A DNA stretch of 64,000 nucleotides, taken from Lytechinus pictus (Eukaryota). The notes under the pieces are model-generated. The model was not told where the DNA came from and did not search any database. It saw only the letters and a program-made list of their open reading frames with translations. How positions within the stretch are numbered: position 1 is the stretch's first letter; every line of letters begins with the position of its first letter. Positions 1 through 64,000 of the stretch are shown here, in pieces. Made by a program: the position numbers and the translations under genes. The DNA lies in assembly GCF_037042905.1 (NCBI RefSeq), contig NC_087250.1:8062001-8126000 (forward strand), in the 5' to 3' direction.

Positions 1-19
1 TCTTAGGAATGAAGTTTTG

Positions 20-1018
20 ACCATATTAAATTTCACTCCATAGCCAGATGTCTAATAATAAACAAGTACTGACCAGTTTGAACTTGACCCCATGGCCATA
101 TGTCTTAATAAACAAGTACTGACCGGTTTGAACTTGACCCCATGGCCATATGTCTAATAATAAACAAGTACTGACCGGATTGAACTTGACCCCATGGCCA
201 TATGTCTAATAATAAACAAGTACTGACCGGTTTGAACTTGACCCCATGGCCATATGTCTTCATAAACAACTACTGACCAGTTTGAACTTGACCCCATGGC
301 CATATGTCTTAATAAACAAGTACTGACCGGTTTGAACTCGACCCCATGGCCATTTGTCTTCATAAACAAGGACTGACCGGTTTGAACTTGACCCCATGGC
401 CATATGTCTTAATTAACAAGTACTGACCGGTTTGAACTTGACCCCATGGCCATATGTCTTTCATAAACAAGTACTGACCAGTTTGAACTTGACCCCATGG
501 CCATATGTCTAATAATAAACAAGGACTGACCAGTTTGAACTTGACCCCATGGCCATATGTCTTTCATAAACAAGTACTGACCAGTTTGAACTTGACCCCA
601 TGGCCATATGTCTTATAATAAACAAGTACTGACCGGTTAAAACTTGACCCCATGGCCATATGTCTAATAATAAACAAGTACTGACCGGTTTGAACATGAC
701 CCCGTGGCCATATGTCTTATAATAAACAAGTACTGACCGGTATGAACTTGACCCCATGGCCATATGTCTTCATAATCTACTGACCGGTTTGAACTTGACC
801 CCATGGCCATTATCTTAATAAACAACTACTGACTGGTTTGAACTTGACCCCATAGCCAGATGTGTAGTAATAAACAAGTACTGACTGGTTTGAACTTGAC
901 CCCATGGCCATATGCCTTAATATACAAGTACGGACCAGTTTGAACTTGACTCCATGGCCATATGTTTAATAATAAACAAGTACTGACCGGTTTGAACTTG
1001 ACCCCATGGCCATATGTC
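20..1018. repeat. About 51-bp tandem array (about 19-20 copies) derived from the 3' end and donor of exon 1143-988
   Basis: Unit aataaacaagtactgaccggtttgaacttgaccccatggccatatgtct is continuous with the exon. Confidence 0.95.
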
Positions 1019-1143
1019 CATTCACCAAGGCCCGGTATGATGAAGAGGATGATGAAAATAAGAAGGGCCATCTCTCGAACAATGCTGGCTAATCCGCGGA
1101 TGGAGTTCAACGACGAGTGTCTGTAGATCCACACACGGTAAGC
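988..1143 (-). CDS. TRPA1-like exon encoding S3 and the S3-S4 loop (AYRVW...EWTYGHGVKFKP)
   Basis: catatag| and CCG|gtcagt; hydrophobic helix. Confidence 0.85.
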
Positions 1144-4100
1144 CTATATGCAAGAATCATTATTACATGTACATGTACATTACATGCCATTATATTAGCT
1201 TGTTCAATTAATAAAATATTCAATTATTCAAATAATAAATTATTTCTAATATTAAATAAGTAAAAATGTTTGATAATTGAAATGTGTAATATTTTAAATG
1301 TTTATTGACACAAAAAGTTTAATCCTAAAATAGCAGGGGTGGATCCAGGATTTTCCAAAAAGGGGACACATTATCCCGAGGAAAAATTTGACAAGCAAAA
1401 AACAAGGCAAAAGCAATTATGTGTCTCGCCCGCTTATGAAAATAACCAGAAATATCGTGATTCGCGAGGGCACGCAACAGAATTGTATCGAAACTTCATC
1501 GTGAAATGACTGGGATGGAGTAACACTTGTCATAAGAGCCTTGCACGTAAACTTAAATGTTGAGCTGAAAATGACCTTTGACCTTACCATGTGACCTCCG
1601 ACGACTGCAGCATAAGATGCAGGTCCCCCAAGTCCATCTACCATCCAAGTTTGGTTGAAAAGTGACTTACGGTCGCGGAGTTAGGTGTCATAAGAGTCTT
1701 GCATGTAAACTTTAACGTTGACCTTAAAATGACCTTTGACCTTATCATGTGACCTCCGACTGCAGCCTAACATGCAGGTCCCCCAAGTCCATCTACCATC
1801 CAAGTTTGGTTGAAAAGTGACTTACGGAGTTAGGCATCATAAGAGAGTCTTGCATGTAAACTTTAACGTTGACCTGAAAATGAACTTTGACCTTACCATG
1901 TGACCTCCGACTGCAGCATAAGATGCAGGTCCCCCAAGTCCATCTACCATCCAAGTTTGGTTGAAAAGTGACTTACGGTCGCGGAGTTAGGTGTCATAAG
2001 AGTCTTGCATGTAAACTTTAACGTTGACCTTAAAATGACCTTTGACCTTATCATGTGACCTCCGACTGCAGCCTAACATGCAGGTCCCCCAAGTCCATCT
2101 ACCATCCAAGTTTGGTTGAAAAGTGACTTACGGAGTTAGGCATCATAAGAGAGTCTTGCATGTAAACTTTAACGTTGACCTGAAAATGAACTTTGACCTT
2201 ACCATGTGACCTCCGACTGCAGCATAAGATGCAGGTCCCCCAAGTCCATCTACCATCCAAGTTTGGTTGAAAAGTGACTTACGGTCGCGGAGTTAGGTGT
2301 CACAAGAGTCTTGCATGTAAACTTTAACGTTGACCTTAAAATGACCTTTGACCTTATCATGTGACCTCCGACTGCAGCATAAGGTGCAGGTCCCCCAAGT
2401 CCGTCTACGATCCAAGTTTGGTTGAAAAGCGACTTACGGAGTTAGGCGTCATAAGAGAGTCTTGCATGTAAACTTTAACGTTGACCTGAAAATGACCTTT
2501 GACCTTACCATGTGACCTCCGACTGCAGCATAAGATGCAGGTCCCCCAAGTCCATCTACCATCAAAGTTTGGTTGAAAAGCGACCTATGGTTGTGGAGTT
2601 ATGTGTCATTAGGTTTGTGACGGACGGACGACAGACGACATTTGGATCCCTAAGTTTCGCTTTCACCTCTGGTGGGCGAGACAAAAAAGAGGTTTTCACT
2701 TTCAAAAGGGGCGGGCACACACTTCTGTGTTAACAGCATTTTTACAAAACAAAGTTTAATTGTACCTCTCAAAAAGGGGCATGGCCCAGCTTTGCCCCCC
2801 CCCCCTGGATCCGCCAGTGCCTATTAGGACTGGGCTGTTTCAGATATACTGAGTACTGTGGGACACCACAATCCCCCTTCTCATCTCAGCTGCTGTTGGC
2901 GTGACCGTGCCATAATTTGGCATGAACATTCATAAAAAAACATGAACAACGCTCAAATTCAATTCATGAAAACTTTTTTTATTGTAGATGTCATCTTTGC
3001 AATTTTATTTATAGATTTTCACAAAAAAAAGCAAAATTTCCCCTTTTTGTTTCCGGACTCGTTTATGAATTTTCTTTTTCCATTTTCAATGGAAGTCACT
3101 ACAGACCATTAAGCAACCAAATTTACCGCTAAATTGATAACTTTTTTAGGATAAAAAAATAAGAAAATTTATGATTTTTATCTTCCATTATCTTGAACAC
3201 ATTTTATTTGTGCACTCCGAAAAATTGCACGGAACATCAAGGGAATCCTTTAAGCCTTATTAAACTGATCAACAAATTTCGTCACTACACCGTCGCGCGA
3301 AATCTTTTTATTGCTCCGCTCGCTGACTTTTTACTTTCAAGTCTTGCGCATCTTTTGAGACCAAATTTGCGACGCCCGGCTACGTGGTTCCGAAATCACG
3401 CATCATTTTGTAAGAGCACGTCAGACCCAAAATTACTCAAAAACGTGATTCCGTGTATAAAGCCAATGCAAATTTAACAACCAAGAATCATAAATGTATG
3501 ATTATTTTTCTTTTGTTTGTTTAAATGGATTTTTAAAATGCTATTTATGATCGCAAAAGCGTCCCCCAACAAAGTTCAGTGGAAAAAAACATTAAAAAAC
3601 AAAGAAATACATGTATCAGACGAAAAAAAAACCAATAAAATAGATAAGAAATTAGTTATATTTTTCCAATTTTTTGTAGATATTTGTTAGAAATGTAAAC
3701 ATAGGCTCACAAAAAATTAGCTTTCTACTAGTTATATAAATTGAGTTAAAGGCAAAAAAAAAAAAAAATTATTGCAAATTTCATAAGCTTATTTGCATAA
3801 TTAATACAAAAACTAATTTTTTGAAAATATTACTATACAGTCTTGTAATGTAGTTTACATCTGGCTCTACACGCGTGCAAATTTTTGCGGCGATCGCGCA
3901 GCGACCCCCCCTCCGTATATCCTGGTCTGAAATAGCCCAGTGAAAATAGGGTTAATAAGCCAAATATTTAAAATTCAAATTGAGACACCCTTGTGAAAAG
4001 ATAGAATAAGAATTTTCTTACAAATTCTATGAAGTAGATGAGAGTGAGCACGATGATTATCCAGGTGCCGATTTGACCAAAGACAACAAGAGCCGACGGA

Positions 4101-7100
4101 TTCATGTTGTCGAGCCACTTGGTGCGCCCATCGGCCAACCACGTGTAGTTGGTGCCGTCTTCGTTTGTTTCTATGTAGAACGGCGGAGGAATGACCAGGC
4201 TATGTCCGGTCACCAGGATCACCAAGGTCAGCTGGAGGAACAGACTGATCCAGTATTTGAGCCGCGTTGATTTGTTCTTGTAGCGGAACATCAGGCGCAC
4301 GACCGGGTGATTTAGGAGCATTTTACTCTCGTCTTTCTGGATCTAAAAGAGGATAAAAATAAAGATGATGACGATGATAATAATAAAGCAATATTGACTG
4401 GCCTCGGGGCGCTATGACATATATCGCCCAAACTAGATTTATATCGCCCGAGTCGTAGACGAGGGTGATATCAATTTTAGTGGGGGCGAGATATGTCCTT
4501 TTGCCCCCAGGCCAGTCAATATTGCTATTATTAACCAAATCAGACATCTAGAGCAAAAATCGTTAAAATTCAGATATTTTAGAGTTTAAGAATGGGAATC
4601 TATTTTTGTCATCTTGAGCAGACTGGGCCTCAGAACTTTACCACTGTGATGTAATTGAAATGATGTGTCCCCGGCCTGGGGACGCAGAATCCAACATTGT
4701 CTCAACTTGATTAACATCGTGACGTATAGCACTGTGTGATTCATGGACGCTTACAAAAACGCGTAGAATACGGGGATGTTAGCTCTCTGCCTTATTGCCC
4801 GCTACATTTACACGCATTTTCTCATAGACTTTCCTGAGCGGGCAATAAATTTGTCTGTGGTTAAACAAGTGGAAACCGACCAACCACTTGATCACACTCT
4901 TAAGCAGGCAACAATGTATGAAAGCTACCCTGCTCAGATGTCTGATACGGTTAATGATAATACATATAATAATGATAATCATTACTATCATTATTTCTTT
5001 TTATCAATCTATGATATAATGATAAACATGAGGCGCTGATTATCTGGTTACACTTCGTAATTCTGAAGGTTCGTAATTCCAAAACACGTAAATTGCCTAT
5101 ACCTCGATGTTCGTTAATCCGAAAACGTAAAAGGGTTCGTTAATCCGAACATTTGTGGCGTTGTTCCGAAGGTTCGTTTTTTTCGAAGGTTCGAAAATCC
5201 GAAAACGAAATAAGGTTCGATGTTCCGAAGGTTCGTTAATCCAAAAACGAAATAAGGTTCGTTGTTCCGAAGGTTCGTTAATCCGAAAACGAAAAAGGTT
5301 CGTTAATCATTTCGTTTTCGGACTAACGAACCTTCGGAATTACGAACCTCATTACGTTTTCGGATTAACGAACCTTCGGAATTACGAACCTCATTTCGTT
5401 TTCAGATTAACGAACCTTCGGAATTACGAACTTTCGGAATTGCGAACCTTCGGAAATACGAACCTTCGGAATAACCGAACCTTCGGAATAACGAAGCTTC
5501 GGAATTACGAATGTATGCGGATTATCTAGTTCACTTTTCAGTGGCAAACTATATATTACGCCGGCTTTAGCTCGAGCTGCTTGAAGGCGCATTCAAGGAA
5601 TCAAGCCTGCTGGTTACCCATTCATCTCACCTGGGTTGAGTGCAGCACAATGTGAATCAACTTCTTGCTGAGGAAATTATGCCATGGCTGGGATCTGAAC
5701 ACATGACCCTCTGTTTCAAAGGTGAGGGTCAGAACCACTAGACCACAACGCTACAATATATACATGGAAATGTTTCCTCAACTGGCTAAACACAAAGAAA
5801 TTAACCATAAAGAAATGCATTCGTTGTCATGACAAAATAAATTAAAAAGCATAATGTAAATATTAACGAAAAAAAGACACATCACATGTTTACAATTTTC
5901 ATTTCCTTCTTCGGTGTTTTTTATCCATATATGAACAATATGTATAAAAATCTATCATTTCCCATAAAAAATTATTGAGGCAGTATTAACTAGTATTTAT
6001 CACCAGTATTACTAGACCCACTCCTGCTAATCCTGTTTATGATATCAACTAATGATTTAAAGCTCCTCTTGTGAAAGACCTGCAAAGTGTGAACGGACCA
6101 TTAGGGTGAATCTTGTTACATACCATGAGCCTTATTGGATGATTCTGAGCTCGGTAGACGGGGTCGGTCACATATATTACTGCGTTCTCTTTCAATCTCC
6201 CATCACTGTAGAAATTGGAGTCCTTTTGTACGAACAATAGGAAAATAAACAATTTCAGTCAAAATCATATCCCCATAAATGGTAGCAAAGAAAATTTCCA
6301 AGTAAAGCATATAACATATCTAATATATGATGAGCTCAATTGCAAAAAGGGGTTTGATCCATTTTTCATCAAATTTGATTTTTTTTTTGTCTCAATGTAT
6401 AGGGTTTTAGTAGCTCTCTAAGATGATACCAAAGAAAAGTTGAAATTCACATTAAAAAGTGAACAAAATTGGCAAAGAAAAATCACCTTTTTAGATCCAT
6501 TTCAGTTTGTTTGCAAAAGGGGCTAGATCCACAAAGGTAATTTTTGGAGAAAAAAAAAATATGCAGACAGGCAGAATTCTCTTATACCCAATTTTATGTT
6601 CACATGGTAGGGTATTTTATCATGACAATTTAGTTTCGCGTAAGAATATTGCAATATGGTAGAATAAAAAAACAAAACTCTAAATCAATTGGCACCTGAA
6701 TATCTTAATAATACCATCAAATTATACACACCCTCTCGTAATCTTCGTTCAATCACTGACACATGCAGACTTTGCATTCCCTTGTCAAAACTCTCCTCTG
6801 CCGAAAAACGTTTTGCTGTAGCAGCTGCCAAGACTTGGAATGCTATCCCTCTTTCAATAAGAAATGCTTCCAGTGTTCTTGGCTTCAAATCTTCCCTTAA
6901 GACATAACTTTTTCCTCAATAATGAATTTCCCTTTTTATCTTGAATATTGTAGTTGTTAAATTATTATTCATACATTGTACGCGCTATGGTACTTTTTGT
7001 TTTTAGCGCCTCTAAATATCCATTATTATTATAATTATTATTATAAAAAAAAAAATTCTTGGAATGGTCTGACGTGGATCTAACCCCTTTTGCAAATAAA

Positions 7101-10100
7101 TACTTCTTGAATGTTTTCATTTGAATATCATTCATGTATCACCATGCAATCTTCCATTTGTTATCAAAGGTGAATTTCAATGAACATTTTAACCAATTAT
7201 TGAATGTAAACGTATAAGTAAAACATGGAATGCAGACCTGCCAACCTCTGGGAATGAAAAACTGTATTCTGTGAAAAAAAAACTGTATTTTCAAAAAAAA
7301 AAAAATCCTGTTTATGATATCAACTAATGATTTAAAGCTCCTCTTGTGAAAGACCTGCAAAGTGTGAACGGACCATTAGGGTGAATCTTGTTACATACCA
7401 TGAGCCTTATTGGATGATTCTGAGCTCGGTAGACGGGGTCGGTCACATATATTACTGCGTTCTCTTTCAATCTCCCATCACTGTGTATTTCATAATAAAA
7501 TACTTGGCGCACTCGCTCATCGCGGCGCTCAAGCTGCATGCAAGCTAAAATGCGCACTGCTCTTGCAGATGGAAAAAAAATATATATTAAAACATGTGTA
7601 TATCTTCACCCTGGTTTTAACAAAATGATTGAAAAAAAAAAAAGTTACCTGAAATTACATTGATCTAATAACCATGTTTGTGACGTTTTATGAAATAGAG
7701 ACATATAGAGATTATTTTTCTCAATAAATTACGATTTAGTAAAAAAAAAAATTATTTTAATTATTATTTTTTTTTGCAAAAACGTACTAAATACGGCTAA
7801 AACGTACTGGTTGGCAGGTCTGGGAATGTTAAAGGCTTGCTGGGGAAATTTCATTATATTGTAAATACAATGGCTTTTAACTCAGTAAATAAAATCGCAT
7901 TGATCGATCCTTCTGATAAGTCTGAAAAAAAATCTATGAACCAGCAGGATTTGAAGCTCTCATCTACGGATTGCCAGTCAGCATATAACTAGGTTGAAAG
8001 CCATAAGTTGTATTTACAATATAATGAAACTTCCCCAGCAAGCCTTTAACATTCCTATTCATCGTCCATGGTGGACTAATATAAGAATGCATGTCAGATT
8101 GAATCAGGGGAACGGAGGGCTTTGTTCTTATTTCATCGTGACTGTGCCATGGACCAGTGATGGCCCGGTGGTACAGCCGCTGACCGGCAATCAGTAGATG
8201 AGAGGTTCAAATCCTGCTGGTTCCTCGATTTTTTTTTTGACTTATCAAATAGATCGATCAATGTGATCTTATTTACTGGATTGAAAGCCAATAAATTGTA
8301 TTACATATACTACACTACAAATTGGACGCATCCAAGAATGACACATCAATGGTAACTCTGGGCCCCGTCTTACAATGAGTTATGATTGATCTGATCAATC
8401 AAAACTATGGACGACCAGCAACGTAAACATCTATTATGCATGTTTGTTCAAAATATTTTCTAGCTATGATGTAAATTCATGCATTCATTATTTTCTTGAA
8501 AATTCACCGTGCTTCTCTTTGCATACAAAAGACATTGTGCAATTTTTTTAAAGAAAAAAGTTATGACACTGATGGATTTCCATAGAGTTATGATTGATCG
8601 TAACTCTTTGTAAGACGGGCCCAGGCTTCGCGATCTGACATGAGAATTGGGTAATCATGTAAGAAATTATTTGTATCCTACATATATGTAATTAATAAAA
8701 TTTAAAGGTCTCCGTCCTCTTGTTTTATGAGGGAGGCGCAACAAAAAGTACATCAGAAATAACTTCCTTCTCACTACGAAAACAGTGACCAGCAAATCTC
8801 GTACTACAGTTAATTACTGAGGAGGAGATAGGTGGGATTTCTTGCAGAAGGAAAAGACGCCATGGCTGGGACTTGAACCCACGTCCCTCTGATTGAAAGA
8901 CGAGAGTCGTGACCACTAGACCACGGCACCCCCTGACAGAAGTTATAAGCTACTGTGAATCCTTGCGCTCGATTGGCTGGGAGCTAATTAGTCAGTGAAT
9001 ACACCATGAAGTCCTCTCCATGGTCTTGTTTCACAAAGATTTAAGTATGACTTTAAGTCACACTTTAATGCTGACACGTACATGATATGCAACGCGCGAT
9101 CTTATTGATCACTACGCAGTAGTGCGCATCCTCTTGGCATGATCTGACCAATGTGGTCATGCCTTTTATGCCGCACGCAACGAGGCATTTAAGTGCGACT
9201 CTGATTAGGGGGTGTTGCAAGAAAATATTTGCAATCGATTGCAAATATTCTGTTGCAATCTTACAACTGATAGATCAAGTTTAATTGTAGCAAAGGAGAT
9301 CACACTCCATGTTTCGAGAAGCAGATTAGAAATCAATCACAGATTTGCAATTAATTGCAGGATATATGATTGATTTAGGCTCAAATAATAGACCTGCAAT
9401 TGATCGCAAGTTTCTTGCAGCACCCGATATGTCATACAGTACTCTTTGTGAAGCCCCCTGTAGTAATAACAAACTTAGCAAATTAAATTGAATGATTCCT
9501 GTGACTTTAAAGAGAAATTCCAGTATTTGCAGTAAACACTGATTTCATGAGAAAGTCTGTAAAACAAGGCTTAATTGTCAGTATATCATCGAGGATCTAG
9601 ATCTGGTACAGTTACATAAACTGAACTTTGTGAAATCTTGAAATCTACGCTGAAAAATGTTCACACTGAAGATCACCAACACAGATAGGCACACGTGGGA
9701 CAGTGTATTATTATTGCTAAAATAAAGACCCGACGGAAGTGACCGAATCCGCGCTTATTTTGCTTATTTCTCAGCAATTACACAATTTCTTCCAGAATCC
9801 TTTGGCACATATTTTTTATTCATACAAACAGACACTTAGGTGGTCATTATATTAGATTCTGTAAAAAGTCATTTTTAGATCGTTACCAAAACTGGAATTT
9901 ATCTTTAAAGTTGTTATTGTAAATTTGTTATCGTAAGTTTTATGACACCCTCCATGGGTCTTACCGATTCTTCTGCATCGTCGAGGTGGTAGTCCGCAGT
10001 CCCAAGTTGGCTGATCGTACGCATCAACATCCCGTAACCTCTATCAGCAAAGTTCCCTCGGCTTCCTGTAACAAATCACGAAGGGTAAAATATTGGATTT

Positions 10101-13100
10101 CTGTTAACCCTAGTGAAATAGGCCTGGAGCAGATCATGGATTTTCCATAAGGGGGAAATAAAGCCTTCACTCTTGGATGAAGGTTAGTTATGTCACAAAA
10201 GATTTGACAAGAAAAAAAAAAGGGTTTCATTTCAGCATGCCCCATATTTTCCATCCGAATATCTTTTTATTGCTGTCAAAAGGAGAGATCCATCACTGAG
10301 GTAGGCTCTCAGTACAAAAATAATAAATAATAATACAGGATTTGTATCGCGCACATACATGTATCCACCTTGCTAGGTACTCCTGTCGGTACCCATTAAA
10401 CTCCCCCGGGTTGAGTGCAGCACAATGTGGGTAAATTTCTTTGGAATGGAACCCATGTCCTTCAGAATGAAAGACAAGAGTCTTAACCACTAGACCACGA
10501 CGCCCCACAAAGGGGCATTAAAACTTTTCCCACCAGCAGCGATGTATAGTGCCACTTAAAGTCCTCAACAAATTTAATCTGGCCAGTTTCTGAACCCATA
10601 ATGCAACATTTTGTGCAGCATATTCCTTTAAATAACCTCACATCTGAAAACCAATACAAATTCATTCTGCCGACCCATTTTATAAAACAAATGATGCACG
10701 ACGTGAATTGAAATGAATGAATGGAAGATACATGTATCTTACTAGGGGTTGGTGAGGTTCGCATCCAAATCCGAAAACCAAAACAAATTCATTCGACCGA
10801 CCCATTTTATAAAACAAATGATGCAAGATGTGAATTGAAATGAATGAATGGAAGATTTCTTATTAGGGGTTGGTGAGGTTTGCATCCAAATTCATTCTAC
10901 CGACCCATTTTATAAAACAAATGATGCATGATGTGAATTGAAATGAATGAATGGAAGATATCTTACTACGGGTTGGTGAGGTTTGCATCCCAGTCCGAAA
11001 AACAATACAAATTCATTCTGCCGACCGTTCTTATAAAACCAATGATGCACGATGTGAATTGAAATGAATGAATGGAAGATATCTTACTACGGGTTGGTGA
11101 GGTTTGCATCCCAGTCCGAAAAACAATACAAATTCATTCTGCCGACCGTTCTTATAAAACCAATAATGCACGTTGTGGAAATGAAATAAGATATCTTACT
11201 AGAGGTTGGTGAGGTTTGCATCCAATCAGAAAACCAGTCCTCAAGGAGCTCATAGTCGACTTTGATCTTTACCGATGTTGTGTCGTCCATGTCTGTATCT
11301 GTCAGTCTTGTGATGCATTTATCAAGGACAAAACGACAGACACCTGAAATAAAAAAAGATCAAGTTACAGAATTCATTATCATTTCAAAATGATTTAAGC
11401 ATTGGGATTCACCATGTGAATAGTCGTGAATAGGAATGATGGGTTTGGTGTAATAAATGTAAGAAAATGAAAGAGGTATAGAGGAATTGAGAGGCATAAA
11501 GGCAAATAGTAGAGTGGTAATTAGTACAGTATCATTTCTTGGACACAAGTTCTGAAGAGAGAGAAATATTCAGATGAGACTGGGAGATAAAAAGGAAAAA
11601 AAAATGGTTGATTGAAGTAGGCAAGTGGGGATGATGTTTGTAATAATGGTGATGATGATGGTGGTGATGAAGATGGTGGTGATGATGATGATGGTGGTGA
11701 TGATGGTGATGATGATGGTGGGGATGATAATGATTGTGGTGATGATGATGATGATGGTGATGATGATGCTTGTGGTGATGATGATGGTAATGATGATGAT
11801 GATGGTGATTATGATGGTGATGATGATGTTGGTGATGATGATGATGGTGATGATGATTGTAATAATGGTGTTGATGAAGATGACGGTCATGATAATGATG
11901 ATGATGGTGGTGGTGATGATGCTGATGATGATGTTGATGACAATGGTGATGATGATGGCGATACTGATAATGATGATGACAGTGGTGCTTGTGATGACGA
12001 TGACAATGTGACTTACCTGGCATAGTTGTGATGAGTTTCCTCATGGGGGTAGTTTTGTTTGCTCCTTCGCCGGTAGAGTGAGTCATCAGATACCGCCACT
12101 TCTCTTGTGATAACAGAGTTACGGCAACCATTCTATTGGCCAAAAAAAAAATTCATTCAAATTAATTATTTATCAGGAAGCATTGTGGTGTGCTTGTAAA
12201 ATAAAATTTACATTCTAACAGTGCTTTTAATAGTACATGTAGCTAATCAAAATCATTGCAAAGATATGTTCCACTGCAACCTACTCATGATTACAGATAG
12301 AATGGTCCAAGCAATTCCTTCTCTTCACATCGCACTCTAAGAACTCCGTTTTGATTGGCTGCTGAGGCATGATACCATGGTGATGGGGCTCAGCAGCCAA
12401 TCAAAATCATGGTTACATGGTAAGCTTATGCTCTACTGCAACCTACTCATGATTATGGATAGCATGGTCCAAGCAAGTTCTTCTCTTCGAATCAAATTCT
12501 AAGAACTTGATATTTATCAATATATGTTTGTTATATGTTTGTATTTTTGTTGTAGGGCCTCCAAGGACAACATTATACCAATTACTGATGGAGCCACCCT
12601 ACTAAAAAAAGACTTATAAATAAATAAATAAATAAATTTATTGGCTGTTGAGTCAGTTTACCATGGCAATGGGGATCGCCAGCCAATCAAAATCATGTTT
12701 ACATGGCAGAATATAAGTGCCACTTACTCATGACCATTACGGATAGCATGGTCCAAGCAATTCCTCCCCTTCGCGTCACACTCAAAGAACTTGATTTGAT
12801 CCTGATCCTGCTCAAAGAGCATCTCCACAATCAGAATATTCCCTATCTTACAAGCATACATCAATGGGGTCATCTGCACAAGGTCAAAGGTCAACAAGGT
12901 CATTACAAATGGTACAAGTTGGAGGTAAGATAATCATTTAGCAATCATTTCATGAGCATGGAAGCAGACTTCAAGAAAATTTCTTACTTTATAGGCGTTA
13001 CATAAACAGGGTCATCTACACGAGGTCAAACAAGGTCATTACAAATTACGAGTATTTGAAGATGCATTAGTAGTTGGTGTTACATGTATTTCCTGGCTAA

Positions 13101-16100
13101 TTAGTTCTAAGCCAATTAGATAAATGGGCTTCAGTGAAAATCACTATTTGTTCATTGAAATGCTATTTGATTTTTTAAAGGAAAAGTCCACCCCAATAAA
13201 AATTTTATTTGAATAAAAAGACAAAAATCCAACAAGCGTAACACTGGAAATTTTATCAAAATCGGATGTATAATAACAAAGTTATGAAATCTTCAACTTT
13301 CACTTAATTTAGCAAAATAGTTATATGCACATCCTGGTCGGTATGCAAATGATGTGATCAGTAAAAATTGAAATATTGTATAATTCAAACAATAAAGACA
13401 AAAGAAAACTTCGGTGATGGACATCACTGAATCTCCCATTTGCACGTCACTGCATTGTGCATATAAAGCGAAACCTTAAAATGTCATAGCTTTATTTTAC
13501 ATCCAATTTTGATGAAATTTTCAGCATTACGCTTGTTTGATTTTTCTCTTTTGATTCAAAGCAACATTTTTGCTGGGGTAGACTTGACATTTAAGTGATG
13601 ATAATAAAAAATGACTTACCCCTTTATTGTCTTGAATCGTCACAAGTGACTTGTCAGTCTTCAGGAGAAGCTTGGTGGTTAGTTTATGGCCTTTTTTGAT
13701 CGAAAGATGAAGAGGTGTTTGTCCTAAACTATTCCTAATCAATCAAAGAAAAGAATGATTGAGTGACTTGTCTGTCTTTAGAATAAGGTAATTGGTGAGT
13801 TTATTACCCATATTGAAAGCAAGATGAAGAAGTGTTTGTCCTAAACTATTCCTAATCAATCAAAGAAAACAATCATTGAGTGACTTGTCTGTCTTTAGAA
13901 TAAGGTAATTGGTGAGCTTATTACCCATATTGAAAACAAGATGAAGTGGTGTTTGTTCTAAAACATTCCTAATCAATCAAAGAAAACAATCATTGTGATG
14001 AGTGACTTGTCTGTCTTGAGAAGAAGCTGGGTGGTTATTATTTTATGAGCAAGATGAAGTGGTGTTTGTTCAAAAGTATTCCTAGTCAATCAAAGAAAAG
14101 AATCATGATGATGATGATGATGAGTGACTTGTCTATCTTGGCGACTAGTTTATGAGCCCTTTTGAAAGCTAGATGAAGCGGTGTTTGTCCTAAACTATTC
14201 ACAACCAATAAAAAAAAAGAATCATTGTGATGCGTGACTAAACAGTCTTCAGGAGAAGCTTGGCGGTTATTAGTTTATGAGCCCTTTTGAAAGCAATATG
14301 AAGTAGTGTTTGTCCTAAACTATTCCTAATCACTCAAAGAAAACAACAGTGATGAGTGACTTGTCTATCTTTAGAAGAAACTGGGCGGTTATTAGTTTAT
14401 GAGCCCTTTTGAAAGCAATATGAAGTGTTTGTCCTAAAATATTCCTAATCACTCAAAAAAAACCATCATTGTGATGATTCCTAGTCAATCAAAGAAAACA
14501 ATCATTGTGGTGAGTAACGGGTCTGTCTTGAGAACAAATTAAGTGGTAAGTTTACAACTCATTTCGAAAGCAAGAAGAAGTGTTTGTCCTAAACTTTTCC
14601 TGATCACTCAAAGAAAACAATCATTGTGGTGAGTAACGGGTCTGTCTTGAGAACAAATTAAGTGGTAAGTTTACAACTCATTTCGAAAGCAAGAAGAAGT
14701 GTTTGTCCTAAACTTTTCCTGATCACTCAAAGAAAACAATCATTGTGGTGAGTAACGGGTCTGTCTTGAGAACAAATTAAGTGGTAAGTTTACAACTCAT
14801 TTCGAAAGCAAGAAGAAGTGTTTGTCCTAAACTTTTCCTGATCACTCAAAGAAAACAATCATTGTGGTGAGTAACGGGTCTGTCTTGAGAACAAATTAAG
14901 TGGTAAGTTTACAACTCATTTCGAAAGCAAGAAGAAGTGTTTGTCCTAAACTTTTCCTGATCACTCAAAGAAAACAATCATTGTGGTGAGTAACGGGTCT
15001 GTCTTGAGAACAAATTAAGTGGTAAGTTTACAACTCATTTCGAAAGCAAGAAGAAGTGTTTGTCCTAAACTTTTCCTGATCACTCAAAGAAAACAATCAT
15101 TGTGGTGAGTAACGGGTCTGTCTTGAGAACAAATTAAGTGGTAAGTTTACAACTCATTTCGAAAGCAAGAAGAAGTGTTTGTCCTAAACTTTTCCTGATC
15201 ACTCAAAGAAAACAATCATTGTGGTGAGTAACGGGTCTGTCTTGAGAACAAATTAAGTGGTAAGTTTACAACTCATTTCGAAAGCAAGAAGAAGTGTTTG
15301 TCCTAAACTTTTCCTGATCACTCAAAGAAAACAATCATTGTGGTGAGTAACGGGTCTGTCTTGAGAACAAATTAAGTGGTAAGTTTACAACTCATTTCGA
15401 AAGCAAGAAGAAGTGTTTGTCCTAAACTTTTCCTGATCACTCAAAGAAAACAATCATTGTGGTGAGTAACGGGTCTGTCTTGAGAACAAATTAAGTGGTA
15501 AGTTTACAACCCATTTCGAAAGCAAGAAGAAGTGTTTGTCCTAAACTTTTCCTGATCACTCAAAGAAAACAATCATTGTGGTGAGTAACGGGTCTGTCTT
15601 GAGAACAAATTAAGTGGTAAGTTTACAACCCATTTCGAAAGCAAGAAGAAGTGTTTGTCCTAAACTTTTCCTGATCACTCAAAGAAAACAATCATTGTGG
15701 TGAGTAACGGGTCTGTCTTGAGAACAAATTAAGTGGTAAGTTTACAACCCATTTCGAAAGCAAGAAGAAGTGTTTGTCCTAAACTTTTCCTGATCACTCA
15801 AAGAAAACAATCATTGTGGTGAGTAACGGGTCTGTCTTGAGAACAAATTAAGTGGTAAGTTTACAACCCATTTCGAAAGCAAGAAGAAGTGTTTGTCCTA
15901 AACTTTTCCTGATCACTCAAAGAAAACAATCATTGTAGTGAGTAACGGGTCTGTCTTGAGAACAAATTAAGTGGTAAGTTTACAACCCATTTCGAAAGCA
16001 AGAAGAAGTGTTTGTCCTAAACTTTTCCTGATCACTCAAAGAAAACAATCATTGTGGTGAGTAACGGGTCTGTCTTGAGAACAAATTAAGTGGTAAGTTT

Positions 16101-19100
16101 ACAACCCACTTCGAAAGCAAGAAGAAGTGTTTGTCCTAAACTATTCCTAATCAATCAAAGAAAAGAATCATTGTGATGAGTGACTTGTCTGTCTGAGAAT
16201 AAGTTATGTGGTGAGAAATGTCTTCAGGTAAGACATCAACAGTCAACTCATTAGTACAGTCAGTAAAACTCTTACTAGGGTTCTCAGAATGCATACTGGA
16301 TTAAGCATAATTTTAGATGCAATCTGCATAAATGGGTCAAAACTAGTATACAGGCACAAACCTTTGGTTTTCAAAATTCGCATAGTGCACATTGCAAAGT
16401 CTGAAGTAGTGAGACTAGACTCACTACATGTATGTACTGTGGCTGCCTCTTATTTGACAGACAGACGGAAAGTTTCGGGTCTACAGTAGTCTTTACTCCA
16501 GACAGGGTGTAATTGGCTAGAGTGTCCAATTTGAGTCTGCGCTTGCAGACTAGTCCAAAACTACAGATTCAAAGTCATTTCGGCCTACAAGTTTGAAAAT
16601 AATCCTATCTTACTGTTCACAGAGTCTGACATCATCATCGTCCTGGTTCTTCAGGATAGCTTTGGCCGTGTCTAAATGACCCCCCTGGGCGATCAGGTGC
16701 ATGATACTGTTATCTTGGGAGTCTTTCAGATGGAGAGAACGCCTGTGCCATGATGCAAACTCCAATAGACTCCTACATGTACATAAGAATGAAAACATGA
16801 ATTGATGACATTGTAACTGAGGGGTTATGGATCAAGATACAGGCATTTATTTAAACTGGGTTCCAAAAGAAACTGATCAAACTTTACAAGGGCGCTTCTC
16901 AAATTTCACTCAGTCAAAATGAACAATATTTTTACACAGGCTAGCTTCAATAATCTTTACTACACATATGTCAATAATTAAGAGATTGGTTCAATCACAG
17001 AGAGGTTATAGCCCCTCAAATCAATTGGTTTCAGAACCCAAAGTCATGAAATGGCAAAAGAACAACCACTGAAAATGAGATGCGATTAAACAAACTTCCC
17101 ACTTTATCACACATTTCCTTCACAGGCCACTTTAAGTGAATGGCTTGATCTCAAAGAAGCAACAGGAAGTCAAAATAAAAATGTTAAATGACTAGAAGAA
17201 TCACACAGGAACAGATCCCCGGGAATGTCCCGGTAAGCGAGGGATAATCTGAACTCAGCGTTTTTCTGTGTGTGTCTGAGTTAGATACACAGAGACACGC
17301 TCCGTGTTCAGATTATCCCCCACTTACCGGGACATCTTCGGGGGGGGGGGGGGGGGTGTTGTATGCTGCTATGTGATTGTTACAGTCATTTAAAATTTTG
17401 ATGTTAATTTCCTATAGCTTCTTTTTTGATTGAGCCAAGCACTAAAACATGCCAGTGAAGACATGTATAGTAAACTCAGAAGTTTGATTAGTCATGTCTC
17501 AATTTCAATGGTCTCTCTTTTGCCACTTTGCATGTTTCGTGACTTTGGATTCTGAAAACAATTGATGTGATAGGCTACACTCTCTCTGTGATTGAAGGAA
17601 TCTCTTACTGTGCTTAGTAAAGATTACTGTATAGAAACCATGTTATTCAAAATAGTAAATGGGCTACATGGCAAAATGGATGTAGACCAAATGTGACCAG
17701 CGACTCCAAAACCACCAATAAGTCGCTAGGGAAGGTTCTCTGTAATAGTCAAAATAGTAAATTGGTCTTCAAAAAGCCAAAATTTAAAAATTGGCTTAAT
17801 TAATATCTCAAAATTCATTTTGGTCAAGTTATTGTTGGTTTTGGGGTGGAAAAGGAAAGTAGAAAAACTGGATTTATTCCGATACTTACTCTGTCTGTCC
17901 TTTGGCTGCACAGAGCAGGATAATCTTCTCCATCTCCATAGATTCACATCCTGTACTGATGTCATCAAACCGGTTTAGCAACTCCTACAAGAGAGAGTTA
18001 AAGGTAAAAGAAAGTAGTTGCAGCAAACAATAATTTCATGAGAAAGTCTTTGAAATCAAGGTGAATGCCACCATATTATCATATATCTATTTCTGGTACA
18101 TTGAAATCACCTCATCTTTGTGAAATCATGAAATCTATGCTAAAAACGGATAATTCTGATGATCACTAACAAAAAAAGGCATATGCGGGACGATGTATTA
18201 ATATTATTTGGAATAATACCGGACATTTTATGAAATTCCGTGCTTATTTTGCTCATTTCTGAGCAATTACACATTTTCCTCCACAGTCATTTGGCACATA
18301 TTTTCTATCTATACATTCTTACACTTGGGTGGTCATTTTATTGGATTCTGTTTGGACTCATTTTGAGAACGTTACCACAACTGGTGTTTATCTTTAAAAT
18401 TATAAACACAAACAAACTTCCAAAGAAATTTACAAACAATTCTTCTCTAAATCAGGGAGGAAGATTTGGATCCTTTCTACATTAAATTTCAAGAAACTAA
18501 CTTGATTTTAAGGCATTTAATCTATTCAGTATACTTCTACATAAAATTTCCTGTCAATCCATACCAAATTCCGTCAGATTTTTTTTTATGTGTCTACTTT
18601 AAGGACAATGTAAAGGTACTCGGTAAAAATGTCAGCAGTATCTAGGACGCTTCTTGACTCTGCTGGTGGTGGTATACGGTCCTATGACATTTGCTACGGC
18701 GACAACTGCTCCGCTGTAAATTCCACACACTAAAGGAATGACCAACTTAAACCCTGGATATATTACTATACCCTATCATAAAACTAACACAAAACCCCTA
18801 TTCCAAACCTAACCCAATTGTCGGCAGAGCAAATGTCGTATCACCTGGTATACAAATGATAGAGGTAAAAAAAAGTCACAGGTAAAAGCAAACTGAACGT
18901 ATTACCAATGTCATAATTGGTATCTTTAAAACATGATACATAGATGAATAAATTAGACATACCTGAAGCACCAAAGAAAGATTTTTTTCGACTGAGATCC
19001 ATTTGATGAGTTCAATCAGGATGGATGAATCTTTGATGTGTTTGAGAAGGACAACCAGGCTATCGCTAGATCCTTTCAAAGCAGTGAACTTCAGCAGAGA

Positions 19101-22100
19101 TGGAGATCCGTCAACTTCGTAGTCATTTAAATTTAGTTTCACCTCCTTGTCATGACTGAAAATAAAATATAAATAATAATATTAATAAAAACGGCATAGG
19201 CCTATTTACCCAGGGTAGCCACTTCAGTTGCGAAAAATGTTCTCCCAATGGGCCTGCCCTGCAATTATTATTACCCCGACTATAGAGTACCGAAGTGATG
19301 ATGTCACAAAAAACTTTTTTAGCATTTTAGATACCATATTTTGGTAGAGCATGATGAAAAACCCCCACTACCAAAATTTGGTGGGAATCGGTCCATTGGG
19401 GCCTTAGATATGACCTCACGAATACATAATTAGCCCCATTGAAGTCAATGTATTATTGGTCTGGTTTTAAATATTAGGAACCAGGTCAATGATACATTGA
19501 CTTCAATGGGGCTAATTATGTATTCATGAGGTCATATCTTGGGGCCCCATGGACCGATTCCCACCAAATTTGGATTGTGGGGGTTTTTCATCATGCTCTA
19601 CAAAAAGTATGGTATCAAAAACCCTGAAATGCTAAAAGTGAAAACTGATGACATCACACTTCCATACTCTATAGCCTAGGCGCTCAAGCATGCAAGGAAT
19701 TTCTTCCTACCGGGTACCCATTCACCTCACATAGGTTGAGTGCAGCACAATGTAGATGAGTTTCTTGCTGAAGGAAATTACGCCATGGCTGGGATTCGAA
19801 CCCACGTCCCTCAGATTGACAGATTAAAGTCATAACCACTAGACTACGACACACCCACATATATAGGGAAACCAATATTTATATCAAAACAAGTAGGCCT
19901 ATAGAGTATACTTACATGTAGTTCTTCTTTAGTACGAACACATAACTTAGCAACTGGTATGAAATAATGTTATTCATTAATGAAAACGACCAACGTCAGC
20001 GTTCATCCGGTCTGACATATCAGACCATTTTAGTCAAAATATCGATGGTGAGATTTTTCACAGAAAATGAAAGAACAAGTCATACTCTATACATAGTTAA
20101 CTTTCTATCCATCGATTTATTTTAGTTTCGGAGAAAAGAGAGCATTTTCAAGACAATGGCATAAATCTGATTGGAAACGTGTACTGCGGCAGAGCAAACA
20201 ACAGCTGCGTGCATTTAATGAGCAAACATGCGGTCAGCAAACCTTTCTATCCGTATGCATTGACTTTGCAGATGAAAGAATGTTACCACAGTTTGCGTGT
20301 ATTGAAAATGCAATCAGGACTGGTGTATTCCCTATGATCTTTTTTTTGCACAGGGGAAATGTAAACCGCTTTAACTAAAATTACAATCATGTACAGTATT
20401 TCATTTGTGATATTTTCTCCTATTCTCAGTACTGTGTAAAAATTGAAATATCGATGTCAAGCAAATATCTAGCTTTTCCAACTATGTAGTTTTTCTGGCA
20501 ATAAAAATATCGTACGGCTGGGGACAAAAATGTGGAGATTACAGTAAACTTTTAATTCATTTTTGTCTGAAACGGGTTTGCGATGTCGTATCTGTGATAC
20601 AACGGTGCGGATGTACAGTACTGAGTAATTCTTGTTTATTACACACACACATACCTTTGATACATGATGCATATTTCTTCTGTGACTTCGGCATAATTTC
20701 CCCTGCAGGCATAGTGCAGAGGCGTCAGCCCTTTTGAATTCTTTGCATCGAGGAGTAGAGGGCAAAGGTCGTGGAGCATATGGAGGATATCGAGGTGTCC
20801 CTGTTTGCAGGCAGTGTGCATGATGGTAGATCCGTAGCGAGACTTGACGTCCAGAAGATAATTGGCAGAGGCATTTTCTTTCTGATCTTCTGGACTTACT
20901 GAAAAAATTATCAATAAAGAAATAAAATGTTATAATGATACTAAACTGTGGAGGATATCTAGATGTCTGTTTGCAGGCCGTGTGCATGATGGTAGATTCG
21001 TAGCGAGACTTGACGTCCAGGAGATAATTGGCAGACACACCCTCCTTTTGATCTTCTGGACTTACTGAAAAAATTTATCAATAAAGAAATAAAATGTTAT
21101 AATGATACTAAACTGTGGAGGATATCTAGATGTCTGTTTGCAGGCCGTGTGCATGATGGTAGATCCGTAGCGAGACTTGACGTCCAGGAGATAATTGGCA
21201 GAGGCACCCTCCTTTTGATCTTCTGGACTTACTGAAAAAATTCATCAATAAAAAAATAAAATGTTATAATGATAATACATGTAGGCTGTGGAAGATATCA
21301 AGGTGTTTGTGTGCATGATGGTTGATTCGTAGCGAGACTTGACATCTAGGAGATAATTGGCAGACGCATCCTCTTTCTGATCCTCTGGACTTACTGAAAA
21401 AAATTGTCGATAAAGAAGAGAAAGAGAGTATATGAATGATATCAAGATGTCAGTATGAAGGCCGTATGGATGACTGACTTGATGGTAGATCCATGTACGT
21501 AGCGAGACTTGACGTTGAGGAGATAATTGGCAGACGCACCCTCTTTCTGATCTTCTGGGCTTACTGAAAATAGTAATTAATGAAGAAGAGAAATATATAT
21601 TCTAGACTGTGAGAGATAGCAAGAAAAAAGGCTATGAACCATGCAAAAATTTTGCAGAATTGCTGCGATATTGATCGATTGCGCTCCGAAACAGAATAAA
21701 AATGGTTGCACCCATGCATGGGGATTACAATGCTTCAGGCTGATAAATTCAAGCGAGACAAGGCAAAAGCGATTTTGTGTCTCGCCCAATTTTTGAAAAT
21801 AACCAGAAATATCTTGATTTGCTAGGGCACGCAACAGAATTGTATCGAAACCATGACGTGTTTCCTCCGTTTAAGAAATACCCCACCAGGTTATAACACA
21901 GGAACCCCTTTGCCCTGCGTGTTATGTCAATGGGAGCTCAAGTGGGGTATATTCGACACCCCACTTTCAGTTTTTGGGAGAGTTTCATTTCTCTCTTTTA
22001 AACTGGGGAGGGGTGGACTGACAGCTGATAAGAGCTGATAACACACAGCAACCAATGATGACCACAGCGAGTGAAGTTGGATTGCAGCTGTCCACCTTAC

Positions 22101-25100
22101 GTAAAAGTATAAACAAACTTTTAAGAGCTTCCTGGCCCTTCCTGGCTGACAGAAATCTAGGAATGATTAATTTGTATTCTATTTGTTTTAGGACATTGGC
22201 ATATCGAAATTTAGATGAAGATCAAAATGGAAGTTTGAACGATGCAAAATGACCCACAATTGGCGAAATTAGAATAAGTAAAACAAAAGAAGTTCTGGAA
22301 TATTGCATGTCTCTCTTCCTCTCTCCCTGCCAGTGCTGCCAGGCAGTGAGGGTCACTGTGAAATGACTGGGATGGAATAACACTTGTCATAAGACTACGT
22401 AAACTTTAATGTTGACCTCAAAATGAACTTTGACCATACCATGTGACCGCCCAACACAATAGCATGCAGGTCCCTACATCTACCATCCAAGTTTGGTTGA
22501 AAAGTGATTTACGGTTGCAGAGTTATATGTCATAAGAGAGTCTTGCACGAAAACTTTAATGTTGACCTGAAAATGACCTTTGACCTTACCATGTGACCTC
22601 CGACTGCAGCATGACATCCTGGGGAGCGTTTCATCAATATTTTCATCCGACAAGTTGTCAGATCTGACATCTTTCCTTGATTCTGATTGGCTGAGAGGCA
22701 CTGTTCCTATGGTAACTGTCGGATAAACTGGTACTTGTCGGATAAAATGTCCGACAAGTCCTTTCATGAAACGCCCCCAAGGTCTCATAACTACATCGAC
22801 AATACAAGTTTTTGTGAAAAGTGACTTGCGGTTGCGGAGTTAGGTGTCATAAGAGAGTCTTGCATGTAAACTTTAACGTTGACCTGAAAATGACCTTTGA
22901 CCTTACCATGTGACCTTCGACTGCAGCATAACATGCAGGTCCCGCAAGCCCATCTACCATCCAAGTTTGGTTGAAAAGTGACTTACAGTTGTTGAATTAT
23001 GTGTCAGAAGGTTTGTGACGGACGGACAATGGACGACATTTGGATCCCTAAGTCTCGCCTTCACCTCTGGTGTGCGAGACAAAAATTGAGAATTCCTGCT
23101 CAGTAATATTATTTTCATAGCTACTTGCTTGATTTATGGTTTGGAAAAATCGTATCATGTAAAAGTTTTAATATATAGATCAAGATAAGGAAATTGAAGT
23201 CTGAAAGTGCTTGATATTCTCGGTCTTTGGTGACACTGAATTTTTCTATGTTTTCTTTATTTTAGTGGTCCACTGGTCTGGAAGAAATTGCACCGGTGAC
23301 TGATGGCTTTGGGCAGGCACCATTGAACCATCAGAGTTCGACTCAGGCCTACTTTAAATATCGATATTTTATTATTGTAGAGTATGAAAATGAATAGAAA
23401 ATTAATGATTGTTGCCAATTTGAGGTTGCCATTTTGATGAACAAATGATGATTAATCTCGACCCCATGAAGCTATGTATCTTTAGAAATTAAATACCTAC
23501 CACAGAGCATACAGCACCTGATCAGCATCTCATTACCCGTCTTGATAACCTCGTGGAGCACCGTCTTCTGATAGATGTTCTGAGCCAACAAAATCTGCAA
23601 ATAACCGAGAAAAAAGTATTGCATTATAGGCTACTTATTTGGACTAAATTCTGATCAGGGGAGTCTTTCATCAACATTTGCGTCTGACAAGTTGTCTGAT
23701 CTGGGGCCTGTTGCAGAAAGAGTTGCGTTTAAACGCAAGTACAAAAATCAATCGCAAGTCCCAAATGCGCGCTGTTGATTGGTTGAAAATCAAGTTGCGC
23801 ATAATTTTTAGAGTTGCGATTGATTGCAACTCTTTCTGCAACGGGCCCCTGACATCCGTTCTTGATTTTGATTGGCTGAGATGCACGGATCGCATGGTAA
23901 ATTTCGGATAAAACAGTACTTGTCGGATAAAACGTCTGACAATTCCTTTCATGAAATGCTCCCCAGGGGGAGTGTTTCAACAACATTATTGTCCGACAAG
24001 TTGTCAGATCTGACAACTTTTCTTGATTTTGATTGGCTGGGAAGCACTGTTACTATGACAACTGTCGGGTAAAACAGGACTTGTCGGATGAAATGTCCCA
24101 CAAGAGCTAGCTTTCATGAAACGCTCCCCAGAGCAACTCAAATATAGTTAAATTTGGACTTACACTGGAATATATAGAATAATTTTTTTAAATTCCCCCC
24201 CCAAAAAAATCAACTGATACTGTTTTTAATATCCTCAAAAGCAAGTGTGCCCAATATCGCATCAAAATTAGAGCTAAATATTTGATTTTCTTCCAAAAAC
24301 ACTCTGGCCCGTCGCCTCTAAATTGATGCTTGTTACCGAGGATACAGAACCAATGAGTTCTCATTTTTGTTTTGATTAATGTATATAACAGTGGGCTCAT
24401 TAATGCCGTAACCTTAGTAACGGTTGATAATTTTGCTCCTATTATACGCTTTCTCAATATACTCGCTGAATTAAGCTTAATTGATGATGAAATCTGTGTG
24501 AACCATGGTTTTAAACCACTACTTCAAAACCACCTTTGACAAATTCGAGCCTCCATGTCCATTAAGGGATGGGAAAAGGGTGTATGGGGGGGGGGGGGGG
24601 GCGGGGGAGGTGCCAAGGACCCTATCTAGGTCAATTTATTCATATATATATATATATTTTTTTTTTATCGGGAGGGGGGGGAGGTGCCAAGGACCCTATC
24701 TAGATCAATTTATTCATATATTTTTTTTGTGTTTTTTTTTCGGGAGGGGGGGGGGGAGGAAGGAACATTGCTTCAATTTAGTGGTGACCTTTGTCCTTTC
24801 TCGCATACATTCGTAATTCCGAAGCTTCGTTATTCCGAAGGTTCGGATATTCCGAAGGTTCATTATTCCGAAGGTTCGTATTTCCGAAGGTTCGTAATTC
24901 CGAAGGTTCGTTAGTCCGAAAACGAAATGAGGTTCGTTATTCCGAAGGTTCGTTAATCCGAAAAAGAAATGAGGTTCGTAATTCCGAAGGTTCGTTAGTC
25001 CGAAAACTAAATGATTAACTAACCTTATTTCGTTTTCGGACTAACGAACCTTCGGAACATCGAACCTTATTTCGTTTTCAGATTATTGAACCTTCGGAAT

Positions 25101-28100
25101 AACGCCACAAATGTTCGGATTAACGAACCCTTTTACGTTTTCGGATTAACGAACATCGAGGTATAGGCAATTTACGTGTTTCGGAATTACGAACCTTCGG
25201 AATAAAGAACCTTCGGAATTACGAACCTTTGGAATTACGAAGTGTAACCGTCCTTTCTTACCTTCCGCATGTCACATCCTCTATGCTGACAGCCCGAAAG
25301 GAATCGCAAAGCGTACTTGACGTTGCCTTTTTTCAGGATGATGTAGAGGGGGGTGTTCTTGGCGGCATTGACGGCGAGGGGATTGGCTCCGTGCTTCAGA
25401 AGCAAGAGGGCGCTCTCAAACTGACCGTTGTGGCAGAGGATGTTGAGAAGGTTTGAATTGACCCTTCCAAACTTGACTGGTTGCTGTGTAGAGGGAACAG
25501 AATGAAAAGAGGTTTATTTCTTTCACAAGCCTAGCTCACACTTTTATGTTCTCAAGCTGCATATTGCTGCATTAGGGGAAAGCAGCAATACGCTGCCTAA
25601 AGTACCACACTCTACGCAGAAAAATGTTCGGTTGCAAACACACATTTGCGTACAAGCTCATATAAAGTTGCACATCATAAAACACAGTGATCCAAGTTAA
25701 AGCAAAGGAACAGTAAATACATGTACATGTAAATCAAAGCAGTAATAATTGCACACTCTAAATTGGCAATGCAATAAAACGAAATAACTATTTAAAATAC
25801 AAAATGGCATATTTTCATATGAATTTTGCCTTCAATATTCATTTTGACCCATGTTACATGTATATCCATATTTCTCTTTTTCAAGTATGAAAAGAAATAC
25901 AAATTCACCAATTATTGCCAATTTAGGGAACAAAGGTAAATAAATCTTGGCAATGTCATCAATACCTACATCCACTCGGATATGTGGATGTGAGAGTAGA
26001 GCTCTGACCACCATCTTCTGACTGGCAAATTGGCAACACATTGAAAATAATGAAATCACTGTTTAAAAATGCAAATTGGCAACAATTTCCTAAAATTCTT
26101 CATTCTCATTCATTTAGACTCACACATTTCCATTTTTTTTTCAAAGTATGAAAATAACAAGTGGAATGCCTCTGGCTGTCTCACCTGCATCACGCGATTC
26201 AATATAGCAGCAGTGCTGACGTTGAAAACTACTATAAAATAATTATTCACAAAAAACACCATTCATATAATGATACAATACTAAGTTCATTGATATTTGA
26301 CCTTGATCATGTGACCTAAAACTTGTCAGTGATACTTGATTACCTACCCCTTTATCCACATTTTATACACTATATCTATAAACTTTGAAAGTTATGACAG
26401 CAATCTAATAATTACCTCTAAAATGGCAAAATTTCAATGACCTTAAATGACCTTTGACATTAGTCATGTGATCTGAAACTCGCACAAGATGTTCAGTGAT
26501 ACTTGGTTACTCTAATGTCCACGTTTTATGAACTAGACCAATACACTTACAGAGATATGATGGTAATTCAACAAATACCTCCAACATGGCCAAAGTTCGT
26601 TGACCTTAAGGACGTTCCACAGTTAAAGTGAAATCCATGTCATTTTCACCAAACTTTGCACATAGATACTTTAGAACCTTAATATTCGAAATATGCAAAA
26701 ATTAACACAGGTCCATGTGCTTGATTTTTTGCTATAGAACTTCAAAGTTCACCCAAATTGATGTTCTTAAGAATTGCGCATTTAAAAGAATTTGGCATTT
26801 TTAGACCGCCCAAGATTACTACAATGAGTTTAAACCTGTATTACTCAGTCAAAATACATGAAAAAGTCATCAAATTTCGCAAGAGAGTTAATAATTGTAT
26901 CGTTAGAATGGAGAATATATTTATAGTGCTATTTGTTTGCAATTTTAAGTTTAACAGCACTGTCAGTTCTTAAAAATGGCGTAAAAGATAACAAAATCCC
27001 AATCTAAAAAATGTGAAATTTCAGTAACAAACTACAAAAGTACAATAAATGCTGCACTTTATTCAAAATCCATGTCATTTTCACCAAAATTTGTAGAGTT
27101 GTAGAGGAAGGTATACATAAGAGGAACAAACATTAAAAAATAGGGCTTCATGTGCTTGTTTTTAAACTATCAGCAATTTTATTAGAGCAAATGTGCTTTT
27201 TAGAACACCAAAAATGCGCCGAATGCTTTGTATCTATGTGAAGAAAAAATCAAAACCACTCTACCATTTATTCAAACTCGGGGTAATATTCGTGATTCTT
27301 GGCAGCACTGCAGGGTAAAGTATTTTGAAATTGTAGAGAATCTTTTTTTGAATGGTCCATGGAATAATTCAATATTTTAGCTTCATGAAATAACGCATCG
27401 GATCTGCAGTTAAAGTGCAGAAGATGTGAAAAATCAGCACATACCCGCAGCTAATTAATCACCTGTTCATCCATTGTGACGTCAGCGCGCAGAGTGTAAA
27501 CTATGCGCAGATCATAATGCGCACAAACATAACTGTGGAACGTCCTTAAATGACTTTTGACCTTGGTCATGTGACCTGAAACTAGGACGGGATGTTCAAA
27601 GATACCTGATTACTCTTACGGCCAAGTTTCATGAATCAAATCTATAAACTTTCAAAGTTATGATGGTAATTCAGCAGATACCCCATTATAGCCAAAATTC
27701 ATTGACCTTTTACGTTGGTCATGTGACCTGAAATTCGCACAGGATGTTTAGTGATACTTGATTACTTTTATGTCCAAGTTTTATGAACTAGACCAATAAA
27801 CTTTCAAAGTTATGATGGTAATTCAACAAATACCCCCAATTTGGCCAAAGTTCATTGACCCTAAATGACCTTTGACCTTAATCATGTGACCTGAAACTTG
27901 CACAGGATGTTCAGTGATACTTGATTACTATTATGTCCAAGTTTCATGAATCAGATCCATAAACTTTCAAAGTTATGATGGTAATTCAACAGATACCCCC
28001 ATTTTGGCCAAAGTTCATTGACCCTAAATGACCTTTGACCTTGGTCATGTGACCTGAAACTCAAGCAGGATGTTCAGTAATACTTGATTAACCTTATGTC

Positions 28101-31100
28101 CAAGTTTCATGAACTAGGTCCATATATTTCTAAGTTATAATGACATTTCAAAAACTTAACCTTAGGTTAAGATTTTGATGTTAATTCCCCCAACATGGTC
28201 TAAGTTCATTGACCCTAAATGACCTTTGACCTTGGTCATGTGACCTGAAACTCAAACAGAATGTTCAGTAATACTTGATTAACTTTATGGCCAAGTTTCA
28301 TGAACTAGGTCCATATACTTTCTAAGTTATGTTGTCATTTCAAAAACTTAACCTTAGGTTAAGATTTGGTGTTGACGCCGCCGCCGTTGGGAAAAGCGGC
28401 GCCTATAGTCTCACTCTGCTATGGAGGTGAGACAAAAATAAAATCACTAATTATTGCCAAATTAGGGAACAAAGGTAGATAAATCTTGGCAATACCATCA
28501 TTACTTACATCCACTCGGATATCTGGATGTGAGAGTAGAGCTCTGACCATCATCTTCTGACCGTCAAATTTACACGCGAGCTGTAGAGGAGTTTGACCTT
28601 GATTGTCCTTGACATTCACCTGCACCTTATTAGCAACCAACAGTTCAACCAACTGAGCTTTATCCTTTGCCTGGTGGAAATATAAAAAGGTTTCATATCC
28701 TCAAATTGGCAATTCCAATAATAATAATCATTAAAATAATAACAATTTCATTTAATTGCATTTCATGTGATGGCCTCAAAATGCAGCGTTTCTCATCACA
28801 ATCCCTGAGTGAATGGGTGCACAGACATGGGGTACCATTTTTTTTGTTCAATCTGAAAATAACTGGCGGAGGTTTTTCCCAAAATCACATATTTCTTTCA
28901 AATTTTTGTGAGATTTTTGGCACACTTTACTCATAAGAATGATAGGAACATTATCAAATGAAAATTGTTGTGAAATAAAAAGAAATTCATGTTAAATCTT
29001 AACTTACATAGTTAGGTGTGTAGACGTGGGGTCCACCTTCACACATTGTTATACATCGTTTTTATGTATTTTTTCATATATTGATCTCTGAATGAAAAAT
29101 AAATGTCACTAGCCATCACCAAACCAACAATAAGTCGTCAGGGAAATTTCTCTGTAAAAAGCAAAAGATACATTTTGTACTAAAAAAAGAAAATGTAAAA
29201 ATTAGCTTATCTCAAAGAATAATTATTATTTGTCATACTGTAAAAATGTGAAGTTGTAAAGTTACATGTATATAAAAGATGAGATATATGTACAAGAATT
29301 TCTTTCACATCACTTTTTTTCGAGACTTCTTGGAAGTTCAATTGAAAGTGCAGTGTGCACATCTCACGCTTGAATGAAACATCAATCCTTGTTTTCTCCT
29401 AATTCTTCAATCAAGCAATTGTGTTAGCTTTTACTATAAATCAACTTTGACAAGTGATATATTTTTTAAAGCTTCGAATTATCCTGTGGATAACCGCTGA
29501 TCCTGCGGATAACCGTTGATCCTCGAATATGGATGGGGGGTGACAACAAAGATATGATGAGATGATGATGATTTTTTTTTTTGAAACTCAATAGGCTACA
29601 AATTTAAAAATTATTTTGGTTTTGGGGTGACTTACCTGCCCCTCTAGCCTAGCTTTGTCTCTGACAGCAAGGTGTATGGGCCTCTTCCCTCCTGCACCCC
29701 TCACATTAAGATCTAAAAACAAAGCGAGGTAACATGAACAAGTTCACAAGACACCTAGGCCCGTATTCCTAACTCAGGTTTAAATTAAACCCTGGTTTAA
29801 AGTTGTGGTTTGAAGGAGAATGAAACATTTGGAACAAGATAGCTTGTGTGAAAAACAGAAAAATCAAAGAAACAGATCAACGAAAGTTTGAGAAGAATCG
29901 GACAAATAATGAGAAAGTTATGAGCATTTGAATATTGCGATCACTAATGTTATTGAGATCCTCAAATTGGCAATGCGACAAAGATATGTGATGTCACTTG
30001 TGAACAATTCTTCCCATTACTTTAGTATATATTTCACTTAAACTGCCTCTTTTATCACATCTATCAGTAGATCATGTGTTCTTTCTATAGTGCATGTAAT
30101 ACAGATTTTTAAAGAATACAATGGCCCAAAATCACATAGGTGAGTTGAACCCATGGTTTATACAGAATTCACATGACCTTCCGATTACAAGGCGAGCATC
30201 AGAAAAACTATTGGGTTTGATAATGGACCCTGGGTGTCTTGTGAACTTGTTTATGTCGGCCCAAATTCACAAAGCTGGTTTTTTTTTAAACTGTCGGTTG
30301 AACCCATGGTTTATGCAGATTTCATGTATAAATTGTGCTTATTTACCGCATATTTTAAACAAATGTCCAATGCTGATGCAGGCTTTTGTCACAGTGTGCC
30401 AAAATTATGCCTGTTGCCATGGCTTAATATGCTATTTTATTCACGAGTCCACTGTTTGAAGAGTGAACTCATTTAATTAAGAACAGTGGACTCATGAATA
30501 CAATAGCGTACTAAACAATAGCAACAGGCATCATTTTGGCGCACTCTGAATAAAACGCGCATCAGCACTGGACACCTGTTATTACAGGTTAAACAAGTGC
30601 AATTTATACATGACATTTGCTTAAACCATGGATTCGACCGACATCAATATCATAGTTATTATTGGTTACATCCTACCTACATGAACTTGATGTTGGGTGA
30701 CGATAATCACAGTCCTGTATCACTTCAATATCACTATAATGCATCATATTCAATATTAATATCATAGGTACACTTACATGTACAGCTCTATGTCCCATTC
30801 GCTCCATGTTGAATGACAACACTAGCGTACCCCCCTGACGAGTCACAACCAATGCAAAAGACGTATCTTTGCCCCCCCTGACGAGCTTGAAGACCTTTAT
30901 TGCCCCCCTGACGAGCTTGAAGACCTTTTTTTTTTTTTTTTTTTTGCTTGTCAATTTTTTTCTGGTACGGAATCCTTTATTTGTGATCGAAGACCATTTT
31001 TTTTTTTTTTTTTTTTGCTTGTCAATTTTTTTGGCGGACGGTTTTGCCCCCCCCTGTAGAAAATCCTAGGTACGCCACTGAATGACAATGATGACTATAT

Positions 31101-34100
31101 TACATCATTGTCATTATCATAAATTATAACAATATCAAAGGTATAATTGGTTTTATAAAACGGGTTCAAGGATGTAGCCAATAGTAAGCGTGTATTCAAG
31201 TCACATGTTCTGGTTTAATTCTACGCAATCTCCTACCTGTGATATTTTGTGCAGCACTATGCATTTTGAAGGCATCATCTTACCCATAGTGCGTAAAAAC
31301 TGAGATGGCATCTGAAATACGCGTTCTTTCAAAGAAAAGGCTATCAGTACCAGCGCTTACTTAGGCCTGCATACTAGATATGTCTGTGATGTTTAATAGA
31401 AAGCAGGTACGGGTGTGACCGCTTCGTCTGTGCGCTCCCTAGAATATTTGGAGGGATTACAACACCCTTTCCACTACAAACTTACACTGCCGACCTGTTC
31501 TATGAAACAAATAATGCACATTTTAGAAATTGTGATGTTATTGACGATGCAGGCATCTCGGGTATTCGCAATAACATGAAAAGGTACTCGGTGCAAGTGC
31601 CTCGTGCCTTCACATATGGCAAATACCCTCAAATGCGCTGCATCGCCACAACAGACTCCTAAATATGCATTATTTGTTTTATATCATATCCTACCTGCCC
31701 CATGTCGGATGAGCATCTCAACCCAAGGTATTAAGACCTTCATACAGGCATAGTGGATAATGCTGTTACCCCTCCCATCTTTTGTGGCTATCTCCTTTGA
31801 GATCTGTTCCGGGGTGAGGTTCTCCAGGACTCTTTTGGCTTTCTCTAAATCAGGTTGCTTGGAGTTTACTAACTGGATACAAAATGAGAGAATTTTTTTA
31901 CATTCTTTTTAAAAATAAAGATTTCATTTCTTCAAAATAAAATCACAATAACCATTAATAATAGCAGCAATATAATAAATCATATACATTAGTAGAAAAT
32001 GAGAGGATTTTGTAAAAAAGAAGATTTTTAAAAACTGTTATTAATTTCACTACGCAGAAGTCACTTTGAGCAGTTCAATCTTAAGGTCTCAACGTTGGAA
32101 AGTTACAAATGCATAATTTCTATAACAAATTTACTATGAGCCAATGAGATGATTTCAGCAGCTAACTGTTATTCTAAATTTGTTATTGTATCAAGTTTTA
32201 TGAAACGGACCAGTGTCTTTCTGAGTTTGATGTTAATTGATCCCACCTAATAATCATATCTGATACACATCTGAAAAAAACACTCAATTATACACATACT
32301 GTACACACAAAGCTGCATCCTTATCTACGACGTAGTCTTGAAATACATTCCCATTAAAACAATGAATTATTTCCTTTGATTTTTTACAAAAAAATATATC
32401 ACATAGAAAATTTTGTGAAGAAATAACATGTTTCAGTCTTCCAGGCACTTCTGTTTTCAATATCTAAAACATTATACCTTACGAAGGGAGTTCCCCTCAT
32501 TGTAAGAAAGGAATGTACTCTTAGATTTGCATTTACAGTATTTTCTTCTCTTTACTGCACCATGAGTATCTTTTTATATGGATACCAGTGCATTTCCAAT
32601 GTCCATATCATTTTTATCATTATTGCAAGAATAAAATGTACTAAAATGTGCCTTTAGCACCTAACAAGGTGGATATGTGCGCAATATAAATACTCTATAT
32701 TATTATTATTTATATTAAGAAGGGAGTTCCCCCTCATTGTAAAAATATGTGAAGGGAGTTTCCCTCATTGAAAGAATAGAATGTGCCTTACAAAGTGACT
32801 TCCCTTCGTTGTAAAAGATGGAATGCACCCTAAGAAGGGAATTCCCCTCATTGTAAGATGCAACAAACCTTAAAGAGAGTTTACCTCATTGTAAGAATGG
32901 AATGAACTTTAAGGAAGGAGTTCCCCCCATTGGAAGAAAGAATATACCTTAAGAAGCGAGTTCCCACGGACTTTCCTGGCCAAGATTCTAAAGCTTGCTT
33001 TCCCGCCGGGCATCTCGGGCTCCGATTCCGACTGTGAACTTTCCGACTCTCCTTCGCTCCCGGAGTCATTGTCGGTGAAAGGGGGCGAGGGGGTACCCCT
33101 CCCTTCCTCCTCCTCATCACTGGAGTCTGTTGAGGAATCGCTTCGTTGACTCAGGTTCCACACTGCATGGTTTCGGAACCGCTGTGGGTACCGCTTCATC
33201 ATATTCTCGTAATTCCTTTGTTTGGTTTCAAGCGAAAGAAAAATAAATGAGGAAAACGTGAAATAATTGAATTCAATTTTATTCTATTCGGTAATACCAG
33301 GCCAGTCGGGAATACAACAACTCACGATAATAAGAATGAAATGACCAAATCCATTAAAAAGATTCATAAGTGGCTACTATAAAAAATTACCATTTAGATG
33401 ATTCCCCCCCCCCCCTGGCCATTGCGGGAAATTCAACGTCCTTCCAAATATGGCAATCTCTTAAATATGGGACATCGCTGGCTCTGCTGGGTGAATGGGA
33501 AATGAAGTTAGAGTCTAGATCTACCGGTATTGCAGTCAGACTCAGAGCAGAGGTGAATGGAGCTGAGCAAACACATCCGATTTTAGAGAAAAAAAGAAGT
33601 TGCTAATAATTATTATTTCCTGATTTCATTCACTTGTTCACTGCAACCACCCTGCCTATCTATGCAGTTCACTACACACACTTACAAAATTCTTCAAAAT
33701 ATCACTTTAGTTTGTAACCAAAAATAATTATTTCCATAAAATGTTATTTGTAATTTACTTTTCATAAAACTTGGGGATCATTTTTTTTTCACCAGAGAGC
33801 TCAAAAACTTTAATTTTGAACATTTTGTTGTTTAGGCCCTTTATTGGTGGTAAGTAATATTGCTTCAGAATTGTCAAAAAACAATCTCTTACTTTTAATT
33901 TAGAAAACAAAAATAATCAAAAGATTCAATTTACTTGAACAGAGCCAAGTAATGGAAACTGACCGTGTAAAAAAAAAAGGATTTGCCCCCAAGAACAAGA
34001 GAAAATTAGCCAAAATGCAACCTTATTTCACCACACAGGGAGTTCTAACACTAACAGAGAACAAGGTTATATCTAATCAGTTATATCATATCCTTGTTCA

Positions 34101-35640
34101 TTGAATGAGTTAACTATAGTGATAAGCAATAACAGAAATTATTTGGCTTGGTCTGCAGCTAAGAGCATATAATTAAAAAGGGGTTTGATTTAAAACGCTG
34201 AAATTTATTGCGCCGTGCGGCGCATCGCACAACTTGCCATGTCCGATGTTCAGCAAGTGCATCCAATATATTCCAAAATTTGGTAGAAAAATGTATCCTG
34301 GAAGCCGATTCTAGAGCCCATCTACCATATTTTAAATAGAATGGATAAATGTAACCATGGCAACAGACCTCATTCTTCCCGTTGATGCCAAACTCAGTGC
34401 TTAATTATGTAGAGAATCTAGTTCACTTTAGTAAAATTAGGCAGCCTTAAAATTAAGTTAAAGCAAGAGTCGAGTTGGCTCACTCACCTGCGCTCACAGT
34501 CACACTCATTTTTGCTAAGGCTGCTTAAGAATTAGTGAATAAGTATAAAAGCAAGGTGACCTCTTAACAACTCAACATGTGCTAATGCTATGCTGGGGGA
34601 TTTAGCGGAATTATATCGTGAAATTAGGAACAACCGTGTACTTCAAATCAATTCAGGGCATCAGGCACATGACATGCCACATGGTTCTTAATATTATTTC
34701 CACCTCCATTCAGTAATCATTCACTTTACTTTTATTAAACTTAAGACAAGTGCGCGCGCATGTAACTGTCTATAGATAGTATGGTAAGGGGTCCTAAAGC
34801 TACGCACCACTCATCGCGCATGCAATTCCAATGGCAAAATAAATGCGCACTCTAGCTCTGTGTGTGAAGCTGTGACGAACGATCCCTATTCAATTTTTCT
34901 ACAGAGGCTGCAATAAATCCTTGAATGCAGAGAAAACCAGCAAATGTTTGGAATTTCGGAGTTATATTCACTTTGATTTCATATTTTCCTATAATAATAC
35001 GGACATATTTTAGAAATTGAGGCACAGGAAATACTATTTCTTTGCATGATAAATTGAGTGCGTAGCTTTAGGACCCCTTCTACATCGGGCGGCGAAATTA
35101 AGAGGTGTTCGGAAAACACGGCGGGATTTTCGTATTAGTGAGTTTTGTGATATTTTCTTCTTGGTTAAGGATATTTAGAATATTTATTACAAATTAGTGA
35201 AAAATAATTGTTCAAATATTACAATTGGCATAGTTTTTATCATTTGGAAACAAAGTGCGTAGCTTTAGGTCCCCCCATCATACAACTACAAAACAAAGAG
35301 AATGTTCATAACCGAAATCACGATTTGGCCGATTTAGATCCAACATTTGCCCCAACATTCCTCTGCAGTTTGAATGACTGTATCACAGAATAGTGTTGAG
35401 TCTGTTCGATATTTGTGCAGAACAATCGCATGTGCCCTTATTTGGGATATAATAGCCTCCTCCTGTGCCTGTGGCAGGAATCCATCTCCATCGCCGAGCT
35501 CCGCAATGACTCCCCAGTCCCCGGCACTTCTTTTTATTCCAAACAGGATGACTGTCACAAATGGAAGCATTCCTACGTTTAGAACATGATAATGCTTATT
35601 TATCAATTAATACCTTTAATAAACGACGTACTTACCGCAT
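988..35640 (-). CDS. TRPA1-like ankyrin-repeat transient receptor potential channel (multi-exon, 3' part beyond left window edge)
   Basis: Manually spliced exons in transcription order: 35640-35636 (putative ATG exon), 33215-32948, 31872-31695, 29712-29636, 28670-28509, 25483-25262, 23594-23501, 20898-20655, 19155-18963, 17984-17890, 16772-16614, 13734-13620, 12873-12728, 12132-12017, 11343-11200, 10065-9965, 6222-6124, 4342-4022, 1143-988. All junctions are GT-AG with compatible phases, total 2895 nt. Ankyrin motifs (GQTPLQLAC, GLTPLHYAC, GQTPLHLSI) are followed by TRPA-type linker motifs (TPMRKLITTMP, VLDKCI, NHPIRLM, LLNHPVV) and hydrophobic TM helices. Confidence 0.88.
1401..2688. mobile_element. 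Helentron-like (HINE/DINE-type) non-autonomous element with internal about 150-bp tandem core
   Basis: AACAAG start, subterminal IR tgtctcgccc/gggcgagaca, terminal hairpin, (GACG)n near the end, insertion in an A-run; second copy at 21757-23085. Confidence 0.7.
4022..4342 (-). CDS. TRPA1-like exon encoding pre-S1, S1 and S2 (IQKDESKMLLNHPVV...LIYFIEF)
   Basis: cttttag| and TTT|gtaag; two hydrophobic segments. Confidence 0.88.
5046..5519. mobile_element. MITE built of CCGAAGGTTCG/CGAACCTTCGG subrepeats, copy 1
   Basis: 8-bp TSD GATTATCT; same family as 24802-25250 and 43473-44015, in inverted orientation. Confidence 0.85.
5590..5752 (-). mobile_element. tRNA-derived SINE; related copies at about 8840-8935, 10380-10505, 19690-19855, 49255-49325, 59990-60115
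   Basis: Minus strand reads gtggtctagtgg (A box) ... ggttcga-like B box, followed by a shared cacattgtgctgcactcaacc body. Confidence 0.7.
6124..6222 (-). CDS. TRPA1-like exon (DSNFYSDGRLKENA...NHPIRLM)
   Basis: caaaag| and ATG|gtatgt, phase 0-0. Confidence 0.82.
6685..7045 (+). mobile_element. 3' fragment of an L2/CR1-clade LINE
   Basis: APEYL...RNLRS...RFAVAAAKTWNAIP...FKSSLKT ORF2 C-terminus plus (ATT)n tail. Confidence 0.8.
7233..7822. mobile_element. TIR element carrying a captured copy of a host exon
   Basis: 14-bp TIR CAGACCTGCCAACC/GGTTGGCAGGTCTG, 6-bp TSD GGAATG; internal 7304-7484 matches 6029-6209. Confidence 0.85.
9511..9904. mobile_element. TTAA-TSD MITE (Kolobok-like); related copies at about 18002-18393 and 48040-48433
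   Basis: TTAA|AGAGAAATTCCAGT ... ACTGGAATTTATCT|TTAA; the three copies align by eye. Confidence 0.8.
9965..10065 (-). CDS. TRPA1-like exon (SRGNFADRGYG...DDAEES)
   Basis: ttacag| and TCG|gtaag, bridges phase 1 to 0. Confidence 0.7.
10640..11235. repeat. About 103-121-bp tandem array (5-6 copies) spanning the donor of exon 11343-11200
   Basis: Repeated atcttacta(c/g)gggttggtgaggtttgcatcc at about 10737, 10858, 10961, 11082, 11194. Confidence 0.9.
11200..11343 (-). CDS. TRPA1-like exon (GVCRFVLDKCI...DYELLEDWFSDW)
   Basis: TRPA VLDKC motif; tttcag| and A|gtaag. Confidence 0.85.
11628..12008. repeat. (GAT/GGT)n trinucleotide microsatellite
   Basis: Direct reading; intronic, begins about 8 nt past the donor at 12016. 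Confidence 0.95.
12017..12132 (-). CDS. TRPA1-like exon (MVAVTLLSQEKWRYLM...TPMRKLITTMP)
   Basis: TRPA linker motif; caatag| and G|gtaagt. Confidence 0.85.
12728..12873 (-). CDS. TRPA1-like exon (MTPLMYACKIG...GRNCLDHAIRNGHE)
   Basis: Ankyrin repeat; gtgcag| and GA|gtaagt. Absent from the ORF track but required to reconcile phases. Confidence 0.87.
13181..13590. mobile_element. TTAA-TSD MITE (Kolobok-like)
   Basis: TTAA|AGGAAAAGTCCACCCC ... GGGGTAGACTTGACAT|TTAA. Confidence 0.65.
13620..13734 (-). CDS. TRPA1-like exon (NSLGQTPLHLSIKKGH...IQDNKG)
   Basis: Ankyrin repeat; gattag| and GGG|gtaagt. Confidence 0.88.
13640..16195. repeat. 119-bp tandem array (about 21 copies, 14 nearly identical) spanning the acceptor of exon 13734-13620
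   Basis: tgtttgtcctaaac recurs every 119 nt from 14581 to 16128; about 6 more degenerate copies toward the exon. Confidence 0.95.
16614..16772 (-). CDS. TRPA1-like exon (SLLEFASW...DNSIMHLIAQGGHLDTAKAIL)
   Basis: Ankyrin repeat; catgtag| and CA|gtaag. Confidence 0.87.
17890..17984 (-). CDS. TRPA1-like exon (ELLNRFDD...ILLCAAKGQTE)
   Basis: ttgtag| and GA|gtaagt. Confidence 0.8.
18963..19155 (-). CDS. TRPA1-like exon (SHDKEVKL...LSLVLQ)
   Basis: ttttcag| and CAG|gtatgt, phases fit. Confidence 0.8.
19281..19673. mobile_element. Palindromic MITE
   Basis: About 180-bp inverted arms (tatagagta...tactctata). Confidence 0.75.
20655..20898 (-). CDS. TRPA1-like exon (VSPEDQ...STIMHTACKQGH...GLTPLHYACRG)
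   Basis: Two ankyrin repeats; tttttcag| and AG|gtatgt. Confidence 0.9.
20780..21575. repeat. About 166-bp tandem array (5 copies) spanning the acceptor of exon 20898-20655
   Basis: ctgg(a/g)cttactgaaaa at 20898, 21064, 21231, 21393, 21563. Confidence 0.93.
21757..23085. mobile_element. Second copy of the Helentron-like element, with a MITE inserted at about 22620-22780
   Basis: Same termini and core repeat as 1401-2688. Confidence 0.7.
23501..23594 (-). CDS. TRPA1-like exon (ILLAQNIYQKTVLHEVIKTGNEMLIRCCMLC)
   Basis: ttgcag| and G|gtaggt, phases fit neighbours. Confidence 0.8.
23657..24131. mobile_element. Cluster of short MITEs (ggggagcgtttcatc...gaaacgcccc family with a nested gggcc..ttgcagaaagagttgc element)
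   Basis: Same families recur at about 22620-22780, 47573-47733, 48558-48719 and 57102-57253. Confidence 0.7.
24802..25250. mobile_element. MITE built of CCGAAGGTTCG subrepeats, copy 2
   Basis: 8-bp TSD TCCTTTCT; lies 11 nt from the donor of exon 25483-25262. Confidence 0.88.
25262..25483 (-). CDS. TRPA1-like exon (QPVKFG...LLLKHGANP...NTPLYII...DMRK)
   Basis: Ankyrin consensus; tacacag| and AAG|gtaag. Confidence 0.88.
26155..28437. mobile_element. Helentron-like element (different family) with gacctttgaccttggtcatgtgacctgaaac core repeats
   Basis: AACAAG start, tgtctcacct / aggtgagaca subterminal IR, terminal hairpin, internal tandem repeats. Confidence 0.65.
26610..27545. mobile_element. 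TTAA-TSD TIR element (Kolobok-like) nested in the Helentron-like element
   Basis: TTAA|GGACGTTCCACAGTTA ... TAACTGTGGAACGTCC|TTAA. Confidence 0.85.
28509..28670 (-). CDS. TRPA1-like exon (AKDKAQLVELL...GQTPLQLAC...HPDIRVD)
   Basis: Ankyrin consensus; ccaccag| and GAT|gtaagt. Confidence 0.88.
29636..29712 (-). CDS. TRPA1-like exon (DLNVRGAGGKRPIHLAVRDKARLEGQ)
   Basis: tttttag| acceptor and CAG|gtaagt donor, phases 1 to 0. Confidence 0.85.
30820..31080. mobile_element. GC-rich-terminus MITE; relatives at 35920-36219, about 52990-53200 and about 1334-2818
   Basis: 8-bp TSD AATGACAA; the copy at 35920-36219 has TSD GATATCAC. Confidence 0.75.
31695..31872 (-). CDS. TRPA1-like exon (LVNSKQPD...GNSIIHYACMK...LIRHGA), ankyrin repeat
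   Basis: ttgtatccag| acceptor and CAG|gtagg donor; not in ORF track. Confidence 0.85.
32470..32966. repeat. Degenerate about 40-bp tandem array (about 7 copies) spanning the donor of exon 33215-32948
   Basis: Repeated ccttaagaagggagttcccctcattgtaaga variants. Confidence 0.8.
32948..33215 (-). CDS. TRPA1-like exon, acidic/Ser-rich N-terminus (SDSSTDSSDEEEE...GNSLLK)
   Basis: Acceptor caaag|G, donor AAG|gtatat, phase 0 into next exon. Confidence 0.75.
35636..35640 (-). CDS. Putative first coding exon of TRPA1-like gene (ATG CG|gtaagt)
   Basis: Strong donor CG|GTAAGT. Joins in frame to acceptor at 33215 giving MRNYENMMKR. In-frame TAG lies upstream of the ATG. Confidence 0.4.
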
Positions 35641-38600
35641 TGTAATTTGTAGCAATGACTATTTTGAACCTCTTTCGGACGTAATCGCGATTCGCGTCAT
35701 CAGCCGGTTGCCATCATTTTCGGGAGTCGGGACAGTCCCTAATTAACATAATAGACTTTCGCAGAATTTAGCCTGCGTTTAAAATGGGTGAAATCGACCG
35801 GGGATTGACGGTGACTTGTATGGTCAAACCACAATTGAAATTAAATATTCATTTCCTATTCACAGCGAAGGAGAGCATTTAAATATGTTATTGAAAACGG
35901 ATTGAATAAGGGATATCACCACTGGCAGATCTGGGGGGGGGGGGGGGGGGCACAGCCGGCCCGCGTCCCCTTCCCCTTTTGAGAAGCAAAACTGAAATTT
36001 GTAATGTAAAAATGCCACTAAAATAAAAGTGTTCGTGCCCCCCCCCCCCTTTTTTGAAAGTGAAGACCATTTTTTTTTTGCTTGTCAAATTTTTTTTCGG
36101 GGACGAAATATCCTTAATTTTTGGTTTAAAACCTTTTTAATTTTGGGCTTGTCAAATTTTTCCTCGGAAAAATGTGCCCCGCCCCCCCCCCTTTTTGGAA
36201 AATCCTGTATCCGCCCCTGGATATCACAGTGTGATGATGGGTGATGACTGCTATAGTTATAAACCTCTTAAAACGCATAATGAATATAAGTAAAACTTTA
36301 GCCCCCGGGTGGGGGCACCAAACTTTAAGCTTATTTCCGCCACAGCTATATCCGCGCATCTGATTGTGATATGAAAAGTAAACGATCGAGCTGATGTCAT
36401 ATATCTCACTTATATTGGATTGTTTTATGATGTTTATTCAAATTCAATCTATTTCCCCAGGAAATATATTAACTTCTCATGTTATATGTAAAGCATCATT
36501 GATGAAACTTAAGGAAACATGTTTTTAAACAAATGAAATAATAAAGTGTCCAAATACTGTATATTTAAATACTATTGTAAATTCATGAAGGGATTAATTT
36601 CACAATCTGAGTGCTAAGCACATGTTATATGTTTTTTTATTAGGCTATATCTTCAGACCTCAAGACGTACTATGGAATTGTAACTAATCAAGTTCATTCC
36701 AACTGGAAGTTCCAATTGGATATCCAGTTGGAAACCAAAACCAGTTGCCTCCAATTGGTTAACCGACTGAAACCAGATGCCTCCAATCGGATTCAACTGG
36801 TTTTATAATAGGGAAATTGGAACAACTGGAACCAATTGAAACCATTGCCAACTGGTTCCAGTTGCCCAATTTGTTTTAACTGGATTCAATTAAAAAAAAA
36901 AAAAACAGGCTTGCACAGGATGACCCACGAAAGCTCGATAGCTTATTTCCAGTGGGGTCCTCAATATACAGAATTAAGAAAATAAAATGTTAAAATTATA
37001 CTATTTACATATTAAAATGAAGAAAAAAAATCAGAATTTACTATTACCAATAAATAAGATATATAGACAATAAATAAGATATATACAAGAATATAACGAA
37101 GAAGAAGAAGAAAAGAAGGAGAAGGAAGAGGAGGAACAGAAGAAGAGAGGATTAGAAGGAGACGGAAGAAACTGATAACGAATTAAGGGAAATAAATAAG
37201 GAGAAGAACAACAGCATAAACGTGACGACAATAACAACAAGAAGAGGAGAATAGGAAGAGATAAATAGAATAAAATAGAAAGAATAGAAGAAAGGACATA
37301 TCGAAGCTTCAATCAAACTATGTAAAATACATAATAATACCTAGTATAGAGAAGAGAAAAGAACTAGGTCAGTATTCAGGCTAAATCAACCGTACAACAT
37401 ATCATTTGCATCTTCTTTTTGACTCTCAAGTGAAAGATATTCTTTCAATTTCCTCTTAAAATGCAAAAAGTTTCCTATTTCCTTTATATCATTGGCAACT
37501 GGTTTCAATTGGAACCAGTTGTTCCAATTTCCCTATTGAAACCAGTTGGCCAACTGGTTTCAATTGGTTTTGCTCTAATCGGTTTTAACTGGATTTTGGT
37601 CCTGGGATATTTAAACATTTTTGGAAATCGTGAACAAGGTCCTTTTCTCATGAAGTTTATTACTAACTCGGAAATGAAGTAGGGAAATGTCATTCAATAT
37701 GCAGGCAAACTAAAATGATTGAAGATTATTACGTACGTGAAAAAAGGGATTTTAAGAAAGTTTGGTAGTATCGAAAATGATGTACATAAATCAAATACAC
37801 GTACGAAAAGCGCTGGCTTTTTTTGATGCCCCTTACTTTCGTCAATTTCAATTAGCACCCCAAGTTAAAATTGATCAGTTTGAACGTAAGAATCATGTTG
37901 GTGCCCTTCGGTTTAAAATTGATTTGCGCACCCCCCCCCCAAAAAAAGAGAAAAACCCGCCGCGATAAGAGTTCAAGATCGAAACTCCCGTCAACTAAAT
38001 TCACACCCCTAGTTTTTGGTAAATAATGGTGCATCTATGGAGTGATCAATATGACTCCGACTCCCCGAATTTAAGCTCAATAATTTAGCCCCTCCTAATT
38101 TTTAAACCATTACCCCCTCCCCCCGCCTCCGAAGGTCGAACTTCGGCACCCCAATTCTTTAATTTGGATCAATTTTTTATATAGCAATGTGGCTCCAGTT
38201 AGAGATCATTGGTGCCCCCCTGTTAAACATCAAGTTATTGGTGCCCCAATATTCTCCCTATGGGATGTATAGTCATGCGAGTTGAACACTCAATTTGGCG
38301 CCTATCCAAGTTATTAAAATCGGCTCTCAAAAGAAAAATGTAAGAAAAAAATTATAAATAAATAGAAAGAAAAAAAATACATAGGCGGGACATAGGCGAA
38401 ATATATATATAGCAATGCCGTCATACCATCCGCCTTAATTATTCTTGTTTATCATTTCATATCCTTTTTTCACTTTCTCCCTTTTCCTCTTTTCTTCATT
38501 TTCTATCTCTTCTCTCGTTCTCCTTTTTCTTTCCTTTTAGCCCTTTTTGCGAGCCCCTAGCTTTCGTCTCCGGGGGGGGGGGGGGTGGGTTAAACAGTTT

Positions 38601-39880
38601 ATTGGCTTTCGGGGGATGTCATCCACGTCATTTACGAAGGACTGGAAAATTTTTAACTTGGGTCTCTTTTGGGAAGAAAATCCTTTATGATAATGTTAAT
38701 TTTTCTGCCAAACTTAACCTTAAAACTTTAAAATATTGTAAGGCTCCCGAGTCAAGCTGCATACCAAATCTCTCCATATAACTCCAGTTACACTCTAATC
38801 CTAAACACCTTGTCAAATTCGACATAACAAAAATAATTTCTAGTGATTTATTCAAACCTCGTATTTTGATTTGATTTATTGTTTACTTCTGCAATACATT
38901 TGTCATAACGAACATGAATATATAGATTAGTGTTTTGGCATAATTAAATCACAGAAAAACTGTACTATGATAATTTCAACATAAATGTCTTCTAGCTAAT
39001 ATCCAAATCATCATAACATTAACAATTTGCAGGAGGAGGATTATCATCATAATTACAAGAAGTTCAATTCTCTTGACAGGTTAATTATGTTATTGAAGAT
39101 TAGTAATATTCCTTTCCAAAAACATTTGTATGCCTCCATGCAATAATTAGAAGATTTCATTTACAACAAAACATCTTCATAATAATTAATACATGACACG
39201 AAGGGAAATTAACATCCGATACAAAAGTAAAAGTACATGCATTTGTGTAGTATTCTTAGGTAAGCTTTAGCGTTTGTAGTACGTTGAGATGAAACAAAAT
39301 ATTCACCTGTTTCATAATTACTCATTGACTTCTTTGATCTGATTTGATTTATTGTTCTCTTCTGTATGCATTCATAATTATCATTCGTATATAATATTTT
39401 TTTATAGGATATTATTTACTGTTTGTTTGATATGAAATGTACTAAAAATATCATTAAACACACAAAAAATGATCTACATGTACCAAAATATCATATTTAC
39501 AATTAGCAGGAGAAGGATTGTCATATTGCTTGAAAAACATTACAACCTCAGATTCCAACTCATTGAATTGATTGTACATTTATATATACAGCAGAATGGG
39601 TATATTTTTATACGAGAAACATCAGTTTATAATGAAGAAGGAGATGCAATAAATAAATATAAGGATGAGGATGGTGGTGAAATAGAAGCTATAAATAATG
39701 ATGGTCACCGTCTTGATGGATATATTGGTGATGATTAAATCAAAGGAAGAATGATATCATGATGAACTGAAACATTGATAAAGAAAATTTTACTTCAAAT
39801 ATTCTGATAACATGGATATAACGTTGTCCTTAAATGAGTAAAGAGATGAGCATCTCGTTATATATATATATATATATATA

Positions 39881-40382
39881 CAGTGCGTCCCAGAAAAAAA
39901 CGAAACCGAGATTTTCACCAGTTTCCCACAGAAGCTATCACATGGTTAACAAAAGACTTAATGCATGGCTGATCGTAAACAAAACGGAGTGTTGAGTGAG
40001 TTTGAACGCTAGCCTGTAAAACCTCTTCATTTTATGAAATTATTGAAATTCAAGCCTTATTTCAAATAACCAGAACTTTGTTATTTCTTGACCATTTTCT
40101 GTTACAGTAATTGAGGTATCAAATTAAAGAGCAGATATTGAACTTTATAAAAATGTGGTTTTCCTTTAAAAAGCCAGATACAACCCGCCAAATGACTTTT
40201 TGGTATCCCCTCTTCAAATTGTTTTTGCTCACTCATGCGTGAAGAAGAAATAATCTAAGTAATATCAGATGAAAGAGGAGATTCTAAGCTTTACATTGGT
40301 AGGTCATTTGTCTATTTTATTTGTGATTAAGTTATGATAAATCATCGCTAAATCTCGGTTTCGTTTTTTCTGGGACGCACTG
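39881..40382. mobile_element. Tc1/mariner-type MITE in a (TA)n tract
   Basis: TIR CAGTGCGTCCCAGAAAAAAACGAAACCGAGATTT, TA flanks. Confidence 0.85.
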
Positions 40383-40414
<32 letters not shown>

Positions 40415-42044
40415 GTATATATATTGAATTGTAAGATCAATTACATTTATTTATTTCCTTTTTAAGGATATTCATAGCATATAATGATTAAGAATATTCC
40501 AGAATGTCTCAGTAAACCTTTGTTAAGCATGCCTATTATAATGAGATAATTTTTGTTATTTCTGGAATGTACAAAGATAGACGATATAAACTCCTAAACA
40601 ATAGAGCCTGCCAGCAGTGGAAAATCACAATAGGATTAGCTATTTTGTTTACATTGTTAATTTCACTGAGGTCATTCAAGAGTCTCCTAGAATTGAATTG
40701 CTCTAGAAAGAAGGAGAATGTTCTTTTTTAAGACAATACTAAAAGCTTCCAGACTAGTGGAAATTTATATAAGCTGGCAGCTTCTTCATCATATCAGATC
40801 AGAACTTAGAGTTTCACACCAGACTTTATCTCAGAGCATAGTTTATTTCCAACTGGAATACAACATTTATCTTCTATGGAATTATTTGCACGCCATAAAT
40901 AAACTGTTCGCATTTTACTTTGAGAGAGGAATTCTCAGATCTCATCGAGATCATCAACCCGTTTTAATGAACGCTCTTCTACCCATGGATTGCTGAAATT
41001 GACTGTTAATCATCACAAACATCTTCTTCACAGACATTTCAACTCATTACAGTACTCTTGTTATTCACCGTGCTTCAACATCAATTTCATCATCGCCATC
41101 ATTGTGAACTTTAATTTAAGGAATCTTCGCCAACCATTTTGGATTTTATCTGGATTTAATACAGAACTATCATAACTTTAGATTGCACATGTAACTCTTC
41201 AAGACATATGTAAGATGTTTGGTTATCTTTTGTTTAGTGTATGATTGATCTTTTTCCTGTAAGAAAAAAAAGAAAACAAATTTAAAAATAAATTTTAATA
41301 ATTATTTGACGGACTGTGGCATAGAGTATTTTGATTCTTATGGACATATCTTTTACTGTACCGAGCTTGCATTCTTCTTTCTATTTCCCCTAATATGAAT
41401 GTCAGATTATCTCTCTTTTCGTTTCCAGCTGTATTTCTTAAAAGAAATGACTTTGTGAACATGGCAAATGCACCAAAGTGCAATAGTCAGAATTAAAAGT
41501 ATATTTACTCACATCCATCACTATTAAAACTAATGCTGGGATTATAAATCGATCTTGCAAATGATACTATTGCAATATTTATTCTTGATATCACAATTGA
41601 ACATTATTTAACATAGGGATATCGAGCACAATCACAATATTCAGCACAATAAAATTCAAAATGATAATGGCTAAACTAATAACAAAAAATGCATATCTCG
41701 TGCAATTGTAATAATAAAATAATGTGTACTCACAAATTCTCCTTGGTATTTTCTGGTTTACAATGACTCCAATTTTTAAAAAATAAATGCGGAATCCAAA
41801 GACACGGACTATCAGATTGTCCTTAACAACACAGTTGTTATATTCAGTGAAAGCTTGAACTGCGTATATAGTTTTCTGATGAACAACTCGTAATATTTGG
41901 GGTAGTATCTAAAAAAAATATCTCCGAATTATAGCAGCTTCTGAATGAGAATGAAAATCTCAGGATACAATCTTTGTTTGTAGCTTAATAATATCAAATG
42001 CCTAAATGTGTAAGGTAAATTGGTTGGTTGGTTATAGAGATGAT

Positions 42045-42262
42045 GAAACCAAAACCATTTTTTTCAGGGAAACGAAAGCCAATTCGCACGAAAAGTCTAT
42101 TTGAAACCAAAACCATTTTTTCAGGGAAACGAAAGCCAATTCGCACGAAAAGCCAATTTGAAACCAAAACCAATTTTTCAGGGAAACGAAAGCCAATTCG
42201 CACGAAAAGCCAATTTGAAACCAAAGCCAATTTTTCAGGCAAAAGGAATCCAATTTGAAAAC
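42045..42262. repeat. 60-bp tandem repeat (about 3.5 copies) in the retroelement leader
   Basis: gaaaccaaaaccattttttcagggaaacgaaagccaattcgcacgaaaag repeated. Confidence 0.9.
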
Positions 42263-42329
42263 ATACTTGAAATCTTTGGAAAGTTCTAGAAAATAATGTG
42301 TTATCACTTGATGGTATTTCTGTATATTC

Positions 42330-43100
42330 CACCATGGCTACATTTGATGTTGAATAATTCCTAGCAATGACAGAATAACTGGCAAACATTGAATTGGAAA
42401 AAGAGAAAATCAGAAAACATTTAATTGGAGAAAATAAAGATGAAAGAAATGAGATTGTAGTATCAGTTAAAGTTGAAAGAAATGGAGTTAGCTCATGCAA
42501 TACTAACTGTACTCAATTTAAATTTCCCAAGGCTTTGATGTAGCGAAGAACATTTGCCTTGTGCCAAAATTTGATGAAGGTGGAGTTGATACTGTTTTGT
42601 GTCATTTGAAAAAGTGGCCAAGAGACTGAATTGGCCTGAGGAATACTAGACCCTTCTCCTCTAAAGAGTTTTTGTTGGAAAGGCTGAAAAAGTCTATTCT
42701 TTGCTCTCTTAAATGCAATCATGTGACTATGCTACAGTAAAAGAAACAATTCTCAATGCATACGAGTTGGTCCCAGAAGCGTACAGACGTAAATTTAGGA
42801 GCATGCAAAGACAATCAGGCCAGACATATGTGAATTTGCAAAGGACCAAGAGATGATGTTCGATGAGTGGTACAGATCACTGAAAGTTGACAAAGATTTT
42901 TTTCACCTTAGGTAAATTGTCCTATAAGAATTAAAAAAGAGTCTTGCTTTTGGCATTAAATCTCACTCAGATGACCATATAGTTACTGAAGTCAGTATGC
43001 AGAAATAGTAGCTGATGAATTTGAGGTCACACATAAAGGTAGTGGAGATCATAATAGGCCTCCTTTCAAGAATTATTGGAAGAAGAAAGGTAAAGGGTAA
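42330..43100 (+). pseudogene. Decayed Gmr1-like Gypsy gag (SCAN-related capsid region)
   Basis: Frameshifted segments read GFDVAKNICLVPKFDE...FEKVAKRLNWPEEY and DYATVKETILNAYELVPEAYRRKFR. Confidence 0.8.
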
Positions 43101-43472
43101 TTTGAATCCCACAATAAACCTGGTGAGGGAAAATATGCTAGCAATTAGAGGTGGACCGTGGGTCACGGCTTGGGGGGGGGGGGGGGGCAGCAGCAAAAAT
43201 TTTGAGTCACTTAGTGAGCGCACGAAGGTATACTGTCCTAATAGAGACATTTTAAGGAAAGTGCCATTAAATGGATATGTATCTCACTGATCAAATAATG
43301 CGAACGCGAAGCGCGAGCTGAAAAATGTTGATATTCAGACCTTAAAAGAGACATTATAAGAAATTTTTTGTTATCATGATACGTATTCGTCTCGCTAAAC
43401 AAACAACACGAGTGTGAAGCTCGAGCTGAAATTCAAGTAGGCCTATATATTGACTCAAGACTTGGATATTTT

Positions 43473-44015
43473 CGCATACATTCGTAATTCCGAAGCTTCG
43501 TTATTCCGAAGGTTCGGATATTCCAAAGGTTCGTTATTCCGAAGGTTCGTATTTCCGAAGGTTCGTAATTCCGAAGGTTCGTTAGTCCGAAAACGAAATG
43601 AGGTTCGTAATTCCGAAGGTTCGATAGTCCGAAAACGAAGTGAGGTTCGCAATTCCAAGGGTTCGTTAATCCGAAAACGAAATGAGGTTCGTAATTCCGA
43701 AGGTTCGTTAGTCCGAAAACGAAATGATTAACGAACCTTATTTCGTTTTCGGACTAACGAACCTTCGGAACAACGAACCTTATTTCGTTTTCGGATTAAC
43801 GAACCTTCTGAACAACGAACCTTATTTCGTTTTCAGATTAACGAACTTTCGGAACATCGAACCTTATTTCGTTTTCGGATTATCGAACCTTTGGAATAAC
43901 GCCACAAATGCTCGAATTAACGAACCCTTTTACGTTTTCGGATTAACGAACATCGAGGTATAGGCAATTTACGTGTTTCGGAGTTACGAACCTTCGGAAT
44001 TACGAAGTGTAGCCG
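43473..44015. mobile_element. MITE built of CCGAAGGTTCG subrepeats, copy 3
   Basis: 8-bp TSD GATATTTT. Confidence 0.88.
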
Positions 44016-45394
44016 GATATTTTAAGGACTATTTTTTTAAGGAATCCATTAAGAGTACGCATATCTCACCATAGTCATCAGTGCCAGGTGCCAAACGCCT
44101 GCTGATTTTGTTAGAATCACATTTAAACACATGAAGCACTTTTTGTAGTCATTGTAATCATGATTATCATACGCATCTTACTAATCAATTACTGTGTGCA
44201 CGAAGCGTGAGCTGAAAACTTAGGAAATTCAGACCTGAAAAAGGACATTCTATGGCTTGTACCTAGGAATTCAATAAGACCATACGTATTTCACTAACCA
44301 AATGATGCGAGAAAAAGGGACATCATAAGGACTGATTTGAGAAATTCATGAAGAGCAGACATATCTCACCAATCCACTAATGCGAACGTAAGCACGGACA
44401 GGAAATGTTTGATATTAAGACCTTAAAATGGGGCAATCTCTTCAAGTAGTCATGAAAAAAGAAGCATATGTCACTTCATAAAATAATAATAACTCGAAGT
44501 GCGAGGAAATATATTTGGTGCTTATTGACTTGATTTGACGTCAGGTCTCTCAAATATACTTGAAAACTATGGTGTTCCAAAAAAAACACATTTAATATAT
44601 TATATCTAGTTTGGATTTAATCTGGATTTAATTCAGGACTATCATAACTTTGGATTGCGCATGTAACTCTTCAAGACATGTACGATATTTGGTTCTGTTT
44701 TGTTTAGTGTATGATTGATCTATTTCCTGTAAGAAAAAGAAATAAAACAAATTTAAAATAAATGTTCATAATTATTTGACTGACTGTGGCATAGAGTATT
44801 TAGATTCTTATGGACATATCTTTTTCTGTACCGAGCTTGCATTTCCATTCTTCTTTCTATTTCTCCTAATATGAATGTCAGATTATCTCTCCTTTGGTTT
44901 CCAGCTGTATTTCTTAAAAGAAATGACTTTGTGAACATGGTGAATGCACCAAAGTGCAATAGTCAGAATTAAAAGTATATTTACTCACATCCATCACATT
45001 ATAACCAATGCTGGGATTATAAATCGATCTTGCAAATGATACTATTGCAATATTTATTCTTGATATCACAATTAAACATTATACGTACAATAGGGATATC
45101 GAGCATAATCACAATATGTGCACAGCACAGTAAAATTCAAAATGACAATGGCTAAACTAATAACAAAAAAAATGCATATCTCGTGCAATTGTAATAATAA
45201 AATAATGTGTACTCACAAATTCTCCTTGGTATTTTCTGGTTTACAATGACTCAAATTTTTAAAAAATAAATGCGGAATCCAAAACACGGACTATCAGATT
45301 GTCCTTCACAACACAGTTGTTATATCCAGTGAAAGCTTAAGCTGAGTATATAGTTTTCTGATAAACAACTCGTAATATTTGGGGTAGTATCTCT

Positions 45395-46010
45395 AACAAG
45401 TATTATTCATTCATTCATTTCCATTTCTGGTAAAAAAACATTCAAATACAATCAAATATTTACAAAAAGAAAACATATGAATATAAATACCAAGAATATG
45501 GGAGAGCCAGCAGAGGCCGTTGACCTTTCAAAGGCTGGACTCCAATGCCATATTGAAACATACATAATATAGAGAGAGAAAGGGGGGGGTACATTTATGT
45601 CTGAATCGTGATGGGTAAATTATATAGTACTTAAGATTCATTCATGAGATGCATTTTATACTTTCGTTTAAATGAGGCAATAGATGGGGACAATTTTATA
45701 TTAACAGGTATTGCATTTCAAGTAATTACTCCAGAATATTTCACCGATTTACGTGAAGTTTGATATTTCAACAGAGGAATATACATATTATTAGCATGTC
45801 TTGTATTAAGTGTATGAACATCCTTTGTCATTTTAAACATATCATAAAAAATATGGGGAAGCAAGTTTTTATTATACATGTACATAAATGATCCAACTTG
45901 CAGTTCATGTATTTGAAATATAGTTAGCATATTAAATTTTCTAAAAAGAGGTCCAGATGGAGTTCTTGGATGAGAGTTTGTAATTGCACGTAGTGCAATT
46001 ATCTCTGAAT
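45395..46010 (-). mobile_element. 3' fragment of a CR1/L2-group LINE
   Basis: LFRKFNMLTIFQI...FMY...LLP...HTLNTR ORF2 C-terminus; (GAAT)n tail; interrupts a duplicated block. Confidence 0.7.
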
Positions 46011-46773
46011 TATCTCCGAATTATAGCAGCTTCTGAATGAGAATGAAAATCTCAGGATAAAATCTTTGTTTGTAGCTTAATAATATCAAATCCCAAAATG
46101 TGTAAGGTAATTTGATCGCTTGGTTATAGAGATGATGGCGCTATATCCCACCGATATCTCGGAGGATTTACGCCAGGCTGCATATATGCGAGAGGGATTT
46201 CACCCTCACCTGTACAGCTCTCATTATTAATTCGATTCTTCTATTTAAACAACTAAATATATACTGTACATAGTAGAAATTAAAACATTATTTCCTCTTG
46301 CAATGGCATACATTTCCAAAAAAAATATTATATGTAACAAAAAGAAGAAAAATCTCATAATGTCATGAAGGAATTATTATAAATATCGTTATCATCGTCA
46401 TAATACAATACTACTACTACTACTACTACTACTATTACTGCTACTACTACTGCTTCTACTACTAATTCTTATTTACCAATGGTAAATGGAACCCACGACC
46501 TCCCGTTCATGAGGGGAGGGGGGGGGGCGCTCTTTACCAATGAGCCACCATATCCCGTCATCAATTAATTACTACTATTATAATAATCATAATTATCATT
46601 ATCATCATCATCATCATCATTAGCATCATCATTAGCATCAGTTATCGCACTTAATTGCTAATATTCATACTATGTATACTATACTTTACTACTAACTTTA
46701 TACTTTTTTATTTCTCCATACCATGTGTTTTCCATGTTTCTTTTTTTTTTAAAGTGGAATAAGCTGATCTAAA

Positions 46774-46990
46774 CTAAGGTATAAGGATGTTCATGGTAAT
46801 AAAATGTATCAAGATCATCTGTAAAGGTATGAACGTAAGGACGTCAGCCGATTTACAAAAGTCATTAACATTGATGATAATCAACAGAGGGCCTAACAAA
46901 CTGCCTTGTGGGACTCCACAATTAATATAATTATGAAAGCATGTGCGACGTATGGCCAATATACAAATTTTTGTCTATTGGACAAGTATA
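46774..46990 (-). pseudogene. LINE reverse-transcriptase fragment
   Basis: CGVPQGSLLGPLL..I.VNDF motif, frameshifted. Confidence 0.8.
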
Positions 46991-49900
46991 TTTATGAACC
47001 ATTCCAAGGCCTTCCCGTGCCCCCCAAATTTTTCGGAATCTCCAATTTATAGTGTTCACCGTAAGACTCAATTTCACCATTTGATAAATTAATTGCTTGT
47101 TTAAGAGCTTTTCCATGTATTTTGAATTTCGTGATTTTAGATTTATTTGGCCAATTTGGAGTTATTTAGATTTATTAAAGTTTCTTTTCTTTGGTAAGCG
47201 TATCATTTTAATTAAATTATTTCTGATGCCTTGAGTCTTTGCCTGTTGGGTACCTTTTGTTTTGAGTTATAATACAAATTATTTTCCCCTAACGGTAAAG
47301 TACATTTAAAATGATATGTTTCATTCACATTTTCAGAAAATGAGCAAAATGCGATTTGTTCCAAAATCGGATCGCGAACAGTCGTAATGTGTGCGGTGGC
47401 CTTAAAACGCAGAACGAATTCAAAAGCACATTAAACGTATTGAAAATGCCCAGTAATCGACAATGAACAGCTGGGATGTAATTGTGAAAAACTGAAGGTA
47501 AACAGGAACAGCAGTTTTGGTGTGACATTTCGGAGCTGACGAACAAAACAAATATGTCGTTTCTCCAGAGTCGAGGGGGCATTTCCTCAACATTTTCATC
47601 CGACGAGTTGTCAGATCTGACAACTTTGCTTGATTTTGATTGGCTGAGAAGCACTGTTACTATGGTAACTGTCGGGTAAAACAGGACTTGTCGGATAAAA
47701 AGTCCGACAACTCCTTTCGTGGAACGCTCCTCAAGACAAAACTGCTGTTTTCCAGGCATCAATTTTCGACAAAGACTTCTTGGTTGCTCTTTGTCATAAA
47801 GGGCATTTGGACAAATAGAAATAATAATAATAACAATAATAATAATAGTAATAACGTCTTAGTTACCTAGGGTAGCTACTTCAGTTAGGGAACTGCTCTA
47901 CCAGCGGGCCCTGCATAACATGACATATTACTACAATACATTTATATGTTCTTGAAAGCGTTCTGTGTCACGGTGAAAACTTATATGCACATCGTCATGA
48001 ATATTCATTAGGTGTTGATGATACCATGTCCCCACTTAAGAGAAATTCCAGTAGTTGCAGTAAACACTGATTTTATGAGAAAGTCTGTAAAACCAGGCTT
48101 AATTGTCAGTATATCATAGAGGATCTAGATCTGGTACAGTTACATAAACTGAACTTTGTGAAATCTTGAAATCTACGCTGAAAAATGTTCAGACTGAACT
48201 TCCCCAACACAGATAAGCGCACGTGGGACTGTGTATAATTATTGCTTTGAGCGTCGGGCCCGACGCTCTACCCGAATCCTGTGCTTATTTGCTGATTTCT
48301 CAGCAATTACACAATTTCTTCCAGAATCCTTTGGCACATGCGTTTTATTTATACAAACAGACACTTTGGTGGTCATTTCATTGGATTCTGTACGAACTCA
48401 TTTTGATATCGTTACCAAAACTAGCATTTACCTTTAACTTTATCTGACGTTATTACATGAAATGATAATTATTTCATATTTCCATGCGTGAGCGTGTTTA
48501 TGGTATGTCTTCCTTGTAATTAAATAATGTGCAGTATGAATATCTTATGCATTAGATCAGGGGACCGTTTCATCAATATTTTCATCCGACAAGTTGTCAG
48601 ATCTGACATCTTTCCATGATTTTGATTGGCTGAGAGGCACTGTTCCTATGGTAACTGTCGGATAAAATGGGACTTGTCGGATAAAACGTCCGACAAGTCC
48701 TTTCATGAAACGCCCCCAGTTGTCAATCCATTTTTTCCATCTAGGTCCGTGAAAAGAAATGGATAGGCCTGTATATAACTTCATGTAATATATCCCCCCC
48801 CCAAAAAAAAAAAAAAAAATGTGGGTATATGCAATCATCAATTTTGCTCATTGCCTATTCATTAACACATGCATAGAACTGCTCCACAAAAACAATGCAA
48901 AACTTTACAATCTCATAACATGGTTTGTCCGATGTTGATGAACAGTGTGTGCCTGTGTATAAGGATTCGGGCCAGTGTTACCGATCGAGTGATACTTTTA
49001 TGTAAAATTTTGTGAAAAAAAGTAGAGTATTTTATTTATAGAACAAGCTTTATGACTGTGGGCTCTGTGATAATTTGTAAACGAAGTGTCTGTTTCTGTT
49101 TGTGGTAACCCCCGCAGGAACTCGACAGGACAGCGTTTTGCAGGTAATTAATCAATTAACTATAGGAAACATTTTACGTCTAGCTTAATCAGTCATAGTG
49201 GCTGTCCTTATAGACAGATATTGATCTCGGGCCTTTTTATTAAAGTGGAAACAATGGCAGAGTGTGGATTCGAACTCACAACCTTGCGATTATGAGTTCA
49301 ATGCTCTAACCACTGGACAACACGATCCGAAAGTCTAATGACTGAAATTATAAGATATAGAAAAAAAAACCAGGGGAACTTGCTGTAGAAATGTTACGCT
49401 TTCCATGGCCATGCTCTGCGCTTCGCCCTTGCGTTATTTATTTAGTTAATTTCATATCCTTTTCAAGGAATCAAAGTTCACGTCCCGTCGGAGACACATT
49501 GGTAGGGCATATCACTTTCACAGAGATTAACCACAAATATATTATTTAAAGGAAAGTTAAACTTCCTGCCTCGAATTGTGAAGTCAGGGTAAACTTAGAC
49601 CACGGTCTTACTCTGTGCTATAATTATGGGGCGCCAAAAATTTAAAAATTATGTTTATATTGTATGTATCTCATGTTTACTATTGTGTTTCCTGATGCTT
49701 TCATAATGAAGAAAAAATACTTCAGTTATCATTCCCAGAAAATTATTAACAATTTGAGTGTCAAATGGGTTAATAAAATTGATGTGTGCTGTTACGCATT
49801 TGTGCCCAATTTGGCTCTCCATAGTTATTAAACCAGGGTTTGATTTAAACCTGAGTTCAGAATACGACCCCCTGTCAGTATTGTTATTTTTCAAAATCTT

Positions 49901-51166
49901 AGCTCTGGACTCCGGATTCATTTGTCTATTTTTCTGTAGGTTTAGATCTGATATTTGCCATTAAATCTTACATCCGCCCCAAAAAGTATGATAATACAAA
50001 TGAGACTTCTTGATTATTACAAAGACAAATCAAAGCAAAATATAAATATTAAGACGAGATACCTTATAAGCTTATACATCAATTATTATACTTGGAAATT
50101 TCTGTTTTCCATCGCATGTTATAGTACTTCGTCCATATCCACTTAACTATCTTGGAACAATAAGTAACCATGATTGGAACGCAAGTAACTTTTTAACGAA
50201 ATTATCGCAAATAAGTTTTTATTTATTTGAAGAGTTTTGTTCCAAAAGAAGCTAGATCAACTTTTGGTGTTTTTCTGTAAATCAAGGTTTTTTAATTCAC
50301 CACGTTCCCTTAGCCACTGTTGTTCTATTTTGATATATATGGTATTACTGTAATCTTAGATTAATTAAATCATGGTTTCAAAAATCAAGCATCATTATCA
50401 ATTATTAAAGAATTTTGAAATTTTATTCTTCATGGATTTAGGACCTTTTGGAACAAAACCTTAGTAAAATGATTTTTTTTTGCAAATTTAAACATGATTG
50501 ATATTGGAAATTTAACACGAAACACATATATATGACTGGCAGAGTACATTCCACATCTTTTCTGATGTTAATCCTCTGAAAATTACAGAAATATAAAAAA
50601 TGATATTTTGTCATCTTTTCGAATTAGATTTTTCGATATCTAATTCCAAAAAGAGCTAAATAAAAAAATATCCATAACAATTATAAAATTCTGTTATTTT
50701 CATCAAAATTTGCACTGATGGTGTGAACTTGTATCCACAACATGCACCTAAAACATTGAATGCATAACTTAATGTAAAATAGGAAAAATCACAAATTTTA
50801 AATAACCGTATAGTGGATTTAGCTCCTTTTGGAAAAAAACTGTTTTGGATTTCGCTCCTTTTGGAACAAAACTCAAATTTGCAATCAATTTTTACCAATC
50901 TTTCCAACTTTCTATTCAAATGCGATATGTTGCATTTGATTCCCACGTCTAAGATACATATATTTCTATCAGAAAATCAATTCCGAAAAGAAGGCCATCA
51001 TTAGAGCTGCAGCTTCTGTCATAGTAAATGGCATTAAGTGTCTGACATTACGTATCTCAACTACAGCAAAGATGAATTGCCTTATTATTTTTAACAAACT
51101 CTCATTACGAGCTGCCGGAATCTCTTAAGATGCTAATGGTGCAGGACATCTGCTCTCCGCCTTACA

Positions 51167-51276
51167 TAGCCAGGAGGCTTCTAGAGAGTAAAAATCATTT
51201 ACTAACGTCGGCTTACTTCATCGAGATTAAGCCTACGTTAGTAAATGATTTTTACTCTCTAGAAGCCTCCTGACTA
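51167..51276. mobile_element. 110-bp palindromic hAT-like MITE
   Basis: TAG...CTA termini, 8-bp TSD GCCTTACA. Confidence 0.8.
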
Positions 51277-51629
51277 GCCTTACATCGACCATGATGCTAT
51301 TTCTACTAGGTATCAGTTTGTACAAGGATCATATATTTAATTCAGAAAAACTTACTTTTATCATGCACAAATTAGGCATGATAATGAAATTCAAAAGGAG
51401 ATAATAGCTTACAAGTAAACATCCATTGACCTAACTAACAAACTACCAGTCCCAATGCCCAAAGTTTAATAGAAACGCATTTTTCCCCTTTCAGTACTAC
51501 AATTTATATGAAATTAAAGGCATACATCATTAAAGAAACTGAGCTACTTTGCTCTATAAGTTTTATTTGAATTCACATGAGGAATGAAATAACTCTGAAA
51601 TTATTCAAAGTATTTAAATCATTATTACA

Positions 51630-52205
51630 TAGTCTGGAGGCTCCTTCATTTAGTAACGTATGCTTACTTTCAATGGAGCCTGGATTTGCTTCCCATACAT
51701 CTACACGCACCGTTCAAAAACCTGAAACTTTCGCCCCCGAGATTTCTACTTTCCTTCTAAAAGATCTAGCCCTAAATCATGTACATTGGATACAACTTCA
51801 TTTCCGACATTTCTACGATATAGATTTCATTTTTTAACAAGAATTCATTCAAAAAACGAAAAAAATGTTATAAAAAGTCGGGAAGAACTTGCCAGTGTTT
51901 ACGTCGCCATCTTGATTATATTGTCTTTCGCTTGGCGACAGCACGCAAAGCGCGATTTGCGTTTTTTTAATGAATTCTTGTTTAAAAATGAAATCAATAA
52001 TTATCGTAGAAATGTCGGAAATGAAGTTGTATCCCATGTACATAATTTAGGGCTAGATATTTCGGAAGGAAAGTAGAAATCTCGGGGGCGAAAGTTTCAG
52101 GTTTTTGAGCGGTGCGTGTAGATGTATGGGAAAAAAAATCCAGGCTCCGTTGAGAGTAAGCATACGTTACTAAATTATTTTTACTCTCTAGGAGCCTCCA
52201 GGGTA
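51630..52205. mobile_element. Long-TIR hAT-like MITE of the same family as 51167-51276
   Basis: About 230-bp inverted arms, TSD TTATTAC(A/C). Confidence 0.8.
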
Positions 52206-53635
52206 TTATTACCCCAGCACCGGAATGTGGTTAATTTGATTACTTCATAGTTCGGTATACACAATAGTTAGAAAAGGCAAATGCAGTAAATATTCCACTT
52301 ACAGTTCCTCTCTGGATGAGAATGTCCAGGTCCAACAGAAGGATTCGCCTGTCCACATAATGCAGTAACAAATCAACATCTTGTTAGAGAATTGATGCTA
52401 AATTAATAGAAATATGCATGGAAGAAAATCAGTCCATGTCTTATTAATGACAAACTCTCATGGCTAGAAGCAACGGTGGAACTTGGGTGTGTCTCACTCT
52501 CACTCATTCTCCCTTGCTTCAGTCATTCCCCACATACACCTCCACAAGCCTGTCTCCTTCACTGGAATTCACTCCTGGGTCCCGTAACACAAAGGTTAGC
52601 GATTGATCCTACGCTTGATCTTTACGATTGATTTTACATTGTAGTCTATGCAATCAATCGTAGAAAAATGTTCTACGATCATTGCTAAATTTTGTGTTAC
52701 GGGCCCCAGGCCCTGCAAGCAGGGGTGTTTTCCTGGGAGTGCTGCGCGTGTATTATTCTCCATATAGGCAGCACCCCTTTTGAATTCTGATAGATTGTGA
52801 CAAAAAGGAGAAATATAACCAAAGCGACCTTCATTCTGTATTGAAACCCTTCTTCTTGCTGGTCAAATTCTCGAGACCAAAATGACGTTAATTTTGTTGT
52901 GAAACCCGCTTTTTTTTTGCTTGTCAAATTTACACCAGCACCCCCGTAAAATAGTTTCCTGGGCCCTGCTCAAGCATACTCATACCAACCTACTGGCGGA
53001 TCGGGGTGGGGGGGGGGGGTACAGTCGGCTCCTTCTCCCCCCTTTGAGAGGCATATTTAAAATGTGAAGTGTAAAAATGCCATTAAAACAGAAGTGTGTC
53101 CCCCTTTTGAAAGTGAAGACTTTTTTTTTTGCTTTTGCGTCAAATTTTTCCTCAGGAAAATATGCCCCACCCCTTTAAAAAAATCCTGGATCCGCTCCTG
53201 TACTAAACCTATAGACCAGTTCGCAGTTACTTCATGGACAATTTTAGTCAAATAACCTTTCATTTCTTTCATTATGATAGGCAGATTTCAAAGCAAGATA
53301 TTACGTATGCATGCCTTACATAGCAGGGTGAAGAAATTGAATAGACCATGTGACTAGAATATCATATCAATGAACACTCTATGAAGGTATTTGTTGTATT
53401 TCTACTTTGAATCCATATTAGAGGACGTTGTACAATGTACTTGGCAAACACTGTGAAATATACCATTCATTCGTGGACGCATTTTTTGTGGATGTAAATG
53501 AAAAACGCAATTCAAAAGAATATATGAATAATCAAGACATCAAAGTTAGCGCTTATCTCATTGAATTTTAAACCACCATGTCACTTGAGTACCAATGATC
53601 TTCCTCTGATCATGCGCAGAATGGAACTACGAACT

Positions 53636-56418
53636 TAGTCCAGGATAGGCCCCATAGACAAGGGATCGAACCTTGTTTTTTTAGATATACAATTTTTTTG
53701 ATGGTTTCTTGTCAATTCGAGGGTGCTGATTCCGAATCTGAATGATGCCACTCGTGTAACCTTGAGCATTTTCCGCAAATTGGCAAAATCCAATATGGCC
53801 GCCAAAATATGCAAATTACCCATGAAAATCATAAAATTGCCAACACATGAGCTATAAAATGCATGTAGTTGTTGTGCAGAAGTGAAATACCAATTGGAAA
53901 AGCGATATTTGACAAAATATTTATTTTATTGATATTCAAAATGGCCGCCATAACCCCTGTATACTTTATTATGTACAATATGAATGGGGAAAATATTTTT
54001 TCAAACAAGAGCACTATTATTGCATGTGATTGTGACCTGCGAGTGGACTACTGTCTGAAAACATGACTATTAACAAAACTATGTCATTTGTATACTATCT
54101 AATGTGATAAATGCTGTATTATGATATTCAAAATGGCTGTCATAGACCCCTCATACTGTGTACAATATATAAAAGGGGACAAATAATTTTCACAACCTTT
54201 GAATTTGTTTGACTTTAAAATGCCAATAACTGCGAAATATTGGTGTAACACTGTCTGACAACAAGGATTTCTAACGAAACATATCATTTCCCTTGCAATT
54301 TCGGTAATTATGCTGCATGTTGACATTCAAAATGGCTGCCATAGGCCCTATCTGTATTATGAACAACGCGAATGAAGAAACTAATTTTCACAAGAGTAAA
54401 AACAATAAAATGAATGTAATTGTAATCTATACGAGTGAAATATTGTCTAAACACATGATTTCTGGCGAAACATATCATTTCATTTTTCATGCATGAGATA
54501 AATGCTGTATTGTAAAATTCAAAATGGCCCCTATGGGCCCTTACAGTATTATCTACAATGTAAATGGGGACAAATACTTTTGGAAGAATTAGGATTTGCC
54601 TGACTATGAAATCCATATAATTCTGTTGTATAGGGAAAATATTGTTTGAAAACGTGATTTTTTTAATGAAATATAACATTTCCCCTCCCATAGGTGATAA
54701 ATACCGTATTTTGACTTTCAAAACGGCCGCACAAGCCCCTACAAATTCTGTAACATGCGTATAGGGAAACCAATCATCACCAGAATGAGAACCAAAAACG
54801 CACGTAACTATGTGATGTATAGGTAAAATTTGGTCTTGAACATGATTTCTGACTAAATACATCACATAATGGTTGAGAAGGTAATAAAGGCCTTACTTTG
54901 AAATTCAAAATTGCTGCCATAGCCCAAAGTAGTATGTACATTGTAACTGGGGACAGATAATTTTGACAAAATTTTTACTATGAAAATGGCTTAATTTTGA
55001 TGTAAGTGTTAAGCATTGTCTAAACCCAATGATTTCTAACGAAATATATCATAGCTTGTGTCATAAAGGTGATGAATGCAGTCTTTTAAAAATGAAAAAA
55101 TGGCCGCCATAGTCCCTTATCTTAATATGTAAAGTTTGAATGGGGAAAGATAATTTCCACAAAGAAACATATTGCCGCCATTTTGAAATTTAAATATAGC
55201 ATTTATCACCTAAATAACATAAGAAATTATCTATTTGGTTACAAAATCATATTTTCAGACGATATTTCACTCGTACATGCAACACCATTTAGTCAAGCAA
55301 AGCCAAATTCTGTTAAAATTATATGTTCCCATTCACAAAGTACATAATAGGCCTACTGTTAGGACCTGTAGCGGCCATTTGACTTTCAAAATACATTATT
55401 TATCACCTACCTGGCAGAATGAATGATATATCTTGTTAGGAATTATGTTTTCAGACAATATTTTACTCTTAAATCACAATTATATGCATGTTATGGTGCT
55501 GACTCATGTGAAAATTGGTTTCCCAGATCCATTATACATAATACAGTCAATGTCTTTTGGCGGCCATTTTGAAAGTCAAAATACAATATTTAACACAAAT
55601 ATGAAACCCGAATAATATATTTCGTTGCAAATTATATTTGAAGACAGTATTCCACTAATTTACCACAAAAAATACGTTTTAGTGCTCACCTTGTGATTGT
55701 TTTTGTCCTCTCTCACATCGTAGATCATAATTTTAGGGCCTTTGGCGGTCATATTAAATATCAAAATACAGGGTTTATCACATACATGGCATGTTAAATA
55801 ATAAATTTCGTTAACAAAAATGTTTTTAGTCAGTATTCCACTCGTTTATCTCAACAAAATGCATTTTAGTGCTCACTCTTGTGATTTTTTTGTGTCACCA
55901 TTCACATTGTACATAATAGTGTTAGGGCTTTTGAAGGCCATTTTGAATATCAAAATACAGGATTTATCACATAACTGACATAACAAATGATATATATCGT
56001 TAGCAATCATGTTTACAGACATTGCTTCACTCATAGATCATACTTACTTGCATTTCAGTGCTCAATTTTGTAAAAATTAATTTTCCCCATTCATATTGTA
56101 CAGGGGTCTATGATGGCGGCCATTTTGATATCAAGAAAATAAATATTTTGACAAAAATCATTTTTTCAGATATTATTTCACTCCGGCAGCACAATTGCAT
56201 GTACTTTAAAGCCAATGTGTGGACAATTTTATGATTTTCATGGGTAATTTGAATATTTTGGCGGCCATATTGGACTTTGCCAATTTGCAGAAAATGCTCA
56301 AGGTTACACGAGTGGCATCATTCAGATTCGGAATCAGCACCCTCGAATTGACAAGAAACCATAAAAAAACATTGTATATATAAAAAAAACAAGGTTCGAC
56401 CCCTTCTATCCTGGACTA
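53636..56418. mobile_element. 2.8-kb foldback DNA transposon, Academ-like, non-autonomous
   Basis: TAGTCCAGGATAG...CTATCCTGGACTA termini, long inverted arms, 3-bp TSD ACT; interrupts a repeat whose other copy lies at about 58272-58895. Confidence 0.75.
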
Positions 56419-59400
56419 ACTGGCTTATTACCAATGGGCTTTACAAAAGGATCAGGGTAGTGCTCTGGATGCTTCAACAAAGACTACAATCTACACCTGT
56501 CATTAGCGTAGCTAAGAATTCTGGGTTACCCCTAACAACCTGAATAGGTACATTTTAAGTATTTTTTTTGTAGATACTCTCTAATGCAAAGTAACTAATC
56601 TGGGGCGCTCGTCTTACAAAGAGTTGCAATTGATCCGATCAGTCGCAACTATGGAAAGCCAGCAACGTCATGCAACATATATATGCATGTTTGTTCAATT
56701 TTTTTTTTTAGATATGAATGTTTATCCATAAAGTCATTGATTTCTTGACAATTGGTGTGTTTTACTTTGTTTACAAAGGACATTTTGCAAATTTCCTGTA
56801 AAAAAAAATAGAACACTGATGGATCTCCATAGAGTTTCGATTGATTGGACCAATCGTAACTCTTTGTGAGACGGGGCACTGGTCCCTAATCACAGTCCTC
56901 TCAGAGTGAGATGAGGAACCAGTCCTGATGTAATGAGATTTAAAGTCTTTCAAGAGTGAATTTACCGTTTTCGAGTAAAAGTGTGCATCTTTTTTTTTAA
57001 CACTATTTAAAAAAGGGTAAAAATTCACTCTTGAAAGATTAAAATCTCATTCCATCAGGACCAGTTCCTCGTCTCACTCTGAGAGGAGCATGATTTTGGA
57101 CCAGGGGCTCGTTCCAGAAAGAGTTGCGATTAAACGCAAGCCAAAAAATATAAATCGCAAGTTCCAAATGCGCTCTGTTGATTGGTTGAAAATCAAGTTG
57201 CGCATGATTTTTAGAGTTGCGATTGATTGCAACTCTTTCTGCAACGGGCCCCTGACTTGCTACTTTGCATTTAGAGAGTACACAATTAATGTAAGCACCC
57301 CCACCAAAAAAAAAAATCCATGGCAAGGAGCTACGACCGAGCGAAGCAATCGAGCAATTAAAAAAAAAATCTTAAAAACGAAAGTTTGAGTAAAATGGGA
57401 CAAGCAATAGTTATGAGCATATTCCTGTCGATAAGATAGTTATGAGCATATTCCTGTCGAGATTACTAATGCCTTGGAGATCCTCCAATTGGCAATGCAA
57501 ACAAGATCTGTGAAGTCATACATCTCTCTCCTTTGGATACTGAAATTATACCAGAAAATTGTCATCGAATGATATTGCAAACAATTCATCAATGACATAA
57601 TGCGAAACTTCTATTACATGTTTTCCTCTTGTAAAAAAACACCTGGGGGTATTTCACAAAAATTTAAGTATGACTTAAGTCGCACTTAAATGCCGACGCT
57701 TACATGGTATGCAACGCGCGATCTTATTTATAGATACGAAGTAGCGCACATACATCCTCATGACACGATCTAACTAAGCCTTTCATACCGTACGCAACTC
57801 GCCAAGTGCGACTCTAAGTCGTACTTAAATCTTTGTGAAACACCCCCATGTTATGATAGACTAGAATCCCTTTGCCAACGTGAGGATCAACATATCGCAT
57901 AAGTGATCTAAATATTTAAATTCTCATAAATCACTCATTCTTAATCGCGTTCAAACATAATATAAAGATAAATCCATAGTGATGACATGTATAATCTCAA
58001 AAAATTATTATTTCAATAAACAGGGCCTATATACATTTTAATTATAATTTACAATAAAAAATAAACTATTAATTAATGATACATATAGATATTCATATGA
58101 TTTTCGAACACAAGGCGAGAAATCATTTAGGGTTGCCTAGCTGTTGAAAGTCTTTAGTATGACTTGAACACGTGGTTCTACCCCACAATACTCTCATATT
58201 CTACAAGGTGACACGACATTTGATCCGGAGAATATTTCTCCAACTTTTCCAAATTTGATCACTGACGTACTATAGACCAGTTCGTAGTTACTTCATGGAC
58301 AATTTTGGTCAAATGACCTTTCATTTCTTTCATTATGATAGGCAGATTTTAAAGCAAGATATTACGTAAGCTTGCCTTACATAGCAGGATGAAGAAACTG
58401 AATAGACAAGGGGGCCGTTTCATAAAGCTGTTCGTAAGTAAAGAGTGACTTTAAGAACGACTGTTGAACCTTTCTTACGCGCTTAACCATCGCCAATGAA
58501 TATGCCATTTACCACAAGAAAGGATCACCAGTTGTTCTTAAAGTCGCTCTTAACTTACGAACAGCTTTATGAAACACCCACCAGGTGACTAGAATAGCAC
58601 ACCAATGAACACTTTATGAAGGTATTGCATTCCTACTTTGAATGCATATCATATACATGCTGCACAATGTACTTGGCAAGCTGAAATACTAGTCGTTCGT
58701 GGACGCATTGTTGTTTTTTGTGGATGTAAATGAAAACCACTATTCAAAAGAATATATGATTAATCAAGACATCAAAGTTGGTGCTTATCTCATTAGATCG
58801 TGTACCAACATGTCACTTTAGTACAAATGACCTTCCTCTGATCATGCGTAGAATCTTTTGATCATGCGCAGAAAGGAACTAAGAACTGGCTTATTGACAG
58901 ACATCCTAGCAATGATCGTAGAACATTTTTCTACGATTGATTCCATTGACTACAATGTACAATCAATCGCGAAAATCAAGTGTACGATTGGTTGCTAACC
59001 TTTGTGTTACGGGACCCAGGTGACGAGAATACCACACCAATGAACACTCTCTGAAGGTATTTGTTGCATTTCTAATTTGAATACACATTAAAGCATGATG
59101 TACAATGTACTTGGCCAAACTGTGAAATACCATTCGTTCGTTGTTTTTTATGGATATAAATGAAAAACTCAATTCAAAAGAATATATGAATAATCAAGAC
59201 ACCAAAAGTGGTGCTTATCTCAGTAAATTTTGAACTCCATGTCACTTTAGTACCAATGACCTTCCTCTAACCATGCGCAGAGTGGAACTACGAACTGGCT
59301 TTACATGTATGCTATACCTGGAAAGCTTATGCAATGTCTTCATTTGAAAGTGTGAGTCCCCATCGTAAAAAAAAATCAAAGAAACAGATCGATGAAAGTT

Positions 59401-60196
59401 TGAGAAAAATCAGACAAATAATGAGAAAGTTATTAGCATTTGAATATTGCGACCACTAATGCTATGGAGATCCTCCCATTGGCAACGCAACAAAGATGTG
59501 TGATGTCACTTGTGAACTCTCCCCATTACTTTAGTACATATTTCACTTAAACTGCCACTTTTATACATCTATCAGTAGATCATGTGTTCTTTCTGTAGGA
59601 GAGCATGTAATACAGATTTTTAAAGAATACATCATGGTTGAAGAGTTTGTGTCACCATAAGAAAAAGCAAATAGAGACACTTTGGAGGTATTTTATAGTC
59701 GATCAAAGGTAAAGTTGTTCACATGTGACATCACACAGTGTATTAGTATTAGTGAATGCAATATTCAAATGCTCATAACTTTCTCATTATTTGACCGATT
59801 TTTCTCAAAATTTCTTTGCTCTTATTCTTTGATTTTTCTGTTTCGACACAAGTCAACTTGTTCCAAAGGTTTCATTTCCCTTTAAGAAAACTGGATCATC
59901 AGCTGTGTACTGGTTCATTCTGAGAGTGCCAACCAGGGTCTTTTATTCAGGGTCGTGTATACGTTTACACGCACTCTAAAACATTAAGTGCTAAATATAT
60001 CGACCTGGGTAGAGAGTGGCAAATGTGGATAAACTTCTTGCCAAAGAACGCAAGTGATGTGGTAGGATTGGAATCCCTGACCTCGTGGTACAGAGACTTA
60101 TCCATTCAGCCACAAAACTACCTCTGTTAATATACATATATTAATACAAAACTGTTTATGCTTATTCTAACACATCAAATGTGTTATGCTCCGTGG

Positions 60197-62783
60197 TTAT
60201 GTATTATGATAAAATATATAGAATATTATTGAGAGCTGGAACACTGCCCCAATTAGTAGCCCCGATCCAGCCCACATCCTTGACGATGTCGCAGCTCTCC
60301 TGGCCCCGGCGGCGTCCCCAGCTAAAAGTCTGTTTCGAGCCTGTATTAAAAGAGGAAAATCAGATATTTCACCTTTGATTATCATTTAGGTCAAACGATG
60401 AATTAAAAAAATACAGTGCCAGATTTGTGTCCTAGCAATACAAACGGACAAACTGTTGCATTTTTATTTTCTCAATTGAATTGATAGTCTATGCCTGTTA
60501 GAAACCCACTAGGACCTACTACCCTAATTTGTATATGTCCTTACCATGGATCTCCCTTCAAATCGTTTGTACAGGCCCTGAAATCTTCGCGGGAAGAAAC
60601 TGCAGTTGACCCTGAAATATAATCTGCAAATTACAAAGCTTCCCCCAAAGTAAATGGATAAATGAAATACTAAGATAAGTATATAAATAAACAAAATGTA
60701 TCAAGGAATAAAACAAACCAGCCTTGCTCAGATCGGTCGCTTCCTTGCTTACATAAGCATAGTCATGTTCTTGTACATTCTAGCTATTCTTGTTGATCTA
60801 ATGTTTAGGCCTACGGCCATGCTCTCACCCCCCCCCCTGCTCCCCTCCTCAGCTGCACTCTCTCGTCGAGTTCACTGGGTACATTTCTTATTCGTTTTAT
60901 TTCCAATTTGTCTAATGCCAATTCGTCCAATTACCAACTCGTCTACTATCATTTGGTCTACCATCAGTTCGTCCATTATCCACTGTCATTTCGGCCGCTC
61001 ACCATTTCGTCAAATAACCAGATGGTCCTATAACCATAATCTATTTGGTCTAATTGGACTACGTGTTCATTGGGCGAAATGAATGGAAATTAAATGAACA
61101 TTAAGGCGACCGCACACCTTACGATTGGTCTGCGACCCGATTTCAGAATAAAATGTAGTAGAATTTGATGCTTATATTGAGACTTGGAATAGCTTACTGT
61201 GTAATGTTCTAAATCATCGTACGAATACCTATGTTCAAATCTGTGACTATCATCCTTCTTAGAATAAAAGCGAATTTAATATCTAGTCGTAATGACGTCA
61301 TAGCAGTCGTACGATCGGCTACGATTTGAAACTAATTTGGCTTTTACTCCAAAATAAAGGCTTGCAATCTTTCAAAATTGTTATAATATTATTATTTCAA
61401 TTAATTTTAACCTCAAATAAAATGATATGTTCCATTCACATCTTCAGAAAATGAGCAAAATGCGATTTGTTCCAAAATCGGGTCGCAGACCAGTCGTAAG
61501 GTGTGCGGTCGCCTTAAGGTGTGCGGTGGCCTTTAGACCAACTGGTTATGATGCGAAATGATTATTGACGAAATGGTGATTAGACTGGACCAAATGATTA
61601 CTGGACCAACTAGTTGTTTGACGAAACGTTGATGGACGGAACGGCATTAGACTAAATGAAGGTAGACCATGGGATGAGTAGACGAGTTGGCAACAGACGA
61701 ATTGGCAATTTAACATTTCATTCATCTACACTGACCTCTATTGCTTTGATGAGTGCTGCTATTCCAAACGGCACGCAGCAGCAACAGAGTATGAAAGATC
61801 CGAAACCGATTAAACAGTTCACATTAACCGGTGCACCGACTTGGCTGTCTCGGATAATCGTCACATGTGGCGGATATGACATCTGTACATGGTATGAAGG
61901 AGTGATGGCAATGGGTCAGAGGGGATGGGGGGCAGAGAAGATGAGAGAGAGAGGGGGTGGGATAGAGAGGGAGGGAGAGAGATTGATTGAGAGAGTCGGT
62001 GATAATTATTTCAAACAATATGCCTATTCATTTGTGAGCTTCAGACCTTTCATTTTTTCTTGGCATGCCCATAATTATATGCCCTATTTTCACAGAAGAA
62101 ATATAAATGAAGGGAAGAAGCAAATTGTAAAAGTATGAGGATAATTAACATAAGAAATAAACACTATAATTAAAAGAAATACGATACATGCATACTTGAT
62201 GAATTTGAGGGAGTGTTGGTGGGGGAATGTATCATTTTAACAGACTTCTTCTGGGAACAGAACATGTTCATTAACAAAGCTCGTAGCAAATACTAAAAGC
62301 CGGCTTCATTGCGATTCAAATCTGACACCGAATAAATAAGTAAACACCAATACTTACATTCATGCCATCGTAGGAGCAGTGATTGTATTGTTGAAATGAC
62401 GTCGACAATCCGTGGTCGACGTCGAGGTCGTGCATGGCCTCGGATTGATCCATCCAGCCGTGTCTGTGGTGATGATGATATCGAGGAAACGGCGGTCCTC
62501 TGTGAGAGTGTCCATGACAGTGAGGCTGACCTTGAGAATGACCTTGACCTTGTGGCTGACCTTGACGATAGTTACAGCGACCTTCACCTTCGTAAGCATT
62601 GTTCGTGTATGTTTCTGGTACCACACTCGCATACGGTGGAGGAGATCCTAAGTCAGGACGCGTTGGGGTCTTGTTAGGATCGACTCTGGCGTAGGGGGGT
62701 AATTCGGGTTCCGGTGGTGGAGGTGGTGGTGGGGTTGGTGTAGGGGCCAGTGGATGTGGCTCTTCGTCTGGTATCGTTGCCAT
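60197..62783 (-). CDS. CD225/dispanin-family (PRRT1/PRRT2-like) proline-rich transmembrane protein, about 238 aa, coding exons 62783-62358, 61882-61736, 60340-60197
   Basis: Pro-rich N-terminus, then ILCCCCVPFGIAALIKAIE|ARNRLLAGDAAGARRAATSSRMWA plus a C-terminal TM, the CD225 signature. Both introns are GT-AG phase 0. Confidence 0.88.
61105..61513. mobile_element. TIR MITE in the CD225 gene intron
   Basis: About 40-bp TIR GGCGACCGCACACCTTACGA..., TTAA on both flanks; partial copy at about 47305-47405. Confidence 0.85.
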
Positions 62784-64000
62784 TCTATGACCATTTATAC
62801 CTCTTCATCAAATCAATGGTGTTTGTCCGTGAGAACGACGATACATCCGAGTTCTTCTGCAAAATAATTTTTGAAAGAAAATAGAATAATTAACGTTGTA
62901 AGAGAAAGACTTCCGTTCCAGAAGAGAAAATTACCTTGGTTGTACCCTTATCAAATCATCATTTAAAATTTATCTCTTTTTTTTTTGGGGGGGGAGCTAA
63001 GTTTTAAATAATATCTTTTTAAAATCTTTAGTGATGCATATTGCATTATGGGAAGCTTATTAGAAAATGTGAGGAATTCTTTGGTAGTCCTAACTATTTT
63101 TTTCATATTAGCACCTGGCAGTAGCTTAATGAGCGAAACAAATTGAGAGGGAAACCTCTTGCATCTGGCCAAAATTTCAACAAAAATCAAAATGCATTTT
63201 GCCATAATATCCAGAGAGAGATATATTACTTCCTTTCCTTTTCTGCTTTTTCCACCTTTTCGAAAACTTTTTTTTTTTTGGGGGGGGGGAGGGGGGGGGG
63301 GTGGTCTCGACACTATAGTAGTGTAGTTATAACAGACACCTTTTCCCAGGTACTTTTTTTTACAATGAAGCCGCATACTGACAATTATTTCTAAGGTATA
63401 CCAACATCCTATAAATCCAATTTTCACATTATCTTGTCATAAGATAATGCAAAATTATATATACAGGTACAAAGGGAACGGAACTCAAGAAAAGGCTTAT
63501 ATTATTCAACAATATCATCAGAAATGACATATTTCATACATCATTTAGGGTAGGGAAACATAACAAAATACTTGTCAAGGGTACTCTGAGACCGTCACAG
63601 AATTTTTACTTGTTTTATGGTCCATTTTGAAAGCCCATGTCAAACCTTTGTCAAAATAAAATATTTAGGACATTATTTTATAGGGTAGGGAAAACAGGGA
63701 ACAAATACTTGTAAAGGATAGGCCCTGCATTAAGTCCGCGAGATGATAGCTTGTCAACGTTCCATTTTGAATGACCATAAACGGGCACGGTGTCCAACTC
63801 GTAATAGGGACTTTTCGCACCACTACGTAGACTCTTTCTGGAAAGGTGAGAATCTATTGTCAAAAGCCCTTTATCACAAATCAGCCTTTGTCGCAGATCA
63901 GTATATAAAAAAGGCAGTGCCGTCGTGAACTATGGACAAATGACATATTTGCAATTTTTCGTCAGCTCCGGGGGGTGTTTCATGAAAGTTGTCAGCACTG

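Follow-up and report, generated by a model that had tools for sequence, protein, structure and literature searches.

What would place tandem repeats on the splice junctions of a single gene? In the window analyzed here (64,000 nucleotides of Lytechinus pictus DNA), a first-pass annotation had described a TRPA1-like gene in which exon ends, together with the splice site and the flanking intron, are copied in tandem into the introns, and it had proposed either a mutational process directed at exon borders or the retention of decoy or alternative splice sites. The gene is a TRPA1 homologue on the minus strand, with Lytechinus TRPA1 homologues as its top protein matches and with ankyrin and Ion_trans domains (Pfam). 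Its model, built by tblastn with the Lytechinus variegatus TRPA1 homologue P0002 and a splice-site search, has 18 exons in the window rather than the 19 previously claimed, a 959-codon open frame, and GT-AG borders at all introns. Run X1 contains transcript contigs that align to E1, E5, E7, E8, and E10 with 0 to 9 differences. The junction coordinates given earlier (988, 11200, 12728, 28509, 32948, 13734, 20898, and 12873) all agree with this model, and the authentic exons beside the arrays are intact, as had been asserted: the frame is open and the splice sites are untouched. Comparison of 141 ORFs with Pfam revealed no multi-exon gene at 34 to 64 kb of the window that could serve as a control, and Rfam and tRNA scans of the whole window returned no matches. 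The sole find among the 141 ORFs was a weak CD225 pair near 60200-61915.

Arrays were detected with TRF, 120-bp junction probes, and unit alignments (Table 1). Same-strand local copies cross the junction at 9 of the 35 splice junctions and affect 8 of the 18 exons. Seven are tandem arrays, at the donors of E18, E14, E12, and E1 and at the acceptors of E11, E7, and E12; in these, a head-to-tail unit contains the exon-intron boundary of the host gene. The other two, from the donors of E4 and E16, also cross the junction but are single displaced copies, not tandem ones. Unit lengths range from 40 to 181 bp, and each copy consists of a truncated exon end with one splice site.

Table 1. Positions in the window of the gene, its junction-spanning arrays and copies, and the dispersed repeats
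Feature	Position	Strand	Details
TRPA1-homologue gene, exons E1-E18 (codons 1-959)	988..33202	-	extends past the left end of the window
E18 donor-side array	1..1018	-	~52-bp unit, 18 extra copies, up to the window edge
E14 donor-side array	10643..11232	-	unit of 112-121 bp, 4 extra copies
E12 donor, two decayed copies	12241..12511	-	authentic unit 12637-12800
E1 donor-side array, weak and old	32476..32965	-	copies 32715-32881, 32476-32523
E11 acceptor-side array	13645..16215	-	117-119 bp x 21.6
E7 acceptor-side array	20774..21624	-	167-bp unit, 4 extra copies
E12 acceptor copy, decayed	12974..13053	-	intron end + acceptor + first ~40 nt of E12
E4 donor, displaced copy	25895..26031	-	137 bp; authentic unit 28434-28570
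E16, authentic (nt 14-99) + donor + 95 nt of intron 16	6029..6209	-	source of the displaced copy
E16 displaced copy	7304..7484	-	in intron 15, 1275 bp upstream of source
152-bp satellite family, dispersed	1528-2612, 22385-23010, 26283-28367		transposon-type
16/42-bp sub-repeats, dispersed	5061-5511, 24810-25241, 43481-44006		transposon-type

On the donor side, the E18 unit comprises the last 24-33 nt of the exon, the donor CCG|GTCAGT, and ~20 nt of intron; TRF reports it at 38-1018 with a period of 52, 19.3 copies, and 89% matches, and in the unit alignment the extra copies are 90-100% identical and retain GT in 18 of 18 cases. The E14 unit, with the last 24-33 nt of the exon, the donor TA|GTAAGA, and intron, is reported by TRF at 10657-11223 with periods of 103/121/224; its extra copies are 86-96% identical by unit alignment, and three of the four retain GT. 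At the E12 donor, ~70 nt of exon end, the donor, and ~90 nt of intron form a unit of ~154 bp, whose two copies (78-80% identity, GT retained in both) went unreported by TRF. The E1 unit of ~40 bp (last 18 nt of the exon, donor AAG|GTATAT, and intron) appears in TRF at 32755-32965 with a period of 40, 5.2 copies, and 68% matches; probes and unit alignment give 75-87% identity, with GT retained in 2 of 3 copies.

On the acceptor side, the older copies of the E11 array (13813-14471) are 82-94% identical to the real junction, and the farther they lie from the exon, the lower this identity becomes (Spearman rho -0.81, P = 0.05). They are followed by a young homogeneous block (14478-16212) of 14.6 copies that are 98% alike but match the real junction at only 76-89%; AG is retained in 20 of 21 E11 copies. 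The E11 array thus shows ordinary minisatellite turnover, with a young, homogenized block far from the exon. The E7 unit consists of 67 nt of intron end with TTTTTTCAG and ~100 nt of exon start, and the 11-nt sequence GATATCCTCCA is present at both of its ends. TRF places the E7 array at 20781-21570 with 4.7 copies; the identities of the extra copies are 94, 92, 90, and 83% with growing distance from the exon, and all four retain AG. The E12 acceptor has one copy, at 75% identity over 79 bp, with AG retained.

Most of these arrays had been recognized with nearly the same dimensions: ~51 bp x 19-20 at the E18 donor, ~120 bp x 5-6 at the E14 donor (~121 bp and 5 units in total here), ~160 bp x 3 at the E12 donor, 119 bp x ~21 at the E11 acceptor, ~166 bp x 5 at the E7 acceptor, and one extra copy at the E12 acceptor. 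The E1 array is also real, but the seven copies attributed to it are too many. At the E4 donor the junction has indeed been copied; what had been read as a tandem of 270 bp x 2 is a single copy 2.5 kb downstream of the authentic unit, containing 62 nt of exon end, the donor, and 75 nt of intron, at 90% identity and with GT retained. The high-copy ~152-bp satellite at 26283-28367 lies between the two. The E16 copy, absent from the first-pass annotation, spans 181 bp, is 100% identical to its source, and is missing the acceptor along with the exon's first 13 nt; inspection of its ends revealed neither target-site duplication nor microhomology. Either a very recent event or a duplication made in assembly could account for it. 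Retroposition was rejected, since a retroposed copy would carry its A-run at the other end and show a target-site duplication. Both displaced copies, one fully identical and the other 2.5 kb away, may have an origin other than that of the tandem arrays.

Each array was born in place from its own junction and not from a dispersed repeat. This follows from the units, which are mutually unrelated (as had been claimed) and match only their own array in the 64-kb window, and from a read depth that is single-copy where examined. Reads from two raw RNA runs, one organism-A contig run, and one organism-B DNA contig run were mapped to 16230-33300, a stretch that excludes the E18, E14, E12, and E11 arrays; depth was ~30-60 over the E7 and E1 arrays and 1e4-1e6 over the intronic satellites. 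The 152-bp family and the 16/42-bp sub-repeats are transposon-borne satellites and the junction arrays are not, a division based on one 64-kb window and read depth over 17 kb. Joints and loose ends in the mapped reads fell mostly in dispersed repeats. A protein search for the E7 array in other assemblies, with the ORF of its decoy unit (21065-21241, minus strand) as query, gave no candidate and is uninformative either way. The wide spread of decay noted previously is borne out, and because identities run from 68% to 100%, the arrays arose at very different times.

The copies reiterate splice signals as cryptic sites: GT is kept in 27 of 29 decoy donors and AG in 25 of 26 decoy acceptors, the destroyed ones being one E14 donor, one E1 donor, and one E11 acceptor. 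Near-identical donors stand in series at E18 (18), E14 (3-4), and E12 (2); the acceptor that pairs with the E18 donor is situated beyond the window. Among 44 decoys examined, 40 would introduce a frameshift, a stop, or both; 3 would shift the frame with no stop in the added part; and a single one (E18, +102 nt) is in frame and open. In run X1, contig ends coincide to the nucleotide with the E7 acceptor (20898) and the E1 donor (32948). Splicing was thus read at two of the nine junctions, from assembled sequences in which rare isoforms are lost; raw RNA depth on exons (~0-5) was too low for counting junction reads at decoy sites. Donor use within an array, as described for human F7, was seen for the weak E1 array only, where the authentic site is taken. 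Mutated positions are fewer in decoy splice motifs (58/606) than in the rest of the unit (572/3749), copies being nonindependent, and this lower divergence could be a hint of constraint.

The in-gene excess of junction arrays over purely intronic arrays looks real. Under a seed-placement null, which is post hoc for a single gene in a window picked for its junction-array pattern and which takes present intron length, 7 of 9 non-transposon arrays cross a junction where 1.14 would be expected (P = 1e-5); the corresponding figures are 7 of 16 and 2.44 for all arrays (P = 5e-3), and 5 of 10 and 1.25 for TRF-only arrays (P = 4e-3). The earlier claim that junction-crossing arrays exceed intronic ones is thereby upheld within the window. 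With the effective intron target cut to half, P becomes 1e-3 for the non-transposon set and 0.06-0.11 for the all-array sets; at one third of the target it ranges from 0.01 to 0.4. Sensitive tiling of the introns with 553 probes found no non-transposon local duplication family beyond those listed, leaving ~2-3 small non-transposon local duplications inside ~24 kb of intron compared with 9 at junctions. Young arrays alone give the same bias (4 of 6 cross a junction, P = 3e-3), which argues against simple better survival beside exons. The position of the junction in the unit is compatible with uniformity (KS P = 0.36, n = 9).

We consider it likely that the arrays are minisatellites of the "mirage" type, i.e., local tandem duplications straddling a junction that are by-products of mutation, and that their excess stems from a bias in the birth of duplications, neither from better survival nor from selection for decoys. 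The unit that straddles the junction (exon piece, splice site, and adjoining intron) would first be duplicated when replication slipped, or a break was repaired, between short direct repeats, such as the 11-nt sequence at both ends of the E7 unit, and then be repeated into the intron as the array grew by unequal exchange or out-of-register strand annealing. Arrays would be tolerated because a well-defined exon results only from the site that adjoins the remainder of the exon; acceptors would be chosen by exon definition, and donors as the most upstream 5' site, as in human F7. Transcripts using a decoy would be removed, since decoy use nearly always brings a frameshift or stop. If arrays are tolerated and decoy transcripts removed in this way, the arrays are by-products, not devices.

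The foremost alternative is a mutational process aimed at exon borders that repeatedly seeds copies beside the exon, which we regard as possible though doubtful. Repair synthesis or template switching from a conserved exon might abort where diverged haplotypes stop matching; other versions invoke breaks at the edges of exon-positioned nucleosomes or polymerase pause sites at splice sites. Amphioxus are the sole other animals for which recurrence is reported (PMC3087553, PMC3902484). A border-aimed process would fit the in-gene excess (young arrays included), the repeated hits on the same junctions over time, and the fall in identity with distance in E7 and the older part of E11, as if growth took place at the exon end; the border-biased duplication first proposed is consistent with these data to that extent, in one gene identified post hoc. 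Organism-B DNA contigs match the locus at at least 90% essentially only within exons, which are therefore islands of homology. However, units of 40 to 181 bp fit no single ruler such as the nucleosome, and a uniform junction position within the unit is also expected from a pure filter. Versions coupled to splicing, R-loops, or pausing are weakened if germ-line transcription of a sensory channel gene is, as we assume, improbable. Amphioxus and sea urchins are both extremely polymorphic. It is conceivable, if rather unlikely, that in hyper-polymorphic marine deuterostomes, sea urchins and amphioxus alike, exon borders act as hotspots where tandem duplications are born through exon-anchored repair slippage, whereby break repair or replication restart would anchor on the conserved exon alone and slip where intron haplotypes diverge. 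The arrays would then trace a junction-targeted mutation that supplies spare splice sites for intron sliding and intron gain.

A chance cluster passed through a selection filter appears fairly improbable to us. Duplications would be born uniformly, exonic ones would be purged, junction ones would survive, and the gene would be noticed for its share of them. Selection alone accounts for the always-intact real exon, and 120-170 bp units with 35 junctions give each seed a 15-20% chance of crossing a junction; moreover, the window was chosen post hoc from a very large scan, and the all-array tests lose significance (P 0.06-0.4) at half or a third of the intron space. The excess at present intron length (P 1e-5 to 4e-3), the scarcity of small duplications deeper in the introns, and the equal bias of young arrays are difficult to reconcile with such a filter, as is the independent remark of the amphioxus authors (PMC3087553) that the pattern recurs in several genes.

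Selection for decoy or alternative site banks, in which repeated U1 or U2AF sites tune splicing, dampen expression by way of unproductive splicing, or give isoforms, is very unlikely. Such banks would explain the near-complete retention of GT and AG and splice motifs mutated no more than the rest of the unit, but young copies are expected to be intact without selection. Junction minisatellites of IFI6 and CBS provide used pseudo-sites in humans (PMC1557585), whereas amphioxus mirage genes are spliced regularly (PMC3087553). The second reading of the first-pass annotation is thus disfavored by several lines of evidence. First, 43 of the 44 decoys break the frame or meet a stop, and with only one open in frame, a role in protein diversity is excluded. 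Second, unit, copy number, and age differ wildly, the arrays decay (68% to 100% identity, several at 68-80%), and decoys of the E14 and E1 donors and the E11 acceptor, one each, are already lost. Third, contigs show the authentic E7 and E1 sites.

That the arrays are assembly artefacts, i.e., false tandem duplications from merged haplotypes or noisy long reads with conserved exons as overlap anchors, is scarcely credible: sea-urchin genomes are very heterozygous, haplotype retention gives one-extra-copy cases, the E16 copy is identical throughout with no flanking signature, and the best-matching of 24 sequencing runs shares 0.13 of sampled words, but 5-22 regular units graded from 68% to 98% with internal substructure are unlike haplotype duplication, and the exons and frame are perfect. 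According to PMC3087553 and PMC3902484, amphioxus arrays of this structure were confirmed by PCR or resequencing. Other candidates were rejected. Read-through of the E18 array in the paralogue P0003 (40% identity, 157 residues) proved to be ordinary next exons; ankyrin-repeat periodicity fails as a source because the repeated units also include intron and because E18, E14, and E1 are non-ankyrin exons; and recruitment of exon borders from older arrays conflicts with the conservation of the exon ends of the TRPA1 homologue in Strongylocentrotus proteins.

Junction-spanning minisatellites have so far come from a handful of hand-annotated genes, their origin unexplained. One echinoderm gene with nine affected junctions, donor and acceptor alike and of widely differing ages, suggests that the phenomenon extends beyond amphioxus, and array ends inside exons offer a concrete, countable signal that is testable genome-wide in well-assembled urchin genomes. 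A real bias would have consequences for (i) splice-site choice among identical competitors, (ii) the birth of new introns and shifted exon borders, and (iii) how the mosaic of exon and intron conservation shapes mutation in very polymorphic genomes. In practice, junction arrays set traps both for gene prediction and for the calling of variants from short reads at exon borders.

As in tandem exon duplication, coding sequence and flanking intron are locally duplicated; however, tandem or mutually exclusive exons are whole exons with both sites and the frame kept, whereas the urchin copies are truncated ends with one site and, in 43 of 44 decoys, a broken frame or a stop. The Rogers model, Zhuo et al. 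2007, and Gao and Lynch 2009 reportedly describe intron gain by tandem duplication of AG|GT and "intron-breeding" arrays. The urchin arrays resemble these models in that a local duplication carries splice signals along, but the gene has acquired no new intron or exon, and each unit holds a partial exon and one type of site derived from the authentic one.

Human junction minisatellites are repeats of the same kind. PMC1557585 lists F7 intron 7 (37 bp), IFI6/6-16 intron 2, CBS intron 13 (31 bp), LMNB2 (100 bp), and PDGF intron 4 (81 bp); there, the first monomer is the exon end with its donor, identical pseudo-donors follow, and the most upstream donor is normally used. The donor arrays of E18, E14, E12, and E1 share this layout. 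The human cases are one array per gene and, in that text, all donor-side, whereas acceptor arrays exist in the urchin and are its largest.

The statement of the first-pass annotation that no standard feature class exists was wrong: the mirage minisatellites of amphioxus and the human junction repeats had already been described. The mirage class goes back to Canestro et al. 2002, according to Ebner et al. 2010 (PMC3087553) and PMC3902484. In these two sources, mirages occur in Adh3, the globins BflGb6 and BflGb9, PGBD5, and troponin C, at 5' and 3' boundaries, with units of 10-160 bp and 81-100% identity. They show regular splicing, haplotype differences in copy number, somatic instability, and concerted evolution within the array from which the edges are exempt, and their mechanism is called unclear; Ebner et al. 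2010 propose them as raw material for new introns (PMC3087553). The urchin arrays agree with them in crossing the exon-intron boundary on either side of the exon, in keeping AG or GT in most copies, in hitting several junctions, and in being homogenized inside the array with the edge spared. A full-text literature search found no description of junction-spanning arrays in echinoderms. Unlike the amphioxus mirages, the urchin arrays and copies belong to an echinoderm and not a cephalochordate, affect nine junctions in one gene, reach 22 units and 2.5 kb, and include far more decayed ones (68-80%). The class itself is already known; what is new here is the phylum and the density within one gene.

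The gene that carries the arrays is a homologue of TRPA1. Among proteins, its exon at 3995-4342 (minus strand) best matched TRPA1 homologues from Lytechinus pictus and L. variegatus (93-94% identity), which carry ankyrin and ion-transport Pfam domains. Comparison of the L. variegatus homologue (P0002; 1251 residues) with the window by tblastn, followed by selection of the best-scoring GT/AG joins, placed 18 minus-strand exons (E1 to E18) between 33202 and 988. The first-pass annotation had counted 19, but its junction coordinates were all correct. GT-AG borders are present in 18/18 exons, which form a single open frame of 959 codons, and the gene extends past the left end of the window. A transcript contig from run X1 was placed over E1 at 32948-33216 and continued for 73 extra letters without a match there; this suggests an upstream noncoding exon spliced ∼14 nt before the ATG (window 33203-33216 and upstream).

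Tandem copies of exon end, splice site, and flanking intron had been proposed for this gene, and the junction-spanning copies are real. Four approaches (TRF, 120-bp probes centred on the 35 splice junctions, self-comparison of the window, and unit-by-unit alignments) agree, with same-strand local copies spanning the junction at 9 of the 35. The array at E11 is stratified: older copies adjoin the exon, and the distant block of 14.6 units is 98% homogeneous. The tandem "270 bp x 2" reported for the E4 donor does not hold, as the copy is displaced by 2.5 kb and high-copy satellite DNA lies between it and the E4 unit. The displaced copy of E16 is an addition to the original list.

Local duplications in the TRPA1 homologue (window coordinates; for arrays, the coordinate is that of the splice junction)
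Feature	Position	Strand	Unit and copies
E18 donor array	988	minus	∼52 bp; 18 extra copies, 90-100% identity; reaches window edge
E14 donor array	11200	minus	112-121 bp; 4 extra copies, 86-96% identity
E12 donor array	12728	minus	∼154 bp; 2 extra copies, 78-80% identity
E1 donor array	32948	minus	∼40 bp; 3-4 weak copies, 75-87% identity; TRF 68% matches
E11 acceptor array	13734	minus	117-119 bp; 21.6 units
E7 acceptor array	20898	minus	167 bp; 4 extra copies, 94, 92, 90, and 83% identity
E12 acceptor copy	12873	minus	single copy, 75% identity
E4 end and donor copy, nontandem	2.5 kb downstream	minus	137 bp, 90% identity
E16 copy, nontandem	1275 bp upstream	minus	181 bp, most of E16 and donor, 100% identical
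Small intronic duplication	24594-24755		74 bp x 2.2
Small intronic duplication	30919-31032		70 bp x 1.6
Small intronic duplication			one 60-bp pair

Two further observations concern individual junctions. A (CAT)n/(ATG)n microsatellite of ∼111 units (window 11625-12009), which on the gene strand would encode a long histidine run, lies on the intron side of the E13 donor (12017); it begins ∼10 to 40 bp from this donor and abuts the junction without spanning it. In the partial L. pictus gene model P0001, ...IIPGLGEW is joined directly to DPFHTMGNS (compared with window 988-1143), so that the model lacks the final 10 residues of E18, which are the portion repeated in the array, and ∼70 more. This gap may be a gene-prediction casualty of the junction array; alternatively, P0001 may be a different paralogue.

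Within the 64-kb window, the units of the junction arrays had no match beyond their own array; by contrast, a 152-bp satellite and 16/42-bp sub-repeats of the same introns occur at several sites. DNA contigs of organism B gave a depth of ∼30 to 60 in the E7 and E1 array bins, as in other single-copy bins, and read depth in satellite bins was 1e4 to 1e6. When the gene was tiled sensitively with 553 probes, the introns yielded no additional local duplication family other than repeats of transposon type and two or three small items (see table).

Several dispersed elements lie in the window. The ∼152-bp satellite family, which is TGACCTTTGACCT-rich, is arrayed in three introns (1528-2612, 22385-24131, and 26283-28367). 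Its read depth is very high in the runs of both organisms, its RNA reads in run X19 show a strong strand bias, and a transposon probably carries it. An element of 16- and 42-bp sub-repeats (TTCGGAATTACGAACC type), present in three copies (5061-5511, 24810-25241, and 43481-44006), has its sub-repeats oppositely oriented on its two halves and is a foldback or MITE-like structure. The last of these copies is flanked by direct repeats (41138-41921 and 44610-45403; ∼800 bp, 92% identical, 3.5 kb apart) that may be long terminal repeats. A very high-copy element at 19650-20219, with strongly strand-biased X19 RNA depth (1475 versus 136) and many reads cut at 19812, had no match in tRNA and Rfam scans; it probably represents a short interspersed repeat that is expressed.

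An excess of arrays at the junctions of the TRPA1 homologue is probable but not proven. Each array was reduced to one unit, and units of equal length were placed uniformly in the collapsed gene, with wholly exonic placements barred. Against this null, a junction was spanned by 5 of 10 TRF arrays (1.25 expected; P = 4e-3), by 7 of 16 arrays when those found only by blast were included (2.44 expected; P = 5e-3), and by 7 of 9 non-transposon-type arrays (1.14 expected; P = 1e-5). Better survival of exon-adjacent DNA could give a similar pattern, but young arrays alone share the bias (4/6; P = 3e-3), which argues against survival as the sole explanation. We grade the excess as only probable because the P values are post hoc and sensitive to the assumed target size (with intron space halved, P = 1e-3 for the non-transposon set and 0.06 to 0.11 for the all-array sets; with intron space cut to a third, P = 0.01 to 0.4) and because a search of the remainder of the window for a control gene found no multiexon gene. 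Two short ORFs at 60200-61915 (minus strand), which weakly match the CD225/interferon-induced transmembrane protein domain (E values of 2e-5 and 6e-3, neither reaching the Pfam cut-off), may form a small two-exon gene. The junction-array pattern merits a genome-wide test.

The copied splice sites (decoys) are well preserved, with GT kept in 27/29 donors and AG in 25/26 acceptors. Mismatches to the authentic sequence amount to 58/606 positions in their splice motifs, compared with 572/3749 in the remainder of the units (the copies are not independent), and decoys are therefore not being knocked out. For 40 of the 44 motif-located decoys, use would introduce a frameshift, an in-frame stop, or both; three would add a part without a stop but shift the frame, and one (E18 +102 nt) would be in frame and open. 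The X1 contigs, whose pieces show 0 to 9 differences from the exons, behave as spliced transcripts: one links E5 to a piece ending exactly at 20898 (with 94 letters between them, the E6 length), a second includes a piece whose end is exactly 32948, and a third links E8 to E10 (with 95 letters between them, the E9 length). The authentic sites are thus used at the E1 donor and at the E7 acceptor, the latter located behind four near-identical decoys; the contigs cover 2 of the 9 junctions and are compatible with minor decoy use. Raw RNA reads had nearly zero depth over the exons.

The junction arrays originated in situ through repeated events at differing times, turn over like minisatellites, and have left the host gene intact. 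Birth probably occurs between short direct repeats, through slippage or the repair of a break, and growth by unequal exchange; the E7 unit has an 11-nt match at its two ends. Arrays would be tolerated because only the exon-contiguous site yields a properly defined exon and transcripts using decoys would be frameshifted. Identity declines as copies lie farther from the exon, both at E7 and among the older E11 copies (rho −0.81, P = 0.05), which suggests addition of new copies on the exon side. Such addition fits a junction-localized process, but gene conversion with a constrained authentic unit would look identical. Junction positions within the units are consistent with a uniform distribution (KS P = 0.36, n = 9), and no single ruler fits unit lengths of 40 to 181 bp. 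As the cause of the bias we favour, speculatively, repair synthesis that is anchored in the conserved exon and would slip where diverged haplotypes cease matching. This idea draws on two points: organism B DNA matches the locus essentially in exons alone, and extreme polymorphism is common to amphioxus and sea urchins.

The first-pass interpretation was half right; what does not stand is its view that no standard feature class covers these arrays, which belong to one already described in amphioxus and human. Ebner et al. (PMC3087553) describe units of 150 to 160 bp with copies 81 to 100% identical, at 5′ as well as 3′ boundaries, two haplotypes with 6 versus 3 units, and splicing that remains regular; for Adh3 (units of 10 to 72 bp, somatic instability) they refer to Canestro et al. 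(2002). They call the mechanism unclear, and suggest that the phenomenon may be general among cephalochordates. PMC3902484 adds PGBD5 and troponin C. Human minisatellites whose first monomer crosses an exon-intron boundary are described for F7, IFI6/6-16, CBS, LMNB2, and PDGF in PMC1557585, according to which the most upstream donor is usually the sole one used. A full-text literature search found no report of such junction arrays in echinoderms. The TRPA1 arrays are not a new category: they belong to a known, if obscure, class that is new to this phylum and unusually dense here.

Follow-up and report, generated by a model that had tools for sequence, protein, structure and literature searches.

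The window analysed here is a 64,000-nucleotide stretch of the Lytechinus pictus genome (contig NC_087250.1, positions 8,062,001 to 8,126,000). It contains exons 1 to 18 of a 24-exon TRPA1-homolog gene on the minus strand (988..33202), placed by tblastn with the Lytechinus TRPA1 homolog P0002 followed by splice-site refinement. Exons 19 to 24 lie before the window start, at locus L032. When spliced from the exon-contiguous sites at the edges of the repeat arrays described below, the coding sequence is 3762 nt long and encodes 1253 amino acids with a single terminal stop. The product is identical to P0002 at 1211 of 1253 aligned positions (96.6%), with 2 gap positions. P0002 is named a TRPA1 homolog by one source and carries precomputed Ank and PF00520 matches, and it is through this protein that the N-terminal ankyrin repeats and ion-transport domain of a TRPA1-type channel are assigned to the product of the window. 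Judged by this identity, the host gene is a TRPA1 homolog. The gene region has no N gaps and is matched at one place in the assembly. A search with P0003 for a second close paralog returned only this gene and the C15 paralog, and the idea that P0002 and P0003 are isoforms was rejected as their 84% identity is that of paralogs. The exon chain is colinear with P0002, the arrays sit inside existing introns, and the number of new intron positions is zero. From the open frame and the orthologous predicted protein, the exon-contiguous sites are probably the spliced ones, and the earlier claim that the real exons are intact is borne out.

Eight of the 24 exons, about one third, have an exon edge, its splice site, and the adjoining intron copied into that intron, which involves 9 of the 46 junctions. 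Six of them carry tandem arrays or adjacent copies (52 bp x ~21, 119 bp x 21, 121 bp x 5, 167 bp x 5, ~160 bp x 3, and a decayed 40 bp x 5), while the other two have single dispersed copies. In arrays A, B, C, E, F, and G the unit is one contiguous segment across the exon-intron boundary, made up of 15 to 118 nt of exon edge, the splice site, and 15 to 95 nt of intron, and we refer to such arrays as mirages after the lancelet repeats discussed below. Copies lie head to tail beside the authentic junction at seven junctions of six exons (E1, E7, E11, E12 on both sides, E14, and E18). The copies of exons 4 and 16 lack this adjacency. All copy numbers are as represented in the assembly, with greatest caution due for the 98 to 100% identical core of array F and the 100% identical exon-16 copy. 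An earlier note on this DNA had listed junction-anchored arrays at eight places in the minus-strand gene, and TRF, blastn, and unit listing confirm that copies are present at each of them, with some changes to their sizes and numbers.

The donor-side copies, all on the minus strand, begin with array A (1..1018; TRF 38-1018 and unit listing), a mirage of exon 18, which ends at 988. Its unit of 48 to 52 bp joins the last 31 nt of exon 18 to GTCAGT and a further 15 nt or so of intron. TRF reports 19.3 copies with 89% matches, and counting gives the real site and 20 decoys, two of which lie in the roughly 170 bp by which the array extends beyond the window start; the place and the figure of about 20 copies stand, with a unit of 52 bp in place of about 51. 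Array B (10639..11236; TRF rows 10657-11223 and unit listing) belongs to exon 14, which ends at 11200, and holds units of about 103 to 121 bp; the real unit and four copies make five in all, where five to six had been given. The end of exon 12, at 12728, is followed by donor-side copies within 12241..12800 (blastn, and tblastn matches to amino acids 616-650). Two are recognisable besides the real one, at 12511-12351 (77% identity) and 12355-12275 (81%), 284 and 445 bp downstream, in keeping with the three copies of about 160 bp first proposed. The decayed array E (32467..32965; TRF 32755-32965, blastn, and motif scan) is a mirage of exon 1, which ends at 32948. Its unit of about 40 bp, the size first noticed, contains 15 to 18 nt of exon, and TRF finds 5.2 copies at 68% matches with five decoy motifs, where seven copies had been claimed.

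Acceptor-side copies on the same strand are dominated by array F (13645..16215; TRF), the mirage of exon 11, which starts at 13734. The 119-bp unit runs from 29 nt of intron through AG into the first 90 nt of exon 11, and the real unit is accompanied by 20 decoys, agreeing with the earlier count of about 21. TRF resolves 14.6 copies at 98% and 7 at 73%; the centre is homogenised, and edge units match the real junction. In all, the array occupies 2.57 kb of the 2.88-kb intron 10. Array G (20774..21593; TRF 20781-21570, 4.7 copies) is the mirage of exon 7, which starts at 20898. Its unit of about 167 bp takes in about 49 nt of intron and the AG, followed by the first 118 nt of exon 7; the real unit and four decoys agree with the five copies of about 166 bp reported before. 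At the start of exon 12 (12873) there is, as noted earlier, one extra acceptor-side copy (12974..13046; blastn) of 79 bp, with 37 nt of intron and 41 nt of exon, 75% identity, and its AG kept.

The two dispersed copies, also on the minus strand, have a different arrangement. That of the exon 4 end (25895..26031; blastn and sequence print) is 137 bp long, with 62 nt of exon, GTAGGT, and 75 nt of intron, and is 90% identical to its source. Between it and the real donor at 28509, 2.5 kb upstream, are transposons at 26440-28440, and it takes the place of the two tandem 270-bp units claimed there. The copy of exon 16 (7304..7484; blastn and sequence print), absent from the earlier list, is 181 bp long and contains exon 16 nt 14-99, the donor, and 95 nt of intron, 1275 bp (1.3 kb) upstream of the real one. 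It abuts transposon-like sequence at 7483-7822, recognised by genome matches, and an imperfect short direct repeat and a T-run are visible by eye in its flanks. Inspection by eye for microhomology at unit borders and at these flanks found no assignable mechanism.

Other repeats in the gene serve as comparators. A (CAT)n microsatellite of 111 units on the minus strand (11646..11979; TRF) begins 38 nt after the exon 13 donor and does not span the junction. A transposon-borne 151/306-bp tandem array (1397..2698, no strand assigned; genome matches) is found at 50 or more genomic places with 87 to 93% identity, and further transposon-borne arrays lie at 22353-23092 and 27703-28142; all are easily distinguished from the locus-specific arrays. 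Just outside the window, the same gene has a purely intronic, locus-specific array of 42 bp x 42. The statement that almost all minisatellites other than transposon-borne ones straddle a junction is thus accurate within the window and fails just beyond it.

The mirages are of local origin. Genome-wide searches were made individually for the four largest arrays, and A, F, and G have zero matches elsewhere in the 812-Mb assembly, while array B is local except for a piece of about 40 bp with five short matches elsewhere. On these genome matches, a transposon origin is rejected for three arrays (A, F, and G) and all but rejected for array B. As had been observed before, the arrays are unrelated in sequence and differ in decay, from 98% identity in the array F core to 68% in array E, and these differences in sequence and age indicate separate events. 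The idea that exon sequence offers a GC-richer substrate for repeats was rejected, with array GC of 0.36 to 0.40 against 0.37 in introns and 0.48 in exons. Centring of the junction within units, as a break at the junction might give, was not significant (P = 0.11), and the sequence favours no one mechanism over others.

The copies contain 57 decoy junctions, and a motif scan finds GT or AG kept in 53 of them: 20 of 20 in array A, 3 of 4 in array B, 19 of 20 in array F, and 4 of 4 in array G. In array E, GT is found in three of five decoys and GC in one. Decoys that score like the real site make up 10 of 20 in array A, 3 of 20 in array F, and 1 of 4 in array B (donors by a 9-mer score), and 13 decoys in the array F core score 7.0 vs 6.3 for the real site. 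The decoys of array E are mostly decayed, scoring -4.3 to -0.8 with one at 5.9. The retained dinucleotides and scores give no sign of selective destruction of decoy sites. At intron position +3 of the real exon 18 donor, GTCAGT, the base is a non-consensus C. Inspection by eye had suggested a cryptic donor within the core unit of array F, but it was rejected as nothing there scored above 4, which leaves the decoy acceptors of the core with no partner donor. In arrays A (0.92 vs 0.83) and G (0.80 vs 0.64), decoys are more strongly conserved over their exon-derived than over their intron-derived part, and the order is reversed in arrays B and F. Constraint on the exon-derived part was rejected as inconsistent across the four, although the pattern in A and G could hint at it. 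Overall, these tests give no indication that the decoys have been destroyed, nor that they are conserved to any special degree.

Lancelet genes have been known to carry mirage repeats for more than 20 years, and such repeats have been proposed as a source of new introns and alternative splice sites. The founding paper on mirage minisatellites is said to be that of Canestro et al. from 2002. Amphioxus examples come from Adh3, the globins BflGb6/9, troponin C, and PGBD5 (PMC3087553, PMC3902484). In the available portions of these reports, mirages are minisatellite-like tandem duplications with a unit across an exon-intron boundary (PMC3087553), found at both 5' and 3' boundaries, with units measuring tens of bp up to about 160 bp. 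AG or GT survives in many of the units though not in all, as it does in 53 of 57 decoys here. Also in common are a homogenised array centre that excludes the edge units (PMC3087553), seen here in array F, and a marine invertebrate deuterostome host. The host here differs in being an echinoderm. In addition, a single gene has eight affected exons and 57 decoy sites, and its longest arrays reach about 21 copies. For the amphioxus mirages described in these portions, splicing is shown to be normal and array length unstable (PMC3087553, PMC3902484); the present arrays are described from the assembly sequence. The globin paper calls the mechanism of mirage generation unclear (PMC3087553). In the literature searched, the term mirage was found only in amphioxus papers.

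The 37-bp VNTR in intron 7 of human F7 is a second match, with five to nine identical donors, of which only the most upstream is used, as measured experimentally (PMC1557585). As in arrays A and B, the first monomer holds the junction and pseudo-donors follow the authentic donor (PMC1557585); downstream donors that score the same as the real one make up 10 of 20 in array A and 1 of 4 in array B. The F7 VNTR differs in being a single array of 5 to 9 units in one intron, and use of the most upstream donor was measured there, whereas here it would follow from sequence. The available F7 text describes no counterpart to our acceptor-side arrays. The arrays in Lytechinus are best taken as mirage minisatellites, a known and poorly understood kind, and the remark that no standard feature class exists for them is contradicted by both the amphioxus and the F7 examples. 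Their density in one gene and their echinoderm host appear to be new for mirages.

Intron gain under the AGGT model is a further point of comparison. Gao and Lynch (2009) and Hellsten (2011) reportedly dealt with intron gain of this type, by tandem genomic duplication or internal gene duplication. In such gain, a tandem duplicate can be spliced out without coding change (PMC3443670). Common to both is a tandem duplication inside a gene that provides spare splice sites (PMC3443670), but in the available account of the model an exonic AGGT is duplicated to form a new intron, whereas the duplication here takes in a junction that already exists and lengthens the intron beside it. AGGT-type gain was rejected for this gene, the chain being colinear with P0002 and the arrays lying within existing introns. 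Variable internal tandem repeats in human segmental-duplication genes likewise illustrate that boundary repeats can alter gene structure (PMC2812944). As far as the available text goes, exons were changed or introns created in those genes, often with alternative transcripts (PMC2812944), and here the coding sequence is unchanged.

Junction-spanning arrays are in excess within this gene. Nine of 15 arrays span a junction vs 1.34 expected under random placement (P = 4e-7), and 6 of 8 do so in a strict array set (P = 1.6e-5), with both P values post hoc because the gene was picked for looking odd. The excess suspected in the earlier note is thereby upheld for this gene, while its description of junctions as a tiny target is not, as 5 to 16% of viable placements span one for units of 40 to 181 bp. 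None of the 23 exons of the paralog and none of the 30 kinase loci from this genome has junction copies; these make a small control set of 53 coding pieces in which many kinase loci are long single frames and atypical as internal exons. Minisatellites are numerous in the sequence of this genome examined (the kinase loci and a TRF run on the 70-kb paralog region), and the large 42 bp x 42 array indicates that the region is repeat-prone in general. Together, the within-gene excess and the absence of junction copies from the paralog and kinase loci make some bias towards exon borders, mutational or selective, a fair inference, and to this extent the earlier interpretation stands.

The explanation that we favour, and consider reasonably probable, is that junction segments were duplicated and mostly amplified to give mirage minisatellites, with the decoys as by-products and the excess as a birth bias. 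A short segment across an exon-intron junction would have been duplicated nine times independently, and most of these duplications would later have grown in the manner of any minisatellite, through unequal exchange or replication slippage. Because duplication retains one complete exon on its own splice site, extra units join the intron, and the gene would remain intact provided that the exon-contiguous site is used. In donor-side arrays this would be the donor lying furthest upstream, the one used in intron 7 of human F7, and in acceptor-side arrays it would be the sole acceptor with a whole exon and a donor behind it (exon definition). The decoys would then be tolerated by-products, not a selected device. 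The region is prone to minisatellites and probably highly polymorphic, and the birth bias may reflect breaks or stalled replication at exon borders there, with repair through local re-synthesis.

It may be that there is no junction bias at all, that duplications occur anywhere, with exon-internal ones purged and junction-spanning ones neutral, and that this gene is the most extreme case in a large scan. For no array is the junction target small, the sequence examined is rich in minisatellites, the gene has a big non-junction array as well, and it was chosen by eye out of a very large scan. We regard this account as unlikely in view of the 9 of 15 (or 6 of 8) arrays at junctions, an excess that by rough, uncomputed estimate would survive correction for the array-rich genes scanned, and because the available amphioxus reports meet the same structure repeatedly in a few closely studied genes (PMC3087553, PMC3902484). 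Still less probable is that selection keeps the arrays as banks of decoy or alternative splice sites, whether to tune expression by unproductive splicing and decay, to recruit U1 or U2 to weak sites, or to provide variable inserts. The retained dinucleotides, the many decoys scoring like the real site, the non-consensus +3 position of the exon 18 donor, and the better conserved exon-derived part in arrays A and G fit such a role, but high unit identity alone predicts GT/AG retention with no need of selection, old arrays such as E let their sites decay, and arrays B and F have the opposite conservation pattern. Furthermore, the frame would shift if a single decoy were used, as the unit lengths (48 to 52, 103 to 121, 119, and about 167) are not multiples of three; the paralog does without any such array; and the F7 pseudo-sites are silent in the available account (PMC1557585).

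Mis-assembly of a highly heterozygous genome could in principle create the arrays or distort their copy numbers, and the 100% identity of the exon-16 copy over 181 bp and the runs of identical units in the array F core are what it would leave. Most arrays are, however, composed of diverged units (68 to 92% identity) with indels and array-specific variants, which neither haplotype mis-joining nor miscounted identical repeats would give, and with the gene region free of N gaps an artefact is very unlikely. The least credible proposal is that the units are parts of mobile elements or satellites that landed at exon borders. Transposon-borne tandem arrays are present in this gene and the exon-16 copy abuts transposon-like sequence, but every unit carries unique coding sequence of the adjacent exon, and arrays A, F, and G match nothing outside the locus.

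A bolder extension of the birth bias, doubtful as it stands, is that in hyper-polymorphic marine deuterostomes such as lancelets and sea urchins, minisatellites are truly born at exon borders, by template switching or pausing. Exons would act as islands of homology between very divergent haplotypes, and when recombination or repair synthesis begun in an exon meets the drop in homology at the intron, it would stall or change template, leaving tandem duplications across the junction. Alternatively, pausing of polymerase or spliceosome at splice sites might stall replication. If this were true, mirages would be the visible scar of a mutational process coupled to junctions, one by which introns grow longer and new splice sites are seeded.

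With nine independent cases that differ in age, this gene brings mirages into a second phylum and makes three questions about them countable: whether the junction excess is real genome-wide, whether it is tied to heterozygosity or recombination rate, and how the spliceosome ignores dozens of intact extra sites. For the last of these, array A with about 20 near-identical donors and array F with 20 acceptors are natural test pieces for splice-site choice, like the F7 model but larger and with the acceptor side included. Even if the excess is due to chance, the locus is a clear example for annotators, as the arrays yield spurious exon matches and misleading gene models. The earlier note had counted at least 7 of 19 exons with arrays; many exons are indeed affected, eight in all, and the window holds 18 exons, the nineteenth probably being the exon-16 copy.

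The region at 20-32966 is enclosed by a single minus-strand gene. A 124-aa frame at 3971-4342 matched sea-urchin proteins named 'TRPA1 homolog' in a protein search, and the best full-length match was P0002, a Lytechinus variegatus protein of 1251 aa. With this protein as tblastn query, 18 exons were mapped inside the window and 6 more within the 8.3 kb before its start (a stretch labelled L032), giving a total of 24. Splice sites were refined by trying GT/AG pairs against P0002. The joined exons span 3762 nt and encode 1253 aa with one stop, which is terminal. Alignment of the spliced product with P0002 shows identity at 1211 of 1253 positions and 2 gap positions. Each of the 23 introns has GT-AG ends, and the gene looks intact, as predicted from its sequence, given use of the exon-contiguous splice sites.

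Copies of the splice junctions were detected by comparing each exon plus 150-200 nt of flank with the locus (blastn), by Tandem Repeats Finder (TRF), and by a scan using every real junction as a probe. These routes confirmed the observation of junction-anchored arrays made in an earlier note, whose list was correct in substance. Such copies exist for 9 of the gene's 46 junctions, which belong to 8 of its 24 exons, and GT or AG is present in 53 of the 57 extra junction copies (decoys) found. All lie on the minus strand. At the exon 18 donor (real site 988), array A has a 48-52 bp unit made up of the last 31 exon nt, GTCAGT and about 15 intron nt; the assembly holds the real site and 20 decoys, all with GT, and the array extends about 170 bp beyond the window start. 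Array B, at the exon 14 donor (11200), has units of 103-121 bp and 4 decoys, 3 of them with GT. The exon 12 donor (12728) is followed by two copies of an approximately 160-bp unit, 284 and 445 bp downstream at 77% and 81% identity, with GT intact in the one copy that the probe detected. Array E, at the exon 1 donor (32948), is a decayed array of about 40 bp units (5.2 copies at 68% matches by TRF) in which 5 decoy motifs include 3 GT and 1 GC. On the acceptor side, array F at exon 11 (13734) has a 119 bp unit of 29 intron nt, AG and the first 90 exon nt; the real site and 20 decoys (AG in 19) are present in the assembly (TRF 14.6 copies at 98% and 7.0 at 73%), and the array occupies 2.57 kb of the 2.88-kb intron 10. 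Array G, at exon 7 (20898), has a unit of about 167 bp and 4 decoys, all with AG, while the exon 12 acceptor (12873) has one 79-bp copy at 75% identity with AG retained.

Two donor copies are single. What had been read as a 270 bp x 2 array at the exon 4 donor (28509) is one dispersed 137-bp copy at 26031-25895 (62 exon and 75 intron nt, 90% identity), with GT retained and young transposons between copy and real donor. A 181-bp copy of the exon 16 donor (6124), absent from the earlier list, lies at 7484-7304, is 100% identical in the assembly, retains GT and adjoins transposon-like sequence. Donor-side copies generally lie downstream of their exon and acceptor-side copies upstream; the exon 16 copy is instead 1275 bp upstream of the real donor. 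It is bordered on one side by transposon-like sequence (7483-7822) and on the other by roughly 13 consecutive T, and copy and borders together sit between the halves of a short, imperfect direct repeat (GAAATAC / GAAAATAC).

Junctions had been described as a tiny target. When a unit of each array's length was placed at random in the gene, dropping placements within an exon or enclosing a whole exon, 5-16% of placements spanned a junction for units of 40-181 bp, so the target is not tiny. Among 15 arrays (9 junction, 6 not), 1.34 would be expected to span one, and the post hoc probability of at least 9 is 4e-7; under stricter criteria (multi-copy, period of at least 40), 6 of 8 arrays do so (P = 1.6e-5, also post hoc). 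By rough estimate, these values would still stand after correcting for how many array-rich genes had probably been scanned. Junction-spanning copies were found at 0 of 23 exons of the C15 paralog in the same genome (Fisher's test against 8/24, P = 0.004) and at 0 of 30 kinase-domain loci; pooling both gives P = 3.5e-5, with a small control set in which many of the kinase loci are long single frames. Arrays away from junctions do occur, including the gene's only large one, a locus-specific array in the last intron (42 bp x 42, 92% matches, L032:2346-4187, over 400 nt from the exons on both sides), as well as a 74 bp x 2.2 array at 24594-24755 and a (CAT)111 run at 11646-11979 beginning 38 nt past the exon 13 donor (both TRF). 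Chance without junction bias is an unlikely account, and the excess in this gene suggests a bias in array birth at exon borders. The earlier interpretation is supported in part. Array GC equals intron GC, giving no support for a GC effect, and junction centring within units was not significant, giving none for breaks exactly at the junction.

Transposon origin is the least credible rival, and assembly error is quite improbable. Two-unit queries from arrays A, F and G, searched across the entire 812-Mb assembly, had matches only within the array they came from, and array B had local matches plus five of 39-45 bp elsewhere; no cross-matches between different arrays were found by blastn within the locus. 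Arrays at 1397-2698, 22353-23092 and 27703-28142 are parts of high-copy transposons by the same assembly-wide search. Maintenance of decoy banks by selection is somewhat less remote, though still improbable. With position-weight scoring derived from the 23 donors and 23 acceptors of this gene, 10/20 array A and 3/20 array F decoys have exactly the score of the real site, and the 13 decoys in the array F core reach 7.0, compared with 6.3 at the real acceptor; sites in the old array E are mostly decayed. No donor-like site exceeds a score of 4 in the core of array F, leaving the decoy acceptors there without a partner donor. Unit lengths are not divisible by three, and use of a single decoy would therefore shift the frame. 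Exon-derived sequence is better conserved than intron-derived sequence among decoys of A and G, with the reverse in B and F, and these disagreeing patterns give no consistent sign of constraint.

We favor separate junction-spanning duplications that would then have been amplified as in ordinary minisatellites. The splicing machinery would choose the exon-contiguous site, which is the first donor after the exon on the donor side and the only acceptor with a full exon and donor behind it on the acceptor side, and the arrays may be tolerated for this reason. The earlier note was wrong to see no feature class for such arrays, which match the mirages of amphioxus, named from the Adh3 gene, in which AG/GT is kept in many but not all units, splicing is undisturbed, copy number varies between haplotypes, and the generating mechanism is described as unclear by the globin paper (PMC3087553). 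The same structure is reported in lancelet PGBD5 and troponin C (PMC3902484). In every feature checkable in sequence, the structures here agree with mirages. In the human F7 37-bp VNTR, the exon 7-intron 7 junction lies inside the first unit, and the 5-9 donors are identical and functional, yet splicing uses just the one furthest upstream, an outcome that the authors attribute to 5'-to-3' scanning (PMC1557585). Intron gain by tandem duplication of an exonic AGGT is a related but different case (PMC3443670). Full-text literature searches found no echinoderm description of such arrays; the cluster is a real and striking one, and it places an obscure but already known feature in a new phylum, at a density that is unusual.

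Several other elements were observed. The exon 13 frame reads on through the (CAT)n run as a long, open His-rich stretch. Intron 4 contains an element of about 945 bp (26606-27553), located between exon 4 and the copy of that exon's junction, with 97-99% identity to 38 of the scored genome copies and 92% to one more; it appears to represent a very young transposon family with recent activity. The sequences at 1397-2698 and 22353-23092 belong to a high-copy element with an internal 151/306-bp tandem array that has many TGACCTT motifs; the element is matched at more than 50 genome places at 87-93% identity. An inverted-repeat element with 16- and 42-bp subrepeats has three copies (5046-5519, 24802-25249 and 43481-43901), the second starting just 13 nt past the exon 5 donor. 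Elsewhere in the genome, G000:C8:33859581-33881831 (L020-L030) contains an open frame, 9098 aa as reported, along which P0002 has dozens of weak matches through ankyrin repeats; this is a giant frame of tandem ankyrin repeats. At G000:C7:28966763-29009091 (L067, L069), identically scoring kinase-domain frames, at least 11 of them, recur every 4.0-4.3 kb as a tandem gene or element array.

Follow-up and report, generated by a model that had tools for sequence, protein, structure and literature searches.

An intron of a TRPA1-like channel gene contains a TIR element that is interrupted by an exact copy of DNA from the neighboring exon of the same gene. Our best reading is that this arrangement probably represents a repair-mediated duplication inside a resident transposon, that is, a single-copy Pack-TIR. 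The broader proposition that a break was repaired from local DNA, with repair triggered by excision of the element counted in, appears very likely. The analysis covered a stretch of 64,000 nucleotides (64 kb, the window) along with public sequencing runs from related urchins.

The host gene, the element and the copied segment

The host gene model (33202 to 988) reads open for 958 codons. P0002, a protein with ankyrin repeats and an ion-transport domain, is identical to it at 921 of the 956 residues aligned. The best protein matches are TRPA1 homologs of Lytechinus pictus and L. variegatus (91–94% identity), and relatives have paralogous TRPA1 genes. The host gene is an intact TRPA1-like gene on the minus strand, from a sea urchin that resembles Lytechinus. 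An isoform of S. purpuratus (P0005) aligns without the residues of exon 16 (6124-6222) and exon 14 (11200-11343), which may point to alternative splicing or to mis-annotation of the two exons in relatives. The features of the locus, in window coordinates, are:

988..33202, reverse strand: host gene, ankyrin-repeat TRPA1-like channel, 18 exons in the window, continuing beyond the window start
6124..6222, reverse strand: true exon 16, 99 nt, 33 codons, phase 0-0; the depth pattern in one public run (X6) is consistent with a spliced contig
9965..10065, reverse strand: exon 15, which ends at 9965 in phase 0
6029..6209, forward strand: template (parental copy), 1275 bp from the insert
7304..7484, forward strand: exact copy, 181 bp, equal to 6029-6209, with 95 bp of intron 16 and 86 bp of exon 16
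7227..7232: left target-site duplication (TSD), GGAATG, 6 bp
7233..7246: left TIR, 14 bp; family contig matches begin at 7233-7234
7233..7305: left arm of the non-autonomous TIR element; it holds the TIR, ACTGTA twice in sub-terminal position following A-runs (7261 and 7282), and the A13 run at 7293-7305
7483..7822: right arm of the element, whose first 2 bases (GT) are the right microhomology
7809..7822: right TIR, 14 bp; family matches stop at 7821-7822
7823..7828: right TSD, GGAATG, also the tip of a 48-bp inverted-repeat arm

The preliminary description of this DNA had claimed that positions 7304-7484 and 6029-6209 are identical at an offset of 1275 bp, and this was borne out at 181 of 181 bases on the same strand (blastn, E 8e-92). 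It had also described the copied DNA as most of an exon with its donor and the start of an intron, which is accurate, as the template comprises the final 86 of the 99 bases of exon 16, the donor and 95 bases of intron 16. Because the copy includes the donor and the 95 intron bases, it is not a spliced retrocopy. It lies in sense orientation in intron 15, upstream of its own exon 16. Apart from the copy, the template sequence is unique within the 64-kb window, and it is not flanked by elements within 100 bp, based on depths of 20-180 across 5900-6322 in two contig runs of relatives (X1 and X5); the nearest repeat begins in the bin from 6323.

The element itself is 590 bp long (7233-7822), and the perfect 14-bp TIRs and 6-bp TSD that had been claimed for it are present, with 14 of 14 TIR bases complementary and GGAATG on both flanks. 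A perfect 14-bp TIR pair with a 6-bp TSD within 1.5 kb occurred in none of 30 Markov-1 simulations of 64 kb, as compared with two in the real window. The other of these two, at 51186-51257 (72 bp), is flanked by the 6-bp palindrome TCTAGA and is probably part of a longer hairpin. Within the 64-kb window there is no second copy of the element's TIR, the five other matches each having 3 mismatches. The perfect TIRs and TSD suggest that the element belongs to a young, perhaps active, family.

hAT elements typically have a short TIR together with sub-terminal repeats. Based on the 6-bp TSD at this one insertion, the hAT6 group is a candidate superfamily assignment for the element, which resembles hAT6 in its 6-bp TSD, short TIR and sub-terminal repeats and differs in that it has no transposase and no partner element was found, so that the assignment stays at candidate level. 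The hAT6 group of hAT transposons is described as having a 6-bp TSD in a passage of PMC12730594 that cites Kapitonov and Jurka (2007). IS3EU elements have 6-bp TSDs too, but their TIRs are longer than 30 bp and end in TAYGG..CCRTA, features that are absent from this element. A search of the open-access literature for the element's TIR returned no published match, the hits being unrelated biomedical papers by title, and there were no Rfam matches in 5500-10500 at E values up to 0.1. Exact patterns of the left end had no match among metagenome, genome or viral contigs, nor did a gapped pattern in metagenomes; none of these collections comprises urchin assemblies, and these blanks carry no weight.

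Several other repeats lie around the insertion. A 48-bp, 98% inverted-repeat pair (7823-7870 and 8008-8055) is overlapped by a second pair (7864-7982 and 8179-8297, 85%), and 8008-8297 belongs to a moderately repeated family in relatives; the element may have inserted at a fold-back structure (7823-8297). Ten bases just inside the left TIR (7247-7256) are the same as 7819-7828, where the element's final 4 bases run into the right TSD, a likeness that may reflect chance or a similarity-guided choice of target. Between the template and the element there is another abundant repeat with a 27-bp, 93% inverted-repeat pair (6506-6532 and 7074-7100), and a joint that skips 6670-7074 was seen in relatives.

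Insert-free members of the element family

The element family was surveyed by matching 4 of the 24 listed public runs of related urchins to positions 5900-10100 at 80% likeness. Three of these runs are contigs (X1, X5 and X6, the last from organism B and RNA by guess) and the fourth (X23) consists of raw RNA reads from organism A, of which about 25% were read. All are runs of relatives, with a best share of words with the window of 0.21.

The element family is very abundant in these runs and lacks the insert. Depth over the left arm (bin 7169-7309) was 25,409 in X1, 61,126 in X5 and 9,495 in X6, and over the right arm (bins 7451-7732) it was 18,000-150,000 across the three contig runs, as compared with 22, 3.3, 0 and 0 in the four runs for the bin within the insert (7310-7450). 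The contrast in depth between arms and insert is that of a repeat family without the insert. In X1 and X5 the arms were 25,000-150,000 deep versus 60-180 on the template, or 280-850 times the template bins, and the insert bin was at or below template depth, with the reservation that depth is not equal to copy number.

The same picture was obtained from joints that skip the insert, which run from 7282, 7291 or 7301 to 7483-7485 and were found in all four runs (20 contigs in X1, 20 in X5, 3 in X6 and 101 reads in X23; these are 5 of the 15 joints listed, from 1,123 in all). The right-hand landing points of the family joints fall at 7483-7486. In one contig, the joint from 7301 to 7485 has only 2 other letters between its sides, which implies that little element DNA was lost. 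The preliminary description had treated the existence of other copies of the TIR family as decisive, and abundant insert-free members were found when the relatives' runs were examined.

Insert-free members have the A-run followed directly by the bases from 7483 onward. From this we infer that AA on the left, which are the final 2 bases of the A13 run, and GT on the right are common to the element and the template, and that, once these microhomologies are counted as element DNA, the net gain is about 177 bp in an empty element of about 413 bp; the left joint point varies among members, and the microhomology and empty-element lengths are approximate values from short table entries. The limits of the family matches agree with those of the element. 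The longest right-hand sides end at 7822 (X5 and X6) or 7821 (X1), and the left-hand sides start at 7233 or 7234 in the contigs and at 7229-7231 in the raw reads. There was no link from element to flank among the 24 pieces and the 15 of 1,123 joints listed.

Age and origin of the copy

The absence of differences over 181 bases places a 95% upper bound of 1.6% on the divergence of copy and template. By comparison, contigs of organism A over the template differ from the window at about 5-11% of bases (23/270 and 40/372). At all four listed sites within the segment where every organism A contig differs (40 of 1,308 differences were listed), the copy has the base of the window. As the copy shares the window's own alleles, it derives from the locus of this lineage, after the split from organism A. 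The copying event therefore appears to be recent, and the original proposal of a recent, templated copy from the adjacent locus is supported.

In our best reading the insertion came first and the copy later, an order that we assume. A non-coding member of about 413 bp, from an abundant TIR family with a 6-bp TSD, inserted into intron 15 of the TRPA1-like gene, and a double-strand break or a collapsed fork would later have arisen near 7305, in the A-run of its sub-terminal region. A 3' end would then have paired through 2 bases with DNA 1.3 kb away, been extended over about 177 bp and joined back to the other end through 2 further bases; the observed junctions, at which almost no element DNA is missing, would suit either SDSA or gap filling guided by microhomology. 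This event would be recent, and the copy is most likely removed with the intron, a low level of use as a poison exon being possible. The two-ended microhomology gives modest support to the repair reading: microhomology of at least 2 bases at both ends was found in 4.0% of 20,000 random pairings, and 2 bases at one end alone are expected by chance in about 19% of cases per end.

Comparable events have been catalogued. The passages of Pace, Sen, Batzer and Feschotte (2009; PMC2671141) on repair-mediated duplications count 824 of them in human elements, their donors no more than 5 kb away, with a distance peak of about 1,200 bp, a mean length of 162 bp and microhomology of 2-9 nt. Four of the 824 had partial exon/intron donors, and there is also an exon of ACSBG2 that was copied into an intron of its own gene (PMC2671141). 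The feature described here resembles these duplications in being an element interrupted by a copy of nearby DNA, 1,275 bp away, 177-181 bp long and with microhomologies of 2 and 2 bases. It is unlike them in that, as far as those passages go, the survey was of vertebrates and the copy of ACSBG2 has inverted orientation; the one described here is in sense, upstream of its own exon and with its donor intact. By the definition used in that survey, a donor lies more than 50 bp and less than 5 kb from an insert of at least 50 bp (here 1,275 and 181 bp), the breakpoints show microhomology, filler or a small deletion (here shared AA and GT, as deduced from the family joints) and no poly(A/T) is added (here the A-run is also in insert-free members and has the wrong polarity for a tail).

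The main sections of Tan et al. (2021; PMC8277862) describe 370 animal Pack-TIRs, mostly single-copy and mostly within 5 kb of the parent, with a median microhomology of 2 bp, a median size of 224 bp and 13.4% exonic, and attribute them to transposition-independent gap filling. Its supplement includes five cases in S. purpuratus (strPur2), all piggyBac, one with its parent about 130 bp away (PMC8277862). Our feature is like their single-copy Pack-TIRs in that the arms of a single TIR element surround a stretch of non-element DNA, longer than 100 bp, that has a close parent, and it differs from the listed urchin cases in that those are piggyBac, in contrast to an element with a 6-bp TSD. Both ends of the same TIR element, each keeping at least 10 bp of terminus, enclose its insert, which falls within 100-5,000 bp, is at least 90% identical to a parent of similar length (181/181) and is absent from the family. 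The feature is thus a fresh example of a class already catalogued in vertebrates and a sea urchin, from which it differs by its 6-bp-TSD family, sense copy and intact donor. In the parts that deal with mechanism, both papers (PMC2671141; PMC8277862) explain such cases by ordinary break repair within elements.

That almost no element DNA was lost and that the microhomologies are short is consistent with ordinary break repair within a resident element, and the element probably does no more than mark the repaired break, with no active capture. The preliminary description had proposed a Pack-type capture by gap repair; the recent, templated copying in cis stands, and it is the active part given to the transposon that we consider less likely. 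The closest competitor retains that active part: the element would have been excised and the gap refilled from the sister chromatid, with synthesis briefly diverted to the exon 1.3 kb away before returning. The perfect TIRs and TSD and the great abundance of the family suggest recent activity, the breakpoint is near the element end (73 bp from the left, relative position 0.18) and not deep inside it, and the main text of Tan et al. (2021) allows such a route for a minority of single-copy cases (PMC8277862). Abortive repair of this kind is, however, expected from the same text to leave larger deletions, and almost no element DNA is missing here (7301 to 7485). Transposition-dependent gap repair is possible but unlikely. 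It is far less probable still that the fragment was taken up during or before a local hop, giving a multicopy Pack-TIR with insert-bearing copies elsewhere. With both TIRs kept the element would be movable in trans, but the window has no second TIR copy, insert-bin depth in relatives is at or below the single-locus level, and the multicopy Pack-TIRs reported in the sections of Tan et al. (2021) on copy number are far from their parents and make up only 4 of 281 (PMC8277862).

We also think it very improbable that the assembly joined exon and repeat by a chimeric path. The 100% identity and the homopolymer at one junction are what such an artefact could produce, and the reads compared are those of relatives; yet it would take one precise jump away from the repeat and a second one returning to the neighboring base of the family sequence, and the structure matches the common natural class represented in the survey passages of Pace et al. 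(PMC2671141). Least credible of all, to the point of being nearly negligible, is retro-insertion, in which a LINE enzyme primed at the A-run would have placed a piece of pre-mRNA. The A13 run does adjoin the insert, and Pace et al. (2009) take such tracts as a sign of retroposition in their treatment of duplications (PMC2671141), but the run is at the 5' side on the forward strand and is T on the sense strand, so that it would be a 3' tail in neither orientation. Moreover, the A-run is at the same place in insert-free family members, and there is no duplication around the insert beyond the family's sub-terminal repeats. Break repair inside a resident element remains our preferred reading.

Local partial copies are also associated with other parts of the host gene, as 7 of its 18 exons have them; five are tandem or near-tandem arrays and one is a dispersed copy of exon 4 (90%). 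The arrays are:

38-1018: 52-bp units of the end of exon 18, about 19 copies
10657-11223: 103-121-bp units of the end of exon 14
12275-12800: pieces of exon 12
13645-16212: 117-119-bp units of exon 11, of which the block 14478-16212 has 14.6 copies at 98%
20781-21570: 167-bp units of the start of exon 7 with its acceptor, 4.7 copies

We considered whether exons are preferred templates at this locus and rejected the idea, since the count of 7 of 18 compares with a mean of 6.9 expected (P 0.57). That local partial copies are common without any Pack element is context against a special activity of the transposon. The arrays at exon ends hold spare splice sites, yet the frame of the host gene is open, and they are not enriched over random placement. 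The dispersed copy (25895-26031) is 137 bp long and 90% identical to 28434-28570, the end of exon 4 with its donor, which lies 2.5 kb away, the copy being in the next intron; it looks like a second, older repair-mediated duplication.

Splicing potential of the copy and its significance

As the copy carries an exon end with its donor into the preceding intron, the following pseudo-exons can be proposed:

7399..7480, reverse strand: candidate pseudo-exon, 82 nt, whose AG (7482-7481) and donor GT (7398-7397) are both copied; it would shift the frame and open with TGA
7399..7561, reverse strand: alternative pseudo-exons with element-borne acceptors, 163 nt from 7561 and 158 nt from 7556, both with stops
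7399..7533, reverse strand: in-frame alternative pseudo-exon from 7533, 135 nt, stop-free, 45 aa, score -0.63

The acceptor at 7480 had been described as new, which holds for the upstream tract, contributed by the transposon, and not for the AG (7482-7481), which was copied from exon 16. The transposon as the source of that AG was rejected, the same AG preceding 6205 inside exon 16. The frameshift logic that had been attached to this acceptor is sound: after the phase-0 end of exon 15 the 82-nt exon would begin with TGA, and at least two more exons would follow it. A premature stop with later exons present is a target of NMD.

Scored with an acceptor matrix that is small and rough, having been trained on the host gene's 17 acceptors, the 7480 site reached 0.15, up from -3.6 in its exon context, and ranked 29 among the 206 AGs in the intron. 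Real acceptors, left out in turn, scored from -1.0 to 8.1, with the true exon 16 acceptor at only -0.16; the 7480 acceptor would thus be weak but within the range of real ones. The element also supplies acceptors that score above 7480, namely 7561 (3.15), 7556 (2.42), 7610 and 7648 (2.4-3.2), all of which lead to stops. The copied donor ranks first among 191 GTs, partly by construction as the identical native donor is in the training set of 18, in which the exon 6 donor is probably placed 3 bases early (23504 for 23501) with the reading frame unaffected. Downstream of the copied donor, the left arm (7237-7282, reverse strand) holds the top acceptor-like site of the intron (7282, score 7.7) and three others in the top 15.

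A contig of X6 with a depth of 8.14 covers 58, 40 and 77 bases of three bins, of which exons 16 and 15 would occupy 58, 41 and 77; one G at the joint is ambiguous. At all 6 listed exon positions that set organism A apart from the window, this contig has the window's base. It fits the normal splice from 9965 to 6222, the joint being deduced from the depth arithmetic and not from a listed joint. The contig has nothing on the copy; contigs drop rare isoforms, and X6 may not carry the allele. No reads of X23 fell on exons 15 and 16, in a run that was read to about 25% and may not carry the allele.

The pyrimidine-rich acceptors of the right arm (7561, 7556 and 7533), the captured donor, which is the best in the intron, and the weak acceptor of true exon 16 raise the idea that the element now acts as a chimeric-exon cassette, which we consider unlikely. 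Were it so, a stop-containing chimeric exon would lower TRPA1 dosage through NMD, and the in-frame exon from 7533 would add 45 residues, or swap them in, in the region that links the ankyrin repeats to the membrane domain. With its TIRs intact, the element could also bring this acceptor and donor, as a finished cassette, into other introns. The transcribed human cases of Tan et al. (2021) are retained introns, UTR extensions or non-coding RNAs, and a cassette poison exon is not reported in the main sections of that paper (PMC8277862); a limited search of the open-access literature gave no description of a Pack-TIR that serves its own host as a poison exon.

The example is clean and very young, and its value is that of a test case for an already catalogued class. 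A copy with zero differences is probably young enough for alleles with no element, with the empty element and with the filled element to coexist. Such coexisting states would date the capture relative to the insertion and would separate the two triggers of repair. If the chimeric exon is used, a sensory channel gene would here have gained a new exon in one step, its acceptor coming from the element and its donor from copied host DNA.

What the first reader, a model, noticed from the sequence alone, without database searches (positions are those of the whole stretch)
13640..16195. 2.5-kb array of about 20 decoy acceptors with a young homogeneous core
Seen: the unit is the acceptor plus most of an ankyrin exon, without the donor. 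Fourteen copies at an exact 119-bp period are nearly identical and split into two blocks by one variant (actcattt in 8 copies, accca in 6). Copies nearest the exon are older and degenerate, and the outermost copy (16146) restores the native gattag|GAATAG acceptor. Core copies keep the AG but carry an in-frame TAA. Inference: recent unequal-crossover or slippage expansion. The spliceosome must pass about 20 AGs, and use of a core copy would truncate the channel before its TM domain or trigger NMD.
Basis: partly seen in the sequence, partly recalled or inferred. Interest (0 to 1): 0.7.

Follow-up and report, generated by a model that had tools for sequence, protein, structure and literature searches.

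The report
Splice-acceptor "mirage" repeat, urchin TRPA gene
An intron of a sea urchin TRPA1-like ion channel gene holds 20 tandem copies of the next exon's splice signal and first 85 bases; the few transcripts seen appear to skip them, and this kind of repeat is already known from lancelets, so it is most likely tolerated duplication debris rather than a regulator.

Summary
The array is real. In intron 10 of a minus-strand Lytechinus TRPA1-homolog, 20 units (about 33 nt intron tail plus about 85 nt of exon 11) and a 36-nt stub precede the true exon 11. Fourteen units are a near-identical 119-nt core in blocks of 6 and 8; every decoy leads to a premature stop. A model using only the last acceptor matches XP_063956890.1 at 959 of 959 residues. 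One spliced contig leaves exon 10 into sequence like exon 11, not the core; RNA depth was too low to see rare products. This is a "mirage", described in amphioxus (PMC3087553), and the scan has noted it many times in this genome and others. The NMD/regulatory reading has no support here but is not excluded. The more interesting point lies outside the given coordinates: 9 of 11 locus-specific local duplications in this gene span a splice junction, against 1.3-2.0 expected. That hints at junction-biased duplication, but the signal fades under harsh detection-bias assumptions.

The parts
16614..16772 (-). Exon 10 (159 nt) of the TRPA1-homolog; its donor opens the array-bearing intron 10
   Evidence: spliced to exon 9 with 0 differences in run X3 record 7
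16147..16215 (-). Upstream edge: remnant of one more exon-derived unit tail plus the native-type acceptor of copy 1
   Evidence: local alignment of this stretch to exon 11 positions 52-101; cluster edge 16215
16028..16146 (-). Copy 1, boundary unit: acceptor identical to the true one over -18..+2, body like the core
   Evidence: 94.1% to core in the register that includes its acceptor
15433..16027 (-). Core copies 2-6 (G variant, shared with copy 1), 119 nt each, AG kept, second AG at -9, TAA at codon 21
14481..15432 (-). Core copies 7-14 (A variant), 119 nt each
14445..14480 (-).
13735..14444 (-). Degenerate copies 15-20 (113-125 nt, 72.6-90.6% alike); copy 17 lacks AG; copies 19 and 20 carry a weak GT giving a 44-nt frameshifting cassette
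13620..13734 (-). Authentic exon 11 (115 nt, ankyrin repeat) with a strong donor; the only unit that is open and has a donor
   Evidence: Pfam Ank above cut-off; present in 5 of 8 first homologues by motif and in P0009
988..33202 (-). Host gene: first 18 coding exons (959 codons) of a 1259-aa TRPA1-homolog; the rest lies beyond the window start
20774..21593 (-). Second acceptor-type array (167 nt, 4 decoys before exon 7)
12833..13046 (-). Single acceptor-type copy before exon 12, with its source
12241..12800 (-). Two donor-type copies after exon 12, GT kept, with their source
10639..11236 (-). Donor-type array after exon 14 (103-121 nt, 4 copies, 3 with GT)
7304..7484 (-). Identical 181-nt copy of most of exon 16 plus its donor, lying upstream of the true exon
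38..1018 (-). Donor-type 52-nt array after exon 18 (about 19 copies)
25895..26041 (-). Donor-type copy of the exon 4 end, 2.5 kb downstream of it
32476..32962 (-). Degenerate donor-type copies after coding exon 1

Best explanation
A 'mirage' minisatellite. One tandem duplication across the intron 10/exon 11 junction made a unit of intron tail plus exon head (shown by anatomy). Further rounds gave the degenerate copies; later one already diverged unit, related to copies 19 and 20, was amplified to 14 near-identical copies by unequal exchange or slippage, in at least two bursts marked by the 6 and 8 blocks, with the boundary unit escaping homogenisation (inferred). The gene survives because only the last acceptor is followed by an open exon and a strong donor, so exon definition picks it and the array leaves with the intron (use of an exon-11-like acceptor is supported by limited RNA data; the mechanism is inferred). 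Any rare mis-splicing would be cleared by NMD as noise, with no regulatory role.
For: Unit anatomy and variants. Unit tree groups the core with copies 19 and 20 (support 0.86). Open 959-codon model, identical to XP_063956890.1 at 959 of 959. No usable donor in the array. Run X3 record 7 joins exons 9 and 10 with 0 differences; depth on the copy 1 start equals about 25 letters of that contig and is 0 on the rest of the unit, as expected for exon 11 (26 letters) and not for copies 1-14 (115-117 letters). X3 holds 0.12 of the words of 12050-14480, where exons 11-13 alone predict 0.106. Decoys are decaying: indels, a lost AG, stops in 21 of 21. Same architecture, concerted evolution and boundary exclusion in amphioxus BflGb6. 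Eight more junction duplications in the same gene argue against a special role for this one.
Against: Decoy acceptors score as well as the true one (4.3-5.9 against 4.7 on a crude matrix) and 20 of 21 keep AG. RNA depth over exon 10 was about 1x in X15 and below 1x in X18, so rare use cannot be excluded. The 25-letter reading is inferred from bin depth, not from a listed piece, and would also fit copies 16 or 20. The public protein is an annotation model and may not be independent of this DNA.
Confidence: 0.8

Rival explanations
1. Copy-number-tuned unproductive splicing: array acceptors capture part of the exon 10 donors, giving stop-bearing transcripts removed by NMD, so array length sets channel dose.
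For: 20 of 21 decoy positions keep AG, they score like the true acceptor, and 21 of 21 lead to a stop before the membrane domain. Human repeats at exon-intron boundaries can create alternative splicing in young paralogs (PMC2812944, passages).
Against: No donor to define a poison exon; zero depth on the 3' half of the core unit in 3 of 3 RNA-type runs, though at very low depth; core acceptors have gained a competing AG at -9; F7 pseudo-sites and amphioxus mirages stay silent.
Confidence: 0.08
2. The 14-copy core is partly an assembly artefact (over-expanded or collapsed repeat); the old degenerate array is real.
For: Copies 7-13 are identical. No run held half of the words of the neighbouring stretch (0 of 24 listed), so no raw DNA check was possible.
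Against: Ordered 6 and 8 blocks, one private variant and a distinct boundary unit look like real array history. A contig of organism A shows three acceptor units at the matching place, so an array exists outside this assembly.
Confidence: 0.07
3. The array is raw material for new exons or introns, with copies 19/20 or copy 1 on the way to becoming cassette exons.
For: Weak GT sites in copies 1, 19 and 20; the model is proposed for mirages in PMC3087553.
Against: The cassettes would be 37 or 44 nt and shift the frame into stops; the homologues listed show a single exon 11 sequence with no insertion.
Confidence: 0.05

Closest known systems
Amphioxus 'mirages' (globins BflGb6 and BflGb9, Adh3, troponin C, PGBD5; PMC3087553 and PMC3902484, passages read; the Adh3 and TnC papers seen only as cited there)
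   Same: Tandem units spanning an intron-exon boundary; BflGb6 units are intron 3' end plus exon 5' part, 150-160 bp, 81-100% alike; many but not all keep AG/GT; concerted evolution inside, boundary units excluded; reported not to disturb splicing.
   Different: Echinoderm, not cephalochordate; 20 units against 3-6 in BflGb6; one gene here carries nine junction duplications of both polarities. Length polymorphism and somatic instability were not tested here.
Human F7 intron 7 37-bp VNTR (PMC1557585; abstract and Discussion read)
   Same: A minisatellite whose first unit spans a splice junction, leaving functional but normally silent pseudo-sites; only the authentic site is used.
   Different: Donor-type, 5-9 units, sites identical to the authentic one; here acceptor-type, 119-nt units, 73-83% alike to the true exon.
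Variable internal tandem repeats at exon-intron boundaries of human segmental-duplication genes (PMC2812944; passages read)
   Same: Tandem repeats at boundaries in a recently duplicated gene family (several close paralogs here).
   Different: Those cases form new introns or longer coding repeats with transcript support; none is seen here.

Membership tests
Mirage minisatellite | Head-to-tail repeat whose unit spans an intron-exon boundary of the host gene | tested here: met
Mirage minisatellite | Many but not all units keep the AG/GT signal | tested here: met
   20 of 21 decoy positions keep AG
Mirage minisatellite | Concerted evolution inside the array, boundary units excluded | tested here: met
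   copies 2-14 at least 98.3% alike; copy 1 94.1%; copies 15-20 71-82% to the core
Mirage minisatellite | Regular mRNA uses only the authentic site | tested here: inconclusive
   public protein model and one contig agree; read depth about 1x, rare products not excluded
Mirage minisatellite | Copy-number variation between alleles or somatically | not testable with these tools
   no DNA run holding the locus at high share; organism A contig shows other unit spacings, about 103 and 126 nt, but may be a paralog
Poison exon / regulated unproductive splicing | A stop-bearing cassette with both an acceptor and a usable donor | tested here: not met
   best in-array donor 3.6, below all 18 true donors (3.9-12.1) on a crude matrix; core best listed GT -0.5 apart from one at 3.4 in copy 1
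Poison exon / regulated unproductive splicing | Isoform rises when NMD is blocked | not testable with these tools
   no such data in the runs laid
Tandem mutually exclusive exons | Duplicates are whole exons, open in frame, each with both splice sites | tested here: not met
   21 of 21 decoy starts run into a stop; units lack the last 30 nt and donor of exon 11
TRPA-type channel (host gene) | N-terminal ankyrin repeats followed by an ion-transport domain | tested here: met
   Pfam ankyrin matches in 5 of 10 exon stretches scanned, 3 of them above a curated cut-off; the 96% identical P0002 carries precomputed Ank and PF00520. TRPA1 against basal clade not tested.

The most novel reading that the evidence does not exclude
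In Lytechinus, local duplications arise preferentially at exon-intron junctions. A candidate cause (my inference, untested): in very polymorphic genomes, or between close paralogs, strand invasion starts in conserved exons and stalls where homology drops at the intron edge, and template slippage there copies the junction. Mirages would then be the footprint of a junction-targeted mutational process, scaling with heterozygosity across animals, and a natural genome-wide test set for how exon definition ignores dozens of good splice sites. This gene gives 9 of 11 locus-specific duplications on junctions against 1.3-2.0 expected.
Probability: 0.3. Interest if true: 0.6.

Novelty: new member of a known kind. 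Interest (0 to 1): 0.22.

Why it matters
The array itself matters little: it is a clean, large example of a described repeat type in one member of an expanded TRPA-like family. Two things are useful. It is a natural acceptor-side counterpart of the F7 donor model, where 20 upstream AGs of similar strength appear to lose to the last one. And the density of junction duplications in this gene makes the open question of how mirages arise (called unclear in PMC3087553) testable genome-wide. It is also a practical trap: junction reads with 20 nt or less of overhang cannot tell exon 11 from copy 1.

Tried and rejected
No whole genome is held for this window, so no genome-wide count or paralog-intron comparison was possible. 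The run search listed no RNA holder on record and no run with half of the words (0 of 24); this blank is not used as evidence. Raw RNA runs X15 and X18 (about 6 and 25 in 100 of each run read) gave about 1x or less on exon 10; most laid reads came from dispersed intronic repeats. None of the 15 joints shown, of 28, links donor 16614 to the array; 13 were not shown. A first exon model with wrong bounds gave 42 stops and was corrected. Mutually exclusive exons and in-frame cassettes were rejected. Folding energies of units were computed without shuffled controls and are not used. Pfam on 9 ORFs of the other half of the window gave one sub-cut-off match, so no second gene model was built and that half serves only as a rough background. 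Literature searches for an echinoderm mirage or a junction-bias study listed none by title or abstract start; the library lacks most subscription papers, and supplements were not opened. PMC5438368 (passages) did not help to place the channel. A sequence look-up of earlier notes with P0009 found nothing.

Full report
Observation. The array is in the sequence as described. TRF reports 14478-16212 as 14.6 copies of 119 nt at 98% matches (score 3309) and a degenerate stretch 13645-14471. On the minus strand there are 21 unit starts: 20 decoys and the true exon at 13734, plus a 36-nt stub acceptor at 14480. Copies 1-14 lie exactly 119 nt apart; one G/A site splits them into 6 and 8, and one private change lies at the copy 2/3 border. 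Copy 17 has no AG, so 20 of 21 decoy positions carry one. Read from exon 10, 14 of 14 core copies stop at a TAA in codon 21, and 21 of 21 decoy starts reach a stop.

Host gene. A search with one membrane-domain exon returned 8 proteins, 7 of them named TRPA1 homologs of Lytechinus and Strongylocentrotus. Mapping these gave 18 exons at 33202-988, all with GT donors and AG acceptors, open for 959 codons. This model equals XP_063956890.1 (P0009, 1259 aa) at 959 of 959 residues, 98.8% to an L. pictus record and 96.3% to L. variegatus. The species name of P0009 was cut off in the output; L. pictus is my inference. Exon 11 starts at codon 560 and the hydrophobic exon 17 at codon 801, so any decoy product would lack the membrane part.

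History of the array. Each unit is about 33 nt of intron tail plus about 85 nt of exon head, without the last 30 nt and the donor. Core copies 2-14 are at least 98.3% alike but only 72.8-73.7% alike to the true exon unit; copies 15-20 are 72.6-90.6% alike to each other and 75.2-82.9% to the true unit. The tree joins the core to copies 19 and 20 with support 0.86. So the core is a young amplification of an old, already decayed unit. Copy 1 has the native acceptor and a core-like body, and exon-like sequence continues upstream of it; it is best read as a boundary unit that escaped homogenisation. In run X1 (organism A, probably DNA, not the window's closest match) a 536-nt contig aligns to 16343-16127 and then shows two more acceptor units at spacings of about 103 and 126 nt. 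The array therefore predates the core and exists outside this assembly, though that contig may come from a paralog.

Which acceptor is used. On a crude matrix from the gene's own sites, decoys with AG score 4.3-5.9 and the true acceptor 4.7, so sequence alone does not disqualify them. No GT inside the array reaches the range of the 18 true donors (best 3.6 against 3.9-12.1), and the weak ones would give 37- or 44-nt frameshifting cassettes. I laid 4 of the 24 listed runs on 16030-18100, which holds exons 9 and 10 and copy 1. Contig X3 record 7 (707 nt, depth 6.12) joins exon 9 to exon 10 with 0 differences and has 233 more letters downstream. Depth in the bin of the copy 1 start is 2.19, which equals 25 letters of that contig, and 0 in the next bin. 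Exon 11 would lay 26 letters there and copies 1-14 115-117. Copies 16 and 20 would also lay 26, but X3 holds 0.12 of the words of 12050-14480 where exons 11-13 predict 0.106. Raw RNA reads covered exon 10 about 1x (X15) or less (X18), so rare isoforms were out of reach. The best reading is that the last acceptor, the only one followed by an open exon and a strong donor, is used; exon definition as the cause is established knowledge applied by inference.

Beyond the coordinates. A uniform self-BLAST found 28 clusters of local same-strand duplication in the window, 18 within the gene span. Seven of these are repeats dispersed elsewhere in the window; 11 are locus-specific, and 9 of the 11 span a junction of this gene (3 acceptors, 6 donors, of 35 junctions). 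Random placement expects 1.33-1.96 of 11. Dropping the focal array, P(8 or more of 10) is 1.2e-6 to 2.4e-5; counting the 7 dispersed repeats as well, P(8 or more of 17) is 1.8e-4 to 2.6e-3. If junction copies are three times as easy to detect (one copy is held by selection), the first stays below 0.01 but the second becomes 0.05-0.23. Unit lengths were set by me from TRF and BLAST spacings, it is one gene, and the gene was chosen because of an array. The other 31 kb holds 2 locus-specific clusters of 10.

Comparison with what is known. Earlier notes of the scan gave me the term 'mirage' and two papers, which I then read. [quoted passage not shown] PMC3902484 (passage) adds PGBD5 and troponin C. 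PMC1557585 (abstract and Discussion) shows that F7 donor pseudo-sites are functional yet silent. PMC2812944 (passages) shows that boundary repeats can alter splicing in young human paralogs. The array meets three mirage features tested here, one is inconclusive and one could not be tested. It fails the tests for a poison exon and for mutually exclusive exons. Six searches listed no echinoderm mirage paper and no junction-bias study, judged from listings only.

Verdict. A real, well-observed array; a new member of a known kind, already noted many times by this scan in this genome and others (8 of 8 notes listed are of this type). Most likely neutral (0.8). Interest 0.22. The boldest reading not excluded is a junction-targeted duplication process (probability 0.3, interest 0.6 if true).

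Noticed in passing
window 7304-7484 (-): A 100% identical 181-nt copy of most of exon 16 plus its intact donor lies 1.1 kb upstream of the true exon, the opposite side from other donor copies. An AG at its start would define an 82-nt frameshifting pseudo-exon (7480-7399), a better poison-exon candidate than the focal array; its pyrimidine tract is poor.
   Followed up: partly
window 1-33202 (-): Nine of 35 junctions of the gene carry local duplicates: acceptors of exons 7, 11, 12; donors of exons 1, 4, 12, 14, 16, 18.
   Followed up: yes
window 38-1018: About 19 copies of a 52-nt unit with the exon 18 end and donor; already noted as e1-7787481.
   Followed up: partly
window 16275 (-): A strong donor-like site (score 8.5) lies 130 nt upstream of copy 1 in intron 10, with no obvious partner acceptor checked.
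   Followed up: no
window 5041-5519, 24793-25257, 43464-44019: Three copies of a dispersed element built of 16- and 42-nt repeats with internal inverted arms.
   Followed up: no
window 1528-2612, 22397-23010, 26283-28367: Satellite-like arrays of 151-163 nt sharing a short recurring motif; intronic, not at junctions.
   Followed up: no
window 11646-11979: A degenerate 3-nt microsatellite of about 111 units starts a few bases after the exon 13 donor.
   Followed up: no
window 42044-42900: A 57-nt tandem repeat inside A-rich sequence that looks by eye like a decayed retroelement gag region; not tested.
   Followed up: no
window 62316-62804 (-): A proline-rich ORF of about 155 codons with no Pfam match, probably an exon of another gene.
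   Followed up: partly
window 53694-56369: Arrays of 187-197 nt units enclosed by 247-nt inverted arms, transposon-like.
   Followed up: no
proteins P0001, P0002, P0003, P0008-P0012: Several close TRPA-like paralogs per urchin species, some split into fragments in an annotation; their introns would show whether mirages are shared among paralogs.
   Followed up: no
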